The position numbers and the translations under genes were made by a program. 64,000 nucleotides of DNA. It comes from Candidatus Bathyarchaeota archaeon (lineage in GTDB: Archaea; Thermoproteota; Bathyarchaeia; Bathyarchaeales; Bathycorpusculaceae). Shown here one piece after another: positions 1 through 64,000 of the stretch (position 1 is its first letter; each line of letters starts with the position of its first letter). The notes beneath the pieces are model-generated. The model worked only from the letters and a program-made list of their open reading frames with translations, had not been told where the DNA came from and did not search any database. The stretch is taken from positions 288,001 through 352,000 of the forward strand of contig CAWGZR010000010.1 in the NCBI GenBank assembly GCA_963827165.1, given 5' to 3'.

Positions 1-2
1 AA

Positions 3-158
3 GAACTATGGGTAACATATCCTCTCTGTGTTTTGGTTTATTGTGTTTGGGCGCAGAGATACCCGATAGAGGTAGAAGCGTCTGTGGAAAGAGCAGACTT
101 TGAAGGAATTGCAAAAGTAACGTTACTAGTCAAGGAAAATGAGATCGAATTTAACTGA
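3..158 (+). CDS. 3' end of a possible hypothetical protein (truncated by window start)
   Basis: Frame 3 is open from the window start to TGA at 156-158 (...EASVERADFEGIAKVTLLVKENEIEFN*); no family recognised. Confidence 0.3.
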   Translation, partial: ELWVTYPLCVLVYCVWAQRYPIEVEASVERADFEGIAKVTLLVKENEIEFN

Positions 159-393
159 GGCAGTTAAAATGATGAAGTGCCAGTTGAGTCAAAACCCCAC
201 TTTACACCATACGCCTCCTCTTTCAATGTTACTTTGACGTTATCTCAGCAACATTGGACTTTTCCAAGGGCGAATTGATGCCCAGTAGAGCGTGTTCCCC
301 AACTGGCAAAATATACATTCACAACGATAGAATATAACATTATGTTGTCACCTAAAAGCTACAAAAAGAAAAGACACCAGCTAACATGCATGC

Positions 394-406
394 AAAAAAC
401 TTAAAC
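394..406 (+). promoter_or_regulatory. Putative BRE/TATA promoter of tRNA-Leu
   Basis: aaaaaacttaaac lies about 30 nt upstream of the tRNA 5' end. Confidence 0.45.
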
Positions 407-435
407 AAGACAATGTTGACTGTATCGATACTGGT

Positions 436-561
436 GCCGGGGTATCCGAGCCAGGTCTAAATAGGTGGCCAGATAAAGAAAATTTACACCTAAGATATGG
501 AGGAGGACTTAAGATCCTCTGGCTAAGGCCTTCGTGGGTTCAAGTCCCACCCCCGGCACCA
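436..561 (+). tRNA. tRNA-Leu(TAA) with a 38-nt non-canonical D-arm intron (461-498) and encoded CCA
   Basis: Acceptor GCCGGGG/CCCCGGC + ACCA; anticodon arm GAGGA-CTTAAGA-TCCTC; long variable arm; T-arm GTGGG-TTCAAGT-CCCAC; BHB-like motif (GTCT/AGAT helix, AAA bulge, TAGGTG/CACCTA stem). Confidence 0.93.
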
Positions 562-681
562 CTATGTTGAAAACCACTGGGGGTTTGTCCAGGCACAGGC
601 GCGCAATAGACATGATTTCACCCAATTTTGCGACCATAAGAGTAAAGCCTGAGCTTAGATACTTAGTTAAGAGGGGTAATT

Positions 682-1155
682 TTATTTGCTGATTAGTACA
701 GCGCATTTTGCTTGGTGGGCAACCCGCTCGCTCGTACTGCCAAGAAATAGCTCTTTGATTTTGCTATCTCCCCTGTGACCAATGACTATTAGGTCAAATT
801 CTTCGTTTTTTGCTGTTTCAACTATCTGTAATGACGCGTCTCCTTCTTTTAGTTCTGAGGTGATTTTTAGAGTAGGCTTTAGCTTAGTTGCTCTTTCGAT
901 TGCAATAGACAAAATTTTCTCATGCACTTTTTTAAATTCATTAATAATCGAGTTATAGCCCATTGTCTCTTGAGGCGGTCCAGACGCTTGAGACTGCTGA
1001 AACATGCTAAAGTTATATTCAAACTCTGGTGGCAACTGAAAAACGTTCAATATTAAAACAGATGCAGAAAACTTATCGGCTATTTCAAGAGCTCTATCTA
1101 AAGCCTTTTCCGAGTTTTCAGAACCATCCACACCGACTAAAATTTTTGTTATCAA
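682..1155 (-). CDS. Universal stress protein (UspA family)
   Basis: KILVGVDGSENS...DLIVIGHRG...LFLGSTSERVAHQAKCAVL motifs. Confidence 0.95.
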   Translation of the reverse strand: MITKILVGVDGSENSEKALDRALEIADKFSASVLILNVFQLPPEFEYNFSMFQQSQASGPPQETMGYNSIINEFKKVHEKILSIAIERATKLKPTLKITSELKEGDASLQIVETAKNEEFDLIVIGHRGDSKIKELFLGSTSERVAHQAKCAVLISK

Positions 1156-1401
1156 AATTAAATCCTTCTAAGCTTAATTTATGCGATTTAAGTTCATAGA
1201 CTTTTCGTGTGTGCGAGTTGACCATAATTTTAGAGATTACTCTTCAGTTTCTTACCCAAAAAGGAAATTAGTCAAAAAAAAAAATAAGGGCGGCTTCTGA
1301 CCGTTGGGTTTCCATAGAAAGCCGTTTGGTTCTAAATTTAAAATAGTGTTGCAGGTTGATTCTGGGGAATCCCATAGAATAAGGCATGGGGCAACGTTTT
1401 A

Positions 1402-2280
1402 GTGCCTAAACCGCGCACACTACACTTGATCATCGTGCAGACACCCAAGTACCACATCTATATCGAGTATAGTGAGCCTGACAAGTCCGGCTTTCGCTTC
1501 AACGTTTCCCACGTAGAACTAATAGGAAAAATCCAAGAACCTTTCGCCAACTGCGAACCTTTCTGGTTTATGGGACGTCTCCTCAACCCAATCAAAGTTG
1601 CCAAAATCGTTATCTTTTGGTCCTACCTAACAGCTGACCAGCTGCATTTACCTAACAATGAAAGTCTCATAGCAGCTAAAGACAAAAAATACCTCATCGA
1701 CAACCTCCTCAAAGGAAAAGTTAAAGGCGTTTACCTATGCACCGAGGAATTTGTGGCCGTGACCCAAAAAAAATCGGCCCTATCCCCACAAGCTCAACCG
1801 GTAGTCTTCACTCCAAATGGCATACCACGGCGAATTGTCGTTGTTTCTGGAACAGATGAAATAATGAAGCAAACCATCACTGGAGCTTTGAGAAAACTCG
1901 GCCTCGCCGCCTTAATTATGAGTGAAGAACCCGGCCAAGGCAAAAAAATCGTCGACCGCTTCGCAGACTACACCGATGTGGACTTTGCTTTGGTGTTGCT
2001 TTCGCCTGACATTTACGTTTACCCTAAGGGAGAAGAAGCGACGAAACGCGAACGAATCCCAAAGCAAGATGTGACTTTAATGTTTGGCTTCCTATTAGGG
2101 AAACTTGGAAAGGATAAAGTACTTGCCTTCTATAGGGAAAGCCCAAACTTCGCCATTCCAATAGATTTCGAAGGCGTCAAATTCACAGCCCTAGACGACC
2201 GCGATAGTTGGAAACTTACCCTCATACGAGAACTCACCAACTGCGGCTATACGGTTGATGCTGAGAGACTTTTAAGGTAA
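1402..2280 (+). CDS. Unknown N-terminal domain + Cap12/Pycsar-type TIR domain (catalytic Glu absent)
   Basis: C-terminal half follows the family pattern (LGLAALIMSEEPGQGKKIVDRF..TDVDFALVLLSPD...GFLLGKLGKDKV...SWKLTLIREL). Confidence 0.8.
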   Translation: MPKPRTLHLIIVQTPKYHIYIEYSEPDKSGFRFNVSHVELIGKIQEPFANCEPFWFMGRLLNPIKVAKIVIFWSYLTADQLHLPNNESLIAAKDKKYLIDNLLKGKVKGVYLCTEEFVAVTQKKSALSPQAQPVVFTPNGIPRRIVVVSGTDEIMKQTITGALRKLGLAALIMSEEPGQGKKIVDRFADYTDVDFALVLLSPDIYVYPKGEEATKRERIPKQDVTLMFGFLLGKLGKDKVLAFYRESPNFAIPIDFEGVKFTALDDRDSWKLTLIRELTNCGYTVDAERLLR

Positions 2281-2337
2281 GATCGCAAATACTACAGAAC
2301 TATATATCAGCGCAAATCTAACAAAAAACAGCAAAGC

Positions 2338-2417
2338 GCGGTTATAATATAGTTCGGCAGGATGTCAGCTTCAACTTCCCCAAGCTGAGTACTTTGTTCA
2401 AGTCCCACCTATCGCCA
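2338..2417 (+). pseudogene. Degenerate tRNA-Gly(CCC)-like sequence
   Basis: GCGGTTATAATATAGTTCGGCAGGATG, anticodon stem TCAGC/GCTGA around an enlarged loop ending CCCCAA, T-loop GTTCAAGT, 3' TATCGCCA; T-stem broken; TATA-like tatatat at 2301-2307. Confidence 0.6.
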
Positions 2418-2603
2418 AAAAAAACTTCTCTAATCGGGGGATTAGAAAATGTTAGATCTGAGTTAGTATTAGTATTTTGTTGGAGAGTAAATCCCTATAG
2501 TTCTACCCAACCACACTGATATGCCACGTACCGATCTGAACTCAAATAATTCTTCTTTCTAAGCCTGAAGCTGAAACGAGACAGCTGCACGTTACATATT
2601 CAC

Positions 2604-2858
2604 CTAAAACTGGTATTCGTTTATGGATTTCAGGATCAATTGTATGAGGATATCTTCTTTTAATCGTTGGCCTGTGACTCTTTTATGCTCAATTAAATGT
2701 GCTTGTATTGCTTTGTCCATTTCAACTAAATCTGGAACAATTAAAATGTGGGTTCCGCATGAGCACTTGATAACGGGCATTCCCTCGGTTTCTTTAGAGT
2801 AGGCAAAAGGATTCACTATCTCGGTTTTATGTTGATTGTTAGTTTTCAATTTTATCAC
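2604..2858 (-). CDS. Small CxC...HxxxH putative zinc-binding protein (paralog of 30637..30885)
   Basis: MPVIKCSCGTHILIVPDLVEMDKAIQAHLIEH aligns with the second copy in this window. Confidence 0.75.
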   Translation of the reverse strand: MIKLKTNNQHKTEIVNPFAYSKETEGMPVIKCSCGTHILIVPDLVEMDKAIQAHLIEHKRVTGQRLKEDILIQLILKSINEYQF

Positions 2859-3276
2859 CCTAAGGTTAGGAACAAATATTCTGTATTCAGACTGAAGTCA
2901 TCACCTAAGATAACATTTTTTGAAAAGGCCAATTAACCTGTTTAGCAGGGTAGACTTCGCAAGTTTGTGAAGCCAACTTAACAAATCTTGTCACGCGTGC
3001 TTCCCAAACAAGCTTAAATGTTATCTGTTGATTGAGTATCAGACGGTTAATGGTTCGCTCATGATTTATCCTTCTCCACGCTCATGAAAGAAGTTTTGAA
3101 CCCTTAACCTACCCCCTTTAGATTTCTGAAAATAACCAAATTGGGACCAACAATCAAAGCTGACACTGTTTTCGGTTTGGAGAACACTTGACCAGAGGAT
3201 TTACCTTTGACTCTGAGCGGTTAATGTTTAAAAGGTGCTACTAAATTGTTTTAGCAGCTACTTTGCGGTTGATTTG

Positions 3277-5874
3277 ATGGCGGATAACCAAGAGTTTCTG
3301 TCTTTGCCTGCTGACGATGTTTTAGCTAAGCTAAAGACGACTCAGTCTGGGCTGTCCTCGCAGGAAGTTCAAAGCCGCCTAGCAACCTATGGACCGAACG
3401 AGCTAGCCGAGAAGCAGAAACGCACGGGCCTCGTTGAAATCCTATACCACCTCCGAAACCCACTTGTCCTAATCCTGATTATTGCAGCTCTGATCTCTGG
3501 GGTTGTGGCGCATGACGTAAGCACCGCCGCCATAATCATCTTCATCGTTATGCTCAGCATATCCTTGGATGTATATCAAGAATCCAAGGCGGAAAACGCT
3601 GCTGAAGCGCTTAAAGAAAGAGTAACAACAAAAGCAACTGTTCTAAGAGACGGCACTAAACAGGAAGTGAAGGTTGCCGACGTTGTACCAGGAGATATAG
3701 TTTACCTAATCGCGGGGGACCTTGTTCCCGCAGATTGTCGATTAATAAGCGCCAAAGATTTGAATCTTAATCAGTCGGCTTTGACGGGTGAAGCGTTTCC
3801 AGTTGAAAAGAACGCCGCTCCACTTTCAACCGTTACTTCTGAGCTTACGGGCTGGAACAACTACGTTTTTTTGGGAACCTCAGTGGTTAGCGGAACTGGA
3901 ACAGCCGTTGTGGTTCAGACCGGAAGCCTAACCGAGTACGGTGGAATCGCTAAGGAGCTTGTGTCTAAAGCGCCTGAGACCGAGTTTGAGAAAGGACTAA
4001 GGCGATTCGGAGCCTTAATGACTGAGGTAACGCTTTTTTTGGTTGTTTTCGTGTTTTTCGTGAACGCGTTTTTCTATTCGGGTTCGCGCAGTATTTTGGA
4101 TTCTTTGCTTTTCGCTGTAGCCCTCGCAGTGGGGTTGACACCGGAGCTTTTGCCCATGATAATGTCGATTAACCTTTCCAGAGGCGCCGTGGCCATGTCT
4201 CAAAAAGGTGTTATTGTGAAACGGCTGGCGTCGATTCAAAACTTCGGCAACATGGATGTTTTATGCACGGACAAAACAGGCACGCTTACAGAAAACAAAC
4301 TCACATTAAATGCTTATGAGGATTTAGATGGGAAACAAGCTGAAAAAGTCCTAACGTACGGTTATTTCAACTGTGTATTTGAAGCAGGAATAAAAAGTTC
4401 TTTGGACGACGCCGTGCTCCAGTACAAGCAGTTTGACGTGTCGGGCATTAGCAAAATTGATGAAATACCGTTTGACTTTATTCGTAGGCGAGTTTCAGTA
4501 GTGGTCGAGTACCAGGGACAGAGATTTGTGATTTCAAAAGGGGCTCCCGAAGAAATCCTGAAGATCTGTGCCTACTGTGAAACTAATGAAGTCCTCACCG
4601 ACTTGGCAAATGTATGCCAAAGCCAGTTTGAGCAAAGATACAATGACCTCAGCGCCAAAGGATACAGGGTTTTAGCCGTCGCATACAAGAAAGTAGCTGC
4701 CGACAAAACACACTACACAATCACCGACGAAACCGACATGGTCTTTGTGGGTTTCCTCTCCTTCCTCGACCCGCCTAAAGAAAGCGCTAAGGAATCGATC
4801 GGTTTGCTGGCCCGAGATGGCGTGGAACTCAAAATAGTTACTGGAGATAACGAGTTAGTCACGAAAACAACTTGCGAACAATTGGGCTTCACCATTAAAG
4901 GAATCGTTCTAGGAAACCAAATTGCTCAACTACCCGACGATGCATTGGCGCGGGTTGTAGAGGACAACAACATTTTTGCCCGTGTGAATCCCGCCCAAAA
5001 AGACAGGGTCATCAAGGCTCTTCGTTCGAACGGGCACGTGGTGGGATATATGGGCGACGGCATCAACGACGCTCCATCCCTGAAAACAGCGGATGTAGGC
5101 ATCTCGGTGGAGAACGCCGTCGACGTTGCAAAAGAATCTGCTGACCTAATTTTGTTGCGACCCGACCTAACCGTGCTTGACCAGGGAGTTTTGGAAGGCC
5201 GCAAAACCTTCGGCAACACCATGAAATACATTATGATGGGTGTCAGCTCGAACTTTGGCACAATGTTCAGCGTCGCTGGAGCCTCTCTGTTTCTGAGTTT
5301 CCTACCCATGACGGCTATACAGATTCTATTAAACAATCTTCTCTATGACCTTTCCGAAGCTACAATACCCACAGACAACGTGGATGAAGAGTACATTGAG
5401 AAACCCAAGCGACTCGACATCTCATACATACGGAGGTTCATGGTGATCATGGGCCCAGTAAGCTCCATTTTCGACTTCGTAACCTTCTTTTTGCTGCTGG
5501 TAGTGTTCAAAGCTGCAGTTCCTGCGTTCCAAACCGCATGGTTCATCGAGTCTCTTGCAACACAAACATTTGTGGTTTTTGTGCTAAGAACCAGAAAGTC
5601 ACCATTTTATAAGAGCAAACCCGGCAAGTATCTGGTGATTAGCAGCTTATCCGTAATCGCCGTCGCTTTCATCATTCCATACACGCCTCTTAGCCAACTA
5701 TTCGGGTTCACGCCGCCTCCTACCATGTTCTACCTCGCCCTAATAGGACTAATAGCGGGCTACGTAATCCTTGTTGAAGGCGTCAAAAAATGGTTCATCA
5801 AACGCTACTCATACCTACTCGAACAAAGCTACGTTACAAAAAAAGTGAAGCCCAAAAGACAATCAGTAAGTTAA
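3277..5874 (+). CDS. mgtA: Mg2+-translocating P-type ATPase
   Basis: LTGE, PELLP, DKTGTLT, KGAPE, GDGINDAP, SSNFG, QILLNNLLYD motifs; likely start ATG 3277. Confidence 0.95.
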   Translation: MADNQEFLSLPADDVLAKLKTTQSGLSSQEVQSRLATYGPNELAEKQKRTGLVEILYHLRNPLVLILIIAALISGVVAHDVSTAAIIIFIVMLSISLDVYQESKAENAAEALKERVTTKATVLRDGTKQEVKVADVVPGDIVYLIAGDLVPADCRLISAKDLNLNQSALTGEAFPVEKNAAPLSTVTSELTGWNNYVFLGTSVVSGTGTAVVVQTGSLTEYGGIAKELVSKAPETEFEKGLRRFGALMTEVTLFLVVFVFFVNAFFYSGSRSILDSLLFAVALAVGLTPELLPMIMSINLSRGAVAMSQKGVIVKRLASIQNFGNMDVLCTDKTGTLTENKLTLNAYEDLDGKQAEKVLTYGYFNCVFEAGIKSSLDDAVLQYKQFDVSGISKIDEIPFDFIRRRVSVVVEYQGQRFVISKGAPEEILKICAYCETNEVLTDLANVCQSQFEQRYNDLSAKGYRVLAVAYKKVAADKTHYTITDETDMVFVGFLSFLDPPKESAKESIGLLARDGVELKIVTGDNELVTKTTCEQLGFTIKGIVLGNQIAQLPDDALARVVEDNNIFARVNPAQKDRVIKALRSNGHVVGYMGDGINDAPSLKTADVGISVENAVDVAKESADLILLRPDLTVLDQGVLEGRKTFGNTMKYIMMGVSSNFGTMFSVAGASLFLSFLPMTAIQILLNNLLYDLSEATIPTDNVDEEYIEKPKRLDISYIRRFMVIMGPVSSIFDFVTFFLLLVVFKAAVPAFQTAWFIESLATQTFVVFVLRTRKSPFYKSKPGKYLVISSLSVIAVAFIIPYTPLSQLFGFTPPPTMFYLALIGLIAGYVILVEGVKKWFIKRYSYLLEQSYVTKKVKPKRQSVS

Positions 5875-6171
5875 CTTCGACCTTTTCCAAGTTTTTCAGA
5901 GAAGAAAGGTTTCCTCGTGACTCCAAAAGAAATTTTTTGAGAAAAGCTAAATCAAATTTCTGCTTTACATACGTACGTATAAATTGAAAATTTTAAAACA
6001 GATTTACGTTTTTTTAGGACCAAAAAAATGAAATTTAAGAGCAAAATTCTTTACAAATCCTCAGGAGTTTTTGTGGTTGTGTCGACATACGCACATATCT
6101 TTTTATGATCTGCTCAAATTAAATAAACAAACTGCCTAACATGGTGATAAATTATCGAAAAGTGTTTTCTA

Positions 6172-6297
6172 ATGGTTGAATGCCCTAACTGCGGTAGCAA
6201 GGTCAATGCGCCAGAAAAGAAAATAGAAAACCACGTTTTCTGTTTAGCAATTTACAGTTGTCCCAAATGCGGAAACCGTTTTAAAGTGTCATGTTAA
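6172..6297 (+). CDS. 41-aa zinc-ribbon microprotein (below ORF-track cutoff)
   Basis: MVECPNCGSKVNAPEKKIENHVFCLAIYSCPKCGNRFKVSC* with two CPxCG knuckles, followed by a T-run. Confidence 0.7.
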   Translation: MVECPNCGSKVNAPEKKIENHVFCLAIYSCPKCGNRFKVSC

Positions 6298-6440
6298 TTT
6301 TTTTTGAGCCATTTTTTGGAGTATGCTAAAACCCAGTTGGCGACTCAGCACTTGTAGTATCATGTTGAAACAACATCGACTTATATCGTTTTATTTCATA
6401 CTTAGTTATCAGTGATGAAGGAATAACTAAGGGCCAACTT

Positions 6441-6536
6441 GTTGAGCGGGTCTGGCAGCTAAAGGCTTGATGAGGCGTCAGGCGTCCACCACTTTTCCGC
6501 CGCATCGAGGTTAGCGCACGGCTAAATCCGCTTAAC
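6441..6536 (+). ncRNA. Putative structured RNA (long imperfect hairpin)
   Basis: Nested stems 6441-50/6527-36, 6458-62/6511-15, 6466-72/6503-09, 6474-77/6498-6501; G-U pairs favour the + strand; GC-rich within AT-rich intergenic DNA. Confidence 0.4.
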
Positions 6537-6714
6537 CGCAATTTTTCCCCGAGAAGCCAATATCTAATCTTAAAAAGTAAATAGGTTCAACGTTCGAATC
6601 AAAAACAACCCAAAACAAGCTGTTTGAGCTCTCAACGAACTCATTTTTATACCAAAAGCCACCGCAAAAATGGCGGTAAAGCAAATAAGATTAAAAAAGA
6701 AATGTTTGTTGGGT

Positions 6715-7197
6715 TTAAGCTAAGTAGACGGTTACGTTTCCATCTTTGTCTTTGGCTGCGCGCACTTTGATTTTTCTCGGAGGCTTCTCGATGCCTCTAT
6801 TCCAGATTCTTTCATTGAGTTCTTGGCTTATGATGAGCTGAGGCAACTCTTCTTCTTCCTCTTCTTCAGAAACCTTCATTTCCAGTTTCATGTGTTTGGT
6901 GACGAAAATCTTTATCAGCTGCATGGCTCGTGATGCACGTTTGTTCGGCGGCCTAACCAATGCCCTGCCCAAGGGAATCGTATAGGTTTTCTCTTCAACG
7001 ATTTCTTCCTCTTCCTTCTTTTTGCGTTCGGGTTTGGCTTCTTCTTCCGCGGCAATTGCTTCTTCGGGCTTTGCTTCAGCAGTGGGTTCCGCCACTATTT
7101 CTTCTGGGACTTGTTCCTCAACGGTTTCTTCAACTTGTGCCGGCAGCTCTTCTTCTTGAGCAACTGTCTGCTGCTTTTCTTTGTCTTCAACAACCAT
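6715..7197 (-). CDS. rpl31e: Ribosomal protein eL31 with acidic N-terminal extension
   Basis: YTIPL...KRASRAM...NERIWNRGIEKPPRKIKV; conserved gene context. Confidence 0.95.
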   Translation of the reverse strand: MVVEDKEKQQTVAQEEELPAQVEETVEEQVPEEIVAEPTAEAKPEEAIAAEEEAKPERKKKEEEEIVEEKTYTIPLGRALVRPPNKRASRAMQLIKIFVTKHMKLEMKVSEEEEEEELPQLIISQELNERIWNRGIEKPPRKIKVRAAKDKDGNVTVYLA

Positions 7198-7212
7198 ATA
7201 TTCTTACGTCTC

Positions 7213-7371
7213 CTATGCTCTTATTTTTCTTGTTCGCCAATTTCGCCTTTGCTTAGGGTTATTCCTGACTTTGCCGTCAGTTCGGGCAATTACCCATGTT
7301 GGAACGGACGATGCCATTTTGCCAGCTTTGGCTAGCCGAAGTTTTTTGGCTGTTGGTTTAACTCTCGCCAT
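7213..7371 (-). CDS. rpl39e: Ribosomal protein eL39 (52 aa, missing from ORF track)
   Basis: [52 protein letters not shown]; lies between PDCD5 and rpl31e. Confidence 0.95.
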
Positions 7372-7375
7372 ACTT

Positions 7376-7705
7376 TCATATCCTTCTAATTGTTGGTTCT
7401 CGCTTCCGTGATTGAAGCTGAATTAATATCTGCTTTAGCTGATCGTCGGACAGTGGAATCGGCAGTTTACCCGTTTGCGCCATCTGAATCAGCTGCAATT
7501 CAATTTGCTCCGCAAACTCCTGCTTTACCATTTTGAGGTTGTTGAGCCTTTGTTGAGCCTCAGGAGCCAATATTTTTCTAAGCAGCGCTTGTTTCTGAGA
7601 TTCTATAGATGCTTCTTCTTGGGATTGTCTTTGCTCGTCACTTACCCGACGCTGCATAGACGATAACTTTCGTCTTCGGATTTGGTCAAGCTCTTCATCC
7701 GACAT
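7376..7705 (-). CDS. PDCD5/TFAR19-family DNA-binding protein
   Basis: [12 protein letters not shown]...[17 protein letters not shown]...IELQLIQ; conserved context. Confidence 0.93.
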
Positions 7706-7710
7706 TGCTC

Positions 7711-8175
7711 TTATTCGCCTTGATACTTCTTGAGCCCGGGGATAGTCTTAACTACTTCCTTATGCAGGTCTCCAGCGACTTCTTGAAGAAGCTTGCGACC
7801 CTTAGGGGTCATACGTCTACCCTGCGGCTTAGTGGTCTGAACCAAACCGGCAGTTTCAAGCTGCTGCAAAATCTTGCGGATGTTGCTTCCACCGGCTTTG
7901 GTAGCGTGTGACTTTTTGACGCCGTTGTTTTTTCTTCCGCCATAATCAGCCCGCAACTTCTCCAGACCGATTGGACCGTGAACATAAACTTTGCGAAGCA
8001 CAGATGCACTTCTCACGTACCACCAGTTTGGATTCTGCGGCTGCTTTTCAACGTGTGTGCCTGTTTTAGCGAAGGCTGCCCATGGAAGCGGCTGGACTTC
8101 GTCAACGTTTTCTCTAAGATACTTCGCTAAACGATCGATAAATTTCGAAGATGGAACATCGTGAGGAGTAGTCAA
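7711..8175 (-). CDS. rps19e: Ribosomal protein eS19
   Basis: WAAFAKTG..EKQP..NWWYVRSASVLRK...LQQLETAGLV; likely TTG start at 8175. Confidence 0.96.
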   Translation of the reverse strand: MTTPHDVPSSKFIDRLAKYLRENVDEVQPLPWAAFAKTGTHVEKQPQNPNWWYVRSASVLRKVYVHGPIGLEKLRADYGGRKNNGVKKSHATKAGGSNIRKILQQLETAGLVQTTKPQGRRMTPKGRKLLQEVAGDLHKEVVKTIPGLKKYQGE

Positions 8176-8319
8176 GATTACTCTAATCCTTTGTTTTTCC
8201 TTGCAGTAAAACAATGAAGCCAAATATAAATATTATCGGGTCGATTAACCGAGAATATAAGCTCTATAACCAAAAAATAGAAGCTACGCCTTATAAAGGT
8301 CAACAAGAGGGTAAAAATC

Positions 8320-8510
8320 TGGAATACCGCAAATACTTCAATACTTCAAAAGCCAGCGTTGATAAATCAGCTTTAGACCTGGGGCAATATTGCGACTGGA
8401 TAGGCAAGCCTCCGCAGACTTAATTGATGAATACATTGCAGCAAGAACAGACTTTGCGAAACTCCAAGATTGACGCAGAGAAACAGAAAATACAATTTTG
8501 AGATTTTCTT
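8320..8510 (+). pseudogene. Possible remnant of a tyrosine-integrase N-terminal domain
   Basis: Across one frameshift and one stop it reads LDLGQYCDWIGKP-ADLIDEYIAARTDFAKLQD*RRETENTILRF, reminiscent of archaeal integrase N-termini; recognised from memory only. Confidence 0.25.
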
Positions 8511-8813
8511 TTCCTATTTAGGTTTTTGGATTTGAAAATCAAAGTCCACGTTTGCAAGAAATGATTTGATGATTATTTTTTGGTTCTGAGCTTCTTTGTT
8601 TGGATTCATCTGGAAATTCCGAGTTAGTCTTTGGAAAAAAGAGGTATGGAGTAAGTAAGTCGGTGGATAAAGACGTTCTACCCATATTTTCTTGGTTTCA
8701 GACCAGTGCGTTTTAAGGCGCAAATTTGAATGAAAACAGGGTGTTTATTTACAGAATTATTCAGCAAAGTGTTATTAGCTCTGTACGTCCAATGAGCGAG
8801 TTGGGGGAAGCAA

Positions 8814-9023
8814 GTGAATAGAGAAGAGTCAATTTCTCTTTTGAAAGAATTAGGTGCTAATCAGCTTGTCAGCCCTATTTTTGTCAGTATTGAACATAGA
8901 TTCCCTGATATTTACCTATTGAAAATAAAAGGAGATTATGACCTTCCAGCAGTGAAGCTATTTCTTAAGAACAAATTCTCAGTGGAAGAAAACAAAGACT
9001 ACATTGTTATTTCTGAGCTGTAA
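8814..9023 (+). CDS. Small hypothetical protein
   Basis: GGGGGAAG RBS-like sequence before GTG; globular composition. Confidence 0.6.
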   Translation: MNREESISLLKELGANQLVSPIFVSIEHRFPDIYLLKIKGDYDLPAVKLFLKNKFSVEENKDYIVISEL

Positions 9024-9859
9024 GACTACTTTTTACAAATGGTCAATGAAAATTGGTTCGCTCGCAGAATTTTTCTTTACTTTAGTTGGAACATCGTTTA
9101 GCGTCAAAACTATCGGAACAACGCCACTATCCAGATTTTCCATTCTATATTTTGGTTGAGTTTTCATTTTGCCACTTCTCCGTGTTTCATGCGGCTAAGA
9201 CAACTAACAATTGCAGCGGTCTTTTGAAAAGACAATCAGTAATAGTAAGATATAAGATTTGCGTTGTTTCACCGCGAGTAAAAGCTAAACTTGGCGTCCA
9301 AACCTTTTCTTCATGCATTCTTCACAAAAACTGTTCTTGAATTTTCTTTTTCCCATGGGTTGAAAGAGTTGTCCGCACCTGCCACAGTTATTTGGCTAAC
9401 TACTTTGGGCTCAAGCAGTTTGAGCCTTCTCTCAATTTCAGCCTTAACATCCGAATCAACCTCCCCCCTCCCTAGCATTTTTCAACAAAGCTTTAGCTTG
9501 TTCCAAGCTTCCGTCTCCGAATAGTTTAAGGAAGGCACTAGCTGTTTTCCCTTTCAGAATTGAGAAGGCAGCATACAAACAAAATTCTGAGGATACCTCT
9601 TTGATTTGCTTAGGTCAACAACAGGGAAGCGGAAGTTTTTTCGCCCGTTATTGTCATCTGTGTAATCTACGAAAACTCGCAGACTGATGCTCAAATTAGT
9701 TAATCTTTGAACGGAGAAACATGACTAAGTTATATTGTGATTGCTTAAGAGTCAATAACGTTGGATAGACCAGTATTTTCTCATGATATTCTTTAAAATC
9801 ACAGCGTTTATTGTCTACGCCGGGTTCATACAAAAACTTAAAGGTGAATTCAAGCTCAT

Positions 9860-10345
9860 ATGCTTGAGGGCACAATCCTGAACCTGATTGAGAAAACGAA
9901 TCTGAAAACAATCGACCCTGAATTGTTAAAGATAACAAAACTTTCCACAGAAGAAGACATCTTTTTTGTTGAACTACCGTTAGATAGAATCCCACAGGAA
10001 GAGTGGAGGGAACTCTTTGAAAAAGAATTGAAAAAAACTGCTCTACCATTAGCCATAACAGAAAAATCGAATGATTCTTCCCTGATAGGTAAACCTAACT
10101 ATGCAAACAGTTTGCAAGGGGACACAATTTCAATTATCACTCATCCAAGAAAACTTCAAGAAGACATTGAATTAGTTATGCAGTTGATAAAAACGGTCAA
10201 TAATAGAGTTGATCAATTTAATAAAGAAGTTAATGAGCAAAACAACAAAGAAAAATTAAAAACCAAAAATGACAAAGAAATTATAAGTGAAATGCGCGAA
10301 TCTCTTAGGAAAAATCCACCAACGCAGCCGCTTGATAGAACTTAG
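9860..10345 (+). CDS. Hypothetical protein with C-terminal coiled coil
   Basis: 161-aa ORF with AGGTGA RBS upstream. Confidence 0.65.
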   Translation: MLEGTILNLIEKTNLKTIDPELLKITKLSTEEDIFFVELPLDRIPQEEWRELFEKELKKTALPLAITEKSNDSSLIGKPNYANSLQGDTISIITHPRKLQEDIELVMQLIKTVNNRVDQFNKEVNEQNNKEKLKTKNDKEIISEMRESLRKNPPTQPLDRT

Positions 10346-10430
10346 AGAGAATGTTATCTTTTTATGTAAATAACTGAAAAGGTAAGTGATTTCATTTTTT
10401 CACTAAACGATTTAGTTTTGGTATTGGCAC

Positions 10431-10910
10431 TTACTGGGGTTCAATCCACGATATATCATGTCCACCTTGCAAATAATCGTGTCTCCACACGATTTCTGCA
10501 ACAGAAAAAACCCAAGTGCATTGTCCATCAGCATCCGCATGATGTATCAGTTGCATAGTTTCATCAATGCGTACAACAGGCATTATGTGCCAACCCTGAC
10601 CGTTACCTATAGATAACGAAATCAGGCAAGGTTTTTGCTCTTCTAAAAGGGATTTGACCCGGTTCACTTTCTCTATTCCTGTGGCGAAACTTTCCACTTT
10701 AATATTAATTGTAGGATAAACGCTTCTAATCTTGGCTGAAACAGAGTCAAAACTATTACCTTGACCAAGGTCAAAATCCTCCTGAAAGGTCCCAAGATTC
10801 ACTCCTTGAATCTTCAAATATCGAATCAGCCACTCATAGCCCGTTGGAACACAACCAGATTCATGACGTTGCGGAACTAAAGTTTTGCTCCAGTCCAATA
10901 ATTCTGTCAT
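10431..10910 (-). CDS. Papain-like (C39-like) cysteine peptidase domain protein
   Basis: PQRHESGCVP (Q...C) and GWHIMPVV (His) pattern. Confidence 0.55.
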   Translation of the reverse strand: MTELLDWSKTLVPQRHESGCVPTGYEWLIRYLKIQGVNLGTFQEDFDLGQGNSFDSVSAKIRSVYPTINIKVESFATGIEKVNRVKSLLEEQKPCLISLSIGNGQGWHIMPVVRIDETMQLIHHADADGQCTWVFSVAEIVWRHDYLQGGHDISWIEPQ

Positions 10911-11183
10911 TTGTCAACAGGATAGTATGACAACAATAACCGCTTAAGAATGTTGACTCAGATTCTGAAAAAATCCGTGGAAACATAAACCTCCATCGCA
11001 GATGTCCTAACTAACTCGGAAAGAATCCCTGCACCCCCGAGTGCCATGAGAGAAGACAGCCATAAGCGAAACAGGTTACTCGTCGTGGGTAATTTCAGAT
11101 AACGGATGGTAAACCGGCTCTTCGTTCTGATGAACTTTGAGCCCCCTTCAGAAAGACAAGCAAGCTGGCTAGTCAAAGGCGTC

Positions 11184-11450
11184 CTAACGTACGGATACCT
11201 TCGCTTTAAGCACAAAAACCCGCAGATTAATCCTTGACGGGCAAACAAAAGTGCAGTTTCCGCAGCCCACACATAGGTCAACCCGCAGTTTCCGGAGCGT
11301 TTCTTTCTTGTTTTTTTCGAAAGCCTCTTTGATTAAAACTGGGCTCAGGTTATGCGGGCAACTGCGCATGCAGACGCCGCAGCGGATGCAAGCCACCGAC
11401 TTGTCTTCCTGTGACTTAGCAGGATTCTCAAGCGTTTGAGAGGTACCCAT
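11184..11450 (-). CDS. Stand-alone 2x[4Fe-4S] ferredoxin resembling the RnfC C-terminal domain
   Basis: CIRCGVCMRSCP and CVGCGNCTFVCPSRINL; likely ATG 11450. Confidence 0.8.
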   Translation of the reverse strand: MGTSQTLENPAKSQEDKSVACIRCGVCMRSCPHNLSPVLIKEAFEKNKKETLRKLRVDLCVGCGNCTFVCPSRINLRVFVLKAKVSVR

Positions 11451-11660
11451 ATGTATCCCTTTATTAAAAAGCTGATTCGCAAAAGACAATTATATAGGTT
11501 TTTGATAAACTAAAATTTAGCAGAAAAACCGCAAAAGAGCAGGAAAAGAGAGTTCTTGCCCCCAAAAAATCAGGCCAGCAATGTGCCAAGCGATCTATCC
11601 TTTAGAAACGCTTATTACCCTTCGCCTGCGATGTTTATTCGTAGATTCTGAAGGCTTTTT

Positions 11661-12707
11661 ATGGCTTCTGAGAAAACCCGTCCACTCTATTCTAGTGATT
11701 TCCAGTCTTACTGCGGCAACGCCAAGAAACTGGTAGATTCGGAACTTCAAGCGCTGCTGCCAGTAGTTGCGGAGTTGAAGCTGCGGAAACAAATCGAGTA
11801 CGCCTTGCAGACCAGTGGGAAACGGCTTCGACCCACTTTGGTTCTTCTTTGTGGAGAAAGCGTTGGGGGCAATAGGGAGCGGCTTCGCAAGTTGGCTTTG
11901 GCGTTTGAGTTGCTGCATTTGGCGACGCTTGTCCACGATGACGTTTTGGACGAGGATTTGTTTCGCAGAAATTCTCTTTCGGTTTATGCGAAATGGAGCA
12001 TTAAAGACGCGATTTTGGTGGGTGACGTTTTGGCTTCGCTTTCGCTGTCTCTATGCAAGGGCTACAAGCGGGAAATCCTTAACGTGATGATAGACACGTG
12101 CATGCAGCTGTCCGACGGTGAGTACAGCGATGTTGAGTTGGCTGGAACGGGCTTAAGCGAGGATGATTATTTTGGCAAAATCAAAAAGAAATGTGCGTCG
12201 CTTTTCAGTGCAGCCTGCGAATGCGGAGGCCTTGCAGCCGATGGCTCATCTAACGTGACGGGTGCTTTGAGACTTTTCGGCGAAAACTATGGGATCGCTT
12301 ACCAGATACGGGACGACGTCTTGGATGCGGAGGAATGGGGAAACGACCTTCAACCCGACATAAACAAGTTCCGAGCAACACTTCCAATAATCCACGCCTA
12401 TCAAACCGCAAACCCAGAGAAACAGGTGCGTTTCAGAAGGCTACTTGCCGCAAATACAGCAGAAAACTTGAGCGTTTTCCTGAGGGAAGTTCAGGTTTAT
12501 TTCGAAAAAGGTTCTTTAGATTACTGCACAGGCAGAGTAGATGATTTTGTTGATAGCGCAGTTGCATGTTTGGCGCCTATTAGAGAGAGCAGACTGAAAG
12601 GTTATCTAAAAGAGATGGCAGAGGGGCTTAGAATCAAAGGTCCCGAAGTGAGCGTCGAAAAAGTTCTCTCAGAAACCCCTCGCAGACCGGTTTCGCCAAT
12701 TTACTGA
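11661..12707 (+). CDS. Polyprenyl diphosphate synthase
   Basis: GKRLRP, LVHDDVLD..RR, AYQIRDDVLD. Confidence 0.92.
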   Translation: MASEKTRPLYSSDFQSYCGNAKKLVDSELQALLPVVAELKLRKQIEYALQTSGKRLRPTLVLLCGESVGGNRERLRKLALAFELLHLATLVHDDVLDEDLFRRNSLSVYAKWSIKDAILVGDVLASLSLSLCKGYKREILNVMIDTCMQLSDGEYSDVELAGTGLSEDDYFGKIKKKCASLFSAACECGGLAADGSSNVTGALRLFGENYGIAYQIRDDVLDAEEWGNDLQPDINKFRATLPIIHAYQTANPEKQVRFRRLLAANTAENLSVFLREVQVYFEKGSLDYCTGRVDDFVDSAVACLAPIRESRLKGYLKEMAEGLRIKGPEVSVEKVLSETPRRPVSPIY

Positions 12708-12761
12708 GCAATGGGTAGTGATTCATAGTTCTTAATTCCGTTTTGCTAAGGACGTGAAAGT

Positions 12762-14255
12762 TTGACTGGGAAGTTGCAGCTAGCCGGCGAAGTTTTTTGG
12801 GATGAGGCGTCTCTCAAAGCTTACTCGGGGGATATGAGTCATTACTCAGTTAAGCCCCGGATGGTTGCTGTCCCGGCAAACGAAAACGACATAGACAAAC
12901 TGATTGTCTACGCAAAAGAAGAGTCCATCCCCATAACTCCGCGTGGCGCAGGCTCGAACCAGTCAGGCTCCGCCGTCGGCCCAGGCATAATCGTTTTGTT
13001 CTCAAAAATGAACGCAGCCATTAAGAGGGACGGTCGAAGAGTACGCGTGCAGTCTGGGATGATTCACCAAGTTTTGGATCAGCATTTGGCTTTGGATGGA
13101 CTTCGAATTCCGTATGACCCGACCTCACGTGGGTTTTGCACTATAGGCGGCAATGTCGCGACTAAAGCAAGCGGGCTTAGAAGCCTCAAGTATGGTACAG
13201 TTGATTCGGCAATTAGAAACCTGCGTTTCTTCGACATCGCCCACGGGTTAATCGACACTTCCAAAGGCTTACCAGAAAACTTGGAAGAAGCAATCGTAGA
13301 TTTGAAAAAAAGGCTTACCAACGACAAAGACGCGATGGAAATCTTGAAAGTGCGATGCAACCTCAAATCCAGCAGCGGCTACAACCTGAGAAGCCTCATA
13401 GAATACGAGCAACCAAGCGAAGTCGTCACTCATCTTCTTGCGGGTTCGGTTGGCACGCTAGGCGTTTTCAGTGAAGTGGAGTTGGAGGCAGTTCCAATCC
13501 CCAAAAGCGTCAGCCTTTATGTTGTCTTTTTCCGTTCCCTCTTAGCAGCAACTGAAGAGGTCCTAAAAATAGTGGCTTTCAAACCATCAGCCCTTGAACT
13601 CATGGACGCTTATGGCGTTGATTTGCTCAGGGTAACAAACGAAGTCGATGTTCCGCTTGACTGCAAAGCGGTTCTGCTTGTGGAATTCGACTCTGACTTA
13701 GACAGCGCAAGCGAGCTGATGGCGGGTTATTTGAAGGAGAAATCAAGAGAGTTCTCAGTCGAAAATGATGTGAAAAAACAAGCCACTCTTTGGAGGGTCA
13801 GGGAGTCGATGCTGCTTTGGATTATGAATTCGCTTGAAACACCGCAAAAAAGGTTTCCACCCTTCGCCGACGACATCGCGGTACCTTTGGAGAAACTGCC
13901 GAGTTTCGTTGACGCCGTTCAGCAGACGTTGGCAAGCTCTGGGACGATTGCGGTCATTTATGGGCATGCGGGCGAGGGAAATCTGCACATACGACCAATG
14001 ATAGGAGTCGAAAACTGGAAAGAAAACCTCAGAAACCTCTCCAACCTAATCTTCGAGACTGCATTGAATATAGGAGGCACCATAACGGCTGAACATGGGC
14101 TTGGAAGAAATAGATCCCGATATCTCCGTGAAGAATGGGGTGACAAACTTTACAACTACTTTTTGGAAGTCAAGAACATTTTTGATCCCGCTGATCTTCT
14201 AAACCCAGGCGTTGTTTTCACGTCGGATGATTTAACAGAAAACCTTCTGCCTTAG
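12762..14255 (+). CDS. FAD-linked oxidoreductase, GlcD/D-lactate dehydrogenase family
   Basis: PRGAGS, CTIGGNVAT, GHAGEGNLH, TAEHGLG, FDP..LLNPG. Confidence 0.9.
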   Translation: MTGKLQLAGEVFWDEASLKAYSGDMSHYSVKPRMVAVPANENDIDKLIVYAKEESIPITPRGAGSNQSGSAVGPGIIVLFSKMNAAIKRDGRRVRVQSGMIHQVLDQHLALDGLRIPYDPTSRGFCTIGGNVATKASGLRSLKYGTVDSAIRNLRFFDIAHGLIDTSKGLPENLEEAIVDLKKRLTNDKDAMEILKVRCNLKSSSGYNLRSLIEYEQPSEVVTHLLAGSVGTLGVFSEVELEAVPIPKSVSLYVVFFRSLLAATEEVLKIVAFKPSALELMDAYGVDLLRVTNEVDVPLDCKAVLLVEFDSDLDSASELMAGYLKEKSREFSVENDVKKQATLWRVRESMLLWIMNSLETPQKRFPPFADDIAVPLEKLPSFVDAVQQTLASSGTIAVIYGHAGEGNLHIRPMIGVENWKENLRNLSNLIFETALNIGGTITAEHGLGRNRSRYLREEWGDKLYNYFLEVKNIFDPADLLNPGVVFTSDDLTENLLP

Positions 14256-14443
14256 CATGCAAGCAAACGCCGTGTTTGTAGTGTGGCAGCTACAACAAAC
14301 TCTTTTATTCGCAGGAAAACTCATTTTTCAAAGGGTATTCTTATGCATTTTTTAGAGGTAGGATATTATCAAAGTTCCAAAAAAACGCATTCCTTTTTGT
14401 TTGGAAAAATTCGAAAGTTTAAATCAGGATGTGCTGACTGAAA

Positions 14444-15664
14444 ATGGAAACTCAAACAACGTCTCAGCCTGCCGCTAAGGATACTGGTTTACGTGGAATC
14501 CTTATCGCCGACACGGCTATATCACTTATCGATGGCGCAAAAGGCGAGCTTTCTTATCGTGGATTCGACATCCACGACTTAGCATCTTACTCAACCAGCG
14601 AAGAAGTTGCGTACCTTCTTCTTTACGGCAACCTGCCATCCACATCACAAGCAGAGGAATTCTCCAAGATGCTTGCTGCGGAGAGAAAACTGCCGCCCAG
14701 CACAATTGAAGTTCTAAAAAAGATTCCCAATGCAACTACGCCGATGGATGTTTTGCAAGCGACTGTGGCATTGCTGGCGGAATCTGACTCTGAAAAACGC
14801 ATCGACTCCAAAGAAGCCAACCTTAAACGCGCCGCACGACTCACATCTTTAATACCTACGATTGTAGCGTTTTGGGAAAGAATTAGAAAGAACCAACCAC
14901 TAGTCGAGCCAGACCCGAAACTTGCCAGAGCAGCAAATTTCCTTTACATGCTTACGGGCGAGGTGCCCGATCTAGAGACTGCGAAGGATTTTGACACTTG
15001 CCTTGTACTGCAGGCTGAACATTCCTTTAACGCCTCCACCTTCGCCGCAAGAGTTGTCGCTTCTACTCGGGCGCACATGTACGCCGCTGTTAGCGCCGCG
15101 GTTGGGTCGCTTTCAGGAGAATTGCATGGAGGCGCGAACATGCAAGTTATGCGGAACCTTATGGAAATCGGCGAACCAGCTAAAGTTGACGCTTGGGTTA
15201 AATCCAAGTTTGACAATCATGAACGAGTCATGGGCATGGGACACGCCGTTTACAAAGCGCTGGATCCCAGAGCGGATTTGCTTAGTCACATATCTGAAAA
15301 GCTTGCCAGGCGAACAGGCGAGCCAAAATGGTACTTGATGACTAAAGAGATTGAGCTCGCCACCCAACGTGAGTACCGTGAGCGCAAAGGCGGCGAAATA
15401 TACCCGAACGTTGACCTTTACAGCGCCAGCGTTTACCACATGCTCGGCATCCCCGACGACCTCTTCACACCCATCTTCGCCATATCTAGAATTCCAGGTT
15501 GGGCAGCCCACATCATCGAAGAAAAGTTTCCCGCGCCCCCAATCAAACCTGAACTTTACCGTCCATCCGCCCAGTACCAAGGAAACTATTGCGGAGTCAT
15601 TGGCTGCAAATACGTACCTATGGGTAATCGGACAGCGCCAAGTCAACAACAAACAAAGAGTTAA
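14444..15664 (+). CDS. Citrate / 2-methylcitrate synthase
   Basis: EHSFNAST, LHGGAN, GMGHAVYK..DPR, YPNVD. Confidence 0.95.
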   Translation: METQTTSQPAAKDTGLRGILIADTAISLIDGAKGELSYRGFDIHDLASYSTSEEVAYLLLYGNLPSTSQAEEFSKMLAAERKLPPSTIEVLKKIPNATTPMDVLQATVALLAESDSEKRIDSKEANLKRAARLTSLIPTIVAFWERIRKNQPLVEPDPKLARAANFLYMLTGEVPDLETAKDFDTCLVLQAEHSFNASTFAARVVASTRAHMYAAVSAAVGSLSGELHGGANMQVMRNLMEIGEPAKVDAWVKSKFDNHERVMGMGHAVYKALDPRADLLSHISEKLARRTGEPKWYLMTKEIELATQREYRERKGGEIYPNVDLYSASVYHMLGIPDDLFTPIFAISRIPGWAAHIIEEKFPAPPIKPELYRPSAQYQGNYCGVIGCKYVPMGNRTAPSQQQTKS

Positions 15665-15709
15665 CAACCAAAAAGGGCTGAAAAATAAGAAACTACGGGG
15701 CTTTGATTA

Positions 15710-16444
15710 TTAGGTTGAACTTCTGGTTTTCGGTCGCAATTCCTCAAAGATTCTTTTTCTTACTTCCAAAATGCGCTTGGTTACCTGAATAGATTTGGGG
15801 CAGACGAGTGTGCACCTGTAATATGTTTTGCAGCCAAATGCACCGTGCGGCTGATCCATAATTGCAAGGCGATCAAGCATATCTTTTACGCGGCTGTCAA
15901 AGATGTATCTGTGTGCGCGAACGATGGCGGCTGGACCCACATAGGCAGGGTCTTCTTTTTGGCTGACTGGGCAAGCGGAGACGCAACAAGCGCACATTAT
16001 GCATTTTATGTCGTCATCAAACAATGACCGCTGCTCAATCGTCTGCTGATGCTCTTTTCCTTCTTCAACCATAGTCAAGCTTATGCCGTCGGATGGATGA
16101 ACGGATTTTTCTTTCGCAAAGAATTCATCCAGTTCTACAACTAAATCCTTTACGACGGGGAAGACGCTCAGAGGCTCAATTAGAATTTCTTTGTCGGCTG
16201 GGTAGTCTTTCACCAGTTTCTGGCAGGCCAAAGCTGAAACCCCGTTGATGGTCATGCCATCAGAGCCGCAGATGCCGTGGGCGCAACTCATTCGGTAGGC
16301 TAAGCTGCCATCTTGTTCCCATCTGACCTTGTTGAGGCAGTCAAGCAGTCTATCAGTGGATTTGGCGTCGACGACGAATTTGTCGTAGCGAGGTTCCTTG
16401 TCAACTTTAGGGTCGAAACGGAAGATTTTCAATTTGACGTTCAT
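15710..16444 (-). CDS. sdhB: Succinate dehydrogenase/fumarate reductase Fe-S subunit
   Basis: SCAHGICGSD, LAC, CIMCACCVSACP, CKTYYRCTLVCP; likely ATG 16444. Confidence 0.95.
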   Translation of the reverse strand: MNVKLKIFRFDPKVDKEPRYDKFVVDAKSTDRLLDCLNKVRWEQDGSLAYRMSCAHGICGSDGMTINGVSALACQKLVKDYPADKEILIEPLSVFPVVKDLVVELDEFFAKEKSVHPSDGISLTMVEEGKEHQQTIEQRSLFDDDIKCIMCACCVSACPVSQKEDPAYVGPAAIVRAHRYIFDSRVKDMLDRLAIMDQPHGAFGCKTYYRCTLVCPKSIQVTKRILEVRKRIFEELRPKTRSST

Positions 16445-16445
16445 G

Positions 16446-18170
16446 CTAGTACTTCCTCGCTTTAGGTTCAAAACGGGTAATAACCACGGGTTTGTATCTT
16501 GCCTCAAGCCCGCTGGCAGAGGAAAAAGCCATGGTGTGTTTTAGCCAGGCTCCGTCGTTACGACTTGGAAAATCGTTGCGGTAATGGGCACCGCGGCTTT
16601 CCTGTCTCTGCAACGCGGAGTAGACAATAACTTCAGAAAGCTTCAACATATTAGTTAACTCCAATGCGCCTTCGAGCTCAAAGTTGAAACGTTTGCCACT
16701 ATAGCTTAACCCAACATGTGCCATCCTGCCTTGAAGCTCGCGAATTTTACCCTGCGCCTGCTCCAAACCCACCTTGTCACGGAAAACGCTGCATAACTGG
16801 GTCATGGTTCTCTGCATTTCTGCACGAATTATTGCCACACGTTCCTTTCCAGCTGAAGCCAACAGCGAATCGATTTTTGAAGAAACCATTTTCTCGGCGG
16901 CTGCGTCGAGCGGGACTTGCTGGTTCCCGGAAACATAATTCACGATATGTAAGCCTGCTCTTTTTCCGAAGACCACCAGATCAACCAGCGAGTTTGTCCC
17001 AAGCCTGTTTGCTCCATGAACGCTTACACAGGCACATTCGCCCGCTGCATACAAGCTAGGCACAATAATGGATTTCTCATCTGCAAGTACGCGCGCCTGG
17101 GCGTCGGTAGGCACGCCGCCCATCATATAGTGGCATGTTGGCGCAACGGGAATCAATGATTCACTTGCGTCTATGCCGAGGTAATTCTTAACAAATGACG
17201 TGACTTCCGAAAGTTTTTCCTGCAACTGGTCCTTTCCTAGGTGCGTTAAATCCAAGTAAACATAGTCCGACCCATCTACGCCTCTGCCCTGGGCAACCTC
17301 AGTTAAAATTGCTCTGGAAATTATGTCTCTGGGCGCCAAGTCCTTGAGCGTGGGAGCGTAACGCTCCATAAACCGTTCACCCTTGCCGTTCCGCAACACG
17401 CCGCCTTCAGCCCTTGCCGCCTCGCTGACCAATATGCCTAATCCATGTATGCCTGTTGGGTGAAACTGGACGAACTCCATATCTTCAAGAGGAACTCCGG
17501 CGTCAAAAGCCAAAGAGAAACCATCTCCTGTGGCAGCGAAAGACATCGAAGTCGTTTGGAAGATTCTACCGCAGCCGCCGGAAGCAAGCAAAACCGCTTT
17601 CGCATGGAAAACCATCGGCTCACCCGTCGCTAACTCGTACCCAGAAACGCCGCAGATTTGTCCCTCAGATTTTAAGAGCGACGTGACGAAGACTTCATTG
17701 AATATTTTTACGCCTCGAACCATGCAGTGATCGTAGAGGGTATCCATTATTACCCGTCCCGTCCTATCAGAGGCGTAGCAAGCCCGTTTGACAGGGGCTT
17801 CGCCAAAATTTTTCGTGTGACCGCCGAACCGTCTCTGCTCAATCGTTCCTTTATCATTGCGGCTGAAAGGGACGCCAAGATGTTCCAACTCAATCACGCG
17901 TTCCGGTGCCTCCCGAGCCAAAATTTCAGCTATATCCTGATCTGCCAAATAGTCGCTGCCCTTCACCGTGTCGAACATGTGCCATTCCCAGCGGTCTTCC
18001 TCCTCGTTTCCAAGAGCCGCCGCGATCCCCCCCTGGGCAGAGCCGCTGTGACTGCGGGAAGCGTACACCTTGCTGATTACAGCGATGTTGCACGTTTCAG
18101 AAGCAGTTAAGGCAGCAGTTAACCCCGCGATGCCTCCGCCAACGATTACGACGTCAAACTCGTGAATCAT
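16446..18170 (-). CDS. sdhA: Succinate dehydrogenase/fumarate reductase flavoprotein
   Basis: [11 protein letters not shown] (covalent FAD His), [29 protein letters not shown]. Confidence 0.96.
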
Positions 18171-19453
18171 GTTTTTCCAGCCTTTTCATCGAGAACTAGG
18201 ATTTCCCTGCCAATATCTTCAAGGGAATCGCAGCAGGTCATAGCCATTGCCATGCGCAAATCGCTCTTAACGTAGTTGAGGTACATTGCTACGGCTTCGG
18301 GTCCGCCTGCAAGGCTCATCCACGCAAGCGGTCTGCCTATCAAAGCTACATCCGCGCCTAACGCCAGGATTTTCAAAACGTCAAAACCTGTTCTCACCGC
18401 GCCATCAGCCATAATTGTAATTTTTCTTTTGAACTCGTCCACGATTTCGGGAAGGACTTCTGCTACGCCTTTTCCGCAGTCCATTACTCGGCCTCCGTGA
18501 TTGCTGACGTCTAGCGCTTTTGCACCCGAATCGACAACTTTGCCCGCATCCTCTGCATTCATGATTCCCTTGTAGATTACGGGTTTTTCTGTAGAATCGA
18601 CCAGTTCTTTGAGATCGCCCTCGCTTTTGCGGTAAAGCGGCTTGCCCCTCAGCGCCCAATTAGTGGAGCCGTATCCGTCCAAATCAACCCCGATAGCCAC
18701 GACGTCGGCTTGTTCACACCGCTTAAACAGGGTCAAAAGACGATCTTGAGATTGAGGCTTGAAAACAGGAATGCCCCAACCGCCGAGTCGGCCGATAACA
18801 TCTATGCCCGGATGGTCTGGCGCGTCGACTGTGTTGCCGCTTAACCCGACGGTACCTGCTAGCTTAGCGCCTTCAACCATGCCACGCTGGAATTCCTCCT
18901 CGCTCAAGGCGCCATTCATACTAATCAATGTCCCGCTGAAACTTGACGCCAAAACGGGTAAAACAATTTTGTTTCCCAGAAAATTTGTTTCAAAGTTTGG
19001 CTCGAGATGGTCTTTGATGACACGCATTTTCAGCTTATATCGGGATAGGGCTTGGAAGTTTGCGGTCCATGTTTTGCCTTGCCCAGCGCCACCGAACCCG
19101 ATTGGTTTGCCGTACTTCATGCCCTGGCAGAGTCTGTCAGGGTCTCCGTCACACACCTTGTTTACAGCACAGATTCTTGAAAGCTGCTTTCTGGCGATGT
19201 CTCGGTAGTACGTGATGTCTTTTGAGGGTTTTTCATTGGGCGGTGGGAAGTTTCTTTCGTAATTTGCCCTTACTTGAACATATTGTTGTTCGCTGATTTC
19301 TTTGAGGTTCCCTTTCCAATGACCGCAGACAGGGCAGCGCCAAGCGTTTGAAATTTCCGCAAGGTTCGAACCCGGCGGCAACTCCGCTCCTACGTCGCCT
19401 TTTTCCACGTCAAACGTAAAGCTACGGCAAAACCCACACACAAACTTCAACAA
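18167..19453 (-). CDS. Rubredoxin domain fused to FMN-dependent alpha-hydroxy-acid oxidase/dehydrogenase
   Basis: N-terminal CGFC...WRCPVCG; core [27 protein letters not shown]. Confidence 0.9.
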
Positions 19454-19766
19454 TAAACACCGAGTACAATTTGTCCCTTGAGGCGCTGAAACCTAACCAA
19501 ATCCAAGTTTACCGTTTCTAAAAAACTTTTGCAACTCGGTGATAGGAGCCGCTGTTGGCTCGCTATTAATTCTTTTCGCGCGAAGCAGATCAAATGATAA
19601 ATGCTTCACCTACTACCACCAAGCATCCGAGCAACGTAAGAAACAAATACAAAAAGTCCCATTCGTCTATTATGAAAACTTGGAAACTTCAACCTTGGAA
19701 AACACTTAAATCGCAGCCTAAAACCCATTCTTAATGATAGTATTTTGCAGCATTTGAAATGAAGGT

Positions 19767-20609
19767 TTGTTTATGAGTCAGAAAGATTTTGCTTTTGATT
19801 TTATAAAAATTGATTTGCCCCCTGCAAGGCCAAGAAACGCGGGGATAATTGAGTTCAGAGGACCATACTACAACTCTGTGAGTTACGGTTTTTTGAAGGA
19901 TTTGCTTGATGACTGGGCTTTCTACGTGGACGGGTTCAAGTTTGCGGGCGGCTCAATGCGGCTGCTTCCAAGGGCAAGGGTGCGCCAAATAATAGCGGCA
20001 TGCCACGACTACCGGCTTTACGTGTCTACAGGCGGCTTTGTTGAAAGAGTAATTGTTCAGGGACACGAAGCCGTCGACAGTTATTTGGATGAATGCAAGC
20101 AGCTGGGGTTTGACGTTGTCGAGGTGTCGAGCGGGCTTGCACCTATCCCGTTGGAGGATAAACTTGCGATCATGCGCCAGGTGCAAAAAAGGGGCATGAA
20201 ACCCAAACCCGAAGTTACAATGATGGTTGGAGCAGGCGCAGGCACCCATGTCGCCGGATACGAAGCGGATATGAAGCTTCGAAGCTTCGACGAGTTCTCT
20301 GAAGAAGTGTCAACCCATCTCAAGGCAGGCGCAGAGATGATAATGATTGAATCCGAAGGATTGACTGAGGATTTGCCGCCTGAAGAGTGGAAAACCGACG
20401 TCATCAAAAAAATCATCGACAAGTTCGGGCTGAAAAACCTGATGTTCGAAGCAGCAGACCCCCCAGTTTTCAAGTGGTATCTCAAAAACTTCGGAAAAGA
20501 AGTCAATTTATTTATCGATTACTCGCAAATCGTCGAGTTTACCGCTTGGAAAACCAAGCTTTGGGGTGACCCTGAAATCTGGCGAGGGAAAGACGTAAAG
20601 TACCGGTAA
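19767..20609 (+). CDS. ComA/HSA32-family (phosphosulfolactate synthase-like) protein
   Basis: EFRGPYY, VDGFKFAGGS, STGGFVE, IMIESEG, LMFEAADP, VNLFID. Confidence 0.88.
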   Translation: MFMSQKDFAFDFIKIDLPPARPRNAGIIEFRGPYYNSVSYGFLKDLLDDWAFYVDGFKFAGGSMRLLPRARVRQIIAACHDYRLYVSTGGFVERVIVQGHEAVDSYLDECKQLGFDVVEVSSGLAPIPLEDKLAIMRQVQKRGMKPKPEVTMMVGAGAGTHVAGYEADMKLRSFDEFSEEVSTHLKAGAEMIMIESEGLTEDLPPEEWKTDVIKKIIDKFGLKNLMFEAADPPVFKWYLKNFGKEVNLFIDYSQIVEFTAWKTKLWGDPEIWRGKDVKYR

Positions 20610-20691
20610 AAACAAAAATGATTTAAGAAGAAATCAAAAAACTTCGGCTTCTCCGATATCGAGCATTATTTTTTGGTTTGATTTTTTCTAT

Positions 20692-21519
20692 TTAGCTTGG
20701 GCTTTTGCTCACTTCTATGTTGGTCTGTGCGCCTGTGATTGATGTTTTCTGGGTATCGGTGGCTGTGATTGTTTGGAAACCTGGTGAACTTAAAATAACA
20801 CTTGTGAAGGTGTGAGTTCCTTTGTCGGTTGCTTGGAACGTGTAATCCTTAGGCAACTGGGCTTGATTGTCAGTAGAAGTTATTTTGACCGTGCCGGCAT
20901 AGGAAGTTACTGGCTTTCCATTTGCATTTTTCGCTGCAACCGTAAATGAGCCAGCGGTGCCTGGGGATGTTAGGTTCGGGAAGCCTGAAACGTAGAGGTT
21001 TGTGGCCGTTGAGGTCGTTACTGCGGAGCTGGTAGATGAAGTTGAGAATAGGGTTGACGCTAATTCATCTAGTTTTTCGTTGAATTTTTTGGCTGAGAAT
21101 CCCGCAAGGAATCCTATTGCGCAGTAGAGGAGCACCCCTTTTGTGTAATCGACTTGAGAAACTGAACCCAACGTCAAGAGTCCGCCTACGACTAAGAAGT
21201 AAGCAAGGATGCCTAGTACAAATCCGGTGACGGGGTGATAGAGGTACCACCATCGCCATTTAGGGTCAAAATCGTCTTCACTGGTGTGGTATATGAATCC
21301 CCGTATGCCGTAGAAAACTCCGCCTAATCCACCAGCGACTCCGACATACAAGACCGTTTTTAACAAAACGTCGTTTATGTGCTCAAAATAAGTTGCAGCG
21401 GCGATAGCTATCAGCACAAATAGGGCAGCTAAAAGATAAAATCCGACTATATTTTTTGCTCTTTGAACTTCTTCGTTCTTATCCGCGTCGGTTTGAGGCT
21501 TTGTAGGTTTTTCAGTCAT
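20692..21519 (-). CDS. Four-TM membrane protein with C-terminal Ig-like domain
   Basis: Hydrophobic helices with GGLGG and GFLAGF motifs, Ser/Thr linker, beta-rich YAGTVKITSTD..LPKDYTF..GTHTF domain. Confidence 0.75.
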   Translation of the reverse strand: MTEKPTKPQTDADKNEEVQRAKNIVGFYLLAALFVLIAIAAATYFEHINDVLLKTVLYVGVAGGLGGVFYGIRGFIYHTSEDDFDPKWRWWYLYHPVTGFVLGILAYFLVVGGLLTLGSVSQVDYTKGVLLYCAIGFLAGFSAKKFNEKLDELASTLFSTSSTSSAVTTSTATNLYVSGFPNLTSPGTAGSFTVAAKNANGKPVTSYAGTVKITSTDNQAQLPKDYTFQATDKGTHTFTSVILSSPGFQTITATDTQKTSITGAQTNIEVSKSPS

Positions 21520-21722
21520 TTCATTTCACCTTCCCTGTCTGTTACGCGAAGATGGGTTGATGCTGCTTATTGCGGGGCATATACCAAGTTTGAAAACAAT
21601 GAGAGCCAAATCCATTAGAAATTGAGTTAAGCGTACCAGGCAAGGGTTTGGTCGATAATCTAGTCAACTCTAAACACTCTATTAAAATTTCTGTATCAGA
21701 ATTCTCGCGACACAACAGTTAA

Positions 21723-23096
21723 CTAGTCAGCAAGATTCAGGTTTTCCGTCAACATCCGAACCTCAATATTTTCCAAATGGATCACCGCATTCATAATTTT
21801 CTTTTTCCTATCCTCATCAATGAACCCAGAAACCAGCGACGAAAACTTTTCCATCGCACTTCCCATGCTCATCGGCCGGGTTAAGAATCCTTCATAGTCA
21901 TCAACAGTTTTTGTAACGGTTTTCCCGTTCCTCAAGTGAATCGTTATTTCGCATGGCACGGCGTTTGGAAATCTGCCACTCAACTCAGCTGAAGGGGTTA
22001 CCTTAACCCTTTTTAGAAGAGCCTGCACGTCGCCTGCCGCTATTCTTCGGGGCAGGTACTGTTCCGGGGTGACTTTGCCATCTATTAAGGCGGCTGAAAG
22101 GATGTATGGGAGACTGTGGTCGGCGTCTTCTTTGGTTTTGACATGTTTCTTTTCGCCTTCTTCTCCACCGCCTATTATGTTGTATGCAACGTCAAAAATT
22201 TTCACGCAAATTGAATCCACATTTTCTGCCCTGACCCCCTCCGACTCCGTCTGCCTCAGTAGCAGCATGCAGTCTATTGCTGATTGGGAATGAATCTCAG
22301 CGTTGTACTTTTTGAGTATCGTGCGGTTTACTATCTCAAGGTTCTCTTTTTGCCAGTTGATTTCGAAGTGTCCAGCAATCGAGTCCATGAACCCTTTGTT
22401 GCCTTCGAAAACTTCCAGCGGACCAGTAATTCCCTCTTTAGCCAGAAAAGCAGCGTGCAAAGCACAGGAAGACATGAACGGGTATGCGAGGCCTTTCCAG
22501 TTGGAGAGTTTCCCGGTTCGTGTTACCCGAAGGGCGTTGAGTGATGTGCCGCTGATAGCGACGGCGTTGGCTGTTCGGGCAGCATCGAGTCCCAGCGCTT
22601 TGGACACGCCAGCCGCTACGGCGTAGGTCCCTTGGGTTACATGGTCAAAACCACGGTCTCTCACGGGCGCCACCTCGCTTAAACGGCACTGAACCTGATA
22701 TGCCACAGCCAAAGCAACCAGAAAATCCTTCCCTGACAAATCACCGTACTCTGAAGCTGCAAGCACAGAAGCAAGGTTATCGCTTGGGTGGCATGTTTCG
22801 CCTTTGGATAGGAAACTATCGTTAAAATCCAGGTACCTGACAAGGGCACCGTTGATGAATGCGGCTCGATCGGGCGCGGTTTTACCCCCGCCTATCAAAG
22901 TGCAGAGGGATGACCCGCCGAATTCACTTTCAACTTTACGAATTGACTTCACGGGCGGACTGTCTAATGCTCCTATTGCGCAGCCTAACGCGTCAAGAAC
23001 CCTAATTTTTAACTGCTCAACAGCTTGGTTTGACAAGTCTCTAAAGGCGGTTGCATGAACGAAGTCTGCAAGCTCCTCAACACAAGTCATCAACAA
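21723..23096 (-). CDS. MmgE/PrpD family dehydratase (2-methylcitrate dehydratase-like)
   Basis: RYLDFND, CHPSDN, SNWKG, ADHSLPY. Confidence 0.93.
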   Translation of the reverse strand: MLMTCVEELADFVHATAFRDLSNQAVEQLKIRVLDALGCAIGALDSPPVKSIRKVESEFGGSSLCTLIGGGKTAPDRAAFINGALVRYLDFNDSFLSKGETCHPSDNLASVLAASEYGDLSGKDFLVALAVAYQVQCRLSEVAPVRDRGFDHVTQGTYAVAAGVSKALGLDAARTANAVAISGTSLNALRVTRTGKLSNWKGLAYPFMSSCALHAAFLAKEGITGPLEVFEGNKGFMDSIAGHFEINWQKENLEIVNRTILKKYNAEIHSQSAIDCMLLLRQTESEGVRAENVDSICVKIFDVAYNIIGGGEEGEKKHVKTKEDADHSLPYILSAALIDGKVTPEQYLPRRIAAGDVQALLKRVKVTPSAELSGRFPNAVPCEITIHLRNGKTVTKTVDDYEGFLTRPMSMGSAMEKFSSLVSGFIDEDRKKKIMNAVIHLENIEVRMLTENLNLAD

Positions 23097-23209
23097 CGAA
23101 TCTCCCTGTACCCGTCAAATAGGTTAAGCCCCATGAAGCAATAAGACTTGCCCTCCAAGGCATGTTGCGTGAGCTGAAAAATTCTTATTCCGCTTCTACA
23201 ACCTAACTA

Positions 23210-24373
23210 GTGATTGCCTTGAATTTAATTGAGAACGAAGCTAAGCAGGTGTTCTTCAAGTATGGTATTCCGATTCCAAAAGGAACACTAATCGCCAACC
23301 CAAAGCAAATAGCAGCTGCAACACAAAACATGAAGCCGCCCTACATGGTTAAAGCCCAAATTTCCTCGGGTGGAAGGGGAAAAGCTGGAGGAATCATACC
23401 TGTTACATCTGCAGGTGAAGCGGAAGAAGCCGCAAAGAAACTTTTTGGGACACAGATAAAAAATCTGCCAGTTAAGCAGGTGCTAGTCGAGGAAAAACTT
23501 TCGGTAAAAAAAGAATTGTACTTGGGAATAACGGTTGACCGATCTAACCGCGGCTACTTTGCTTTGGCTTCCGCGGTTGGCGGGGTGGAAATCGAAGAAG
23601 TAGCCGAAAAAACACCCGGCGCAATTTTCAGAAGCAAAGTTGATTCCCAGTTGGGCATGCGCTCTTTTCATGCATTAATCATTGCGAAGTATCTTGGCTA
23701 TGGCGGCAGCCAACTTCTGGAGGTGTCGGCTATCATCCAAAAGCTTTATCGGGCATGTGTCGAAAGTGACGCTGAAATAGCAGAGATTAATCCTTTGGTG
23801 GAAACGGAGACGGGAAATTTTGTGGCGGCTGACGCCCGCATGGTAATAGACGATAATGCGTTGTTTAGGCATCCTGAATTTGCTGCGGAGAGCGCTCGGA
23901 CGCTTTCAGCTCAAGAGGTTTTGGCTCAAAAAAACAATTTGGCTTACGTTAAGCTTGACGGCAATATAGGTGTAGTAGGCAATGGCGCGGGGTTGGTTAT
24001 GGCGACGCTTGATTTGTTGACGTTTTTTGGAGGCAAACCTGCCAATTTCCTGGATGTTGGCGGCGGGGCAAACATGGAAGCAATCAAATCGGCTTTGGAA
24101 ATCGTCCTCACCGACCTACAGACTAAAGCTGTTTTGGTCAACGTTCTTGGCGGCATAACGCGCTGCGACGAGGTTGCAAGGGGCATTGTGGAAGCTGTCA
24201 AAGATGTCGGGGCAGGGAAGCCTTTGGCTGTTAGGCTTGTTGGCACAAACCAGCGGGAAGGACAAAAAATCCTCGCTGATGCGGGAATAAGCGTTTTGGA
24301 TAGTATGGAGGAAGCGGCAAAACAGGCGGTTAAGTTTGCGGCGGAGGGAAGTGGGAATGGGAATTTTGGTTGA
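23210..24373 (+). CDS. sucC: Succinyl-CoA synthetase beta subunit
   Basis: KAQ..GGRGKAGGI, EINPL, GNGAGLVMATLD, PANFLDVGGG, GGITRCD. Confidence 0.94.
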   Translation: MIALNLIENEAKQVFFKYGIPIPKGTLIANPKQIAAATQNMKPPYMVKAQISSGGRGKAGGIIPVTSAGEAEEAAKKLFGTQIKNLPVKQVLVEEKLSVKKELYLGITVDRSNRGYFALASAVGGVEIEEVAEKTPGAIFRSKVDSQLGMRSFHALIIAKYLGYGGSQLLEVSAIIQKLYRACVESDAEIAEINPLVETETGNFVAADARMVIDDNALFRHPEFAAESARTLSAQEVLAQKNNLAYVKLDGNIGVVGNGAGLVMATLDLLTFFGGKPANFLDVGGGANMEAIKSALEIVLTDLQTKAVLVNVLGGITRCDEVARGIVEAVKDVGAGKPLAVRLVGTNQREGQKILADAGISVLDSMEEAAKQAVKFAAEGSGNGNFG

Positions 24374-25226
24374 TTCGGGCACTAAAGCGATTGTTCAAGG
24401 GATCACTGGTAAGCAGGGCAGCTACCAGACCAAACTTATGGTTGATTACGGAACAAAAATTGTGGCGGGAGTCGTTCCTGGCAAGGGCGGATCGACCGTC
24501 AACGGCATGCCAGTTTTCGACACTGTACGCGAAACTGTGGACACTTATTCGCCAGATGCCTCAATAATTTTTGTGCCGGCGCCAATTGCGCAAGACGCGG
24601 TTTTAGAAGCTATTGCCAACGAAATCAAAACAGTCGTTATAATCACCGAACATATACCGATAAGAGATGTCGTAAACTTCATGGGTTATGCGGCGCAGAT
24701 GCGAGTTTCCATCATCGGTCCAAATACGCCTGGAATTATTACGCCCGGAGAATGTAAACTTGGAATAATGCCAGCTGAAGTTTTTACGCCGGGTAGCGTT
24801 GGATTGGCATCAAGAAGCGGAACACTCACCTATGAAATAGCTGCTGGACTGACGGCTAAAGGTTTGGGGCAGTCGACCTGCTTGGGCGTCGGCGGCGACC
24901 CCGTTGTAGGCTTAAACTTTATCGAAGCGTTGGAGCTCTTCAAGTCTGATTCACAGACAAAAGCGGTGGTTTTGATAGGTGAAATCGGCGGCAATATGGA
25001 AGAGCAAACGGCACAGTATATAACTCAAACACATTATCCTAAGCCGGTCGTCGCATATGTGGCAGGACGTTATGTACCTGAAGGTAAAAGGATGGGGCAC
25101 GCAGGTGCCATAATAACGGGTAAGCAAGGAACTGCTCAAAGCAAGATTGATGCGTTTTCAAAAGCCGGCGTCAGGGTTGCTGAGAAGCCAAGCGATGTTT
25201 CTGCTTTATTGGCTGATTTAACCTGA
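24357..25226 (+). CDS. sucD: Succinyl-CoA synthetase alpha subunit
   Basis: VQGITG, IGPNTPG, SRSGTLTYE, GEIGG, RMGHAGA (phospho-His). Confidence 0.95.
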   Translation: MGILVDSGTKAIVQGITGKQGSYQTKLMVDYGTKIVAGVVPGKGGSTVNGMPVFDTVRETVDTYSPDASIIFVPAPIAQDAVLEAIANEIKTVVIITEHIPIRDVVNFMGYAAQMRVSIIGPNTPGIITPGECKLGIMPAEVFTPGSVGLASRSGTLTYEIAAGLTAKGLGQSTCLGVGGDPVVGLNFIEALELFKSDSQTKAVVLIGEIGGNMEEQTAQYITQTHYPKPVVAYVAGRYVPEGKRMGHAGAIITGKQGTAQSKIDAFSKAGVRVAEKPSDVSALLADLT

Positions 25227-25365
25227 GCGCCAACTGGCAAGTTGTCAATATCTGTTCAGTTGAGTTCAAGCGCCAATTCGGATTCCAAAAGATTTATCTT
25301 TAAACCTAAACAGACTATTAGTTAATTGCCAAGTCCTGAGCAGTTTTTTGCGCGAGCCGTTTTAT

Positions 25366-26325
25366 ATGAGCCAAAATAACACTAGAAAAATCAGTCCTGA
25401 AGATCTAAAGCTGTTCGATGGGTCAAACGGGAGACCTCTTTATCTTGTTTTCAAGGGCAAAGTCTACGATTTATCGACAAGCCAACTTTGGCTTGAAGGC
25501 AAACACATGGGCATGCACACCCGAACCGACGACTTAGCCGAAGCGATAAAAACCGCGCCTCACGGCGAAGACAACGTTTTCAGATTTCCCGTTATTGGCG
25601 AATTGTTAGAACCCACCCTTCAAGCTCCTGCAGCAGCCCCGATGATGGAGAAACCCTTGGAAGCGAAGGTTCAGCCATCGCCTGTTCCAGCTCAGCCAGC
25701 GAGGATGGAGAGGCGCACTTTTCTCAAGCTGGCGGCCGCGGCGGGTGGAGCAATCACGATTGCGGCTTTGTTGTCTACCCTAAAAGCAGGAACTTTCGTT
25801 CCGCCTCCAAGCTCAACTGCAGAGTGGCCAGTCGTCACTGTCACAAACATAAGCAAACTTTCAAACCTCACACCAGTCGTCTTCTACTACCCCTTAACAA
25901 GCACCCCTAACTATCTTGTCAAATTAGGAGTTGCAGCCACGGGCGGCATTGGGCCAGAAAAGGACATTGTGGCTTTCAGCGCAATTTGCCAGCATTTAGG
26001 ATGCGAATATGGCTTCGTACCTCCGGGAGGCTCACCGCCCTGCAACGCAGCTTACAAGGCTTCAATGCCTATGGGCTACTGCTGCTGTCACGGCTCTCAA
26101 TACGATTTCATCCATGGCGCAAAAGTAATCGGCGGTCCCGCTCCCCGACCAGTGCCCATGGTTCAATTGCAGCTAAACTCATCCACGGGGGACATAAGCG
26201 CGGTTGGGATGCAGGCACCTACGATTTTTGGGCATGGCCCGCCTGGAACCACTGATCCCGCGTCGGTTATGCAGTATGATTTGCAGGGTGGAGATTTGGT
26301 GACGCAATCCACAGTTTTGGGATGA
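25366..26325 (+). CDS. Cytochrome b5-like domain + internal Tat anchor + Rieske [2Fe-2S] protein
   Basis: KGKVYD..W.EGKHMGMH..APHG (b5-like); MERRTFLK + hydrophobic helix; CQHLGC and CCCHGSQYD boxes; GPAPRP. Confidence 0.9.
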   Translation: MSQNNTRKISPEDLKLFDGSNGRPLYLVFKGKVYDLSTSQLWLEGKHMGMHTRTDDLAEAIKTAPHGEDNVFRFPVIGELLEPTLQAPAAAPMMEKPLEAKVQPSPVPAQPARMERRTFLKLAAAAGGAITIAALLSTLKAGTFVPPPSSTAEWPVVTVTNISKLSNLTPVVFYYPLTSTPNYLVKLGVAATGGIGPEKDIVAFSAICQHLGCEYGFVPPGGSPPCNAAYKASMPMGYCCCHGSQYDFIHGAKVIGGPAPRPVPMVQLQLNSSTGDISAVGMQAPTIFGHGPPGTTDPASVMQYDLQGGDLVTQSTVLG

Positions 26326-27857
26326 GAGATATGGGCGAAGAAACTGAGAAGAAGACGGCTTATGACAGGCTTGTCGACTGGTTTGACGTGAAATTCGGTT
26401 TTGCCAAGACACCGCTTAAGCCGATTCCAGATTTCACGATGAACCCGATTTACTGGCTTGGTTTACTCTTGGCGGTGACTTTCGGGTTGCAGGCCCTAAC
26501 AGGAATATTTATGCTTCTCTACTACGTCCCCACACCCGCCCAAGCATACTCTTCAACAGCATCCATCATCAGCTCTGTGCCTCTTGGCTCACTCGTCGAA
26601 ACCTTTCACCTATACACCGCCTATGCCATGATTCTTTTGACGTTTCTTCATTTAGTTCGCAACTTTTTCGGCAGCGCGCATAAAGGAAACAGGGACTTGA
26701 TGTGGCTTGTCGGAATCGTATTGGCCACGGTGGTAATCGGCTTCGGCGTGACAGGCTACCTTTTACCGTGGACAGTGATTTCCAAATCTGCAAGCGACGT
26801 CGCCATCGGATTCCTCAACTTCTTCCCCGTTGGCATAGCGAACCTTGGAAAATTCGTGGCAGTAGGCTCAGGAAGCGACGCCTCGGAATTAACGACTTTT
26901 CTACATATCCACACCGTTTTTCTTCCGTTGGCGCTGATTGCGCTTTTGGGATTGAAGATTTACATGTACGAAGTGCATGGCCCAATCTACGTGTCAGCAT
27001 ATGGGAAACCTGGAAAAGGCAAATACTATAGTTGGTTCCCAAAAATCTTCCTCTACTTCGTCATGCTTGCAGCTGCGTATGTTGCGATTTTGCTGGCGGC
27101 AGCGTCTCTTTTCCCTCTATCTTTAGCCCCCGCGTATTCAGCCGCAACCGCAGGCGCATACGTAGTGCAGCCCGATTGGTACCTGCTTTGGGTTTATCAA
27201 CTATTGAAAATCCAGCTTTTCGAAGGCTCCGCAGCAGCTTACGTGATAGCCGCGTTGATTGCTTTCGGAGTGATTCTTTTCCTCATGCCTTTTTACGATA
27301 GGAGCAAACGAAGAAACCTCAGCCAACGACCAGTTTACTCCACCATTGGTGCTGTTCTGATAATTGAGCTTATCACTTTGACTATATGGGGATACTTAAC
27401 ACCTGGGCAAATAATTCCAGACTATCAAGCACTCGCAGTTTTAGGCGGAGCAGCCGTGGTAACCATCGCCGCCGTCTGGGCGGTTTATCGGCTTAGACGA
27501 AAAACAAACATGGCAACAGTGATACCTGTGCAAACGAAAACCAACTCTTCCGCCGCCAACATATCCATAGCAAGCCAGTCCTTTGCAGTGCAAGCCTCCG
27601 ACGAGATGGCTCGGACAAAGAAGGAGCAAATCAAACGCGCCGGCGAAAGCCTGTTTAGCCCATTCACCGCTGTCTTCGCGGTTTTCTTGGCGGTTGCTTC
27701 GGTTTCTTTGGCATCAGCCGTAAACATGCTGCCCACCATTTCAGCGAATGCATCTTTTTTCACCTTAGCTTTAATGGCTTTCGCAGTTTCGTCTTTTTTC
27801 ATGATTCGAATGCTTCGAAAGTTTGTTTTAGCGTATGAAGGAGCGGTGGCCAAATGA
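26322..27857 (+). CDS. Cytochrome b of a Rieske/cytb complex (unsplit, extra C-terminal helices)
   Basis: Q..TG...YYVP, H96/H110, TGYLLPW, H197, PDWY Qo motif, PFYDRS; ATGA overlap with the Rieske gene. Confidence 0.93.
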   Translation: MRDMGEETEKKTAYDRLVDWFDVKFGFAKTPLKPIPDFTMNPIYWLGLLLAVTFGLQALTGIFMLLYYVPTPAQAYSSTASIISSVPLGSLVETFHLYTAYAMILLTFLHLVRNFFGSAHKGNRDLMWLVGIVLATVVIGFGVTGYLLPWTVISKSASDVAIGFLNFFPVGIANLGKFVAVGSGSDASELTTFLHIHTVFLPLALIALLGLKIYMYEVHGPIYVSAYGKPGKGKYYSWFPKIFLYFVMLAAAYVAILLAAASLFPLSLAPAYSAATAGAYVVQPDWYLLWVYQLLKIQLFEGSAAAYVIAALIAFGVILFLMPFYDRSKRRNLSQRPVYSTIGAVLIIELITLTIWGYLTPGQIIPDYQALAVLGGAAVVTIAAVWAVYRLRRKTNMATVIPVQTKTNSSAANISIASQSFAVQASDEMARTKKEQIKRAGESLFSPFTAVFAVFLAVASVSLASAVNMLPTISANASFFTLALMAFAVSSFFMIRMLRKFVLAYEGAVAK

Positions 27858-28510
27858 TGAAGAGCGACTTTGATTCCTTACGGGTTACTACGTATTTCCT
27901 TTTGGCTTTTCTAGTCGTGGTCGGAGTTTCTATTTGGCTTCTGAATCTGATAAGCCAGCAAAGAGTCTTCGGTTTCTTGATGAGCGCCGAATTCGTCGCG
28001 TTCGCTATGCTCGTCTACCTTTACTACATGGAGGACCCAGCAGTCGCTAAGAAACTGTTGACCTCAGGGTTTGTTGCCATAGGAATTCTTGTTATTTTAT
28101 CTGGTGCCGTATTAGCCGGAGTCGGTACCCCTGTGGCGCTGCCTAAGCCCAACGTTTCGATGACCCTCTATGCTGGGGAGGTTTCTCCTACGTTGTTTGG
28201 GTTCGGGAACAGCGCAACCGCCATAACTTCGCCGGGTCCAATCCTTAACTTCACGGTGGGCGATGTCGTGAACATGACGATTTTTAACGCGGGAACAATG
28301 CCGCATAACTGGGCGATAGTCGACTCCGACAGCACTTCAGGCAAAGTTTTGTTCGGCGCAAAAATCGACAGCGGCTTAGTTCCTATACCTGTCAATGAAA
28401 CAGCATCGGTTGCTTTCAGAGTCACCAAAGCAGGGGACTACTTCTACATTTGTCAAGTTCCAGGGCACGTCCAGCTTGGCATGTGGGGAAGCGTGGTAGT
28501 GAATCCGTGA
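27854..28510 (+). CDS. Membrane-anchored type-1 copper cupredoxin (sulfocyanin/rusticyanin-like)
   Basis: Three N-terminal TM helices; MPHNW...YICQVPGHVQLGM copper ligands. Confidence 0.88.
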   Translation: MMKSDFDSLRVTTYFLLAFLVVVGVSIWLLNLISQQRVFGFLMSAEFVAFAMLVYLYYMEDPAVAKKLLTSGFVAIGILVILSGAVLAGVGTPVALPKPNVSMTLYAGEVSPTLFGFGNSATAITSPGPILNFTVGDVVNMTIFNAGTMPHNWAIVDSDSTSGKVLFGAKIDSGLVPIPVNETASVAFRVTKAGDYFYICQVPGHVQLGMWGSVVVNP

Positions 28511-29283
28511 TACGCAAAAACGCAGAAGAACTCTTCGTTTCATTTATGTTTTTGTTTGCAAGTTTACTCACGGGTCTAATGAGCTTCTTGGCATTTGGCT
28601 TTGTAATTGCAAAGCAAAAAGCCGAAAGAAAAAGGGAACCCCAAAAAGCTGTTGGTTTTCTTGCAGACAAGAATAGAGCGCTGAATTTTTACAGAATATT
28701 TTCTGTAGCCTACGACACTTTGAATCCGTCCCTGTACACCGTTGCCATGCGAAGCGAAATGGTAAATCAAATCGGAAACGGCGCGAACCTGCGAGTGCTT
28801 GACGTTGGATGCGGAACAGGCTACACGACCTCAGGAGTTTTGAGGCGAGGAGACATTGCGGAAGTGGTTGGGTTGGATATGAACCCTGTGCAGCTTAAAA
28901 GAGCCGTCAAGAACCTGCGCTTCGAAATGGACAGGGCTTCGATTTCAAGAGGCGACGCGGACAACCTGCCGTTTGAAGACGGCACTTTTGACGCCGTAAT
29001 TTCGGTCGGCGCCATCGAGTATTTTCCTGACCCCGAAAGAACAATAAAGGAGCTTTCAAGAGTCGCAAAGCCCGGTGGAACCGTTATTGTTGGTGGTCCC
29101 GAAGCAGGATGGTTCAGCAAGCTTGCGTTAAACAAGGTTTTTTATACGCCTTCTGCACAAGAAATGGAGACTTTTTTTCGCAAAGCTGACCTCGCCAATG
29201 TGAAATCGCGCTTGACAGGGATGAAAACTTTTTTCGCAACAAACAGATATGTTGTTTTTGCCGTTGGAAAGAAACCAGCATAG
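28507..29283 (+). CDS. UbiE/MenG-like SAM methyltransferase (start uncertain: GTG 28507 or ATG 28546)
   Basis: VLDVGCGTG, GDADNLPF, GAIEYFPDP, RVAKPGG; FYRIFSVAYD resembles the VTE3/haloarchaeal MenG type; N-terminal TM helix. Confidence 0.8.
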   Translation: MIRKNAEELFVSFMFLFASLLTGLMSFLAFGFVIAKQKAERKREPQKAVGFLADKNRALNFYRIFSVAYDTLNPSLYTVAMRSEMVNQIGNGANLRVLDVGCGTGYTTSGVLRRGDIAEVVGLDMNPVQLKRAVKNLRFEMDRASISRGDADNLPFEDGTFDAVISVGAIEYFPDPERTIKELSRVAKPGGTVIVGGPEAGWFSKLALNKVFYTPSAQEMETFFRKADLANVKSRLTGMKTFFATNRYVVFAVGKKPA

Positions 29284-29300
29284 ACACAAAAAAAATTGGT

Positions 29301-30332
29301 TTAAGCTCTTTTCCGCGAGGCGAGTAGAGCCCAGGCTACAGGGGCATATGCGGCTGCTAGCAATGACAATATGAAAGCAAGTTGCAACATGTTAGCCGCA
29401 TTTAAGAAGCCTGCAATTGCGTACCCTGCGATTAAGCCGAAGCTGGTGACGCTATGTGCAAGTATCATGTCAAGGTTGGCTGGAGCCATCAGCCGTGGAT
29501 TGTCCTTGTGAGCCCGAACGACAGAGATGGAGTGAATAACAAGCGGGATGGATAGCAAAGCGGCAAGCGTGTAGAGCGGTATGAATCTGAGCAAAGCGGA
29601 AACGGCGATTACAGCGTATGTGCATATCCAACTTGCTATGTACAGTTTGACTCCAGCGTCTTTACCATATCTTGCGACAAGCGTAAGTTTCCCAGCCGCT
29701 CTATCCTCCAAAATATCAGGAATCTCATTAATCACAATCATAGAGAACAACATTATCCCCAGAGGTAACGTCGCCAAAAACGCCTGCAACGTCACCGTTT
29801 GCGCCTCAACATAAAAAGCGCCTAAACCGATAACTGACCCAAAATTCACTAACATCACAATCTCGCCTAGTCCGTGGTGACCAAAACTAATGGGCGGAGC
29901 CGTGTAGAACACGGCGCAGAACACGCCCAATAACCCGAAGGCCAAGATAGGCAAACCTCGGGTTAAGGTAAGATAGAACCCGGCGGCCAAAGTTATCAGG
30001 TAGCAGAGCGTAAAAGCCTTAAACATACTTTTAGGCGCTAAAAGCCCACTGCTAAGAGTAGCGCTACCGCCGGAATATGGGTTCTTCTCGCCCGGCGCAA
30101 GCTTGTCAACGCTGTGCTTGTAATCGTAGTAGTCGTCGGTCATGTTTAAGGCGATATGATTGATTATGATAGCGACTAGCACGAGAAGAAAGTAAAACGG
30201 AATAAAACCTCTGTTAGTTGCCCAACTGACTAAACCCCCAAGGACCGCGGGGAAGATGCTTGGAGGCACAAAATGGTAGCGGAAGGCTTGCCACCACACT
30301 TTTGCTTTACTTGCTTTTAACGTACTAGTCAT
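29301..30332 (-). CDS. menA: 1,4-dihydroxy-2-naphthoate prenyltransferase (UbiA family)
   Basis: NMTDDYYDY..VD, PYSGGS, YTAPP, NEIPD..EDRAAGKLTL. Confidence 0.85.
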   Translation of the reverse strand: MTSTLKASKAKVWWQAFRYHFVPPSIFPAVLGGLVSWATNRGFIPFYFLLVLVAIIINHIALNMTDDYYDYKHSVDKLAPGEKNPYSGGSATLSSGLLAPKSMFKAFTLCYLITLAAGFYLTLTRGLPILAFGLLGVFCAVFYTAPPISFGHHGLGEIVMLVNFGSVIGLGAFYVEAQTVTLQAFLATLPLGIMLFSMIVINEIPDILEDRAAGKLTLVARYGKDAGVKLYIASWICTYAVIAVSALLRFIPLYTLAALLSIPLVIHSISVVRAHKDNPRLMAPANLDMILAHSVTSFGLIAGYAIAGFLNAANMLQLAFILSLLAAAYAPVAWALLASRKRA

Positions 30333-30636
30333 ATTGGTTCATCCAAATTTTGAGTGAGCTGAATAGGGGTTGAGAATAAAGAAATCAACCGATAAGATGT
30401 GAATTCGTGCGATTAAGGATAGCATACGCCAAAACGCTTGGCTCTTGCAATTCAATTATAAAAAACGGCGAATTAAAACTTACCTAAAGACGCTGCAAAC
30501 CCAAGACTTTCCTTGAACAAATTCTTTCCAATGTTGTTGCTTTAAGCCTACCACAATTATTTATAAAAAATCAATGACACATATATGAATATAGTATCCG
30601 AAGATTCTGGATAACAATCTTTCGGGAGCACTATTA

Positions 30637-30885
30637 ATGAGGAAAATTCAAAGTTCAAATTTTAAAGTCACCAGAGAAGTCAGTGGAAACCAAAAACCAA
30701 AATTGCGCACAAGTATGCCGATTGTTGAGTGCACTTGCGGAGAAAAAATCCTAGTGGTCCCCGACGTAGCTGCCATGGAGAGAGCAATAAAGAATCATAA
30801 AGCTAAACACAAAAGCGTTAATGAGCAACATCTAACTGAAAAAATTCTAAAAGCTGTCAGCAAGCAAATGCTCCAGCAAGCTTAG
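30637..30885 (+). CDS. Small CxC...HxxxH putative zinc-binding protein (paralog of 2604..2858)
   Basis: MPIVECTCGEKILVVPDVAAMERAIKNHKAKH. Confidence 0.75.
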   Translation: MRKIQSSNFKVTREVSGNQKPKLRTSMPIVECTCGEKILVVPDVAAMERAIKNHKAKHKSVNEQHLTEKILKAVSKQMLQQA

Positions 30886-30993
30886 CCGCCATTCTCGCCA
30901 CAGCCGACTAGAATATCCTTCAGAGCTTAAGAATCAATTTTGAGTATACTCGCAGAAAAAAAGCGAAAAAAACTGACTTGTTTCTGTCAAAAC

Positions 30994-31332
30994 TTACTTT
31001 CCCGATGTCAATGCAACGCCGCCCAAGGTAATCAGAAAGCCACCGATAAGAACAGCCATGTCAAAGGCCATCAAAGTCCCGGTAGCGATCATAACGAAAA
31101 ATCCGATCAGCATGGGTATCATCCCGTACATTCTTTGGTCTTTCTTTTCACCCGTGAGATACGCTTTTCTGCCAAACCAAATTGTCAAGATAGCGAATAC
31201 AACTCCGAGAACACCGACTGCTACATTTCCATAGGCGAAGTAAACTATGCCGGAGAGGAATATGACGATTGCTCCTAGTAAGGCAATGATGTAGCCCCAT
31301 CTTGGTCGCTTGCTGTTAACTCTTAAAGGCAC
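30994..31332 (-). CDS. Small four-helix membrane protein
   Basis: Four hydrophobic segments. Confidence 0.65.
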   Translation of the reverse strand: MPLRVNSKRPRWGYIIALLGAIVIFLSGIVYFAYGNVAVGVLGVVFAILTIWFGRKAYLTGEKKDQRMYGMIPMLIGFFVMIATGTLMAFDMAVLIGGFLITLGGVALTSGK

Positions 31333-31443
31333 TTGGGAAGTGGTAGAATTAGGTAGTTGACTAATTGTTTTGGTTTTAATTTTCTCTCTTCCAATCGTAT
31401 TAGCGCTTGATTCGTTGATAAAACTTTGGATAAAAAATAGGCG

Positions 31444-31746
31444 CTACTTAGTGGGTTCTTCTGGTTGGTGTTTTCTGAAAAGAATGAACACGTGTCCCCT
31501 GACTTCAACCAAGCCAGATCCAGTTTGCTCTGCCGCTTTAGTAGCTATGCTCTGAGCTGTGTTTTCACCTTGCAAGGCAGCGGGTAAAATTTTGACCTTC
31601 ACCATCTTGTTTTTCTTCAGTTGCTTCTCAACCTCGCCTGCGCACTGCGGCGTTAAACCTTCCTTGCCCACCCAGATAGTTGGGTTTTCATCTTTCAGTA
31701 CGTGCCTAACGTGGCGCTTCATTCGTGTCTTTATTTTGGTGCTCAA
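31444..31746 (-). CDS. YhbY/CRS1-family RNA-binding protein
   Basis: PTIWVGKEGL...MVKVKIL...EVRGHVFILFR. Confidence 0.93.
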   Translation of the reverse strand: MSTKIKTRMKRHVRHVLKDENPTIWVGKEGLTPQCAGEVEKQLKKNKMVKVKILPAALQGENTAQSIATKAAEQTGSGLVEVRGHVFILFRKHQPEEPTK

Positions 31747-32068
31747 ATTGTTCTTGCTCCATTCTTTTTCTAAGCATAATGCGTGTTTGGTTACCGCAGT
31801 TTAAACATGTTATTACAACATGAGGCTCCCTTTTCTGCTTTACTCTAACCCTACAATTACTTCCCCCAACAAGCAACGAGTTGCATTTTTTGCATGTTTG
31901 CCTCCGAAAATCAACGGGTAAACGCATTCTCGCCGCCATAGCAATCCTTCGAGCAGACTTCACATACCTCATGGCCATTCCTGGATCACTTCCATAAGCA
32001 TTCTTTGCCTCATCAAACAATGTTTGAATGCGCTGCCGCGCTATTTGCTTAACGCCGGTTTGTCTCAT
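31706..32068 (-). CDS. rnp4: RNase P protein Rpp21 (component 4)
   Basis: IARQRI..LF, RY...ARRI, CKKC...CLNCG. Confidence 0.92.
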   Translation of the reverse strand: MRQTGVKQIARQRIQTLFDEAKNAYGSDPGMAMRYVKSARRIAMAARMRLPVDFRRQTCKKCNSLLVGGSNCRVRVKQKREPHVVITCLNCGNQTRIMLRKRMEQEQFEHQNKDTNEAPR

Positions 32069-32127
32069 TTAGCCTTCACAAACAAAAGATAATTTGAGAC
32101 AGCTGGAACATAACATTTGTGCCTAAG

Positions 32128-33015
32128 TCAGCTGGTTCCCATGAGTTCAAGCTTCAAACGTTTCAGCGCTTCATTGATCTCAAGCGGTTTATTCTTCAAT
32201 GCCGCCTTAGCTTTTGAGGTGTCAAGAGATGAATCCATGGGTCGTTTTGCAGGCCACTTGAATTGGGAAGCCGAAACAGGGTCTATGAGGGATTTGTCCA
32301 AGTCGAAAGTTTCAGCGATTAGTTGGGCAAACTCGAATCTGCTTACCCGAGTGGCGCCGCATAGGTGAAATACTCCAGTTAAATGGCTCATGGCCGCCTC
32401 CAGAGTCATCTCCGCAAGATTCGTGTTAAGCGTGGGGGTGTTCCATTGGTCGGTTACGATTTTTACGCGTTCGCCTCTTCTGAGTGCCTCGATCAGCCAG
32501 AGAGCAAAGTTTACTTTCCCAGCAGCAGGAGTAGAACCGTAAATAACGCTGGGCCTACCGATAAAATGTTCGCCCTGAGCCTTAACCAGCTCTTCAGCCG
32601 CAAGCTTAGTCACCCCATAATGATTAATCGGGTCAGGCTGATCCGACTCGGCATAGTTGCCTTTCTCGCCGTTAAAAACATAATCGGTTGAAATGTAAAT
32701 CAAAAAAGAACTCACGTCTTTGGCTGCATACACGATGTTTCGGGTGCCTTCAACGTTGATTTTCCAAGCAAGCTCCTTGTTCAATTCGCATTTGTCAACA
32801 TCTGTTAGAGTTGCTGCGTGAACTACGACATCGGGTTTAATTCGCCTAAAAGCTTCATGAACCAACTCTTTGTTTGAAACGTCAAGTTTGACAAAGGTGC
32901 CGGAAACGGGCAACTCTTGAATGTCAGATGAGTAGACTTCAATGTTTCTTTCAACTGCCATCTTCGCCAGTTTGGAACCGTAGAGGCCTCTGGCTCCGGT
33001 GATGAGAAGTTTCAA
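32128..33015 (-). CDS. rfbD: dTDP-4-dehydrorhamnose reductase
   Basis: ITGARGLYG, TDVDKCE, STDYVF, YGVTK, AKRP; likely TTG 33015. Confidence 0.93.
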   Translation of the reverse strand: MKLLITGARGLYGSKLAKMAVERNIEVYSSDIQELPVSGTFVKLDVSNKELVHEAFRRIKPDVVVHAATLTDVDKCELNKELAWKINVEGTRNIVYAAKDVSSFLIYISTDYVFNGEKGNYAESDQPDPINHYGVTKLAAEELVKAQGEHFIGRPSVIYGSTPAAGKVNFALWLIEALRRGERVKIVTDQWNTPTLNTNLAEMTLEAAMSHLTGVFHLCGATRVSRFEFAQLIAETFDLDKSLIDPVSASQFKWPAKRPMDSSLDTSKAKAALKNKPLEINEALKRLKLELMGTS

Positions 33016-34019
33016 TGAAAGCCACCTAGTTTCCAAGGTGTAGGATGCAGGATCACATCTGTTGCAAATGGCGTCCACCAATGCTCGTTCTCAAGGTACC
33101 AGCGAACTGTGGATTCTAGAGATTTTTCAAAGTCGCATTTTGGCTGCCAATTCAGTTTGTTTCTTATTTTTGAGGAATCCAGACTGTACCTTGTATCGTG
33201 TCCTGGACGGTCCTCGACGAAATTGATTAGGCTTTCAGGCTTGTTGAGCACTGAAAGGATTTTCTTCGCGATCTCTATGTTAGAAATTTCGTTTCCTGCT
33301 GAGACATTGTACACTTCGCCCGCCTCTCCTTTTTCGAGAACCACTTTGATTGCTTCACAATGATCTTGAACGTATATCCAGTCGCGGATGTTTTGGCCAG
33401 TTCCGTAAATTGGAATGGGAAGATCCCTCTGCGCGCGTATGATGGTTTTCGGAATAAGCTTCTCAGGCAGTTGATATGGACCGAAATTGTTGGTGCAGCG
33501 GGTAATGGATACGTTCATGTTGTAGGTTTTGCGGTAAGATAAGACAAACATGTCAGCAGCAGCTTTAGAGGCGGAGTAAGGATTCGATGGCTTAGGTGGA
33601 TCCTGCTCGGTGAACGAGCCTTCTAACGCTTCGCCGTATACCTCATCGGTTGAAACCTGCAGAAACCGAGCTTTATGGTTATGCCTGCGTATTGCTTCCA
33701 AAACCGTGAATGTGCCGACAGTGTTGTTCTGCAGAAACACGTTTGGGTCCGCGATGCTTCTGTCCACATGTGTCTCTGCTGCGATGTTGACAACCGCGTC
33801 TACTTGATGAATGAGCCTGCTGATAAGCAGGGGATTGCAGATGTCGCCTTTGATAAAAGTGTATCTTTTATCGTTTTCAACGTCATGCAGGTTAGCAGGG
33901 TTAGCGCCTATACCTATTTTGTCGACGTTTATCAATTCGTAATCAGGACATTTATCAAGGATGTATCGGCAAAAATTGCTGCCGATGAAACCTAAACCTC
34001 CAGTAACTAAGAGTTTCAT
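33012..34019 (-). CDS. rfbB: dTDP-glucose 4,6-dehydratase
   Basis: GGLGFIGS, AAETHVDRS, STDEVYG, YSASKA, DRPGHD. Confidence 0.96.
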   Translation of the reverse strand: MKLLVTGGLGFIGSNFCRYILDKCPDYELINVDKIGIGANPANLHDVENDKRYTFIKGDICNPLLISRLIHQVDAVVNIAAETHVDRSIADPNVFLQNNTVGTFTVLEAIRRHNHKARFLQVSTDEVYGEALEGSFTEQDPPKPSNPYSASKAAADMFVLSYRKTYNMNVSITRCTNNFGPYQLPEKLIPKTIIRAQRDLPIPIYGTGQNIRDWIYVQDHCEAIKVVLEKGEAGEVYNVSAGNEISNIEIAKKILSVLNKPESLINFVEDRPGHDTRYSLDSSKIRNKLNWQPKCDFEKSLESTVRWYLENEHWWTPFATDVILHPTPWKLGGFH

Positions 34020-34028
34020 AGTTAATCC

Positions 34029-34532
34029 TCACTTGTTAGCTGGGAGATTCCAATCCCAAGCTTTACCTACACGCGCATCGGTTTTTTTGCTGTTGATAAT
34101 TTCAGGGATAAGCGAGGGGTCATTCCAAGGTCTGCGTTCCTCATCGGGATCAGTAGGGTCATACAAGTTAGTTGTGAAGTACAGCAACATCGCCGATTCA
34201 TCGCCAAGAGCCTTAAAACCATGCCAATAGTGACCTGGAATACGCACCAACTGCAGGTTCAAAGAACTTGAAATAACCTCGTTGAGTTCTTTGGTTTTGT
34301 CGTCGAAAGCGCAGATTTTTATCATTCCTTTAAGCGCTAGGAAATAGTCTATTTGTCCTCTTAGATGCCTATGCCATGCACGGATAACACCGGGATATGT
34401 CGATGAAAGATTCGCTTGAGCCACTGTATCTTCTCCGAACAAGTCTTTCCAGTCTTTGCGCATAACTTCGGTGAAAAAGCCGCGTTCATCTGGCAACCGA
34501 TTTATTGGCTTAACTCTTATCCCCGTTAACAT
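34029..34532 (-). CDS. rfbC: dTDP-4-dehydrorhamnose 3,5-epimerase
   Basis: DERGFF, RAWHRH, WHGF. Confidence 0.9.
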   Translation of the reverse strand: MLTGIRVKPINRLPDERGFFTEVMRKDWKDLFGEDTVAQANLSSTYPGVIRAWHRHLRGQIDYFLALKGMIKICAFDDKTKELNEVISSSLNLQLVRIPGHYWHGFKALGDESAMLLYFTTNLYDPTDPDEERRPWNDPSLIPEIINSKKTDARVGKAWDWNLPANK

Positions 34533-34594
34533 GACAGTGCTCCCTTGCAGTAATTCTTACGATAATATTTATAATAGTTGCTATCTCCTCAGGT

Positions 34595-35653
34595 TTAAAC
34601 TTCCAGTTCTGAGAAGTCGCCAACATGCAGTTTGATGGTTCTGCTCCTCTGGTTTTTCGTCACCTTCGCATTTTTACCAATTAAGCTGTCTTCCAGCCGC
34701 TCTATGCCTTTGACGGTAACGTTTTCTTGAATAACGCAGTATTCGATGTTAGAATCAATGACTTGCGAGCAGTTTCCAATGCTAGTGTATGGTCCGATGA
34801 AAGAGTTTTCAATCAACACTCCCCGCCCTATCACGCAGGGTCCCCGAATAGTGCTGTTTACAACTTTGGCTCCTGACTCAATCTTAACCCTGCCATCTAG
34901 TGAACTGTTCACCACTTCCCCCTGCACATCAAGCAAGATGTATTCATCCAAAATCTTCGCGTTTGCAGACAGAATGTCATCTTTTTTACCCGTATCTAGC
35001 CACCAAGAATTCAAGATTTCAGCCTTAACCTTGAAACCCATGTTTATCATTTCTTGGATTGCATCTGTGATTTCTAATTCGCCTCGCCAAGAAGGCTTTA
35101 TCCGCTCGGTTGCCAGATGGATGTTGCTTGAGAAGAGGTACGTACCGATTATGGCTAGGTTTCCCATCGGAGTTTTAGGCTTCTCCACCAACTTGAGGAT
35201 ATTTCCTTTTTCGTCAAGCTGGGCTATGCCGAAACTCGATGGATTATCAACCTCTTTGAGGATTATGAGTGCGTCAAGATGTTCGTTTTTGAATTTTTTG
35301 ACAAATGCATTTAGACCTTGACCTGTAACGTTATCGCCTAGGCACATGACAAAGGAATCATGCCCCAAAAACTGCTTAGCAGTCTTAACCGCATGAGCTA
35401 AACCCAGCGGTTCCTGAGGAATATAGGTTACATCAAGATCCCAAGCTGAACCCCCGTTCACATAATCCTTAACATATTGCCCAGTTTCAGGCGCCGTGAT
35501 TATGCCTACCTTCTTTATGGCGGTCGCAGCTACCTGGTCAAGAACGTAACCTAAGATGGGTTTGTTAGCCACCGGAATAAGCTGTTTAGCGCAAGTGAAA
35601 GTTAAAGGCCTAAGCCGGGTGCCTTTTCCTCCGCTTAGAACAAGTGCTTTCAT
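34595..35653 (-). CDS. rfbA: Glucose-1-phosphate thymidylyltransferase (long form)
   Basis: GGKGTRLRPLT..KQL, EKP, RGELEITD, C-terminal hexapeptide repeats. Confidence 0.95.
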   Translation of the reverse strand: MKALVLSGGKGTRLRPLTFTCAKQLIPVANKPILGYVLDQVAATAIKKVGIITAPETGQYVKDYVNGGSAWDLDVTYIPQEPLGLAHAVKTAKQFLGHDSFVMCLGDNVTGQGLNAFVKKFKNEHLDALIILKEVDNPSSFGIAQLDEKGNILKLVEKPKTPMGNLAIIGTYLFSSNIHLATERIKPSWRGELEITDAIQEMINMGFKVKAEILNSWWLDTGKKDDILSANAKILDEYILLDVQGEVVNSSLDGRVKIESGAKVVNSTIRGPCVIGRGVLIENSFIGPYTSIGNCSQVIDSNIEYCVIQENVTVKGIERLEDSLIGKNAKVTKNQRSRTIKLHVGDFSELEV

Positions 35654-35817
35654 ATCAATCCCTGCATTGAGTTAGTTCAATTTATGACTTGGGTTTTCCA
35701 CTTAAAGGTTACGTAAAAGTTAGCTTGTGATTGTATCGTTGCAAACACATAATCGTATTAACATTGAAGAGAATAACAGTTTAGAGATCGCTAATTCTAA
35801 TCGGGTGAACAACCAAA

Positions 35818-36066
35818 ATGCAAACCCAACTAAAAATTCAGGTAAACCATCATTTTGCGAAACTTGCAAGTAAATGTAAATTCGCTGACTCTTGCAGTCT
35901 ATTCTCCAATTCAAGCTCCACCTGCTCAGAAGGCGGGGGAACCTACTGCGGCAAATACAGAACGCTGACCAGAATGACGGGAGATAGAACTGCCAATTCA
36001 ACTCAACGGAAATTCATGGAAGATTACGCAATCCATCAAAGTTTGCCAACCGATGTGTTTGGCTAA
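35818..36066 (+). CDS. Small Cys-rich hypothetical protein
   Basis: CKFADSCSLF...TCSEGGGTYCGKYR four-Cys cluster. Confidence 0.45.
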   Translation: MQTQLKIQVNHHFAKLASKCKFADSCSLFSNSSSTCSEGGGTYCGKYRTLTRMTGDRTANSTQRKFMEDYAIHQSLPTDVFG

Positions 36067-37676
36067 TTCTCGCTTGGTTTATTTGATTTAGATGCGCCTG
36101 TCATTTTTTCTACGACGTTGAGCACCAAACGTAAGGGTCTGCGAAGAGGACCTAGTGCGCCAGTAATTTGGCGGAGACTTGCTACATCATCTTTGTCAAT
36201 AGTTCGTGTTATTGTTGCGACCAAAATGAAAATTATGACAAAAGCAACAACACCGATGATTAGTTGTTGCAAAGTAACTGACACGAACAAAAACTTGGTA
36301 AGAGGTATTTTTGAAATTAGAATGTAGGTTGATACAGAAGTTATGGCTGAAGAAAGCACAATCTTGGCGGAAGACAGCCAATTCACTGAAACCCCAAATC
36401 GCTTTTTAATGATGACGAGTCCTACGAATAAACTTGGAAGACCTACAGTTAAGGAAGACGCGATTAAACCTATTACGCCGAATTGGGATATTAACAGAAA
36501 ATAAACTGGAAAACCAACTCCCACTTGGAGGACAGATAGGCCCATGTTGAGTCGTGTGAAGCCTTGCCCCAGCAGTAAATTGCTTATGCTTAAGCTTCCC
36601 AAAGCAGTATAAAGATAAGTAACTGAAATCAACGCCAAAAACAATGGGGCCGAAGCATAACTGTTGTGGTAAATAAATCCGATGCCGGGCTTTGCAAGCG
36701 CAATCACCAATGCTGTAACGGGCACGACAATAAGAGAAGCATACTTCACTGAATATTGAAATACGTTTTTCAGAGTCTCACGATCTTTCCGGTAATCCAA
36801 CTTGGAAAAAGCGGGGAACAGCATGGTTGTAACCGGGGTTGCAAAGAAAGTGATTAGAACCGAGAAAGCCACCGCTAAATTGTAGTTCCCGATGGCGGCA
36901 TTGTCTGTTATGTAAAATGCAAGTATGTAACTGGAAAATACCGTAAGTAACCCCGTGAGTATAGTAGCTATCGAAACAGGTATACCGTATCTCAACATGG
37001 TCTTGATTGTCGAAAAGACTTCAGTTTTTGAGTTTGCTGACTTAGGCAACAACCTGTAAATGGTCCACACCAGGATCACGCCGGTTGACCCGGCAATCAA
37101 GGCGGAAACGGTGTAACCCGTTATTGCTCCAAGAGTTCCAAAACCTAATAGTACAAGCCCGATTATCAAACCAGTTTTAATGGTTGACTGAATTATCAGC
37201 ATAAAGCTGTAATAATGCATTATTTCCAATCCAGTGAACGCGGCAGTTGCGGTGTTAACAAGTGCCCCCGCCAAGATGAAAAAGGATGCGATCTGAATTA
37301 ACGGAACTATTGTGGGGCGATGCAGGCTTGAGGCTATAAAAGGGGAAAGGGCGAATGACAGAATAGAAAGCGACAAGCCCAAGATGATCTCAAAAATCAA
37401 GCCCGAGACGATAATGCTTCGTATTTTCTCTTTGTTTTCAACGTTGTACTGTGCCGAGTACTTAACCATCGCTGAGTTAACTCCGCAGTCCCGGAACGTG
37501 GCGATCAACGAAGGTCCGACGATTGCGATTGAGTATAAACCATAGTTTTGTGCACCCAGAATGTAAGTAATGGCTAATATGCCTACAAAAGAGATGACTG
37601 TAGAGGCAACTAAACCCCACATAAGGTTGAAGCCGCCTTTCGCTGAAACCCGCGCCATCTCTGAAGCTTTGCTCAT
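36063..37676 (-). CDS. Oligosaccharide flippase (Wzx/MOP superfamily)
   Basis: Many TM helices, LG..YGLY, LFPAFS; located in glycan locus. Confidence 0.88.
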   Translation of the reverse strand: MSKASEMARVSAKGGFNLMWGLVASTVISFVGILAITYILGAQNYGLYSIAIVGPSLIATFRDCGVNSAMVKYSAQYNVENKEKIRSIIVSGLIFEIILGLSLSILSFALSPFIASSLHRPTIVPLIQIASFFILAGALVNTATAAFTGLEIMHYYSFMLIIQSTIKTGLIIGLVLLGFGTLGAITGYTVSALIAGSTGVILVWTIYRLLPKSANSKTEVFSTIKTMLRYGIPVSIATILTGLLTVFSSYILAFYITDNAAIGNYNLAVAFSVLITFFATPVTTMLFPAFSKLDYRKDRETLKNVFQYSVKYASLIVVPVTALVIALAKPGIGFIYHNSYASAPLFLALISVTYLYTALGSLSISNLLLGQGFTRLNMGLSVLQVGVGFPVYFLLISQFGVIGLIASSLTVGLPSLFVGLVIIKKRFGVSVNWLSSAKIVLSSAITSVSTYILISKIPLTKFLFVSVTLQQLIIGVVAFVIIFILVATITRTIDKDDVASLRQITGALGPLRRPLRLVLNVVEKMTGASKSNKPSEN

Positions 37677-37874
37677 GAATTAATCCCAAGTCTGCGCTTA
37701 AACGTAAAGTTAAATTACCGATTGGGAGCACTTGCGTTTATCACTTTTGGTCCACCACTCCAAATGAAAAGCCCCAGACTTAAAGAACAAATGATTTAAC
37801 ACCGCGCCAGAAGTGTCTTTTCCATAAATTTTCAGCTGGTTCAACCGTGGATTATGGCATCGCTCGACCTTTCG

Positions 37875-39218
37875 TCAGGTGCCTAAGCCTAATGCGACGA
37901 ATTTGAGTTTCTTGCTGAATTTCTCGGCATCGTATATTCGTCTTCCATCCACGAGTATAGGCTGCTTCATGTTTTCAACGTAGTCTTCAGGAGTTAATTT
38001 TTGAAATTCACTCCATTCGGTAACTATTATAGCGCAATCTGCTTTTTTGATGCAGTCAAGCGCCGAAGCGGCATAACTTATTTTGTCGTCGAAAATTGAT
38101 TTTGCAGTTTGCGAGGCGACCGGGTCATAGGCTGTCACGTTTGCCCCTTCTTTCAACAATTGGTTTACTATGGGAACAACTCGGGCTTCTCTCATGTCGT
38201 CAGTGTCGGGCTTGAACGCTAAACCCAAAATTGCAATTTTCTTGCCTTTCAAGTTGCCTAGTTGTTGTTTGCAGAATTCTACGGCTTTGAGAGGCTGGGT
38301 GTGGTTTACGTTTTCGACCGATTCCAAAAGTTCAGGGGTATATCCCATGTTTTTTGAGCAAGCAACTAAGGCTTTTACGTCTTTAGGGAAGCATGAGCCG
38401 CCGTAGCCCAAGCCCGCATCCAAAAATAGAGGCCCTATGCGTTTGTCTAGACCCATCGCTGCCGCCACGACTTTAACGTCTGCACCGGGGATTTTTTCGC
38501 AAATGTTGGCGATGGTGTTGATGAAACTGATTTTGGTTGCTAGCATGGCGTTGCTGGCGTATTTGATGAGTTCAGCTGTCGAGAGGGTGGCTCTAATCAG
38601 GGGCGGCATCTTAGCGCTGTAAAAATCTTTGTACAGATCTTCCAAAGCGTCGCCTGACCGCTTATCAAACGAACCTATAACAACTCGATCAGCATTAACC
38701 GTATCTTGGAACGCTGAACCTTGACGCAGAAACTCTGGATTCATGCATAGGCCGAACTGTGCCCCGCAGGTTTTGAGCGATTCCGACTCAAGTATAGGTT
38801 TCACCGTGTTCTGAGTCGTTCCCGGGATAACGGTGCTTTTGACAATTGTGACGTGATAATTGTTTTTTTGCTTTAGTGCTTTGCCTATATCGTGTGCGGC
38901 TGACGCTATGTATTTGAGATCTATGCAGCCATCGTCCTTACTAGGGGTCCCGACAGTTACAAAAGTCAAGTCTGAATCTATAACGGCTTTTTCCGTTTGA
39001 TTAACAACACATTTCAAATTGCCCCCCTCAATACTGACCTTGAGTTTTTCCTGAAGGCCAGGCTCGTGAAAAGGTGGGATTCCCTGATTGATTTTTCTTG
39101 ATTTTTCCTCGTCCACTTCGCAGGCGGTGACGTTGTAACCTTTGCTTGAGAACCCAACAGCTGTGCACAAGCCCACGTAACCTGCGCCTATGATGGAGAT
39201 TTTCGGTTGATTTTTCAA
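37875..39218 (-). CDS. ugd: UDP-glucose 6-dehydrogenase
   Basis: GAGYVG, VGTP, NPEFLR, YGGSCFPKD, GLAFKPDTDD. Confidence 0.95.
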   Translation of the reverse strand: MKNQPKISIIGAGYVGLCTAVGFSSKGYNVTACEVDEEKSRKINQGIPPFHEPGLQEKLKVSIEGGNLKCVVNQTEKAVIDSDLTFVTVGTPSKDDGCIDLKYIASAAHDIGKALKQKNNYHVTIVKSTVIPGTTQNTVKPILESESLKTCGAQFGLCMNPEFLRQGSAFQDTVNADRVVIGSFDKRSGDALEDLYKDFYSAKMPPLIRATLSTAELIKYASNAMLATKISFINTIANICEKIPGADVKVVAAAMGLDKRIGPLFLDAGLGYGGSCFPKDVKALVACSKNMGYTPELLESVENVNHTQPLKAVEFCKQQLGNLKGKKIAILGLAFKPDTDDMREARVVPIVNQLLKEGANVTAYDPVASQTAKSIFDDKISYAASALDCIKKADCAIIVTEWSEFQKLTPEDYVENMKQPILVDGRRIYDAEKFSKKLKFVALGLGT

Positions 39219-39313
39219 AGGGCTAAACCTCGATGAAAGGTAGATTTGAATTTAATAATCGGGTTAAATATATATGGGTTCATGCTAAAAGAGAAAAGGC
39301 AAGGTGAGGCTCA

Positions 39314-40170
39314 GTGATCCGTAAGGTTATTGTCCCAGCGGCAGGGTTGGGCACCCGGCTGTTTCCAGCCACGAAAGAGCAGCCTAAAGAGATGCTGCCG
39401 ATATTCACAAAGACACCTCAGGGCGACCTGGTGGTGAAACCTGTTGTGCAACTGGTTTTTGAGCAATTGTACGATGCTGGACTACGCGAGTTCTGTTACG
39501 TTGTAGGTAGAGGAAAACGAGGAATTGAGGACCATTTTACCCCTGATGAACACTGCATAAAAACATTGGAAAGCCAAGGAAAAAACGGGCAAGCCTTTGA
39601 TCTTGAAAACTTTTATGATAAGCTTAATTCATCCACGACAATGTGGGTCAATCAGCCTGAAGCCTAAAGGGTTCGGCAACGCAGTTTTGATGGCGCAACC
39701 ATTCGTTGAGAACGAAAGTTGCCTAGTTCATGCAGGTGACAGCTGCATAATTTCGAAAGACATGGATTATTTGAAAAAGTTGATTAACGCTTTTGAGAGA
39801 CTAAATGCTGACGCCGCCTTCCTGGTTTTGGACATTGAGAATCCCAAAGCAATACGGAATCGTTGAAGGCGACGAAGTAGAGCCTGGAATAATTCGCGTT
39901 AAGTCAGTGGTTGAGAAACCAGAGAAACCAAAGACACACTGGGCAATAATGGCCATGTACGCCTTCAAACCAGCAATCTTTAAAGCATTGGAAACAACAA
40001 AGCCCGGAAAGAACGGCGAAATCCAGCTTACCGACGCAATCCAGAAACTGATTGACTTGGGATTCAAAAGTTTACGCAGTAAAACTCGACAGAAGCTACT
40101 CACATATGGATATTGGCAGTCCAGAGAGATATTGGCAGGCTTTAGAATTGTCGCATCAACAGTTTTGTGA
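39314..40170 (+). CDS. galU: UTP-glucose-1-phosphate uridylyltransferase, split by at least 3 frameshifts (probably sequencing errors)
   Basis: PAAGLGTRLFPATK..PKEMLP / KGFGNAV / VEKP..GEIQLTDAI / MDIG distributed over ORFs 39314, 39597, 39805 and 40052. Confidence 0.85.
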
Positions 40171-40183
40171 GGAGACCGAATTT

Positions 40184-41215
40184 ATGATGGACAACATAAT
40201 CAAAGAAGACCTTGAAAAGATAAGTAACATTGTCAAAGGAGACGCTTTCGCAGGAAAAAAGAGTACTGGTCACAGGTGGGGCAGGGTTTATCGGCAGTTG
40301 GCTTTGCGATGTTCTGATTGGTTTTGGCTGCTTACGTGACTGCAGTCGATGATTTATCTACTGGAAGACTGAAAAACATCGACCATTTAAACGAAAAATC
40401 ATCTTTCCAGTTTGTAAAATCTGATATTTGCACGTTCAAGAGTAAAGAAAAGTTTGATTTCATTTTTCATATGGCTGGGCACGCGTCTCCCGATGAGTAT
40501 CAAACGCATCCGATTGAGACTTTGCAAACAAGCGCTTTAGGAAGCTTCGCCATGGCGGAGCTTGCAAGGAAAAATGATGCGACGTTGCTGTTTGCTTCCA
40601 CCTCGGAAGTTTATGGTGACGCAGAGGTTATTCCAACGCCTGAGAGTTACTGGGGAAAAGTCAACCCGATCGGACCACGGTCTTGCTATGATGAGGGAAA
40701 ACGTTTTGCCGAAGCTCTTCTCATCGCGTACAGTAAACAGCACGGACTCGATGTGAGGATCCCAAGAATCTTTAATTCTTATGGCCCCCGTTTGCGTGAG
40801 GACGGCTTGTACGGCAGGGCTATGTCACGGTTTATTTTGCAGGCGCAAACTAATCAGCCAATCACCGTTTATGGCGACGGAAAGCAGACTAGGTCTTTTT
40901 GTTACATAACGGATACAGTAACAGCATTAATGTTATTAATGACAAATATGAAGGCAAAGAGTGAAGTTGTAAACATCGGCAACACAAAAGAAATCACAAT
41001 ACTTGAGTTGGCAAAAAAAGTTCAAGAAATAACAAAATGCAAGTCAAACATAGAATTCCGACCTCTACCTAAGGATGACCCGAAAAGACGCTGCCCAGAC
41101 GTGAGCAAACTTGAGAAGACTTGCTGGGTGGAAACCAAACATGAGTTTTGCAAAGGGGCTGAAAAGAACGGTAGAGTGGTTTTCGGAAAAGAAGCAAGCT
41201 ACTAATGTGGCTTAA
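40184..41215 (+). CDS. UDP-glucuronate decarboxylase (UDP-xylose synthase)-like SDR, 3 frameshifts
   Basis: Reconstructed VLVTGGAGFIGS; ASP..Y, STSEVYG, RSCYDEGKR, DDPKRRCPD. Confidence 0.85.
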
Positions 41216-41217
41216 TT

Positions 41218-41757
41218 TCAGATCCTAAGATTTTTTAGGTAGTCGATTATTTTTAGGTAATCTTCAGCTGAAACGTACCAGCCGCTGGCACGCATTTCTT
41301 TAACTTTCTCTACTAGCTTTTCCTTGTTGATTCTTCCGGTTCCAAAGATTTTGCCCAAAATGTATCCCGTCCCGTGAAGTTCAATTCCTAGAATCCTTGC
41401 GACGGATCGGGCAACTTGGTCGTCGGCTATAGCTATCCCATTCAGCTCCTTAGTCAAGCAGAGAACCTCGGCTTCCGCCTCATGCAACGGGTGCATTTTA
41501 CTTTCTGCAGCCATTTCCGTCACGTAATTGAGGTATCCTTTGTCGCTTATGTTGTGGACCTTGATTATTTCCTCTTTGAATAATGTTTCTAAAACAGATG
41601 CTTCGGGCGCTTTTTTCTTTTTGCCTTCGCGAACTACCTCTTCAAACACGCTAGCTGTGGTGAATTTTTGTTCTGAGACGTCTTTGAGGAGCGCTGCTAA
41701 AGAAGATTTTGCCAGGTAAATTAGGGGGGTTGAGTCGAAGACCAACGGTTTAGGCAT
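41218..41757 (-). CDS. PIN-domain toxin (DUF3368-like)
   Basis: VFDSTPLIYL, EEVV, EAEV, ADDQVAR, HGT. Confidence 0.85.
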   Translation of the reverse strand: MPKPLVFDSTPLIYLAKSSLAALLKDVSEQKFTTASVFEEVVREGKKKKAPEASVLETLFKEEIIKVHNISDKGYLNYVTEMAAESKMHPLHEAEAEVLCLTKELNGIAIADDQVARSVARILGIELHGTGYILGKIFGTGRINKEKLVEKVKEMRASGWYVSAEDYLKIIDYLKNLRI

Positions 41758-42074
41758 TATTGTTCCTTCAAGGCTTTTTCGAAGTCTTCGCGGAAGTCCT
41801 CATATGAGTACTGGAAAGAAATTTTTCTTTGCCGTACTATCTCCATCATTTCCCAGAGGGATAAACCTGCGATCTTCGAAGCTTTCCAAAGGGTTACTTT
41901 TCCGCCGCTATAGAGCGTTAATGCCCTTTCGAGTTTCCTGTCTGCAATTGCCTTTGCTAAGAGTTTTCTGACGACAGTGGCACGGTCTGCTTTTTCTTCT
42001 TTTTCGATTTCTTCTATGTCTTCAGCCATGTCTTCAGGAACCCGTGTTGAGATTATTTCTGTCATTGTCTTCAC
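41757..42074 (-). CDS. UPF0175-family antitoxin (RHH + HTH)
   Basis: ISTRVP..., LY..GKVTLWKASKIAGLSLWE; directly upstream of the PIN gene. Confidence 0.85.
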   Translation of the reverse strand: MKTMTEIISTRVPEDMAEDIEEIEKEEKADRATVVRKLLAKAIADRKLERALTLYSGGKVTLWKASKIAGLSLWEMMEIVRQRKISFQYSYEDFREDFEKALKEQ

Positions 42075-42249
42075 TGTTTACAATAACATGTATACGATAC
42101 GTATAAATGTTTACGAGAAACAAAACGCAAATCAACCACATAATTTCGCTCAAGTAAATACGTCACTTTTTAGGTTCTGGATTGAAAAGTATGTTTTTTT
42201 GCCTCTTTACGTAGGGGGATTATTGGCGATTTTGAATTGACTATAATAT

Positions 42250-42534
42250 CAACAATGTCAGTAACGGTTAATGTTGTTGATGATAAGCCCATGGACCAGA
42301 GAAGAAGATGTGAACGTTGGTAACAATCAAGAAGCCACCACCCTCGAGCTCACGAAGAAAGTTAAAGCAGCCAAATACAAATCAACCACAGAATTTAATC
42401 CGTTGCCGAAGGATGATCCGAAAAGACGTTGCCCAAACACAGACAAACTTGGCAAACTTGTTGGGTTGAAACGGACAATCAGCTTAGAGACAGGGCTAAA
42501 AAGAACTGTTGCTTGGTTCGCTCAAAATCTTTAG
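42250..42534 (+). pseudogene. Diverged duplicate of the 3' end of the UDP-glucuronate decarboxylase gene
   Basis: VNVGN..E.T.LEL.KKV...PLPKDDPKRRCP...GLKRTV.WF matches 40900-41190; no N-terminal part. Confidence 0.8.
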
Positions 42535-43100
42535 CAATAATAGAGAGAAACGCCAAAAAGCTTGCTTTTTTGAATAAATCACAAAATACAAATCCTTAAA
42601 AGGTGGAAATAAAGCTGGGCTGAAAATCTTTTTTTAGTTGTTTGTTGCTGGTATGAGTCTAGTAATAAGGTATTGAAGTCCGAACGGTTTTGTTTTATTT
42701 ATCACGGTTAGTTTACTTCAGCTTAATTTTTGGGCTTCGGTGTTGTTTAAATGGGTAACAATGGAAAAGCACCTTTGGAATATGGGACAGCTTGCGACAA
42801 CTATTGTAATGTTTGAAATGGTTGGGTTCTCGATTTCAACAATTAGTTTGGCTCTCCAAATAGACAAAGAGAAACCTAAGAGTCCCATTTGTAACAAGAA
42901 GTTATTTCAAAATGTGCAAAGTAAAACTATGGCACTGGTAAAGCCCGAGAAATGTAAGACCATCGCAGAAATTTCGTCTTTCACCTCAAATACTTATCAA
43001 TTAATACATTAATGCAAAAACACTGTTTGCTTCTACTATTAGTGGTTCGTAATTATACCATTTTTGTTAAAATAACTATGAAAAAACTTTCAGAATTTTT

Positions 43101-43892
43101 TCAAATCCTTTTTTTCGTGACAAAAACGATTGAAGGAGTAATCAACATATTCTCGAATTTTGATTCTCTCGTTGGCAGGTTATTAGAGCGCCCCTTCGTG
43201 ATGTCAGCAGCGCCTTGTTCGTCCACCAATTCCTTCACGAAGCCAACCATCCCATAGCTGTGGTTATGGGAAGGGATCTTAGCAAAATGATAAAGTGAAG
43301 ATGGCGGTTTAAGATGATGTTTTACCGCAAATGCGCCGAGCCGTGACAGTAGCTGCTGCCTGAGTTTCATCGTATTTGATGTTTTCTGACTATAACTTTT
43401 CCCATCTGGCCAGTCATCCCAGTAACCCGTGAACCAATCTTCGATTACATATAAACCGCCTAGTTTGAGGTGGTTATCAAATAAATGCCAAAATGTTGTT
43501 CTGGTAAGTTCGCCGATATGTGAACCGTCATCGATAATAATGTCAAATCCTTTCGGAGCGACATTGCTTGCCACTTCAGACAAAAATTTAGTGTCCGCTT
43601 GATTTCCCTCAAAAACAGACACTCTCTCACTGGGCGAGAATCCCTTAGGCAGATTAATATCTATACCTACAATTGTTCCTATGGAAAAGTAGTCCTTCCA
43701 TAGCATGAGGGATCCACCTTCATGAATCCCGATTTCGAGAAGTTTTACCTCCTTGTCGACCCATGGCTTGAGAACTGGATCATAAAGTTCCAGATAACCA
43801 TTACGAATCTTATCTGTGTTATAGCGCTCCAATGATAATTGCCTACTACGCATCATCACAATCAAACTTTGCTTCACATTCTTGAAGGTCAT
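43101..43892 (-). CDS. Class I SAM-dependent (sugar O-)methyltransferase
   Basis: TDK, LLEIGI..GGSL, GIDI, DIIIDDGSH, GGLYVIED. Confidence 0.85.
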   Translation of the reverse strand: MTFKNVKQSLIVMMRSRQLSLERYNTDKIRNGYLELYDPVLKPWVDKEVKLLEIGIHEGGSLMLWKDYFSIGTIVGIDINLPKGFSPSERVSVFEGNQADTKFLSEVASNVAPKGFDIIIDDGSHIGELTRTTFWHLFDNHLKLGGLYVIEDWFTGYWDDWPDGKSYSQKTSNTMKLRQQLLSRLGAFAVKHHLKPPSSLYHFAKIPSHNHSYGMVGFVKELVDEQGAADITKGRSNNLPTRESKFENMLITPSIVFVTKKRI

Positions 43893-44269
43893 AAGGTATC
43901 GATTTACTTAAAAAATATTTTGATATGCGTTCTTTCAAGTATTAGTCGATGATTAATCACATCAAATCTCGGTTTGACATCCTTGCAATTCAAATATCGC
44001 TACTACTAAAATTTTGTTCAACCAACCCTAAAAAAAGTTAGCTCTTTTTGGAAAAAGGTTGAGGTTAGAATAATAGGTGTTCGCTCGATTCAAGTCACGC
44101 ATTTTTTGCAGGGTTAAGGTATACTTTATGAAATAACAATAACCTTCACCTACATCTCGATGCCAACGCTAGACTAAGAACCAAAAAAATACTCAACTTC
44201 AGGGAAAAAGTATGCAAACGATTTTTAAAGAATTTAAATCAGAGTGGAGTAAGTCTAAGTGACTCAAGG

Positions 44270-45025
44270 ATGCAGACGACCTTCAAGTCTCAAACAAAGC
44301 GGATTATCGTAGATTTGATTGGCATCTTGTTGCGAGCTAAACGACTCGACAGAGAAGCTTTAGCTTCAATTTACCTTTCGGGAGTTGGCATTGAAATTGG
44401 TGCTTTACATAATCCTTTAGGAGTGCCGCCTTCTGCGAAAGTGCGTTACGTTGACCGAATGCCCTTGTCAGACCTGCGTAAGCAATATCCAGAATTGAAA
44501 TCTTACAAACTTGTAAACGTAGATATTATCGATGATGGCGAGACATTAAGAACTGTTGGTGATGCAACCCAGGATTTTGTTATAGCAAATCACTTTTTGG
44601 AGCATTGCGAGAATCCGATTAATGCAGTCGTTAATTTTATCAGGATCCTTCGTGAAGGTGGTATACTTTATCTTAGCGTTCCTGACAAGCGATACACTTT
44701 CGATAAAAAACGCCAAGTAACTTCTCTTGATCACCTAATTCATGACTATGAAGAAGGACCAACTTCCTCACGCGAAGAGCATTTCCGAGATTGGGTGGTG
44801 AACGTTGAGCAGAAAAGAAACAAAGCAGAAATTCAGCATCGAATAAATGAATTGAATTCTATTAACTACAGTATTCATTATCACGTTTGGACTCAGAACG
44901 ATATGTTTAATTTTTTTGCAATGTTGAATGATCGCATGAATCTGCCTATTGAGACTCAGTTGTTCTTCAAGCATAACATGGAAGACATCTTCATCATTAA
45001 GAAACAATCTCAGAATTTGCTTTAG
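44270..45025 (+). CDS. Class I SAM-dependent methyltransferase
   Basis: GIEIGALHNP, DFVIANHFLEH, GGILYLSVPDKRYTFD. Confidence 0.85.
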   Translation: MQTTFKSQTKRIIVDLIGILLRAKRLDREALASIYLSGVGIEIGALHNPLGVPPSAKVRYVDRMPLSDLRKQYPELKSYKLVNVDIIDDGETLRTVGDATQDFVIANHFLEHCENPINAVVNFIRILREGGILYLSVPDKRYTFDKKRQVTSLDHLIHDYEEGPTSSREEHFRDWVVNVEQKRNKAEIQHRINELNSINYSIHYHVWTQNDMFNFFAMLNDRMNLPIETQLFFKHNMEDIFIIKKQSQNLL

Positions 45026-45441
45026 AGGTCCATTATCAGCAGACGCGACCTTTCTAAAGCTTGGAATACGATTATTCATAGTTTAATACTTGTTACCCTT
45101 TGATCCGATTCTCTGAATACAGTTTCTCTTTCGTTATCGAGTTTGGCAAACAGGCAGACTTATTGGTTGATTAGGGTCCAAAATTCTTTGTCTTTTGCAA
45201 ATACTATTTTGCTCTTTACAATTGTTTGACAATTTGAGTGAAACGCTAACGCCCTTAGCGCTTGAATGAGTGTTCATTTTTTTAACATGTGTACACATCA
45301 AATTTGCCATTCTTTGAATTCTATATCCGAATAATTGCTTTATTCCAAAAAATGGCCAAACGCCAGTGATATTTTGGCACTATTAAGCATCGGCCCGCTA
45401 CTTCTACGATCCAAAAAGCGCACACATTTCAATTAATGATC

Positions 45442-46463
45442 TATGGGTGTGCAGAATTTAAGTTGCTTCCCAATTATGTTTTAGTATGGAAGCCTGTGAT
45501 GTTGTCAGGCTTTTCGTCAACAAAGCAATAGTTTCTGCAGAACCAAAACGACGGGGAAATCCAGGATACGGACGCCTAAGAGCACTCAGAGTTCTCGTAT
45601 ACGCTAGACTTAAAGGATTAGAGAACGACACCCGCATAGTTGAACATCTAAAGAAGCATTCATACGCTGCTATAACCCTTGGGTTGTGCAAAGTGCCTGA
45701 TAGAACCACTGTTGGAAGATGGTGGAGACGCTATCTCAGCCTACTTGAAGAGACTTTTGGAAAAATATCAAGCATGCTTCAGCTCATGTCGCCAACCACT
45801 TTTCTAATTGTTGATTCAACACCGCTAGTGGATCTCTACGATATGGAAGCCGGCTGGGGTCACACAAGCAGAGGAAAATTCAGAGGCTTCAAACTTCATG
45901 CAGCCGTAAACCAGTTAGGATTGCCGCTAAGAGCAGTCGTCACGCCGGGGAACCGTTATGATTCGCCGTTTCTTCCCAAGCTGATTGCAGATTTGGAGGC
46001 AGATTACGTTTTAGCTGACGCGGGCTACGACTCGAAGACAAACTACCGAGCCGTCAAGGACATTGATGTTGAGCCGGTTATTGCTTCTAACCCTAGACGA
46101 GGGAAACGCAAGAAGATCAAGCATGCCCAGCTGTTGAAGACTAGGCGTTATGTGGTTGAGCAGTTTAACGGGCACATTAAAGCTAACGTTTTGAAGCAAT
46201 GCTGGATAAGGCCAAGGGGTTTGGTGAAGAAAGCGGCGATGGTTATGGCTGCCTTGATAAGTTTTGATGCAGAAGCAATGAAATCTTTGGTTCTTGGCGA
46301 AGAAAGTCTAAAGCACGTGAGCAAGTACTGGGCTTGATCCAATACTCTAAAGGTTATGGAGCCTGTGAGACACCAACCGATGGCATTTCAGGATTCCAGC
46401 CCAGACCTGCTCATTAGATTAGTAGTTAACAAAACTATAAAAAACGAATTGTGCACAGGTCTA
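45442..46463 (+). mobile_element. Insertion sequence of 1022 bp (IS5/IS982-like DDE) with 17-bp imperfect TIRs and 7-bp TSD
   Basis: Left end TATGGGTGTGCAGAATT, right end AATTGTGCACAGGTCTA; AATGATC repeated at 45435-41 and 46464-70. Confidence 0.85.
45486..46337 (+). CDS. DDE transposase (DDE_Tnp_1-like)
   Basis: IVDST, GFKLH, LADAGYD, RYVVEQFN. Confidence 0.93.
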   Translation: MEACDVVRLFVNKAIVSAEPKRRGNPGYGRLRALRVLVYARLKGLENDTRIVEHLKKHSYAAITLGLCKVPDRTTVGRWWRRYLSLLEETFGKISSMLQLMSPTTFLIVDSTPLVDLYDMEAGWGHTSRGKFRGFKLHAAVNQLGLPLRAVVTPGNRYDSPFLPKLIADLEADYVLADAGYDSKTNYRAVKDIDVEPVIASNPRRGKRKKIKHAQLLKTRRYVVEQFNGHIKANVLKQCWIRPRGLVKKAAMVMAALISFDAEAMKSLVLGEESLKHVSKYWA

Positions 46464-46605
46464 AATGATCATTAATTGGATAAATTTAAATTAGTTATAC
46501 AATACAATTTATTAATTGATAAAATACTTCTCAGATATAACAAATCGAGCATTATGCAACCGATTTATAAATTCGAAAACATAGGCGCCAGTAATATATG
46601 ATTCA

Positions 46606-47452
46606 CTAAATCTTGGTTGCGACAATAATATCTTGATAACTTAGAAAGTCTATTCTTCCAGGCCATGATCCATAATGAAGGGGTTTGTTAACATTTAGGT
46701 TGTTATTTGCAAAAAGATCTATGATAAACGATTCATCGTAGCATACAGCTGCCTCTGGTGAATTGCAATCTGCCAACAAGTATTTTCCACTTTTATACTC
46801 GAAGATTATCGAACTTTTTTTTGCTTCGATAAGTTTCAGCACTTCATTATTTAAGATGAAGAAAGTAATTAAGCATCGTCCGCCTTTTTTAAGTACTCTC
46901 GCGATTTCAGAAAAATAATTTTTCATGTCATTCGGCATCATATGAGTAAATACTGATCCTAGGAACAGAAAATTCGAAACATTCGTTTTCAAATGGAAAT
47001 TTGAAACGTGAAGGATGATGTTTCCCTTTGGGATTATAGCTTCTATTAAAAACATCAACAAATTGGAAATGAAAATTCGGATATTTTGAGGATATGTTTT
47101 TTTCGCACCATCGAACGCCTTTTTTTGTAATATCAAACCCTTCGTATCGCCCTGTAGAATCCAAGTATTTTGTTAAGGGTATAGCTTTACGACCTATACC
47201 ACTCCCAACATCTAGAACAACCTCGTTTGGCTTAAGATGACCAATCGTTATAAAATACCTAAGAAATTCTTCGCCATTCTGCTTAAAAAGTTCAGCATCT
47301 TGTGGACCGTCGAACATAAGCCTTGTTGGGGGAATTGTCGGATCTTTTTTACCTAATAAGAAATCAAATGTGTCCTCAACATAAAATATGGCGTTTCCTT
47401 TTGTTAACATTGAACTCAAGATTATCTTCTTTATTTGAAGGGATGTTTTCAT
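46606..47452 (-). CDS. Class I SAM-dependent methyltransferase, one frameshift near 46975
   Basis: VLDVGSGIGR in ORF 46928..47452; SVFTHM..EIARVLKKGG in ORF 46606..47136. Confidence 0.85.
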
Positions 47453-47785
47453 TGTTGAGCCTTAGCAATTTTTACTCGAATATACAATTAATAAAATTTA
47501 AGGTTTGCCTATTTCTTTGCTGCATTTCTCTTTATGAAGGTTGAAACGATTTTTTCACTCGAAGCTCTAGAAAATCTTGCGCTTTGAATTACGTTTGAAG
47601 TATTGGAGTTCTTCAACAAGTTGAAAAAACTTCCTATCAATAGAGAGATTTCACATCATGAAAATAGTTATTTAAAAGAACTGTTGTTTCAGGTATATTA
47701 TAGCTCTCATTATAGGGAGACGAAGAATTAATGATTGCCGAAGATTTATTGACTGGAAACGTATAATTGAAAAATAATTTGATCT

Positions 47786-48826
47786 TCACTTGAGTACGTT
47801 CATGTTATCCATGACCCATTTTTGCAATTTTGTTATTCCTTTCTCTGGAGTAATTTTTGGAGTCCAGTTTAGAAGCTTATCAGCTTTCGAGATATTTGAA
47901 ATATATACTTTTTGATCAGATTTTCGCCAATCAGCATATGATATATTAGGGGTTACGGAAGTAAGTTCTTTCAACAAATCAATTAATTCTAACAAGGATA
48001 TTGATTTTTCTGGCCCCCCGCCCATGTTGAATACTCCATGTTTTAATTTACTTTCGATGAAAGCATTGTAAGCTTCCACTAAATCTATCACATTCAAGAT
48101 ATCTCTAACTTGTTTCCCGTCACCATAAATTGTTATGGGCTTATGGGTTAATGTCGCTATTACAAACCATGCAACCCACCCTTGATCTTCAACACCTAAT
48201 TGTCTTTCGCCATAAATACAGCTCATTCTAAATACGCCGGTTTTCAATCCATAAGTGTGAGCGTAATCTTGCACATACAGGTCTGCAGCAAGCTTTGAAC
48301 AACCATATGGACTGTGACCGCAGAGATCTATGGAAAATGTCTCAGGTATACCATTAACGTATTTTTCGTCAGCAAAGCAGTAACGTTTTTCCATTTCGTG
48401 CACTGGTATACCATTGACATTTTCTCCATAAACCTTGTTTGTGCTACAATAAACGAGGGCTGCATCGTTCACCCGCGCAGCTTCAAGAACATTAAAAGTC
48501 CCGATAGTATTAGTTTCAAAATCTGTTCTGGGATCGTTTAGCGACGTGGTAACAGCGGTTTGAGCGGCGGTATGAATAATAACTTTTACACCTTTTGAGA
48601 CAAGTTTTACCGAATTGTAATTTCTTGTGTCACCCTTAATTAATTCCATTTGGGGATAACGTTTCTTTAAATAGTCCCAATTGTAATGTTCGTCACCCGA
48701 ACTTTTGCCCAAGAGTTTGGCTCTGGAAAGGTTATCAAATATTATAACATCAGTGCCTTTTTTTGCATAATATTCTGCCACATGGGAACCAATAAATCCG
48801 GCTCCACCTGTCACCAGTATTTTTAT
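47786..48826 (-). CDS. CDP-paratose 2-epimerase-like NDP-sugar epimerase
   Basis: (I)KILVTGGAGFIG, AQTAVTTS, STNKVYG, SPYGCSK, FRMSCIYG, EDQGWV. Confidence 0.88.
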   Translation of the reverse strand: MKILVTGGAGFIGSHVAEYYAKKGTDVIIFDNLSRAKLLGKSSGDEHYNWDYLKKRYPQMELIKGDTRNYNSVKLVSKGVKVIIHTAAQTAVTTSLNDPRTDFETNTIGTFNVLEAARVNDAALVYCSTNKVYGENVNGIPVHEMEKRYCFADEKYVNGIPETFSIDLCGHSPYGCSKLAADLYVQDYAHTYGLKTGVFRMSCIYGERQLGVEDQGWVAWFVIATLTHKPITIYGDGKQVRDILNVIDLVEAYNAFIESKLKHGVFNMGGGPEKSISLLELIDLLKELTSVTPNISYADWRKSDQKVYISNISKADKLLNWTPKITPEKGITKLQKWVMDNMNVLK

Positions 48827-48881
48827 GATTAACCGCCTCTTTTCTTGGTTATGCTCGCATCTGCCATTTAAGCATTTTCCG

Positions 48882-50130
48882 TTAAGATTTTTGGCATAAT
48901 TTCGCGGATGTGATTATTTCGTCATATATTCTTTCGACCTTAGCAATAATAGTCGACCAAGTGTAGTTAGTAATAACTTTATTTCGCCCATTATTACCCA
49001 TCTTCTCTGCCAAAACGGGGTTATCCATCAGAATTTGTATTTTACTCACGATATCGGCGACATCGCCAAATTGGACTAAGAATCCGTCTACACCATCGCT
49101 TATGACAGCTGGCACACCACCGCTTCTTGCGCCAATAACTGGTTTACGTTGATACCATGCTTCCAAATAGACTATTCCAAAAGCATCAGATCGAGAGGGC
49201 ATAACTAAAACGTCACATGCATCAAAAACGTCTTTTTTCTCCGTTCCTGAAGTAAAAGGTAAATTTAAGAGAAACGATTTTTTGCGCATTTTACTAACTG
49301 CTTGGATCCATCCAGCGGTCGCTAAACCCATGGCTACAAGTACAACATCATTTCTTTTCTTTGCCAATTCTTCTACTGCGTTAAGCAAATGCATGGCCCC
49401 CTTATTGTAATCTTTCGATCCGGCAAAAAGAACCAGATATTTACCTTCTAGACCAAATTTTCGTCTAAACCGTTCACCCGAACAACCGACCGATTCCTTT
49501 TCATCCATGCCCATTGGCACAATTCGAATTCTTTCTCGAGAGATACCTAAATTGACTAGTATGTCTCGTTCAATGTAGGTGCACGCGAAAACAGCGTTAG
49601 CGTTTCTAAGCATGTTTATGAGTTCAGGGTTATAATACCCCTGTAAGCTAGGAGGAAAAAAAGGAGTTACTATGAAAGGAGTTCTTGACTTGCGGCAAGA
49701 TTTGGCTGCCAACCATGTGTGAACCAGCGGGAGAGCAGTTGCATGGACAAGCTCATAGTTATTGTCATTTTGTGCCAAATGAAAATATAGGCCCAATATG
49801 AAGGGGTCCGTCGCGAAAAGTTCGATGACGCTATGCTTTAAACTCGGAACTGTTTTAGCGATAAAAGTATTCAAAGCATACAGGGGAATCTCAATGTGAT
49901 AATCAATAGGGAACCGCGATACATCCACCCCATTTATTCTTTCAAAAGACCGCTTTGATAATTGACCTGACCAAGGCTTATACAAGGCAACTAGATCTTA
50001 ACGCGTTAGAAGTCAACACCGTTACTTTATGTTCCTTTTCGCTCAATCCCTCAGATAAATGTTGCATATATACTTCTGAGCCTGTGAGCAGACCCGGCAG
50101 GTACCTTTGAACCACGTGAGCTACACGCAT
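48882..50130 (-). CDS. GT4 glycosyltransferase, one frameshift near 49998
   Basis: N-terminus MRVAHVVQRYLP in another frame; C-terminal PSRSDAFGIVYLEAW...GGVPAVI. Confidence 0.88.
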
Positions 50131-50363
50131 CAGATCATACGTCCGACTTATTAATGATTTTTAAGCTGCAACAAAGCAGATATTCATCCCACCGTTTAAT
50201 ATAGATTTACGGTTGAGTAAGATTTGATGACGTTTTACCCATGGACGTAAAAAAAAGTTTTGGTTTTTTTAGTCTGCATTCTGTAAATTTGGTGAATCAC
50301 TTAAGATTCTCATACAGTTTTGAATTAATTATTAATATAAAAAATGTACACAAATAGCGTAAA

Positions 50364-52359
50364 CTATTTTCTTGTTTTACAGCTTTTGCATAATAATGGG
50401 AAACTAAGTACGGCAACAATAAAAGGTATAATGACAGCGAAGAACACTGGCACAAAATAGTAGCCTGAAGTCTTCTCCGCAAGCACCATATGATTAAGTC
50501 TAATTGTTAAACCGTAGTTCCCATCGTTGAATTTTCCGAAGGAAATAGAATTTGGAGTAGCTGAAGTGAATGAATAATTTCTAAACTGCAAAATACTGTT
50601 TTCAGAGGTAGTCAATAGGGTTAAGTCAAGTTCACTTGAATTTAAAGGCAGTTCTATCGTAGTTCCTGATTGGTTAGTTAAGAAAAAAGATTTGTTCACT
50701 TGTGTTTGAGCCAATGAAGTATTTGAATAATCGCCTATTGTCACATTTATTCCAAGTGCTATATTATTTGTTTTCAACAATTCATATTGGCCAGGATGGT
50801 TTGCTTGAAGATTAAAAGTAAGACTAATGTTCAGATTCTGCGAATTTAAAGAGCGCTGAAACATTATTGGTTCAGACTGGTTGTAGAATACAACCGAGCT
50901 AGCAGCTATCAGGTAAGTAAGTTTCATTGGTGCGGCATCGAAAGCTGTATAAGTTGGGAAAAGGTCCAAAGGAAAATTCTGCTTGTCGGAAACAACAATC
51001 GGTTGAGAATACAATTCGTTAAAGGCAAAACCTCCAAGCATCGTTAACACAATTGCCATTGCCAAGATCACATTCTTCCTCCGGGTAACACCAAGATTCA
51101 AGCGATGCAAAGTCACAAGTGCGCTTTCATTTAGAGACTTTGCCGTCATTTGCACTCTATTAAATCTAGCAAGACAAAAGATTGCCGTAAATATTATGGA
51201 TCCAAGCAGGGCCAAATTAAAGATAACTAACCATGATGATAAGCCTGCAAAGTCGGTATAAATACGATGTTTTCATGAAATATCGGATATGCAAAGTAAA
51301 ATGGTCCTGCCTGCACACCATTTCCTATGATCAGATTTATGAAAAATAAGGCAACGTAAGTCGGTAAACTGGATAATAGTAATTTCTTGGTGACCGAAAG
51401 TTTGGATTTTGACGTTATGGCGAGAAAAACGCCAATCGGATAAAGCCACAAGAAGTAATCGGGCAAGGGCACTACAGATGTGTAAATGAGACAGTAGTAA
51501 GATGAAGAACATTGCTGCGGATTCTGCATATTTTCAGCATTCGGAACAAAACCGGTATGGCTATTCCAAGTAGACCCAGAAAAACGATATAATAGATTTG
51601 CGGAATTGTAAACCAGTACTGTAAGCCTTCCACGCCTGAATTATTGATAACCGACCCAGATAGAGCGCCGACATAATTGAACAGCCCACCCCTGAAAAAT
51701 ATTAACTCGACCACGAATAAAGCCGCACTTTCAGCTACAGCTACTAAAAGAGCAGAAAACTTTTGCTTTAATGTAGTCGACTCGTAAATGATAAGAACGG
51801 GTATTAATATTAGCGAATACCGATAAATGAAGGCACTAATCATAATCGGGAAGAACCCAATCAAGTACCGCTTTATTGAGCTTGTTCCAAAATCGACATA
51901 CCTTAGCAGAAAATAGCCCATTGTAAAGAAAAAGACCGGCAAAATATCGACCTGCGCCCAAATGTAATTAATATAGAGGATCCCGGGGTTTAGAAGAGAA
52001 AATATTAACACAGCATCAGCGTAAGATGGCTTTACCTTTTGAGTAATACGATAGAGCAGAAATGCCGTAAGAAGAGTAAAGAAGAAAAGAATTAGCTTCA
52101 ACACAACAACTGAAGCATATAGGTTGTAAGAGGAAAAAATATACGAAAAAAACATTGGGACAAAGAACATAAACGAAAAAAAGCCGCCAGGCCAAGGATT
52201 ATTAGCCATTGGGGGAACTGAACTTGTTATACTTCCACCCAGCGAAATCCAGCTCCTCATATTTGAGGAGTCATAAGCCGGAAGAAATACTAGTGCGATG
52301 TTGACTGCAATGGCCACGAACAATAGGGCAATAGTTCTGTTTTTCGTGGAGACATTCAC
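50364..52359 (-). CDS. Multi-pass membrane protein (possible GT-C fold), split into 3 ORFs by frameshifts
   Basis: Adjacent hydrophobic ORFs 51472..52359, 51227..51529 and 50364..51215; LLNPG..YI..IWAQVD motif. Confidence 0.6.
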
Positions 52360-53264
52360 CCTTTATAAAAAGTCGATATTTCCTTTCTTAAGATTCTGGG
52401 CAGGACTAGATGGTGAACCAAAATCAGAAACAATCGGAATCCCAAATTCTTTATTCCTGAATGCTTCATTGACCATAATGCATTTGTCTTTTGATTGCTG
52501 TAACGTGAAAGCGAATACACAGAATAAGAAGTAGACAAAGTATTTGATTTATTCAGTCTAAGACTCAATAGAGAAGATGATTTGATATAGGTATTTATCA
52601 ATTTGTTTCGAAGATTGTGATTATCTAAAGAGCGCCCGAATGCTTGAAAAACCAGTACTATGTTTAATCTAATTACTAAATTGCCACTCTGTTTGACCCT
52701 ACGAGTAAACTTGTAATCAGCCCAATCAACAAAGAAATCAGGATTATATCCACCAGAATGATTAAAAACGTCCACATTTGTAAAAATGCCAGATGTGATG
52801 ACTGAGGCAATAGTGGAATAATCGCCTTTCAAGCCAATTCTTGAGTCAAGGTACGCAGAATCGTTAGTCACAATTGGAGCTAGTATTCCGACTGGCGTCT
52901 TATGCGCCTTTAGTTCTTGCCATGATTCTTTTGCTATGCTTATCCAACGAGGATCAAATTGAGCGTCATCATCAAAAAAATAAAGCCAAAATACACCAAG
53001 ATTTTGTGCCAATGCTACCGCTTTATTGTAAGCTTTCGAAATTCCCAAGTTAGTGTCATTTTTCAAAAAAAAGAATTTAGGATGCTTGCTACAGAAATCA
53101 GACAAATAAAGAATAGTATCAGAATCCGAACTATTATCACAAATAATCACGTGATCAACAAGTTCTGCTGCCTGCTCGAAAATTTTCAAATTGGGAATCT
53201 TATTATAGGTTATGGTTATGATAGCACTTTTGGTTGAAATAGCAGGTTTTATATTTGCGGGCAA
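52356..53264 (-). CDS. GT2 glycosyltransferase (rhamnosyltransferase-like)
   Basis: ICDNSS, NLGISKAYN, FFDDD, ITSG, FFVDWAD. Confidence 0.85.
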   Translation of the reverse strand: MPANIKPAISTKSAIITITYNKIPNLKIFEQAAELVDHVIICDNSSDSDTILYLSDFCSKHPKFFFLKNDTNLGISKAYNKAVALAQNLGVFWLYFFDDDAQFDPRWISIAKESWQELKAHKTPVGILAPIVTNDSAYLDSRIGLKGDYSTIASVITSGIFTNVDVFNHSGGYNPDFFVDWADYKFTRRVKQSGNLVIRLNIVLVFQAFGRSLDNHNLRNKLINTYIKSSSLLSLRLNKSNTLSTSYSVYSLSRYSNQKTNALWSMKHSGIKNLGFRLFLILVHHLVLPRILRKEISTFYKG

Positions 53265-53279
53265 GTATCACTCCTCCTT

Positions 53280-54349
53280 TTATGACAATAGTCTTCTCAA
53301 TATTCCTAACCGTATGAGAAATCAAGAAATACAATATATAAAGTCGACTTGATTATTTCTGTAAGCCGCCGCTGAGTTCTTCGCCGAAAAGCCCAAAAAC
53401 CAATGCGGGCTAGAACTACCTGAGTATAGAGTATACCTGAGTACCGAATATAGTGGCAAGAAGGGGTAGCGCTAAGGAGCCGCGAATTAAGAGTTCAAAA
53501 GAACATAAGATTGCGATAATGGTCTCTGCTAATACGAATAAGATCCTAAAGATTTTTTCTTTAAAATAGCTCGTAGATAATAATGCACCTTTGTCGGAAT
53601 ACCTCCAAGCATCAACAGTAGACTTTCCATACAAGAATTCTTTCTTGAAGAAAAAATCGAAATCATTGGGGTCGCTACGTCCAATCTCACAAGCTGTGGC
53701 ATTGCTTGTAATTAGTCTTCGGCTCCTTCTTACGATAGATGATAGTATAATGTCTTGTGCTGTGTTAGTGTCAACGGAACCTGTAGCAAACAATTCTTCC
53801 AGAACTTGTTTATTCAGAAGATCAGCTTTTGTAAATGTGACTTCTGCATCCATAATATCATTGGAAAAACAATTATCGATCATTTCATCGTGATCAATGA
53901 TTTCAAGGTTAGAAATTCTTCTCTTGTAAAAAATATATTTCTTGTAACTGGTTCCAACATCAATAAACAACCTGGAAGTGATGACGCTGGCGGGGCAAGA
54001 TTGGAGGAGTTCCGCCAAGCTTTTAACGTAATCTCGACTAAGAGGGATAATATCCTGTTCTAAAATGAGTATGTTTTCAAAATGACAATATTGGATATTC
54101 TCTTTGATCGAAAAATAAAGGCCAAGACGTTTTTCATTTTGCTTATACTGAAAAGGAAATTTAATTGTTGCAACATAATCCTTTATGCTTGTAAAGAAAT
54201 CGTCACCATCGTTAGCTACTATAATTTCAAAATTGTCACAGGTTTGGCGTAGATAGCGCTGTGAGAATTTGCTTGATATCGTCCATATCAGGATGATACG
54301 CAAGAATAAGAATGGAGATTCCATTTTGCGTTTTACATGCTTCGCTCAT
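53280..54349 (-). CDS. GT2 glycosyltransferase, frameshifted at both ends
   Basis: Reconstructed MSE..ISILILAY...QTCDNFEIIVANDG; ILEQD; C-terminal TM segments. Confidence 0.65.
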
Positions 54350-54682
54350 TACTGAATCGTCTACCGTTGTTACTCAAATTCAAAGTCATGGGTAATGTCA
54401 TCCTTTCATCTTTCTAATAAATTCTTGTATAAAAAACTAAGAATAGCTACCTTTTTAAGACCAACAGGCAATGATCAAATCAAGAAAAAATTCATCAATA
54501 GATAATTAAAAAGTTGGAATAAAAAGGATTTTATTAAATTCCTTAAGACCTAATAGATTCTACGAATTACGGAGTTTTCTACCGATTGAGTCGGGTTGGT
54601 TTTACTCGCAAATATTTTTAGGACTTCTTAAATATATGATGGCAGAGAAATTGTTCAAACGAATTAGCAAGAAACGACTTTG

Positions 54683-55546
54683 TTAAGTTTTCGAACAAGA
54701 GTAGAAAAATTTGGCGAATTCTTGATATAATCTTGATTCAAGCAGGTGTTTCATTGGACTATAATAAAGTCTTAGCCTGAAAAGCGAAAAAGACATAATA
54801 AAAGTCTGTTTTATGAGATTTCTTGATAACTTTCCACCGTCTTTATCAATCCAAGCTATGCCGACCTCTTTTGTTTTGAAACCATGGCGAGCCGCTGAAT
54901 AGATAAGATTTACGTCGAATACGAAGTCGGTGATAAGTAAGTCGCCATTTACTGCATTTACAAGATCTTTTGAAAAGACTTTCAATCCACATTGTGAATC
55001 TTTTATATCGTGAAGTCGCCAAAATAGCAGTTTCGTCAAAACGTTAAATGATCTACCGAATAGGAAACGTTTGAAAGGTCGTCTGTAAGGCAAGACAGAA
55101 CTTTTCTTATATCTAGAACCAATTACCAAATCGTATTGATCGGCAAACTTCATTAATCTATTCAATTCGCTCAATGGGACAGACCCATCAGCATCAATAA
55201 ATGCAATCAAATCTCCTTGGGCATACTTCAAAGCTTCAATAATTGCGCCGCCCTTTCCCAATCTGTTTGGAAGAACTATTGCTATAATTCCAAGGCGGTT
55301 TTTAATCAAGGCTTTAACAGCCTCAGGCGTCCCATCTTGACAGCCATCCATTATTATCAATAATTCAAAGTTTTTAGCAAAACTGAATTGATAATCGAGT
55401 GCGAACATCAGATTCTTCAATGTTGACTCGATTCTTCCCACTTCATTGTATGCAGGAATCACCAAGGAAAACTCAGGTTTGTCTTCCAACATAATAGTTT
55501 CCAACATATTAGACAACTTCTCCAGGGTGGTTCCCATAATGGGCAA
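54683..55546 (-). CDS. Dolichyl-phosphate hexosyltransferase-like GT2
   Basis: SLVIPAYNE, DGCQDGT, GKGGA, FIDADGS, IGSRY, DSQCGLK. Confidence 0.9.
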   Translation of the reverse strand: MPIMGTTLEKLSNMLETIMLEDKPEFSLVIPAYNEVGRIESTLKNLMFALDYQFSFAKNFELLIIMDGCQDGTPEAVKALIKNRLGIIAIVLPNRLGKGGAIIEALKYAQGDLIAFIDADGSVPLSELNRLMKFADQYDLVIGSRYKKSSVLPYRRPFKRFLFGRSFNVLTKLLFWRLHDIKDSQCGLKVFSKDLVNAVNGDLLITDFVFDVNLIYSAARHGFKTKEVGIAWIDKDGGKLSRNLIKQTFIMSFSLFRLRLYYSPMKHLLESRLYQEFAKFFYSCSKT

Positions 55547-55786
55547 TTAAACATGCTCTTGTAAGTTGAGTACGCTTTGACGATCCATACGAACAAAGCA
55601 TAGACATAACATTTTGCTGAACCTTATTCCTAAAGACAGCAATTTCAAACTGATGTGACTTCTCGGACATTACTGCTTCTAAACCCATTGAACTATCATA
55701 ACATCCGATTTTGGTATTTAATACTTGTGCACAAAGGCAGATACACACAGGTTGAACGTCAATGTTATACTAGTGCTGACAAGTCA

Positions 55787-57303
55787 TCAAGTTGGATTAT
55801 AGCGATAAATTGCGATGTCTCCGCTTCGGTACAATTGATGAAACGCTGGAGACACTGTTGATTGTCCATACCATCCGTGGCCATTTACCCACCAAATTAG
55901 ATATATTTGTGAGTAACCTTCATTGGCAAAAGTACTTGCAATAGTATTGGGATTATCGAATCCGTAGTCTTTGACCCGAATGTCATTGAGTGCCAACAAT
56001 GCCCAACCGTAAAAAGCTGTATGAGTAAGCAAAAGTGCGCTGCTGTTCACATTGTCTTTAAACCATTGAATCGCGTTGACTGTGCTTGGACAGTCCGTAA
56101 GCGGAACGGTATTCTGCATCATGGAAGACGGAATTTGGTTGACGAATGCGTTGATTTGTGCTGGATTAAAGTATGCGAAGGGCTGTTCGGATGCATTGAA
56201 TACAAAACCGAAACTCAATATCGCCGTTGATAAGACAAGGTACACAACTGCGATTCTTTGTAAATTTAGCCTCCAATGCGTCCAATTTAATTTCTTGAGC
56301 CAGCTCAATGCTTCCGTAGTAAAGAAAGCAAACGGATAAACAAGCATTAACTCCCAGCGGAAAGGACTTACCGATGTCGTTGGAATCAACATTAGAATGA
56401 GACTAAAGACAAACCAAGATCTAAGCTGTAGATTTCTTAGTTTCTTGAGACCTATCATTGCCAAGGGTAACAAGAGCACGAAACAAAAGAAGAAAAAACC
56501 TGCTTCATTGATCAACATTGACGGATAAGATGCAAAACCGGTCCACGTTGCAAAGGATGCCACAGAATTCGAGTAAAGCGGGGAGTTGCCAAGCGAAATA
56601 TAGCCTGTGTAAAAGACAAGAAAATAAACCGCAGCAGGCAACAAAGTCACAATTAGACTAACCGCTTGACGGTATCTCTTATGGAAAAGTTCAGGAATGA
56701 GGGTGAATATTACAATGCCTAACATTATTACAGCCCCAACCTGATCCGACAAAACCACGGCGAGCATAGCTAATGAGAGTAACACATAATTTCTCCATGA
56801 ACCGCGTTTTCGTCTTACAATTAAAATGAACACGATAAAAAGGAAAACCAAGCTAAGCTCTTCTCGAAGTTGATCCCAAGAGGTTCTTAAAGCAACAAAA
56901 TAAATTGTTCCTAAAAAGGCGACAAACGTGCTCTTGAGATACGACCAACGCAAACTTGTCTTGGCAAAAGCAAAAATCGATATTGACAAGAAAGCGAGAA
57001 GTATTGGAGAAATTATCTTAATTAAAAGAACCGGTGAGCCGCTTGCACTGACTAATGGCACATAGATGGCGTAGAAGAGCGGTGCTGTTGCAAAGAAGCT
57101 CCAGAGATTAACGCCGTGATGTAGCCATAGAAGAGCTATTCGGAACATAATACCCGATCGTGTCGAATCCGACTGAGTAAGGGCCCATTAAAATCTCGGG
57201 AATAATTCTGACAATCAAGGGAGCAGCAAATGCAAGCAAAGGGAATATAACATGCTCGATGATTATTTATCCAATCTTTTGTTGAATTAGCAACCCTAGT
57301 CAC
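55787..57303 (-). CDS. Multi-pass membrane protein (possible GT-C), 5' part frameshifted
   Basis: 453-aa hydrophobic ORF plus upstream VRIIPEILMGPYSVGFDTIGYYVP in another frame. Confidence 0.65.
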
Positions 57304-57426
57304 TTTTTATTCTCCAAGTGCCCAAAGTACAGATATATACATATTAAACTTTGATTGCGAACCTAAATGTTTTGCGCAATCAAATTAAGAGATAATTTTT
57401 TCAAGAGATCTTAAGACAATTTAGGA

Positions 57427-58923
57427 TCAATTGTTCGGATTGTTCAATATGTAGTAAAGGGCGGCATCAAGAATCAAGCTATTCGTGTCGCTGCCAGGGT
57501 TCCCAGCGTCTAAATTCCGCCTGTATCCATGCCGTCATAGTAGCCGTTTGTTGGTGTAGGGAGGGCTTGCTCGAGAGCGATAACCATGTTTAGGGCGTAT
57601 GTTGTGTTGTAGAGGGCTAGAAAGCCAAAGGCTGCTTTGTAGAATATAACTGGGTTCATTCCGTCGAAATAGAATTGGGTTGCGTTCGTTATTTGCCATG
57701 TGCTCCCATTTGGTGCAACTATCCACTCGTACACGTAGCCGTTACCTGGGCTGCTTCCTTCGCTCCAAGCCGCATAATGACCCTGTAGCATCGTAATAAT
57801 GCTTCTTGGGCCTGGATACACATTCTTTCATTAGACCCGTTAATCTAGTGTCGTTATTATTAGTTCAAAAACTGATAAGAGAAGCGGTTCACAAGTCAAT
57901 GGCGCGTACGGGCAATGTGACATCGTAGGTTGAAACTGTTGCGAGATTTAACTAGGTTAGCCATTATCTGGCTTGGAATATTGCCAAGTTGCTTGGGCCA
58001 AAAGCTTGCAAAACCGCTGGCGGTATAAAATGCGTAAGGATCATTTGAGCTTGCCATGTTTTCGATTATTGGCAACAAAGAAGCATAGTTTGATCGTTCC
58101 GTGATCAGAACAATGTTGTCTACACGCTGGGTCAAACTAGAATTATAAACTCTAAGATTGTTGAGTGCTACAAGCAGCTTTCCCGTGTCAACAACATCAA
58201 CGCTGTTTGAGGCGTAAGTTGAATTTTCCTGGTAGCCTTGCCCATTGGTTGCGTCGTAGAACCAGAAAGGCCAATTAGTGGTGGCGTTAAGAGGTCGATT
58301 TTCCAAGAATGTTAAGACCATGTTCATCCTGTTAGAAAAATCCCAAGTTCCGTTGCAATTATACCTATTTCCTGCGCGTCAATGACAGCTTGGATGTAGG
58401 CGCCTAAATCCCAGTCAGTAAAAGCTGGAAAACCCGTTCCTCCAGCATAAGGCAGCCCAGTTTTGCTATCGACACCTACGCCCGGCTGGAAGAAAGCCCA
58501 AGCTCTTTGAGCGACTTCTTTCCAAACGGTGCTGTTCATTGAACCTGCGCTTTCCACTATTCCCGGGGGCCTAACTGGAATTTTTATTTGTGTTGGGGAT
58601 GGGCTTATTCCAGGTATTAATCCCCCTATGTTGGGCAACGGAGAGCCTTCGATTTTCGGATGAGGGGTTGGCGATGGCGTGGGTGAGTTGGTACTTTTTG
58701 GAAGAACGACGTTTGCTTTGTCGTTGTCTGCCCATGATAGGAACGCAAAAGATGAAATCAAAATTATAGCTATTATCGCCAGCGCAAGGACAATTCGTCT
58801 TTTATGATTGATGTGCCAATTAACCGTTCTTGCGAAACCTTTTTTCGGCTCTGCCTCAAGAGATGCCTCTAAAGAAACATGTATACGCTGAAGAATAGAG
58901 TTAAATTTTGTTTTGTTTGCCAA
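57427..58923 (-). CDS. Membrane-anchored DUF3131-like protein, split by several frameshifts
   Basis: TM helix + Pro/Thr/Ser linker; AWAFFQPG..TGLP..TDWDLGAYI, DTGKLLVAL, KAAF, TNSLIL across 3-4 frames. Confidence 0.65.
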
Positions 58924-59471
58924 TTTTTAATTCATCACGACAAGATTCTGCTGTTTTTGGTAAGTTATAACTCCCTTCATGAGCAAACCACATTGCATGG
59001 GCAGCCAATGGCATTGTAGGGTTCACGTTTAATTTAAGATTATAGGTGGAAAATGGTTTTTGTTCTACATTATTTTCAATTGAATTCGCTTATTTTGATG
59101 TATCTTAAGCGTGCGGTTTGGTCAGACTTGGGGTTATGAAGCTACTGTGCGATTAAGGGTTTTTCAATCATCAGCCGAGTCTTTTTAGATTAAACTTAAT
59201 ATTACAAATAAAATATTTCACCGACAACTTTTCAGATTTCCTTTACTGGTGTTGACTTTTTCCGGACTTGATTAGACTCAACCTGCAATGAGTCCAAGCC
59301 CCGAACCAAGAAAGCAACTCAAAACACAAACAAAAACTTTCTGCACCAAAAAATCTTGAAGCGCAGCAAAAAAGGACTTTTGTCGGTTTTCTTTGATTTC
59401 CATTTAGCAATTGGAATGCTTTCACTTTTTAGGTTATTGTAGATTTTTAGGTTTCTGTCAGTTTTGATGGG

Positions 59472-59581
59472 GGACTTTAGTGGACTTTAATGGACGGTAA
59501 AGGACGGCTATGGACTTTAAAGGACGGTAAAGCACGGTAAAGGACGGTAAACGACTTTAGTAGACTTTAAAGGACGGATGT
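59472..59581. repeat. Tandem array of 11 x 10-bp units (GGACTTTAAW / GGACGGTAAA variants)
   Basis: ggactttagt ggactttaat ggacggtaaa ggacggctat ggactttaaa ggacggtaaa gcacggtaaa ggacggtaaa cgactttagt agactttaaa ggacggatgt. Confidence 0.95.
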
Positions 59582-59660
59582 TGAAGACAATTCAAGCTTA
59601 TCCACAAAAAAGCAACCCAAAACACAAAGAAAAAATTTGCCACACCTCTGCAAACTGCGA

Positions 59661-60287
59661 CTAGGGCTCAGCCATGAACTCGATGAAGTCTTTTAGGCTT
59701 CTGGGCTGCAGGGTGTAGTTAGTTTTTCTTTCCTGCCCGATTGTTGAGGAAGCTGTTGCGCCGTAATCGTGTCCAGGGTAAACTTCGACAGCGTCGTCTA
59801 GTTTTAGGAGCTTGCCAAAGAGGCTGTTGTACATGCTTTTTGAGCTGCCGCCGGGGAAGTCTGTTCTTCCGCATTCGCCGACAAACAGGGTGTCGCCGGT
59901 CAGAAGTTTTGTGCTATCCACCAGCAGGCAGATGCTGTCGGCGGTATGTCCAGGAGTATAAATCACACTGATAGGGATCTCGCCAACCCTCAAAATGTCT
60001 CCATCTTCAACGCCGACATCAAAGTTGACTTTCGACAGCTTGTAGGCAACGATTTTAGGGTGAAACATCGAGGTTAACTCTGCGTTTCCAGCGGTGTGGT
60101 CGGAGTGCCCGTGCGTGTTTATGACGTATTTTAAGTTGAATTCTTTTGTCTCCAGAACCTTGATGATTTCGCCGGCGTTAAAACTTGAATCAACAACCGC
60201 CGCTTCCTTCGTTGCCTCGTCTGCCACTATGTAGGAGAAGTTGTCGCTGTGCTGCTGGATTTGTTTGAAAAACATTTTTGCAACCAA
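59661..60287 (-). CDS. MBL-fold metallo-hydrolase (glyoxalase II-like)
   Basis: THGHSDH, TPGHT, TGDTLF, PGHDY. Confidence 0.92.
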   Translation of the reverse strand: MVAKMFFKQIQQHSDNFSYIVADEATKEAAVVDSSFNAGEIIKVLETKEFNLKYVINTHGHSDHTAGNAELTSMFHPKIVAYKLSKVNFDVGVEDGDILRVGEIPISVIYTPGHTADSICLLVDSTKLLTGDTLFVGECGRTDFPGGSSKSMYNSLFGKLLKLDDAVEVYPGHDYGATASSTIGQERKTNYTLQPRSLKDFIEFMAEP

Positions 60288-60330
60288 AAAAAGAATCAGA
60301 CAAGAGGCTTTTGTTCTTTTCGTTCAAGTT

Positions 60331-61083
60331 CTAAGAAGTCTGCGATAGCAAACTCGAAAGAGAGATCACATCCGAAGGAGGATAACCCGAATAGTATTTC
60401 CCGAAATAGCCAAAAACCTCCGTTTCCCGGCTCAGAAATGGCTTCAACCTGTCCGCCAAAACCGTTAGATTCGGCAACGTGTCGGTTTCGATTTTTCCCA
60501 GCAGCCCGTTAACTTTTTTTCGGTCCCCTTCCAACCGCACGTACAAAAAATCCGAGGTCACCTCTGCGGCCAGAGGCATATTGGGGCTATCAACCCATGC
60601 TAAAGCCGCTTTGTTAGCTCGCAGTAGAGCGTACAAATCCATGGTTAGCCAAGCTTTGTTTCTCACTTCGACGACGTAACGGTTTCTTTGGGGAAGTCTC
60701 TGTAGGTACGTAGCTAAGTCATTTATGCGGTCGACGCTGAAGTTTGGTGGAAACTGCATAAGCAGGCATCCGAGTTTTTCGCCGAGGAGTTTTGCCCTTT
60801 CGAGAAAAAAGTCGGTTTCTCTTATGCAGTCCCTGAGCATTTTGATGTGGGTGATGACGTTTGGGAATTTGAGTGAGAACTTGAAGTTTTCGGGGGTTTG
60901 ATTTTTCCAGTTGATGATCGCCTGCGCGGTTGGGACTCGGTAAAATGTGTTGTCAACTTCCACGGTGTCAAATCGGGTCGAGTAGTAAGTTAAGAAGTCT
61001 TTTGACGCGGTTTTTTCTGGGTAGAAATTGCCTTTCCAAAAGTTGTAGCTCCAGCCGATTGTGCCTAAATGGAGGTTTTGCAT
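60331..61083 (-). CDS. DUF72 family protein
   Basis: GT.GWSY..W.G.FYP, VEVDNTFY, QFPP, VEVRN, YVRL.G. Confidence 0.92.
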   Translation of the reverse strand: MQNLHLGTIGWSYNFWKGNFYPEKTASKDFLTYYSTRFDTVEVDNTFYRVPTAQAIINWKNQTPENFKFSLKFPNVITHIKMLRDCIRETDFFLERAKLLGEKLGCLLMQFPPNFSVDRINDLATYLQRLPQRNRYVVEVRNKAWLTMDLYALLRANKAALAWVDSPNMPLAAEVTSDFLYVRLEGDRKKVNGLLGKIETDTLPNLTVLADRLKPFLSRETEVFGYFGKYYSGYPPSDVISLSSLLSQTS

Positions 61084-61084
61084 G

Positions 61085-62515
61085 TTAGACTTTTCCTTTT
61101 AGGAGCAGCCAAGCGTTGTCTTCTTTAGCGTTTTTAAGCCGCACCAAAATGTAGCGACCCTTCATCTTTTGCCCGTTGAGGGTGACTTCGATTTTTTCTT
61201 TTTCCCAAAGTTTAGGTTCAAAATAGCCTTTGTCCCATATTTGGACTGTTCCAGCGCCATATTGCCCTTTGGGAATTGTGCCTTCGAAGCGCGCGTAATC
61301 GTAAGGGTGGTCTTCAGTCTGCACCGCCAGACGACGTTCACCGCTGATCATTGGGATGCCTTTGGGTACAGCCCAGCTCTTCAGAACTCCGCCGCTTTCC
61401 AGCCTTAGGTCATAATGGAGTGCTCTTGCATGATGTTCCTGGACAACGAAAATTAGTTTCCCTTCTTCTTTTTTCTCGTCACCTGTCGGCTCAGGTGTCT
61501 CTTCAAAATGACGTTTTGCCGAATACTCAGAAAGTTTTTCGTCGGATGCTGCGCATTTTGTGTTTTCCGTTATTTGGTCAAGCGAGCATTGTTTGGGGTC
61601 TTTATCCTCTCTTAAACTTTTGAAACGTGGCATTCTTAACCTCATCTCTCTTGTCACACATTGATAGATGACTTCGCACACAAAATGAGGCTCAAGCCAA
61701 GTCACCCTATCCGCCATTTCAACTGCAAACGGAGCAGCGGAAACGGTTTTGAGTTTTTCAAACTTATCTATCAACTCTTTAAGCATATCATCGCTGAACC
61801 CAGTTCCGACGTTACCTACATAAACTGGTTTACCATCTGCGCCATAGAGACCGAGTACCAAAGAGCCGAAGGTTTTTTCTCTGGATTTTTCTCCTCGTCG
61901 GTAACCAAAAACAACGCAGTCACAGGTTTTCAGCTCCTTGATTTTTAGCCAACTTCCGGTTCGCAAGCCTTCCTCGTATTGGCTATCTTTTCTCTTCGCC
62001 ATTACACCTTCCAAACCTTTGTCCACAACCAGTCGGAAGTAGGCTTCCCCTTTTTCCTCGATGAAGTCAGACAACAAAACGTTTCTTCCTTCGACGAGAG
62101 ATTCCTGCAAGATTTTTTTGCGTTCCAAAAGCGGCAACTTCGTGAGAGGTTTCCCGTCTTTCTCAATCACGTCAAAAACGATGTAAGTTGCTGGTTCCTG
62201 TTCCTGTCGCCGCTCGATTTCTTTCTGTGAAACTGCTTTGCCGCGCTCCAGCAACGCTTGGAAGTCGGGTTTTCCCTCATGCATCACCACGATTTCGCCG
62301 TCAACCACTAGGTTCCTACCTAAATGTGTGAGTTCTTCGAGTTCAGGAAAGTTGTATTTTAGTTCCTTTTCGTTACGACTCTTCACACTTAAGCTTTGGT
62401 TGATGTAGCTGATGGCTCGAAACCCGTCCCATTTTATTTCGAAAACCCAATCTTTATCTGAGAAGGCGCCCGGGGCGTCTTTTGCAAGCATTGGCCGGTA
62501 GACGTGGCCGCTCAT
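61085..62515 (-). CDS. ligD: NHEJ ATP-dependent DNA ligase fused to C-terminal 3'-phosphoesterase (LigD-type LIG-PE)
   Basis: EIKWDGFR, DGEIV, FDV, EGVMAK, WLKIK; PE: Y.AKR.F.ETPEP, QEHHARALHYDLRLE, SWAVPKG, EDHP. Confidence 0.93.
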   Translation of the reverse strand: MSGHVYRPMLAKDAPGAFSDKDWVFEIKWDGFRAISYINQSLSVKSRNEKELKYNFPELEELTHLGRNLVVDGEIVVMHEGKPDFQALLERGKAVSQKEIERRQEQEPATYIVFDVIEKDGKPLTKLPLLERKKILQESLVEGRNVLLSDFIEEKGEAYFRLVVDKGLEGVMAKRKDSQYEEGLRTGSWLKIKELKTCDCVVFGYRRGEKSREKTFGSLVLGLYGADGKPVYVGNVGTGFSDDMLKELIDKFEKLKTVSAAPFAVEMADRVTWLEPHFVCEVIYQCVTREMRLRMPRFKSLREDKDPKQCSLDQITENTKCAASDEKLSEYSAKRHFEETPEPTGDEKKEEGKLIFVVQEHHARALHYDLRLESGGVLKSWAVPKGIPMISGERRLAVQTEDHPYDYARFEGTIPKGQYGAGTVQIWDKGYFEPKLWEKEKIEVTLNGQKMKGRYILVRLKNAKEDNAWLLLKGKV

Positions 62516-63373
62516 TTCTTTTCCAGCTGCTTAACCGTCTCACGCAATGCAACCATCAAGCTTTTAGCTTCGACTTCCTGAGGCTTTTCGATATGGATTT
62601 TTTCGCCTTTCACTTTCTGGGCGATTAATTCTTCAATCCGTTTCATGTATGAGTCCTGGAACTCTGCGATGTTGAATTCGCCTGAGAGTTCACTTACGAT
62701 TTTTATCGCCATGTCTAATTCTGCTTTTTCGGGTTCCTTAAGCTTATGAAGGTCCTCGAAGTCCTTGGGATCAACAACATCGTAGGCATAACGGAGTGTT
62801 GTGATTACGAGCGCGCCCTGGTAGGCGTGGAGCAGAGCAGGGGTATTCTTTTGTCCGCAGAGTTATTCGTCCCGCGCCAGCCTTGTTTTTCTTTTCGAGC
62901 GCCCGCAAAAGAAGCGTGTAGGCTTCTTTGCTTTTCTTTGGCAGAAGAGCATAGCTTTTGTCGAAGTAGATTGGGTCAACTGAGAAGTAGTCTACGAATT
63001 TGCTGATTCGGATTCGGTTGTCTGATTCGGGTTTAGCTGCGTCTAATTCGGCTTTGTCAAGGGTTATCCACTCATCTTTAGAGACCTCGTAGCCTCGGAT
63101 AACCTCGTTCCAGGGGACAATTTTGTCGTCTTTCGTGCACATTTTAACGTATTTGAGGGGTTGACCATCGGTTTTATGGAGAAAATGAAACGCTATGCCT
63201 TTGTCGTATATCATCGAGTATAACTGAACAGGAACGTTAACCAAACCAATTGTTATGCTGCCCGACCAGATGGATCTTCTCGGAGCCGCAGCGCTGACTT
63301 TCCCAATTGATTTCTCATCCATTTCAGAAGTGGCTTCATCAACATCATCTTTTTCTTGATTTTCCTGTGCCAT
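62512..63373 (-). CDS. ku: NHEJ protein Ku, one +1 frameshift in the G4 run at 62840-62843
   Basis: RSIWSGSITIGLVNVPV, DPIYFDKSY; removing one base gives TKEYPALLHAYQGALVITTLRY...AELDMAIKIV, joining ORF 62512..62712. Confidence 0.92.
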
Positions 63374-63375
63374 AC

Positions 63376-64000
63376 CTAAATCTCCAGATTACACTTTTTC
63401 TCAAAAATATTTTTCCACGGATCTTCTTTCCGTTTGACTACATTAAAAATATTGTAGTCGGAGGGGTTTATGCCTTTCTTAACTTCGCTCCATTCCAAAG
63501 GCGTCGAAACCGTGGCTTCAGGTGTCGGTCGCAGACTGTAAGGAACAACCATCGTACGCATAGGTGAATTCTGTAGGTAATCAGCGAAAACTTTGCCTGG
63601 TTTTTTTGTGTCTTTGAATTCGGAAACTACTATCTCGTTTTCCCTGGCCAATTCGATTCCGATTTCGTGGACGAAAGCCCTTGCTTCCTTGAAGTCATGT
63701 TCGGGAACAATCGGGATGACGACATGGAGCCCTTTTTTGCCTGAGGTTTTTACGAATGGCGTTAGCCCTAAGTCAATAAGTTTGTCTTTGAGCTGCAGCG
63801 AAACCTCCGCTGCGTCGCTAAGAGTTGCCGGGGGCTCGGGGTCAACGTCGAAAAACAGCATATCAGGCTTATCTAAATCATCGATCATCGAGAAAGGCAT
63901 ATGAATTTCCAGTGTCGCTAAGTTTGCGAGCCAGATTAACGTGTCTAAATCGTTGCATACAATGTAGTGAACATCTCGTTTCGACGCTGAAGAGTAAATG
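63376..64000 (-). CDS. NHEJ primase-polymerase (LigD PolDom), 5' end outside window
   Basis: LIWLANLATLEIH, FFDVDP, KTSGKKGLH, VFADYLQN, PYSLRP, VSTPLEW. Confidence 0.93.
   Translation of the reverse strand, partial: IYSSASKRDVHYIVCNDLDTLIWLANLATLEIHMPFSMIDDLDKPDMLFFDVDPEPPATLSDAAEVSLQLKDKLIDLGLTPFVKTSGKKGLHVVIPIVPEHDFKEARAFVHEIGIELARENEIVVSEFKDTKKPGKVFADYLQNSPMRTMVVPYSLRPTPEATVSTPLEWSEVKKGINPSDYNIFNVVKRKEDPWKNIFEKKCNLEI

Follow-up and report, generated by a model that had tools for sequence, protein, structure and literature searches.

The 17 genes at 11184-30332 of the analyzed stretch of DNA (the window, 64 kb) probably form a native, lineage-conserved neighborhood of a soil- or peat-type Bathyarchaeon, which encodes part of an oxidative TCA cycle and the mid-section of an aerobic electron-transport chain. 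All 17 ORFs are intact and uninterrupted in the ORF list of the window (Table 1). Their arrangement is not a chance one, as related contigs repeat the same gene order. Gene identities were set by Pfam (E ≤ 0.001; a family was assigned to 16 of the 19 scanned ORFs) plus NCBIfam curated cut-offs. All gene families named in the initial annotation were recovered as unbroken ORFs at the same positions (ORF list, Pfam, NCBIfam); missing from its list were the ferredoxin, the ComA-family gene, and the membrane protein, as well as the rubredoxin domain on the FMN dehydrogenase and the cytochrome b5 domain on the Rieske protein. The NCBIfam cut-offs were passed by citrate synthase, SdhB, SdhA, SucC, and SucD. 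The polyprenyl synthase, GlcD-like, FMN_dh, PrpD, Rieske, cytochrome b, methyltransferase, and UbiA/MenA-like proteins are under every equivalog cut-off and thus assigned at family level only.

Table 1. Genes of the cluster in window coordinates; scores are given against the model cut-off (vs) where applicable.
Feature	Position	Strand	Family evidence or layout
2x[4Fe-4S] ferredoxin, RnfC C-terminus-like	11184..11489	-	Pfam Fer4_7 and others, E ~1e-10
trans-Polyprenyl diphosphate synthase	11661..12707	+	PF00348, E 2e-54
FAD-linked oxidase, GlcD / D-lactate dehydrogenase type	12762..14255	+	PF01565 + PF02913
Citrate synthase, subfamily "citrate synthase II / 2-methylcitrate synthase"	14444..15664	+	PF00285, E 9e-125
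SdhB, succinate dehydrogenase / fumarate reductase iron-sulfur subunit	15710..16507	-	NF004616, 260.5 vs 228
SdhA, succinate dehydrogenase flavoprotein	16446..18170	-	TIGR01816 "sdhA_forward", 768.2 vs 727.35
Rubredoxin-fused FMN-dependent alpha-hydroxy-acid dehydrogenase family protein	18167..19453	-	PF00301 (N-terminal) + PF01070
ComA (phosphosulfolactate synthase) family protein	19767..20609	+	PF02679, 208.6 bits
275-aa membrane protein	20692..21519	-	N-terminal TM helices, Ser/Thr-rich linker, possible Ig-like C-terminus
MmgE/PrpD-family protein	21723..23096	-	PF03972 + PF19305
SucC, succinyl-CoA synthetase beta subunit	23210..24373	+	NF001913, 444.7 vs 370
SucD, succinyl-CoA synthetase alpha subunit	24336..25226	+	TIGR01019, 405.1 vs 353.2
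Rieske [2Fe-2S] subunit, four segments	25348..26325	+	SoxF/AioB-type Rieske domain
Fused (N+C) cytochrome b, extra C-terminal helices	26322..27857	+	PF00033, PF13631, PF00032
Membrane-anchored type-1 (blue) copper protein	27854..28510	+	PF00127 and PF06525 (sulfocyanin)
Class I SAM methyltransferase, UbiE/MenG type, N-terminal TM segment	28450..29283	+	PF08241; PF01209, 52.7 vs 20.1
UbiA-family prenyltransferase, closest to 1,4-dihydroxy-2-naphthoate polyprenyltransferase (MenA)	29301..30332	-	PF01040

The window also encodes eS19, eL31, and RNase P Rpr2, which identify the host as an archaeon, and the earlier assignment to the Bathyarchaeia agrees with the nearest labelled relatives, as judged from PrpD-centered loci and the names of eS19 homologues. 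Among the PrpD-centered loci, for which the best 80 of 344 relatives were kept, the top seven (L001-L007) show 74-81% identity to the window; six of them carry Bathyarchaeota or Bathyarchaeia labels, and L002 is labelled Limnocylindrales. Five organism-bearing names occur among the 120 eS19 homologues listed, three of Bathyarchaeia type and two bacterial; the bacterial ones must be mislabelled, given that this ribosomal protein is archaeal. The PrpD tree places the window in an eight-row clade with an SH-aLRT of 100. L006, which falls into the PrpD subclade of L003-L007, has been assigned to another order, Baizomonadales/B26-1. Judging from their record titles, the relatives probably come from peat and bog, which are mostly anoxic habitats.

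The conservation of the cluster in other MAGs was confirmed, with 15 of the 17 genes syntenic in L001, together with Rpr2 and RmlD, and 11 of 17 in L002. Across the cluster and the Rpr2/RmlD flank, the L001 and window proteins are 75-92% identical. A six-gene core, comprising citrate synthase, SdhB, SdhA, the rubredoxin-FMN dehydrogenase, and the ComA-like and PrpD-like proteins, recurs in six related contigs, among them L003, L004, L005, and L007; L001 has five of the six and lacks the rubredoxin-FMN dehydrogenase. The full set, including the Rieske/cytochrome b/cupredoxin operon and the MenA-like/methyltransferase pair, is found in two contigs.

The operon of Rieske protein, cytochrome b, and type-1 copper protein is present as originally described, with 4-nt overlaps at both gene junctions. 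The Rieske protein combines a cytochrome b5 domain (residues ~13-86), a linker, a twin-arginine motif with a TM helix (~120-149), and the Rieske domain. Residues 192-311 match SoxF (1JM1, E 4e-20), the closest solved structure in the PDB, and residues 13-86 match the b5-domain proteins 6VZ6 (E 7e-15) and 6NZX (E 5e-14). In the AlphaFold model, helix 122-149 and the Rieske domain have pLDDT values >90 and the b5 domain is of low to medium confidence (45-75); AioB and SoxF are the top Foldseek matches. The motifs CQHLGC and CCHGS are present, and the NCBIfam score is 78.6 against a cut-off of 95.65. Box II is followed by a Ser and a Tyr, a combination that fits mid- or high-potential clusters and not the classic low-potential menaquinol oxidizers. 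The b5-Rieske fusion is kept in the window, L001, L002, and P0363, and we found no published description of it.

Cytochrome b scores 192.5 against a cut-off of 740 on the SoxC model (NCBIfam). Its Lys212 stands where the fourth heme-ligand His would be expected, as the second His of helix D in cytochrome b6 aligns with this residue. K212 occurs in all 120 homologues, which leaves a canonical two-heme Q cycle uncertain; H197 is present in 119 of them, and H96 and H110 in 115 each, with five gaps. We found no published description of a Lys at this position. The Qo motif is PDWY, found in 116 of the 120 homologues, which a published study ties to menaquinol-oxidizing complexes (Kao and Hunte, 2014; PMC4122944).

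As the initial annotation had noted, the window contains no terminal oxidase: tblastn with a relative's proteins gave no matches for heme-copper oxidase, heme O synthase, or TatC in the 64 kb. L004 has an A-type heme-copper oxidase operon directly beside the core. Lying 0.3-7.3 kb upstream of the L004 PrpD gene, this operon encodes CoxB-like, CoxA-like (556 bits), CoxC, and subunit IV proteins as well as a cupredoxin, a heme O synthase (265, cut-off 210), another cupredoxin, and TatC/TatA. The Cys/His/Met motif of its subunit II is presumably the CuA site. The cupredoxin of this operon has all four type-1 copper ligands in common with the window protein (H151, C200, H205, and M210, invariant in alignment A1, which includes it), and the two are 52% identical over residues 99-216 (tblastn) and 43% over the whole of A1. 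We take the type-1 copper protein of the window to be the putative electron carrier between the Rieske/cytochrome b complex and an oxidase. No oxidase was found beside the core in the other core-bearing loci (66 further ORFs of L002-L007 scanned), and the window and L001-L007 showed neither a nitrite reductase nor a multiheme cytochrome.

Quinone tailoring genes are present at family level, all under equivalog cut-offs. The polyprenyl synthase (best NCBIfam model IdsA, 177 vs cut-off 468), which would make the quinone side chain, occurs in L001 (78%) and L002 (70%), in the latter at a distance of roughly 1.2 kb from the MenA-like gene. The UbiE/MenG-type methyltransferase, a putative quinone C-methylase, scores 65.2 on the MenG/UbiE model TIGR01934 (cut-off 158). 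Its gene, which probably starts downstream of 28450, neighbors the MenA-like gene in L001 and L002 as well as in the window. The MenA-like protein shows 82-84% identity to its counterparts in L001 and L002, and its ten NCBIfam matches all belong to MenA-type or prenyltransferase models (best 148.7 vs 264; TIGR00751, 97.8 vs 102.15). Neither a quinone head-group pathway nor an NADH dehydrogenase was found in the 64-kb window.

Among the TCA enzymes, citrate synthase narrowly exceeds the TIGR01800 cut-off (424.5 vs 421.3), and both its homologues (77-86%) and those of SdhB (76-86%) are found in L001-L005 and L007. The classical SdhB Cys motifs CxxCxxCxxxCP and Cx5Cx3CP are invariant (alignment A3), and SdhA scores much lower on fumarate reductase models (520 vs 933 and 514 vs 854, NCBIfam). 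In L001, SucD is 81% and SucC 78% identical, the latter split by a frameshift. A family scan of window ORFs of at least 110 aa detected no SdhC/SdhD-like gene, and the sole short multi-TM ORF outside large genes (30994-31332) belongs to no family. In the consulted part of Table S7 of Hou et al., sdhA is non-zero in 23 of 86 MAG columns and an SdhC or SdhD KEGG orthologue is recorded in none of the 86.

The rubredoxin-FMN dehydrogenase is encoded by the first gene of an operon with sdhA and sdhB, its TGA overlapping the sdhA ATG as ATGA; this coupling is kept in five loci, and the gene order in L002, L003, L004, L005, and L007. Its FMN_dh score is 127 against a cut-off of 376, and the four rubredoxin Cys as well as C95, C101, C109, and C408 are invariant in 31 homologues (A4). 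The same fusion occurs under names from methanogens and Asgard archaea. We found no published description of an SdhAB without SdhCD that is translationally coupled to a rubredoxin flavoenzyme. The FAD oxidase scores 223.8 on the GlcD model (cut-off 567.9) and is syntenic in L001 only (76%).

The initial proposal that propionate-derived carbon is oxidized finds no footing in the PrpD-family protein, which is about equidistant from cis-aconitate decarboxylases and 2-methylcitrate dehydratases (nearest solved structures at 1e-26 and 4e-25, respectively) and far under the equivalog cut-offs (165 vs 950, 135 vs 575, and 110 vs 458, NCBIfam); an identity as 2-methylcitrate dehydratase is not assignable. 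Its gene adjoins the ComA-like gene (arch_ComA, 70.6 vs cut-off 280) in 74 of the 80 best loci of 344 relatives. The membrane protein gene is probably an insertion into this pair; the protein has no Pfam family at E ≤ 0.001 (a weak Filamin match has E 0.009), an Atlas search gave no usable match, and a homologue is present in L001 only (65%). The ferredoxin scores 63.5 bits against the rnfC C-terminal region, far under the cut-off (NCBIfam), has no homologue in the same 80 loci, and is a marginal member of the cluster.

In the proposed chain, the polyprenyl synthase, the MenA-like prenyltransferase, and the UbiE/MenG-like methyltransferase would finish a naphthoquinone whose head group would be made elsewhere. 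Likely electron donors are succinate, via SdhAB, and 2-hydroxy acids, via the FAD and FMN dehydrogenases. The quinol would be oxidized at the PDWY Qo site, and electrons would pass from the Tat-exported Rieske cluster to the membrane-anchored copper protein and on to CuA in an A-type heme-copper oxidase whose genes would lie beyond the window, comparable to those beside the core in L004; the oxygen end is thus modelled on this one relative. Such a chain would most likely make the organism a (micro)aerobic heterotroph, comparable to Houtuousia, a genus from soil.

The initial annotation had instead described an acquired, self-contained respiratory module in an otherwise fermentative or acetogenic Bathyarchaeon, which we consider quite improbable. 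The cluster is not self-contained, as it has assignable enzymes for only three of the eight TCA steps and SdhCD, NADH dehydrogenase, oxidase, and the quinone head-group pathway were not found. The G+C content of 0.47-0.50 at 12-30 kb, above the 0.38-0.45 of most other 2-kb bins, could be taken as a sign of acquisition, but gene-level GC3 is close to that of other housekeeping-like genes of the window (cluster mean 0.514 vs 0.481; P-type ATPase 0.515, eS19 0.480, Rml 0.45-0.50, and LigD/Ku 0.47-0.48 in the flanks), and the real outlier is a glycosyltransferase block with an IS at 41-58 kb (GC3 0.32-0.44). No tRNA was found, nor any integrase or transposase in the cluster (the window's only IS is at 45486-46337), nor flanking repeats apart from short imperfect direct ones. 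Synteny with L001 does break at the polyprenyl synthase end, with an unrelated 316-aa gene there in L001 and hypothetical ORFs within a low-GC stretch in the window, and the compared parts of L003-L007 contain neither the respiratory operon nor SucCD; the consulted part of a 2024 Bathy-6 study also reports its Bathyarchaeia genomes to be without a quinone pathway (PMC11697101). However, as the cluster is syntenic in L001 together with the Rpr2/RmlD flank, it predates that divergence, which refutes a recent acquisition, and in the PrpD and ComA trees the Bathyarchaeia copies form one archaeal clade beside Nitrososphaerota, not inside bacteria.

A native cluster could also serve a chain that does not end in oxygen, with copper nitrite reductase or an extracellular acceptor at the high-potential end, or with SdhAB as an anoxic fumarate reductase that reoxidizes quinol or the rubredoxin flavoenzyme. 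This is unlikely, although the window lacks an oxidase, Bathyarchaeia are described as mostly anaerobes (PMC12694404), the names attached to rubredoxin-FMN_dh fusions include strict anaerobes, Table S7 has no SdhC/SdhD entry, and the relatives' titles point to peat and bog. Against it, SdhA passes the "sdhA_forward" cut-off and falls far lower on fumarate reductase models, L004 combines a complete oxidase operon, a homologous cupredoxin, and a heme O synthase beside the core, and nitrite reductase and multiheme cytochromes were not seen in the window or L001-L007. It is more improbable still than either of these readings that the cytoplasmic-side b5 domain and the anchor-less SdhAB/rubredoxin-flavoenzyme unit form a direct route into or around the bc complex, through which soluble dehydrogenases would bypass part of the quinone pool. 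The conserved b5-Rieske fusion, the invariant K212, the ATGA coupling, and the missing SdhCD in the window, the scanned loci of relatives, and Table S7 are compatible with it, but its basis is purely architectural and the b5 domain is modelled at low to medium confidence. As SdhB retains every classical motif and scores above the cut-off for membrane-bound enzymes, it is simpler to assume a divergent anchor whose gene lies elsewhere.

The aerobic, native reading has a published counterpart, as soil Houtuousia MAGs (2023) are described as having genes for cytochrome c oxidases and for an almost complete TCA cycle and, in the consulted parts of these sources, as lacking the Wood-Ljungdahl pathway and PFOR (PMC10321748; review PMC12694404). 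A respiring Bathyarchaeon is therefore not new. That the host belongs to a known respiring lineage, which the initial annotation had named as telling against its view, is borne out in part, by these MAGs (PMC10321748) and the L004 oxidase; no Houtuousia-type label (BA_ or 40CM) occurs among the best 80 PrpD loci. Three conserved peculiarities were not found in print: the b5-Rieske fusion, the cytochrome b Lys, and the SdhCD-less SdhAB coupled to a rubredoxin flavoenzyme. The Rieske/cytochrome b complex resembles the Sulfolobus SoxF/SoxG and Nitrososphaerota kind, and SoxF, its closest solved Rieske structure, is part of the Sulfolobus SoxM supercomplex.

We assigned families to the 17 uninterrupted ORFs that span positions 11184-30332 using Pfam and NCBIfam, and all families named in the initial annotation were found as intact ORFs. 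Its gene list was thus correct with respect to the families present, whereas the names "PrpD", "MenA", and "MenG-like" are valid at the family level only, and it had overlooked three genes and two extra domains within this stretch. The 275-aa membrane protein had no usable match in the ESM Atlas.

Genes of the citric-acid-cycle, quinone-tailoring, and Rieske/cytochrome b cluster, with the basis of each assignment
Feature	Position	Strand	Assignment
Small 2x[4Fe-4S] ferredoxin	11184-11489	-	Pfam/NCBIfam
Polyprenyl diphosphate synthase	11661-12707		Pfam/NCBIfam
GlcD-type FAD oxidase	12762-14255		Pfam/NCBIfam
Citrate synthase	14444-15664		TIGR01800, 424.5 (cut-off 421.3)
SdhB and SdhA	15710-18170	-	both above curated NCBIfam cut-offs
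FMN-dependent alpha-hydroxy-acid dehydrogenase with N-terminal rubredoxin domain	18167-19453	-	Pfam/NCBIfam
ComA/PF02679-family protein	19767-20609	+	Pfam/NCBIfam
275-aa membrane protein, no family	20692-21519		Pfam/NCBIfam
MmgE/PrpD-family protein	21723-23096	-	Pfam/NCBIfam
SucC and SucD	23210-25226		both above NCBIfam cut-offs
Rieske protein, fused cytochrome b, type-1 cupredoxin	25348-28510		genes joined by 4-nt overlaps
UbiE/MenG-like methyltransferase	28450-29283		Pfam/NCBIfam
UbiA-family prenyltransferase, MenA-like	29301-30332		10 NCBIfam matches, all below cut-off

Related loci were searched with the PrpD-family protein against one genome per species, which yielded 344 loci, of which the best 80 were kept (L001-L080). 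Within these 80, the seven best relatives (L001-L007) share 74-81% identity with the query; L001 and L003-L007 are titled Candidatus Bathyarchaeota or Bathyarchaeia, and L002 is titled Limnocylindrales. They are followed by Nitrososphaerota and Thaumarchaeota titles at 63-69%, which below about 64% are mixed with bacterial titles (about 58-64%). As L002 possesses the same archaeal-type cluster and falls inside the Bathyarchaeia clade in both the PrpD and the ComA trees, its title is most simply explained by a binning error. Genes for eL31, eS19, and the Rpr2 subunit of RNase P flank the cluster, and the contig is therefore archaeal. Among the 120 eS19 homologues listed, five names carry an organism, three of them Bathyarchaeia, Bathyarchaeum, or Bathyarchaeota at 80-83% identity; the remaining two names are bacterial and must be wrong for this archaeal protein. 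The eS19 names and the best PrpD relatives support the assumed bathyarchaeal host at the class level, with eS19 being about 80% identical among differently named Bathyarchaeia. Close homologues of the eS19, cytochrome b, or flavoenzyme of the window also occur in records titled Limnocylindrales, Acidoferrales, and Betaproteobacteria (L002 and the proteins P0003, P0019, P0139, P0178, and P0252), which probably are archaeal contigs that were binned into bacterial MAGs.

To analyze the conservation of the cluster, 29 proteins of the window were compared with the 80 loci by tblastn. L001 contains 15 of the 17 cluster genes in the same order with 65-92% identity, lacking only the ferredoxin and the rubredoxin-FMN dehydrogenase, and it also shares the Rpr2 and RmlD flank. 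In L001 (409-9883 and 13653-16096), RmlD, MenA, Rieske, and SucC are each split into two in-frame pieces, SdhA matches residues 1-382 only, and the gene for the rubredoxin-FMN dehydrogenase is absent, which may reflect either indel errors of the assembly or real decay. L002 contains 11 of the 17 genes in a rearranged order (cupredoxin-cytochrome b-Rieske / PrpD / ComA / rubredoxin-FMN dehydrogenase-SdhA-SdhB / citrate synthase / prenyl synthase ... MenA / methyltransferase), and L003, L004, L005, and L007 have in common the six-gene core PrpD / ComA / rubredoxin-FMN dehydrogenase-SdhA-SdhB / citrate synthase. L006, whose MAG was assigned to Baizomonadales/B26-1 in the accessible supplement of Hou et al. 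(PMC10321748), contains PrpD, whereas its SdhAB, which adjoins a class II fumarase, is less similar (56-66%); a PEP carboxylase lies elsewhere in the locus. In this locus, the archaeal-type PEP carboxylase is encoded at 3841-5427, and the FumC-SdhB-SdhA row at 12928-16796 is again without SdhCD. Co-conservation in other MAGs thus holds for a stable core, whereas the respiratory and quinone part is linked to it in only two of the seven relatives, within the DNA fetched.

The cluster had initially been regarded as a self-contained, acquired module, and neither attribute was upheld. The mean gene-level GC3 is 0.514 in the cluster versus 0.481 in the other housekeeping-like genes of the window, and the compositional outlier is a low-GC block at about 41-58 kb (GC3 0.32-0.44) with glycosyltransferases, methyltransferases, and hypothetical genes. 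The only transposase of the window, a DDE transposase at 45486-46337, lies inside this glycosyltransferase block, and no mobility gene was found within or adjoining the cluster. Scans of the 64-kb window gave no tRNA genes and no Rfam matches, and the direct repeats around the cluster are short, imperfect, and at chance level only. The gene order shared with L001 is lost at the prenyl-synthase end and carries on across the MenA end. In quick maximum likelihood trees (LG+G4, SH-aLRT support only), the PrpD and ComA copies of the window fall in a Bathyarchaeia clade with supports of 100 and 99, respectively, and both trees agree on this clade. In the PrpD tree, this clade and Nitrososphaerota together form a group of 18 rows with a support of 100, set apart from 59 rows with mostly bacterial titles and a few Thermoplasmata titles. 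Base composition, the missing tRNA, mobility genes, and flanking repeats, the synteny with L001, and the trees hence give no support for a recent acquisition; an ancient transfer between archaeal classes is conceivable. The cluster is also not self-contained, as the window has no terminal oxidase, heme O synthase, TatC, SdhCD, or quinone head-group genes.

The Rieske protein contains the binding boxes CQHLGC and CCHGS, and a twin-arginine motif precedes its predicted helix at residues 122-149, which is the combination of [2Fe-2S] box, Tat signal, and membrane anchor expected of bc-type quinol oxidoreductases. By sequence, the nearest solved structure of the Rieske domain is SoxF (1JM1, E 4e-20), and by fold, Foldseek placed the arsenite oxidase subunit AioB and SoxF closest. 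An assignment as arsenite oxidase subunit was rejected, as there is no AioA and as the gene overlaps by 4 nt with the adjacent, co-oriented cytochrome b gene. The protein opens with a cytochrome-b5 domain of about 90 residues that matches the 78-residue structures 6VZ6 and 6NZX at E 7e-15 and 5e-14, with a Pfam Cyt-b5 score of only 19 bits, below the cut-off; its residues H53, H57, and H72 do not vary among the window, L001, and L002. In the structure model, a low-confidence linker follows, then the twin-arginine motif, and then the transmembrane helix, and since both motif and helix come after the b5 domain, this domain should, according to the model, stay cytoplasmic. A search with the b5-Rieske protein in a protein library clustered at 50% identity gave 1558 matches at E<=0.001. 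Among the best 150 of these, only two (one full length, one fragment) contained both domains, as compared to 88 with b5 only and 60 with Rieske only, and the nearest Rieske-only relatives begin at the Tat motif. We found no paper on such a fusion in the open-access literature.

The cytochrome b is of the fused N+C form and has three of the four histidines that serve as heme ligands (H96, H110, and H197). At the fourth position, where cytochrome b6 has its second histidine of helix D, the alignment shows Lys212 in all 120 homologues listed (47-100% identity). This column is near the end of the phmmer alignment, and His219, seven residues further on, is likewise invariant. In b6f complexes, the second histidine of helix D ligates the n-side heme. 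The SoxC and SoxL2 equivalogs of NCBIfam were not reached (192.5 versus 740 and 71.4 versus 582, respectively). The Qo motif is PDWY (residues 284-287; 116 of the 120 homologues listed), which the accessible text of Kao and Hunte (PMC4122944) ties to menaquinol-oxidising complexes. The same text describes a precedent in Pyrobaculum for the loss of the same heme ligand and places non-halophilic archaeal cytochromes b in their own clade (PMC4122944). The cupredoxin scores 31.9 on PF00127 (cut-off 21.2), and its type-1 copper ligands H151, C200, H205, and M210 are invariant in all four aligned sequences.

The 64-kb window has no gene for a heme-copper oxidase, for heme O synthase, or for TatC, confirming the earlier statement that it contains no terminal oxidase. 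In L004, the stretch about 0.3-7.3 kb upstream of the PrpD gene encodes TatA, TatC, a CoxB-like subunit II, a CoxA-like subunit I (556 bits on CtaD_CoxA), CoxC, and subunit IV, and additionally a cupredoxin, a heme O synthase (265; cut-off 210), and a second cupredoxin. The Cys/His/Met motif of subunit II is what we take to be a CuA site, and because of this motif, the oxidase should take its electrons from a one-electron carrier and not from quinol, as far as can be judged from sequence. The cupredoxin of this operon has all four type-1 copper ligands of the window cupredoxin and is 52% identical to it over residues 99-216 (tblastn) and 43% over the whole alignment. It is mainly because of this oxidase operon and its homologous cupredoxin that we read the window operon as the middle of an aerobic chain, in which electrons would flow from quinol via Rieske/cytochrome b and the blue copper protein to a CuA oxidase. 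The respiratory reading of the cluster is plausible and is strengthened by the oxidase of this relative.

The quinone of such a chain would be, as a best guess, of the menaquinone type, because the PDWY motif co-occurs with a MenA-like gene, an adjacent methyltransferase, and a prenyl synthase. The ten NCBIfam matches of the UbiA-family protein are all to MenA-type or other prenyltransferase models, the best at 148.7 versus 264 and TIGR00751 at 97.8 versus 102.15. The methyltransferase misses the MenG/UbiE cut-off (TIGR01934, 65.2 versus 158.35) and passes only the generic Pfam Ubie_methyltran (52.7 versus 20.1). It adjoins the MenA-like gene in the window, L001, and L002, and it is this context that supports a MenG/UbiE role; in L002, the prenyl synthase is also close to the MenA-like gene. 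No Men or Mqn head-group genes were found in the window. According to the accessible part of a 2024 study on Bathy-6, its genomes contained neither a known quinone pathway nor a terminal acceptor (PMC11697101), and since no known quinone synthesis pathway of Bathyarchaeia was found there, the trio of prenyl synthase, MenA-like protein, and methyltransferase linked to a PDWY cytochrome b is a useful counter-example.

The flavoprotein and iron-sulfur subunits of complex II are present (TIGR01816, "sdhA_forward", 768.2 versus 727.35; NF004616, 260.5 versus 228), and no SdhC/SdhD or archaeal-type SdhE/F anchor was found in the window or adjoining SdhAB in L001-L007. Two unfamiliar ORFs adjoining SdhAB in L006 were rejected as SdhCD, being HD-domain and GNAT-like proteins, and so was a 112-aa ORF of no family with four predicted transmembrane helices, which lies at 30994-31332 (-) between the MenA-like gene and Rpr2. 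In the accessible Table S7 of Hou et al. (PMC10321748), none of the 86 MAG columns has a non-zero value for KEGG sdhC or sdhD, whereas 23 of them do for sdhA. The sdhA gene is translationally coupled (ATGA) to the gene of the rubredoxin-FMN dehydrogenase, an order that is kept in five loci. Beyond its rubredoxin site, this enzyme has four further invariant cysteines in our alignment of its homologues (C95, C101, C109, and C408), which suggests another Fe-S center. The family is widespread in archaea, with Methanoculleus, Methanobacteriales, Thorarchaeota, and Promethearchaeota names at 56-57% identity, and its occurrence in proteins with methanogen and Asgard names means that it is not an aerobic marker. 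Flavocytochrome b2, the L-lactate dehydrogenase of yeast, consists of an FMN_dh domain fused to a cytochrome b5 domain. The window enzyme resembles it in combining the FMN_dh fold with a small N-terminal one-electron carrier domain, but its carrier is a rubredoxin instead of b5, it has the four extra invariant cysteines, and it scores far below the LldD model cut-offs.

Taken together, the predicted heme-binding b5 domain on the Rieske protein, the lysine at the fourth ligand position of cytochrome b, and the anchor-less SdhAB coupled to a rubredoxin flavoenzyme could also be read as a re-wired complex II/III, in which soluble 2-hydroxy acid and succinate dehydrogenases would pass electrons via small carrier domains to the n-side of the bc complex, besides or instead of SdhCD and the quinone pool, and in which heme bH would be altered or lost owing to the replacement of His by Lys. 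We regard this as improbable. If it were true, electrons would enter a Rieske/cytochrome b complex by a route that has not been described before.

The PrpD-family protein fails three PrpD equivalogs (165.1 versus 950, 135.1 versus 575, and 109.5 versus 458), as do the bacterial and Nitrososphaerota members of its clade. The ComA-family protein misses the ComA equivalog (70.6 versus 280; 75.6 and 90 for two clade members), and solved ComA structures match it only at E 8e-12. Among the best 80 of the 344 loci, the two genes are neighbors in 74, in 72 of them within 700 bp, and three of the six other loci are contig ends. The pair spans Bathyarchaeia, Nitrososphaerota, Thermoplasmata, Chloroflexota, Balneolaceae, Acidobacteriota, and others. 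No functional theme was found around the bacterial pairs, whose neighbors are lineage-specific (DUF488, OsmC, Pyr_redox_2, and a cbb3 oxidase in Balneolaceae), and no paper on the pair was found in the open-access literature. As judged from these gene neighborhoods, the pair is a conserved cross-domain two-gene module. As with PrpC and PrpD of the methylcitrate cycle, a citrate synthase gene (2-methylcitrate synthase/citrate synthase II subfamily) lies in one neighborhood with a gene of the MmgE/PrpD family; unlike in that cycle, PrpB and AcnB/AcnD are missing from the window, and the invariant partner of the PrpD-like protein is a ComA-family protein and not a Prp gene.

Elsewhere in the window, positions 61085-63999 (-) encode Ku, an ATP-dependent ligase with a fused LigD 3'-phosphoesterase domain, and a primase-polymerase of the LigD type that is cut off by the end of the window. 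Together they make up an NHEJ set of bacterial style, and such sets are uncommon in archaea. A protein with a CAP12/Pycsar-type TIR effector domain (1402-2280, +) is a possible defence gene. A scan for sigma-70 promoters and terminators remained at background level (14 promoter-like sites versus 18.7 expected), with a model that is not applicable to an archaeon.

The strong novelty initially ascribed to the cluster was not upheld, as aerobic soil Bathyarchaeia are already in print. The available parts of Hou et al. (2023, Sci Adv) describe the genus Houtuousia (GTDB g__40CM-2-53-6) as lacking the Wood-Ljungdahl pathway and PFOR and as encoding cytochrome c oxidases, a nearly complete TCA cycle, and the glyoxylate cycle, and a (micro)aerobic lifestyle was proposed (PMC10321748), which the accessible text of a 2025 review restates (PMC12694404). 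Houtuousia isolate labels are on none of the 80 best PrpD loci out of 344. The accessible supplement of the Houtuousia paper does not contain the terms Rieske, K00412, K02548, or K03183, and its accessible main text does not mention menaquinone (PMC10321748); the analogue of complex III, the blue copper protein, and the genes for quinone tailoring are therefore additions. In the open-access literature, we found no paper that treats menaquinone genes, a blue copper carrier, or a Rieske/cytochrome b complex of Bathyarchaeia. The window therewith adds to the 2023 oxidase report a conserved gene set for quinone tailoring, a Rieske/cytochrome b complex, and a blue copper carrier that is common to related peat and soil MAGs and bears on the modelling of archaeal carbon turnover in oxic or fluctuating soils. 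The three conserved architectural variants, namely the b5-Rieske fusion, Lys212, and the anchor-less SdhAB coupled to a rubredoxin flavoenzyme, and the cross-domain PrpD-like/ComA-like pair pose testable biochemical questions that deserve experimental follow-up, with any functional change being putative.

Among known systems, the SoxM supercomplex of Sulfolobus acidocaldarius (SoxEFGHIM) comprises the Rieske protein SoxF, the cytochrome b SoxG, the sulfocyanin SoxE, and the heme-copper oxidase SoxM. Unlike this supercomplex, the window operon is without an oxidase, its Rieske protein has the extra N-terminal b5 domain, and its cytochrome b scores far below the SoxC equivalog and carries Lys where the fourth ligand would be; the oxidase of L004 is CtaD/CoxA-like (556 bits) and not SoxB-like (87 bits). 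Common to both are a Rieske protein with SoxF as the best solved match, a type-1 copper protein that is membrane-bound and here matches the sulfocyanin family of Pfam weakly, the lack of a c-type cytochrome, and the PDWY motif, as given for SoxG in the accessible part of PMC4122944. The PrpD and ComA genes of the window are sister to Nitrososphaerota copies. In the chain of Nitrososphaerota and soil Thermoplasmata, complex III, plastocyanin-like proteins, and a heme-copper oxidase act together, with blue copper replacing cytochrome c; unlike in Nitrososphaerota, there is no ammonia or copper monooxygenase here. With Houtuousia, as far as described in the available text, the cluster shares the class, the soil habitat of its relatives, TCA genes including SdhAB and succinyl-CoA synthetase, heme-copper oxidase genes, here in the relative L004, and a proposed (micro)aerobic lifestyle (PMC10321748). 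The cluster is a further, more detailed instance of the published aerobic soil and peat Bathyarchaeia, on the pattern of the archaeal SoxM and Nitrososphaerota chains.

Follow-up and report, generated by a model that had tools for sequence, protein, structure and literature searches.

Whether a cytochrome b can give up the fourth of its heme-ligating histidines and still hold two hemes is the question raised by a gene in the window, i.e. the whole stretch of 64,000 nucleotides from a Candidatus Bathyarchaeota archaeon that was analyzed in this study. For cytochrome bc complexes, coordination of each b heme by two histidines counts as a defining constant, and the protein in question carries a lysine at residue 212. 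An earlier note on this DNA had proposed a heme bH that is His/Lys-ligated, pentacoordinate or absent, together with a Qi side rewired towards a fused b5 domain.

The gene is a full-length and intact ORF, and an identical 511-aa protein (P0004) occurs in a public protein collection. Pfam analysis detected both halves of the protein over the respective cut-offs (Cytochrome_B, E 1.3e-26; Cytochrom_B_C, 1.1e-11; PF00033 with 94 bits against a cut-off of 27.2, PF00032 with 45.3 bits against 20.7, PF13631 also matched), and both are located on a single ORF with no b6f-type split after helix D. The AlphaFold2 model (pLDDT 91) displays the eight canonical helices, with helix D unbroken from residue 186 to 219, and its best Foldseek matches were the cytochrome b chains of bc1/bcc complexes (E about 1e-12; target-normalised TM-score 0.54–0.78). 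PDWY, which the earlier note had named as the Qo motif, conforms to the PxWY pattern of the cytochrome b family, and the extra C-terminal helices described there are borne out by the model. The features of the locus are collected in Table 1.

Table 1 Features of the cytochrome b locus, in positions of the window.
Feature	Position	Strand	Details
Rieske iron-sulfur protein gene with N-terminal cytb5M	25348..26325	+	stop overlaps cytochrome b start
cytb5M heme domain	25390..25605	+	phmmer vs PDB: 6vz6_A 3.5e-15, 6nzx_A 2.5e-14
Cytochrome b gene	26322..27857	+	511 aa, unsplit: N- and C-terminal cytochrome b domains on one ORF; about 10 predicted TM helices
H96, codon CAC, heme bL ligand on helix B	26607..26609	+	H in 116/116 ungapped homologue rows
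H110, codon CAT, heme bH ligand on helix B	26649..26651	+	presumed K212 partner; H in 307/308 Lys-type sequences with both columns filled
H197, codon CAC, heme bL ligand on helix D	26910..26912	+	15 positions ahead of K212, b6-type spacing; 120/120 ungapped rows
K212, codon AAG, site of helix D axial His of heme bH (bn)	26955..26957	+	alignment to b6 and bc1
H219, codon CAT, in conserved E-V-H-G motif, helix D N-side end	26976..26978	+	121/121 rows; not a replacement ligand
Qo motif PDWY	27171..27182	+	residues 284-287; P/D/W/Y in 121/117/121/121 of 121 rows
C-terminal extension past the eight canonical helices	27519..27854	+	low-confidence linker, then helices 426-442, 447-468, 477-510 (AlphaFold2 model, hydropathy)
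Membrane-anchored type-1 copper protein (plastocyanin/sulfocyanin-like) gene	27854..28510	+	Pfam Copper-bind 1.8e-7, SoxE 3.4e-5

The histidines of the window cytochrome b are residues 96, 110, 120, 195, 197 and 219. Helix B bears two of them 14 positions apart, H96 and H110, both conserved among homologues as well as legible in the ORF as the earlier note had read it, whereas helix D offers only H197 of the two histidines needed for bis-His ligation of both hemes, the second site being K212. The helix D string quoted in that note corresponds exactly to residues 196–220. In the phmmer comparison with Chlamydomonas b6 (1q90_B) the alignment ends with residue 212 of the query opposite residue 202 of the chain, and His202 of b6 is the bh ligand (PMC3112540). 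In chicken and pig bc1 the lysine is aligned to the His just before the L-F-L-H-E stretch, and the spacing from H197 to K212 equals that from His187 to His202 in b6. Judged by these concordant alignments, K212 stands where b6 and bc1 carry the second axial His of heme bH, as had been claimed.

The distribution of the lysine was assessed in a set of 121 close homologues (47–100% identity to the window protein) and in 80 genome loci, 79 of them covering residue 212, from MAGs of Bathyarchaeia, Nitrososphaerota, Korarchaeia and Thermoprotei. Lysine occupies position 212 in all 121 close homologues and in all 79 loci that cover the site (50 AAG and 29 AAA codons), and it is found in 315 of the 471 collected homologues with a residue in the ligand column. 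It is thus next to impossible that a sequencing error, a pseudogene or a misalignment conceals a normal His as the true ligand: the ORF is intact, the protein recurs unchanged in the public collection, both Lys codons are represented in 79 independent genomes, and the change from CAY to AAG needs two substitutions, which had already been argued against a base-call error. The b6 alignment and, independently of it, the bc1 alignment place the lysine on the ligand, and residues 198–218 of the window protein include no further His. Elsewhere a His in this interval occurs in only 3 of the 79 loci, at position 214, two residues from the lysine, so that by helix geometry it faces away from the heme. 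H219 was considered as a substitute ligand and rejected, the same His-Gly motif being present in 71 of 151 cluster representatives, mostly together with a normal His at 212.

All Lys-type sequences group in the phylogenetic tree within a single well-supported archaeal clade (support 99), which also contains archaeal His-type cytochromes b. The matches of the protein search are labelled as Nitrososphaerota, Caldarchaeales, Thermoprotei and Thaumarchaeota MAGs, and no cultured Nitrosopumilus or Nitrososphaera is among them. A lysine common in canonical complexes, which would have spoken against the earlier proposal, was not found, as His occupies the ligand position in all 112 His-type cluster representatives and in the solved structures aligned. 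On the evidence of these sequences the lysine is a clade-wide trait that is not limited to the window gene, and an old one, fixed across a large archaeal clade; what it marks is probably a histidine-lysine heme site that occurs in nature, not a peculiarity of one gene.

The surroundings of the lysine are conserved to a similar degree. Glycines G47, G61, G131 and G145 of helices A and C, which we take to correspond to those packing against the hemes in bc1, persist in 78–79 of the 79 loci, and together with the retention of H110 this argues that heme bH is retained. Residues Y214, E217, H219, G220, W238, F239 and P240, where helix D ends on the N side and helix E begins, are invariant in a 16-sequence alignment (49–79% identity to the window protein), which argues for a functional Qi region. 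These observations bear directly on the possibility that heme bH was lost in the clade, leaving only bL and Qo with no Q cycle, and that K212 merely stabilises an empty pocket, the situation found in the Chlamydomonas QiKO strain and proposed for Pyrobaculum. Kao and Hunte (2014) did interpret the missing second bH His of Pyrobaculum, described as genus-specific, as heme loss (PMC4122944), and replacement of the same His by Gln in chloroplast b6 (H202Q) removes heme bh along with heme ci while growth is still possible (PMC3112540); both reports also count against a His-Lys ligated heme. Moreover, one Lys-type representative, P0138, combines N110 with K212 and a degenerate Qo motif, indicating that heme loss does occur on the Lys-type background. 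For the clade as a whole we nevertheless deem heme loss improbable: the near-universal H110, the four glycines and the invariant Qi-side motif would be unexpected had the pocket stood empty ever since the origin of a clade that includes several archaeal classes, and lysine is well able to serve as the ligand here, as exemplified by the H212K variant of Rhodobacter capsulatus bc1 (PMC4807273).

That variant supplies the closest precedent. H212K arose as a spontaneous, photosynthesis-competent revertant of the heme-bH knock-out H212N, and according to Pintscher et al. 2016 (PMC4807273) its heme bH is low-spin and His-Lys ligated (gz 3.22/3.15), with an Em7 of +130 mV against +80 mV in the wild type, i.e. 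up by 50 mV, and a turnover of 121 against 149 s-1, the Q cycle working and the complex being functional in vivo. By this analogy we regard it as moderately probable that heme bH is naturally ligated by His and Lys while the Rieske/cytochrome b complex works normally in other respects, because K212 aligns with the bH-ligand His, the lysine is under selection, the pocket is kept, the fold is canonical and H212K sets the precedent. The part of the earlier proposal that named His/Lys ligation is thereby well supported by analogy, through H110, the glycines and H212K. Counting against this reading, the precedent is a ubiquinone bc1, in which the helix D ligands are separated by 13 residues instead of 14.

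The locus would then encode a three-gene quinol oxidoreductase, composed of a Rieske protein, cytochrome b and a blue-copper protein, in an aerobic Bathyarchaeia-like archaeon. Heme bL would be held conventionally by H96 and H197, while heme bH would be kept as a natural six-coordinate low-spin His-Lys heme with H110 of helix B and the K212 amine of helix D as axial ligands. As in R. capsulatus H212K, the midpoint potential of bH should be raised by some tens of millivolts, which would widen the gap from bL to bH and shift the bH/semiquinone equilibrium at Qi towards the reduced heme, with cross-membrane electron transfer and the Q cycle intact. The Rieske gene lies directly upstream of cytochrome b in 78 of the 80 loci, the remaining two being cut by contig ends. 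At the other side, the copper-protein start overlaps the cytochrome b stop, and 65 of the 80 loci carry a homologue immediately behind cytochrome b; this protein is likely the electron acceptor that replaces cytochrome c1.

Lysine, with its high pKa and flexible chain, must be deprotonated within the membrane in order to ligate. This lends some weight to a different state of the same pocket, in which heme bH is present but K212 is unbound, leaving a five-coordinate high-spin heme on H110 alone with the protonated lysine over the open face or paired with a propionate or a bound water/hydroxide. Such a heme would be akin to heme ci of b6f, and small ligands or the quinone itself could attach to it directly. 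The conserved partner His and pocket glycines suit any heme-containing state, and the archaeal clade has N-side residues of its own, E217, W45 and Y245, which set the local environment apart from that of bc1. However, these residues also occur in 13, 14 and 11 of 14 archaeal His-type sequences, respectively, and are therefore no adaptations to the lysine; E217, tried as a change coupled to it, was discarded on the same count. The absence of Arg, Gln, Met or Asn in place of the lysine across all 315 sequences suits a specific bonding role over that of a space filler, and the sole experimental lysine at this site stayed low-spin and His-Lys ligated (PMC4807273). An unbound K212 is accordingly an unlikely alternative.

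The fused b5 domain invoked by the earlier note is indeed present, although its fusion partner is the upstream Rieske gene and not cytochrome b. In the Rieske ORF a cytb5M domain (MAPR-like cytochrome b5) is followed by a linker rich in Pro and Ala, then by a twin-arginine motif, and finally by a TM anchor and the Rieske domain itself; Pfam reported Rieske (1.1e-4), TAT_signal and a weak Cyt-b5 match of 16.3 bits, below the cut-off of 23.7. The domain belongs with the cytb5M family by its similarity to solved members and by the pair of axial His known from solved archaeal cytb5M proteins (H42/H61; bioRxiv 10.1101/2021.11.30.470528), whose counterparts here are H53 and H72 in the ORF translated from 25348. 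Both are invariant in the 19 aligned fused Rieske proteins. The domain precedes the twin-arginine motif and the TM anchor and should therefore remain cytoplasmic, so that the Rieske topology presumably puts it on the side of the membrane where heme bH and Qi lie.

This arrangement invites the idea that the lysine re-tunes or opens bH to trade electrons with the Rieske-fused b5 heme on the cytoplasmic side, with no classical Q cycle. It draws on a true cytb5M with both axial His and on the finding that all 19 fusions, among 80 loci, are on a Lys-type background. The expected co-occurrence fails in the opposite direction: in two further loci b5 is encoded by an ORF of its own, and 57 Lys-type loci with an upstream Rieske gene gave no b5 match at all. 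Since the lysine is present in these 57 loci and also in Korarchaeia, Thermoprotei and Nitrososphaerota MAGs, it must be far older than the fusion and cannot have arisen to serve it. The fusion is a later addition in the Bathyarchaeia subgroup that contains the window, and the lysine is independent of it. Furthermore, with a linker of about 35 residues as its tether, the domain need not sit at a fixed place beside bH. The AlphaFold2 model of the b5M-Rieske protein, built on a 19-row alignment, is poor (pLDDT 58.7, residues 83–151 below 50), and a complex prediction of cytochrome b 1–400 with b5M 1–85 and three hemes (score 0.00, mark 0.32) speaks neither for nor against binding. The proposed rewiring of the Qi side towards b5 is hence not sustained, and we hold b5 coupling as the reason for the lysine to be very improbable.

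A bolder combination can also be conceived, in which K212 is hemilabile or non-bonding and bH is ligand-accessible or redox-switchable, nearer to heme ci than to a bis-His wire, and in the Bathyarchaeia subgroup a tethered b5M feeds bH/Qi from a cytoplasmic donor. We rate it as quite improbable; if true, it would provide a second N-side electron entry, a respiratory analogue of cyclic electron flow.

A search of the literature open without subscription found no published description of a natural lysine at the bH ligand position, and the available parts of PMC3509893, PMC5600118 and PMC7908018 do not mention a natural lysine ligand. The H212K authors wrote that they knew of no natural Lys or Met heme ligand inside an integral membrane protein and predicted that natural cases exist (PMC4807273); the Lys-type clade would be the case they foresaw. 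It takes in abundant archaea of soil, peat and hot springs, including MAGs labelled Nitrososphaerales, and would allow the limits of shifting the bL/bH potential gap to be tested in a natural setting. For annotation purposes, archaeal cytochromes b that lack the fourth His should not be marked down as defective.

In comparison with known systems, the window protein has lysine at the helix D site of bH and retains the helix B His, as befits a natural counterpart of R. capsulatus H212K. The latter is engineered, operates as a ubiquinone bc1 with cytochrome c1 and has bc1-type ligand spacing, whereas in the window clade the lysine is natural, fixed, set at b6-type spacing and accompanied by a copper-protein partner. 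Pyrobaculum cytochrome b, likewise archaeal, is reported to be missing the second His ligand of heme bH and may be a member of the Lys-type group; the clade described here suggests re-examining the interpretation as heme loss. Archaeal His-type cytochromes b of the PPWF and PDWY types share W45, Y101, E217, W238 and Y245, are unsplit and are without the heme ci Cys, and differ by the ligand His in 14 of 14; those among them assigned to Sulfolobales were so assigned by motif alone, PPWF being the motif given for Sulfolobus SoxC/SoxN (PMC4122944). Cytochrome b6 of b6f is the best match among solved structures (6e-27) and shares the 15-position spacing of the helix D ligand sites. It is split from subunit IV and possesses His202 and a heme ci on Cys35, while the window gene is unsplit and has W45 in the Cys35 column, aligned opposite the Cys of F-Y-C-L-G in helix A, a Trp found there in 320 of 488 sequences.

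The His residues of the window cytochrome b lie at positions 96, 110, 120, 195, 197 and 219, H96 and H197 being the ligands of heme bL and H110 the presumed helix B partner of heme bH. Comparison with all PDB chains by phmmer placed cytochrome b6 first (6e-27), and the alignment to Chlamydomonas b6 stops with query residue 212 facing chain residue 202; PMC3112540 names His202 of chloroplast b6 as an axial ligand of bh. In a search with residues 180-365, K212 pairs with the equivalent His in bc1 of chicken and mammals, past the gap of one residue that is expected in helix D. The sequence and these alignments bear out the Lys, its codon and its placement at the bH ligand position as claimed in the earlier note, and H96 and H110 in helix B and the Qo motif were also read correctly from the sequence. 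The AlphaFold2 model (149-row alignment, pLDDT 91, pTM 0.81) matches solved bc1 and bcc cytochromes b in Foldseek at E ~1e-12; helix D is continuous (186-219), and three helices past the eight canonical ones (426-442, 447-468 and 477-510) confirm the extra C-terminal helices that had been proposed. H219, raised as a replacement ligand, was rejected: it stands seven residues on from K212, at the end of helix D in the model, and its His-Gly motif, found in 71 of 151 representatives, mostly His-type, also accompanies the normal His at 212.

Cytochrome b is the middle of three genes whose neighbours overlap by a few bases. The downstream type-1 copper protein probably stands in for cytochrome c1 or f; its homologue downstream in more distant loci is only ~85-95 residues long. 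The second cluster motif of the Rieske protein, C-H-G-S-Q-Y, occurs here together with the Qo motif PDWY. A Ser/Tyr pair in this motif marks high-potential Rieske proteins. PDWY in bacteria is tied to low-potential Rieske proteins and menaquinone in the accessible text of Kao and Hunte (PMC4122944). The UbiE-like, UbiA-family and polyprenyl synthetase genes probably serve quinone biosynthesis, and the window also holds archaeal ribosomal protein, succinate dehydrogenase, citrate synthase and succinyl-CoA synthetase genes. The nearest genomes, with 60-86% identity, are MAGs that carry the label Candidatus Bathyarchaeia or Bathyarchaeota.

Features of the complex III operon and of the rest of the window
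Feature	Position	Strand	Remarks
Candidate defence gene	1402-2280		CAP12/Pycsar-type TIR effector domain, E 1.9e-14
Polyprenyl synthetase	11661-12707		
FMN-dependent dehydrogenase	18167-19453	-	N-terminal rubredoxin domain; directly upstream of succinate dehydrogenase flavoprotein and iron-sulfur genes
Rieske ORF	25348-26325		cytb5M domain, Pro/Ala-rich linker, twin-arginine motif, membrane anchor, Rieske domain
cytb5M part of Rieske ORF	~25390-25605		ahead of twin-arginine codons (~25711-25716) and anchor
Second Rieske cluster motif	~26050-26090		
Cytochrome b	26322-27857	+	511 residues; Pfam N- and C-terminal cytochrome b domains, both above cut-off
K212 codon AAG	26955-26957	+	two substitutions away from both His codons
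Qo motif PDWY	residues 284-287		in cytochrome b
C-terminal extension of cytochrome b	27519-27854		low-confidence linker, then two extra predicted transmembrane helices (model)
Type-1 copper protein	27854-28510		membrane-anchored, N-terminal hydrophobic helices; overlaps cytochrome b stop codon
UbiE-like methyltransferase and UbiA-family prenyltransferase	28450-30332	+ and -	directly adjoin the operon
Low-GC stretch	44000-56000		GC 0.365-0.39, most other 4-kb windows having 0.42-0.49; contains glycosyltransferase genes
DDE transposase	45486-46337		inside the low-GC stretch
Ku, ligase and LigD genes	61085-63900		Ku protein; ATP-dependent ligase with LigD phosphoesterase domain; LigD primase-polymerase

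Among the query and its 120 best 90%-cluster homologues (47-100% identity), Lys at 212 and His at 219 are present in all 121, and H197 is His in all 120 ungapped rows. Lys likewise occupies the site in 79 of 79 covering loci of the 80 collected from GTDB species genomes, encoded by AAG in 50 and AAA in 29; that it is an artefact is a negligible prospect. By record title the 80 loci are labelled Bathyarchaeota (36), Nitrososphaerota (23), unclassified archaea (15), Korarchaeia (Methanodesulfokora, 2), Thermoprotei (1) and bacterial (3); the last are archaeal operons in MAGs named Limnocylindrales or 'bacterium' (L018, L035, L076), probably through mis-binning or mislabelling. From an exhaustive HMMER search across 1.84 billion representatives of 50% clusters, the best 150 matches were analysed together with the query; in these rows column 212 holds His in 112, Lys in 20, Val and Tyr in one each and a gap in 17 fragments. 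Lys rows concentrate in the top-scoring matches, the best-scoring His-type row having 38% identity (P0140). Across all 488 collected proteins, 315 have Lys in this column, 154 have His, one each has Val and Tyr, and 17 are gapped; two added searches started from the Lys group skew the sample towards it.

In a tree built from 140 rows, thinned so that they share less than 62% identity (quick IQ-TREE search, LG+G4, column 212 excluded), all 30 Lys rows fall within a single clade of 44 (support 99), the other 14 being His-type with PPWF or PDWY motifs. One group holds 28 of the Lys rows (support 87) and two are unplaced; three state changes are needed, of which well-supported branches force only one, and judged from these sequences the Lys may have arisen once. 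M127, T151, K155 and E349 are, besides K212, specific to the Lys group. E217, W45, Y101, W238 and Y245 were rejected as companions of the Lys; common to 11-14 of the 14 archaeal His-type rows, they are by their distribution clade markers, setting the Lys group apart from bacterial sequences.

In L049 and L063 (Ca. Methanodesulfokora), L058 (a Thermoprotei MAG), P0128 and P0131, His replaces Tyr two residues past the Lys (K-L/M-H-M-F-E-V-H-G); by helix geometry it points away from the heme. Two Lys-type Rieske/cytochrome b operons occur together in several MAGs, one copy showing PEWY or a longer form, the other PDWY: L065/L072, on the same contig with ranges overlapping by ~3.7 kb, and L023/L042, L033/L050, L034/L060, L037/L046, L038/L045 and L069/L071.

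H110 is kept in 307 of 308 Lys-type sequences with both columns filled. Of the 79 loci, 78-79 retain G47, G61, G131 and G145, which we take to be the glycines that pack onto the hemes of bc1. An alignment of 16 sequences at 49-79% identity to the window protein shows no variation at K212, Y214, E217, H219, G220, W238, F239 and P240, which lie at the N-side end of helix D and where helix E begins. Such conservation is to be expected if heme bH is kept and the Qi pocket works; outright loss of heme bH is improbable, as H110, the pocket glycines and the N-side pattern are hard to square with a pocket that was already vacant when the clade arose. The one exception, the Lys-type 50%-cluster representative P0138, has Asn at position 110 and a degenerate Qo motif, and its lineage probably did lose the heme.

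The sole factual slip of the earlier note was to place the b5-like domain on cytochrome b, as it sits on the upstream Rieske gene. In the known Rieske topology, the part before the twin-arginine motif and anchor stays cytoplasmic; the cytb5M domain precedes both and so should lie on the heme bH side, and the fusion would give the Rieske/cytochrome b complex an added cytoplasmic heme. The literature consulted on the cytochrome b contained no account of such a fusion. The domain matches both solved archaeal cytb5M proteins (6vz6_A, 3.5e-15; 6nzx_A, 2.5e-14), whose heme ligands are given as H42 and H61 in the available part of bioRxiv 10.1101/2021.11.30.470528; both axial His are present in the window protein, and each of the 19 fused Rieske proteins that were aligned has them too. 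A Qi side rewired toward this domain, as had been suggested, is thus topologically possible, but the Lys does not track the b5 domain: only 19 of the 80 loci have the fusion, every one of them in the closest Bathyarchaeia group (L015 among them being a 166-residue ORF only), and two have a separate b5 ORF (L002, L022). No b5 match appears in another 57 Lys-type loci that do have a Rieske gene upstream, and two loci are cut by contig ends; the Lys thus predates the fusion by far, and a b5-coupled heme bH seems very doubtful.

Elsewhere in the window, the Ku, ligase and LigD genes make up, by their predicted domains, a full archaeal gene set for non-homologous end joining, and the low-GC stretch is possibly an acquired surface-glycan island.

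Specialists in bc complexes should find a Lys-type cytochrome b of real interest. No description of a natural Lys at the bH position was found in the openly accessible literature searched. In their Discussion, Pintscher et al. (2016, PMC4807273) write that they knew of no report of a natural Lys or Met heme ligand within an integral membrane protein, and expect natural cases. In the accessible text of Kao and Hunte (2014, PMC4122944), Pyrobaculum cytochromes b are reported to lack the second His that ligates heme bH, which is read as genus-specific heme loss, and nothing comparable is reported there for Thaumarchaeota. Taking the conserved H110 and glycines with the R. capsulatus mutant H212K, the best-supported explanation, drawn from sequence and analogy and held with modest confidence, is that heme bH is naturally ligated by His and Lys, probably low-spin and of raised potential, in a functional quinol:copper-protein oxidoreductase. 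A five-coordinate heme bH, held by H110 alone, is considered unlikely. Of the states of bH offered in the earlier note, His/Lys ligation would be the one favoured, shorn of its b5 coupling. H212K, with Lys at the same ligand position, is a spontaneous photosynthesis-competent revertant of the heme-bH knock-out H212N; as described in the available text of PMC4807273, its heme is low-spin, with gz moved from 3.44 to 3.22/3.15 and Em7 from +80 to +130 mV, steady-state turnover is 121 vs 149 s-1, and following a flash the electron is shifted toward bH and away from the Qi semiquinone.

Follow-up and report, generated by a model that had tools for sequence, protein, structure and literature searches.

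The gene at positions 25366..26325 of the window (the whole 64-kb stretch of DNA that was analysed) encodes one protein in four parts, namely an N-terminal heme domain, a linker, an internal Tat signal-anchor, and a Rieske domain, and it is followed by genes for a cytochrome b, a copper protein, and two enzymes. The features are as follows.

25366..26325, + strand: whole gene, cytb5M, linker, Tat signal-anchor, and Rieske 2Fe-2S domain; 319 amino acids, stop codon included in the coordinates.
25387..25611, + strand: heme domain of the cytb5M type (MAPR-like prokaryotic cytochrome b5), residues 8-82; phmmer against the PDB.
25504-25506 and 25561-25563, + strand: predicted axial ligands H47 and H66, which go with predicted heme-contact residues S39, H51, and R73; mapped from 6VZ6/6NZX.
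25612..25704, + strand: Pro/Ala-rich flexible linker, residues 83-113 (31 residues); low identity and low pLDDT.
25705..25788, + strand: internal twin-arginine signal, probably an uncleaved anchor, residues 114-141, with R116-R117 at 25711-25716; TIGR01409.
25813..26295, + strand: Rieske 2Fe-2S domain, residues 150-310; PF00355.
25987-26004 and 26080-26103, + strand: Rieske box I (CQHLGC) and box II (CCCHGSQY), with an extra invariant Cys at C226.
26322..27857, + strand: cytochrome b, SoxC-like, 511 amino acids; PF00033 (1.3e-26), PF00032 (1.1e-11), NF041076 SoxC (192.5 bits, below cut-off).
27854..28510, + strand: membrane-anchored type-1 copper protein (cupredoxin); PF00127 (1.8e-7), weak rusticyanin and sulfocyanin matches.
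28450..29283, + strand: UbiE/MenG-like SAM methyltransferase; Methyltransf_11 (2.7e-25), TIGR01934 MenG_MenH_UbiE (65 bits, below cut-off).
29301..30332, − strand: MenA-like prenyltransferase (menaquinone biosynthesis); UbiA (4.8e-22).

The listed open reading frame runs from a TTG (25348..26325), and we set the start at the ATG at 25366, which gives 319 amino acids, because homologues begin MSQ. An initial annotation had read a heme domain fused in front of an internal Tat signal and a Rieske domain, and that fusion and domain order were borne out, as were all of the motifs it named: GKHMGMH (residues 45-51) and APHG (64-67) in the heme domain, a Pro/Ala-rich stretch (83-113), MERRTFLK from residue 114 (ATG 25705) with a single hydrophobic helix, and the box II sequence CCCHGSQY with Cys for the usual Pro (239-246), to which box I, CQHLGC (208-213), can be added. 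No stop codon lies between the domains, and the 64-kb window contains neither a second heme-domain gene nor a second Rieske gene. A database cluster that is 99% identical (P0001) bears the NCBI name [quoted passage not shown].

Functionally, the C-terminal part matched the Pfam Rieske model PF00355 with 22.5 bits, above the cut-off of 20.3, had SoxF (1JM1, E 4.3e-20) and AioB as its best solved relatives, and was modelled by AF2 with pLDDT values of 83-97. Both cluster-binding boxes were found (C-x-H-x-G-C and C-x-C-H, the Pro of box II being replaced by Cys), with C208, C213, C226, C239-C241, and H242 in 115/115 sequences and H210 and S244 in 114/115 each. The CCCH form of box II occurs in all of the best 120 database clusters, and also in unfused Rieske genes of Nitrososphaerota, Thermoplasmata, and other Bathyarchaeia, and is thus not special to the fused protein. 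Ser and Tyr in box II, which the initial annotation had noted as typical of higher-potential clusters, may be a sign of such a cluster. By these features, the protein is predicted to be the Rieske subunit of a Rieske/cytochrome b complex that binds its cluster and oxidizes quinol at the Qo site. It resembles SoxF of Sulfolobus (and also SoxL) in the long insert between the cluster-binding boxes, the GS.Y motif in box II, the SoxC-like cytochrome b next door, and the blue copper protein partner, whereas SoxF has a short N-terminus before its signal, no heme domain, and CPCH instead of CCCH in box II; the NCBIfam SoxL2 and SoxC models scored far under their cut-offs. The small subunit of arsenite oxidase, AioB, shares the Rieske fold and a Tat signal and is partially matched by its model TIGR02694, but the score (78.7) fell below the cut-off (95.65) and the neighbours are a cytochrome b and a cupredoxin, not AioA, and we rejected this assignment. 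AioB is the JGI name for many of the homologues, and it is misleading.

The N-terminal domain was placed by structure-linked matches. In a phmmer search of the PDB (177,635 sequences), residues 7-80 matched the heme-bound proteins 6VZ6 (E 2.6e-15) and 6NZX (E 1.8e-14) without gaps, at about 50% identity across 72-74 residues. These are cytb5M proteins from Methanococcoides burtonii and a Hadesarchaeon, respectively, and carry the same His pair and heme-contact residues, but they are free-standing chains of 78 residues, whereas here the domain forms the N-terminus of a membrane respiratory subunit. The structure preprint (10.1101/2021.11.30.470528) reports bis-His ligation by H42 and H61 with contacts from S34, H46, and K68, positions that the alignment of 6VZ6 carries over to H47, H66, S39, H51, and R73. 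Across 115/115 full-length sequences, S39, W42, H47, H51, and H66 are present, and R73 is invariant in all 36 sequences of alignment A1. Because the alignment to the 78-residue solved proteins is ungapped, there is no room for a MIHIR insert, and the domain has the axial His pair and the Ser34 equivalent that mark cytb5M, with neither the MAPR tyrosines nor that insert. Heme binding is likely on these grounds. The “cytochrome b5 domain” of the initial annotation stands as a heme domain in view of the PDB matches, but it belongs to the cytb5M/MAPR-like subclass and not to the classical HPGG type. The Pfam Cyt-b5 model PF00173 reached E 0.0096 and 16.4 bits for the window protein, under its cut-off of 23.7, and it is assigned to several close homologues (by precomputed annotation; P0122 and P0129 were scanned); this general model is poorly suited to the cytb5M subclass. 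AF2 modelled the heme domain moderately well (pLDDT 49-83 per ten-residue block, with the heme loop at 45-51 below 50), and the domain is acidic on average though not uniformly (mean net charge −1.8, range −6 to +3). Elsewhere, cytb5M is joined to a DUF2231 membrane domain in 13 of 32 scanned proteins, occurs as tandem repeats in 10 of the 32, and is joined to a glutamate-synthase/FMN-type enzyme in P0285, architectures that suggest it behaves as a redox module in other proteins. As for DUF2231, we rejected it as a clear dihaem membrane partner, as it has just two invariant His, near each other, at the start of the first helix.

Between the two domains, the linker has diverged in sequence and been kept in length, with a mean identity to the query of 31% (heme domain 64%, Rieske domain 76%) and a His66-to-Arg116 spacing of 42-51 residues (mode 48) in 114/115 sequences. 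AF2 gave pLDDT values <50 for residues 84-122, and all three observations agree with the flexible tether that had been proposed. The signal that follows was recognized by the NCBIfam Tat model TIGR01409 (21.4 bits, above the 16.7 cut-off) and fell short with Pfam TAT_signal (18.7 bits, below the 22.7 cut-off); none of the 36 A1 sequences deviates at R116, R117, F119, or K121, and AF2 predicted a helix at residues 116-141. Hydrophobicity and charge, both computed on the 99% identical P0001, gave a sole hydrophobic maximum at residue 127, a hydrophilic N-terminus with no N-terminal signal, and a net charge that falls from +3 ahead of the helix to 0 behind it. In locus L015, genes for TatA and TatC adjoin the operon.

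Topologically, precedents exist for both the order and the anchor. Class V Tat substrates, as described in an excerpt of PMC13673990, consist of a folded domain on the cis side followed by an internal, uncleaved signal, with FecR as the experimental example, and the fused protein has the same order of folded N-terminal domain, internal RR signal-anchor, and folded C-terminal domain. FecR likewise keeps a folded N-terminal domain in the cytoplasm and has its folded C-terminal domain exported by Tat, but it is a signalling protein without redox cofactors, whereas the fused protein would carry cofactors on either side of the membrane. Actinobacterial QcrA (class IV in the same excerpt) is also a Rieske protein with a Tat signal away from its N-terminus, although that signal is preceded by two Sec-inserted helices and the one found here by a soluble heme domain. 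With no N-terminal signal, one hydrophobic segment, a charge bias, and the FecR precedent, the suggested placement of the heme domain inside and the Fe-S domain outside is plausible.

The genomic context is that of a respiratory complex. The cytochrome b start overlaps the Rieske stop (ATGA), and cytochrome b lies directly 3′ of the Rieske gene in 20/20 loci with the fusion and 59/60 loci without it. The cupredoxin follows cytochrome b in 19/20 fused loci, the sequence of the remaining one (L014) ending before that point, and the methyltransferase follows the cupredoxin in 15/20 (tblastn); the order Rieske, cytochrome b, cupredoxin is fixed, and the cupredoxin is likely the electron acceptor of the Rieske centre. 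The methyltransferase probably starts later than the TTG at 28450, and the prenyltransferase had 1,4-dihydroxy-2-naphthoate polyprenyltransferases as its best NCBIfam models (148.7 bits, below cut-offs). No obvious reductase for the heme domain was found among the conserved neighbours of the fused loci.

Evolutionarily, we compared 80 Rieske loci, 20 with the heme domain (species-level Bathyarchaeia) and 60 unfused. The two domains are in frame in 19 of the 20, from genomes of different studies, and the remaining locus (L019) has a frameshift inside an A-run in the linker, which is typical of an assembly error; among the best 120 database clusters, 116 span at least 91% of the query. Homologues are therefore fused, and are not the two separate genes that the initial annotation had allowed for. 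In a tree of 81 Rieske domains, the fused set formed one clade (support 98/91) among unfused genes, requiring one change, so that the fusion has a single origin, in a clade of soil and peat Bathyarchaeia. It persists in sequences that are as little as 55% identical, and we regard it, from this pattern of conservation, as real and selected. In 60/60 unfused loci, no separate heme-domain gene was found within about 6 kb of the Rieske gene (E ≤ 1e-3), and since these relatives run the same operon without such a domain, the heme domain would not be needed for core turnover. The fused form seems to be the sole Rieske protein of its family in the genomes that have it, as 0/20 of these genomes recur among the 60 unfused loci.

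The cytochrome b sequences of the two groups differ in one respect. The N-side loop after helix D (216-245, helix boundaries being approximate and taken from alignment to b6/bc1) has a net charge of +2 to +4 in 18/18 fused-clade sequences and of −3 to 0 in 15/15 unfused ones. This basic loop could be a docking site for the heme domain, with its acidic mean charge, and is the only specific hint of an electron port on the N side, although the contrast rests on one evolutionary event and may be plain phylogenetic signal. Beyond this charge shift, the other N-side segments of cytochrome b showed no excess of fixed clade-specific differences, and a C-terminal extension specific to the fused clade was rejected as a candidate, since cytochromes b from unfused loci are about as long (mostly some 460-530 amino acids).

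To our knowledge, all characterised Rieske/cytochrome b complexes pass electrons from a membrane quinol to a carrier on the outer side. For cytochrome b6f, the feeding or draining of the inner side by soluble carriers has been debated for decades, and its heme cn is covalently bound inside cytochrome b6 beside heme bn. We posit that the protein described here is the Rieske subunit of a quinol:cupredoxin oxidoreductase (“complex III”) that once gained a cytb5M domain. By the logic of its sequence and the FecR precedent, the heme domain would fold with heme b in the cytoplasm and remain there, while the twin-arginine helix would be inserted as an uncleaved anchor and Tat would carry the Rieske domain, already folded, across to the outside. 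On its tether of about 31 residues, the heme domain would be free to sweep across the cytoplasmic (N) side of the dimer and there swap single electrons with heme bH and the quinone at the Qi site of cytochrome b. Such an exchange between a tethered cytb5M and bH/Qi at the N side of complex III is a reading that we offer tentatively, as possible. More doubtful is the step beyond it, in which cytb5M would be a built-in cytoplasmic port that connects soluble redox enzymes of the cytoplasm directly to heme bH and the Qi site, so that a single complex would reduce quinone inside and oxidize quinol outside, or else, in reverse, delivers electrons of the low-potential branch of quinol oxidation to the cytoplasm. 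Of the two directions, we favour entry, with flavo- or iron-sulfur enzymes of the cytoplasm feeding the quinone pool; exit, with bH drained to a cytoplasmic acceptor, seems the less likely one. The likeness to heme cn, an extra N-side heme that offers a route between soluble reductants and Qi (in part after 10.1101/2020.08.22.262592), is conceptual only, as the extra heme here has a domain of its own, attached by a tether to the Rieske subunit, and the two have no sequence relationship. Electron entry by such a port would be a hard-wired counterpart of the stromal (ferredoxin/FNR) input proposed for b6f.

A different use of the heme domain deserves the most weight among the alternatives, even if we hold it to be rather unlikely: the Rieske helix could be a mere anchor, and cytb5M could work with other enzymes near the membrane, for example oxygenases, desaturases, or dehydrogenases, and not with cytochrome b. 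Tail-anchored cytochrome b5 serves membrane-proximal enzymes in eukaryotes, and cytb5M is itself often tethered to unrelated membrane domains, as with the DUF2231 proteins above. There is also a truncated paralogue (L017 3759-4301, P0277) with the heme domain and hydrophobic segments, no Rieske domain, and an RR degraded to TR, and in P0163 the same heme domain, linker, and RR signal precede a different C-terminal part. However, as part of an essential respiratory subunit the domain is held at a 1:1 stoichiometry, and the fusion has persisted down to 55% identity; the linker is conserved in length, cytochrome b of the fused clade shows a basic N-side loop not shared by the unfused ones, and no candidate client enzyme was found among the conserved neighbours of the fused loci.

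It is unlikely, in our estimate, that the domain is a heme-dependent sensor, regulator, or assembly aid and not an electron carrier in turnover; it would then, with the same low probability, report heme or redox state, hand heme to cytochrome b, or keep the precursor from Tat export until it has received its Fe-S cluster. Other Tat substrates are known to be under chaperone-like control, and the unfused complexes do without a heme domain. MAPR relatives have non-redox roles (10.1101/2021.11.30.470528), which would also suit such a function. The bis-His, six-coordinate ligation seen in 6VZ6/6NZX is, though, typical of electron carriers and not of ligand-binding sensors, and in other proteins this domain is attached to redox enzymes or strung out in wire-like tandem repeats.

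We find it highly improbable that two products are made, by signal cleavage or from the internal start at 25705, as an anchored or soluble cytb5M and an ordinary Rieske protein. Residue 114 is Met in the window protein and in 77/115 full-length sequences, and split forms exist in databases (L019, and P0271 with P0105 on one contig), but the other 38 have I, L, V, or A there, the split in L019 is the frameshift noted above, and just 16 short relatives were found, mostly on short contigs or out of frame. Moreover, the excerpt of PMC13673990 describes the Tat signals of Rieske proteins as anchors that are not cleaved. The isoform lacking the b5 domain that the initial annotation had suggested from the ATG at 25705 thus does not appear to be a conserved feature.

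That the heme domain lies outside the cell, where it would take the place of cytochrome c1 in linking the Rieske centre to the cupredoxin, is scarcely credible. Sulfolobus uses an external b-type cytochrome, CbsA, and these archaeal operons have no c1-type subunit, but the domain has no signal peptide before it, the single hydrophobic segment has its positive charges on the domain side, and unfused sister operons share the cupredoxin arrangement without a heme domain; the Tat loop mechanism, too, keeps the N-terminus on the cis side (FecR, in the excerpt of PMC13673990). An artefact of assembly or gene calling that joined two neighbouring genes, for which the weak Pfam scores alone would speak, was ruled out to the point of negligible probability by the in-frame fusion in 19/20 independent loci, the full length of 116 of the best 120 clusters, and the open frame between the domains.

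Our literature search found no published description of a Rieske/cytochrome b complex with this fusion. Neither cytb5M preprint describes one, the word “Rieske” occurring zero times in the preprint on MAPR origin and no such fusion appearing in the structure preprint (10.1101/2021.11.30.470528), while the appendices of 10.1101/2021.11.17.468889 list cytb5M proteins that could include fused forms. For Bathyarchaeia, the excerpted text of PMC11697101 has Rieske and cytochrome b5 as separate small cytoplasmic proteins. The fusion may give complex III an extra electron contact at the inner side of the membrane, with a heme carrier fixed to the Rieske subunit and its ligands intact clade-wide in abundant soil and peat archaea, and the heme domain, at 85 residues, would be a simple, expressible handle on the N-side electron question. 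Tat substrates with a folded domain before the signal are very few, and the fusion would bring a redox enzyme into their number; it also bears on how Bathyarchaeia, once anaerobic, acquired their respiratory wiring. Should the heme domain prove unrelated to cytochrome b, what stays is a corrected annotation for genes widely mislabelled “arsenite oxidase small subunit”.

Finally, two further architectures occur in the same Rieske family. In P0284, a DsrK/HdrD-like cytoplasmic Fe-S domain is followed by an RR motif with a helix and then by the Rieske domain, and in P0131 a NarI/DsrM-like dihaem membrane domain is followed by an RR motif and the Rieske domain. As for larger fusions, for example to cytochrome b, a search of longer proteins gave just P0284 and P0285, which is weak evidence on the point. 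By their domain order, P0284 and P0131 appear to be parallel fusions, and if the port reading of cytb5M is true, these DsrK-like and DsrM-like fusions would, together with it, point to a broader and undescribed tendency for archaeal Rieske proteins to carry redox modules on the N side.

The fused Rieske protein noticed in the initial annotation is confirmed, and its gene lies in the window with the following features:

25366-26325, (+) strand: fused Rieske ORF, an open frame of 319 codons
26322-27857, (+) strand: cytochrome b gene (511 aa), whose ATG overlaps the stop codon of the Rieske gene
27854-28510, (+) strand: membrane-anchored type-1 copper protein, next after cytochrome b
next after the copper protein: UbiE/MenG-like methyltransferase
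beyond the methyltransferase, opposite strand: MenA-like prenyltransferase

The earliest in-frame start of the Rieske ORF is a TTG at 25348, and the ATG at 25366 is favoured because homologues begin MSQ.... The wider window is archaeal in character, encoding ribosomal proteins L31e and S19e and the RNase P subunit Rpr2, and it holds many TCA-cycle and respiratory genes (citrate synthase, SdhA/B, SucC/D), with a polyprenyl synthetase also counted there.

Structurally, the proposed order of heme domain, linker, internal Tat signal and Rieske domain was borne out. Pfam evidence alone is unconvincing, with Cyt-b5 (16.4 bits) and TAT_signal (18.7 bits) under their cut-offs and Rieske (22.5 bits) slightly over its own, but there is strong evidence of other kinds. 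Residues 7-80 align ungapped with two solved heme-bound structures of cytb5M, the MAPR-like prokaryotic cytochrome b5, from Methanococcoides burtonii (6VZ6, E 2.6e-15) and a Hadesarchaeon (6NZX, E 1.8e-14); the NCBIfam twin-arginine model scores over its cut-off; and the Rieske part is nearest to Sulfolobus SoxF (1JM1, E 4.3e-20) and arsenite oxidase small subunits. In 6VZ6 the heme is buried and bound non-covalently by H42 and H61, with a hydrogen bond from S34, and 6NZX adds contacts from H46 and K68 (10.1101/2021.11.30.470528); by alignment offset, H42, H61, S34, H46 and K68 correspond to window-protein residues H47, H66, S39, H51 and R73. An AlphaFold2 model built from 36 sequences is confident in the Rieske domain (pLDDT 83-97), predicts a helix over residues 116-141, leaves residues 84-122 unstructured (pLDDT below 50), and gives the heme domain moderate confidence with an ill-defined heme loop, the latter as expected of a model that contains no heme.

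Conservation was assessed on the query plus 114 homologues of 300-335 aa, taken from the best 120 of 550 relatives after six rows were dropped (N-terminally shortened P0014, P0053, P0058 and P0105; longer gene calls P0069 and P0100). All 115 sequences carry S39, W42, H47, H51, H66, R116 and R117, together with C208, C213, C226, C239, C240, C241 and H242, while H210 and S244 each occur in 114 of them. Against the query, identity averages 64% over the heme domain, 76% over both the signal-anchor and the Rieske domain, and only 31% over the linker, and the His66-Arg116 spacing is 42-51 residues with a mode of 48 (114/115 sequences, those where both motifs were found). A linker that diverges in sequence yet varies little in length, between two conserved domains, is the pattern left by a flexible tether whose length is under selection, with both joined domains under purifying selection. 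The b5-less isoform envisaged from the ATG at 25705 is not conserved: residue 114 is Met in 77/115 sequences and otherwise Ile or Leu (18 each), Val (1) or Ala (1).

Topologically, the suggestion that the heme domain stays inside while the Fe-S domain lies outside is reasonable. Computed on P0001, a database protein 99% identical to the window protein, the N-terminus is hydrophilic, the sole hydrophobic maximum falls at residue 127, and the 14 residues ahead of the helix hold four K/R versus one D/E, with none in the 15 residues behind it. A Tat review (PMC13673990) places ordinary Rieske proteins in class III and streptomycete ones in class IV, and also offers a precedent in the class V substrate FecR, with its folded cytoplasmic domain and internal uncleaved signal. 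Together, the single helix, flanking charges and precedent make this predicted orientation plausible. Separately, in P0163 (224 aa) the heme domain, linker and RR signal seen here precede an unrelated C-terminal part of ~95 residues without a Pfam match; cytb5M plus Tat signal may be a modular unit. A truncated paralogue (L017 3759-4301, upstream of the full fused gene, and P0277) has the heme domain, linker and duplicated hydrophobic segments, with RR degraded to TR, and lacks a Rieske domain; this could be either a membrane-anchored cytb5M standing alone or a duplicate in decay.

A word-indexed search returned 550 relatives; among the best 120, 116 span at least 91% of the query, the usual JGI name is 'arsenite oxidase small subunit', and the named organisms are 'Candidatus Bathyarchaeia archaeon' save one 'Limnocylindrales' record. 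In an exhaustive search at 50% clustering, only P0121 spans both domains among 150 listed representatives, so the whole fused family is essentially one 50% cluster. A species-level scan (one genome per species, two peptide patterns) found 94 relatives; the 80 retained comprise loci L001-L020, which match residues 1-319 or nearly, and L021-L080, which match the Rieske part only. The heme-domain profile matches 21 ORFs, all within the 20 fused loci and representing every one; within ~6 kb either side of the unfused genes it detected no heme-domain ORF (0/60 loci). Heme and Rieske domains are in frame in 19/20 fused loci, the exception being L019, where a frameshift within an A run of the linker splits the halves in what looks like an assembly error. 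The cytochrome b gene is directly 3' of the Rieske gene in 20/20 fused loci, a cupredoxin follows in 19/20 (the L014 contig ends first), and a polyprenyl synthetase gene is immediately upstream in four (L007, L012, L015, L020).

Evolutionarily, the 21 fused sequences cluster together in a maximum-likelihood tree of 81 Rieske domains (support 98/91), requiring a single change and nesting, with midpoint rooting, among unfused Bathyarchaeia and Nitrososphaerota genes. None of the 20 fused genomes recurs among the 60 unfused loci, which suggests that these genomes have no other Rieske protein of the family, as judged from incomplete MAGs, 80/94 hits and two peptide patterns. Source names indicate peat, Danish soils and permafrost. 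One contig, L010 (DATHCJ010000061.1), carries the label Candidatus Limnocylindrales (Chloroflexota) and is probably mis-binned; the fused gene on it falls within the Bathyarchaeia clade, and its PrpD gene shares 81% identity with that of the window. Among the main texts of mostly open-access papers on Bathyarchaeia respiration, Rieske proteins, cytb5M and twin-arginine signals, we found no published description of a cytb5M-Rieske fusion, and 'Rieske' occurs 0 times in the MAPR-origin preprint (10.1101/2021.11.17.468889).

The CCCH box II highlighted initially is real and invariant in the fused family, but it is a trait of a broader family, also occurring in unfused Nitrososphaerota, Thermoplasmata and Bathyarchaeia genes. 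It is present in 8/42 representatives with a recognised box II; all 80 scan loci were themselves retrieved by the pattern GYCCCHGS or a second pattern. Given the additional invariant C226, one could speculate about a second disulfide, C226-C240. Reading Ser244/Tyr246 as high-potential determinants follows bc1 mutagenesis work.

Functionally, three observations say that the heme domain is a redox module: its bis-His ligation, the company cytb5M keeps elsewhere, and other N-terminal redox modules in the CCCH-type Rieske family. For the second, cytb5M is fused to a glutamate-synthase/FMN-type enzyme in P0285, tethered to a DUF2231 membrane domain in 13/32 proteins scanned, and in tandem, up to six copies, in 10/32. 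For the third, P0284 (685 aa, Nitrososphaerota) has a DsrK/HdrD-like cytoplasmic Fe-S domain (NF045796, 321.5 bits, cut-off 400) and P0131 (434 aa) a NarI/DsrM-like dihaem membrane domain ahead of the Rieske domain, both with an RR motif and helix in between. Tandem copies occur in P0125, P0127, P0137 and others; in P0188, P0214 and others a single cytb5M precedes the DUF2231 domain, which bears a pair of invariant His where its first helix starts.

As for a partner, cytochrome b has an N-side loop behind helix D (residues 216-245; window 26967-27056) that is Lys-rich and basic in the fused clade, with a net charge of +2 to +4 in 18/18 sequences versus -3 to 0 in 15/15 unfused relatives, among them L021, L023 and L029 as the nearest sisters. 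Heme domains are acidic on average (mean net charge -1.8, range -6 to +3). This contrast hints at cytochrome b as the partner, a hint only because it reflects a single evolutionary event and approximate helix boundaries. We therefore keep to a tentative proposal, that the heme domain might be an N-side port for electron exchange with heme bH and Qi, entry being the favoured direction; the main rival, a membrane-anchored b5 serving other enzymes, seems rather unlikely. The initial interpretation is thus partly supported, in its architecture and likely topology and not in its isoform, with the N-side port putative.

In cytochrome b6, the second helix-D histidine is the heme bn/bH ligand. Aligned with it pairwise (7r0w_I) is K212 (window 26955-26957), a Lys invariant in 33/33 archaeal cytochrome b sequences, fused and unfused, one Nitrosopumilales included, and followed by an invariant E-x-H-G (E217, H219, G220). 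Throughout this archaeal family the N-side heme may be unusually ligated, by the Lys or the later His219.

In L015 (9154-10549), TatA and TatC genes lie directly 3' of the Rieske, cytochrome b and cupredoxin genes, followed by a second cupredoxin. A fusion of a rubredoxin domain with an LldD-like, FMN-dependent 2-hydroxyacid dehydrogenase, which parallels flavocytochrome b2 with rubredoxin replacing the b5 heme, adjoins SdhAB both in the window (18167-19453, (-) strand) and in L020 (3289-4587, (-) strand), the most distant fused-clade locus. Unrelated to the Rieske gene, the window also encodes a protein with a CAP12/Pycsar-type TIR effector domain (1402-2280, (+) strand), a DDE transposase (45486-46337, (+) strand) and an end-joining set of Ku and LigD (ligase, phosphoesterase, primase-polymerase; 61085-63900, (-) strand).
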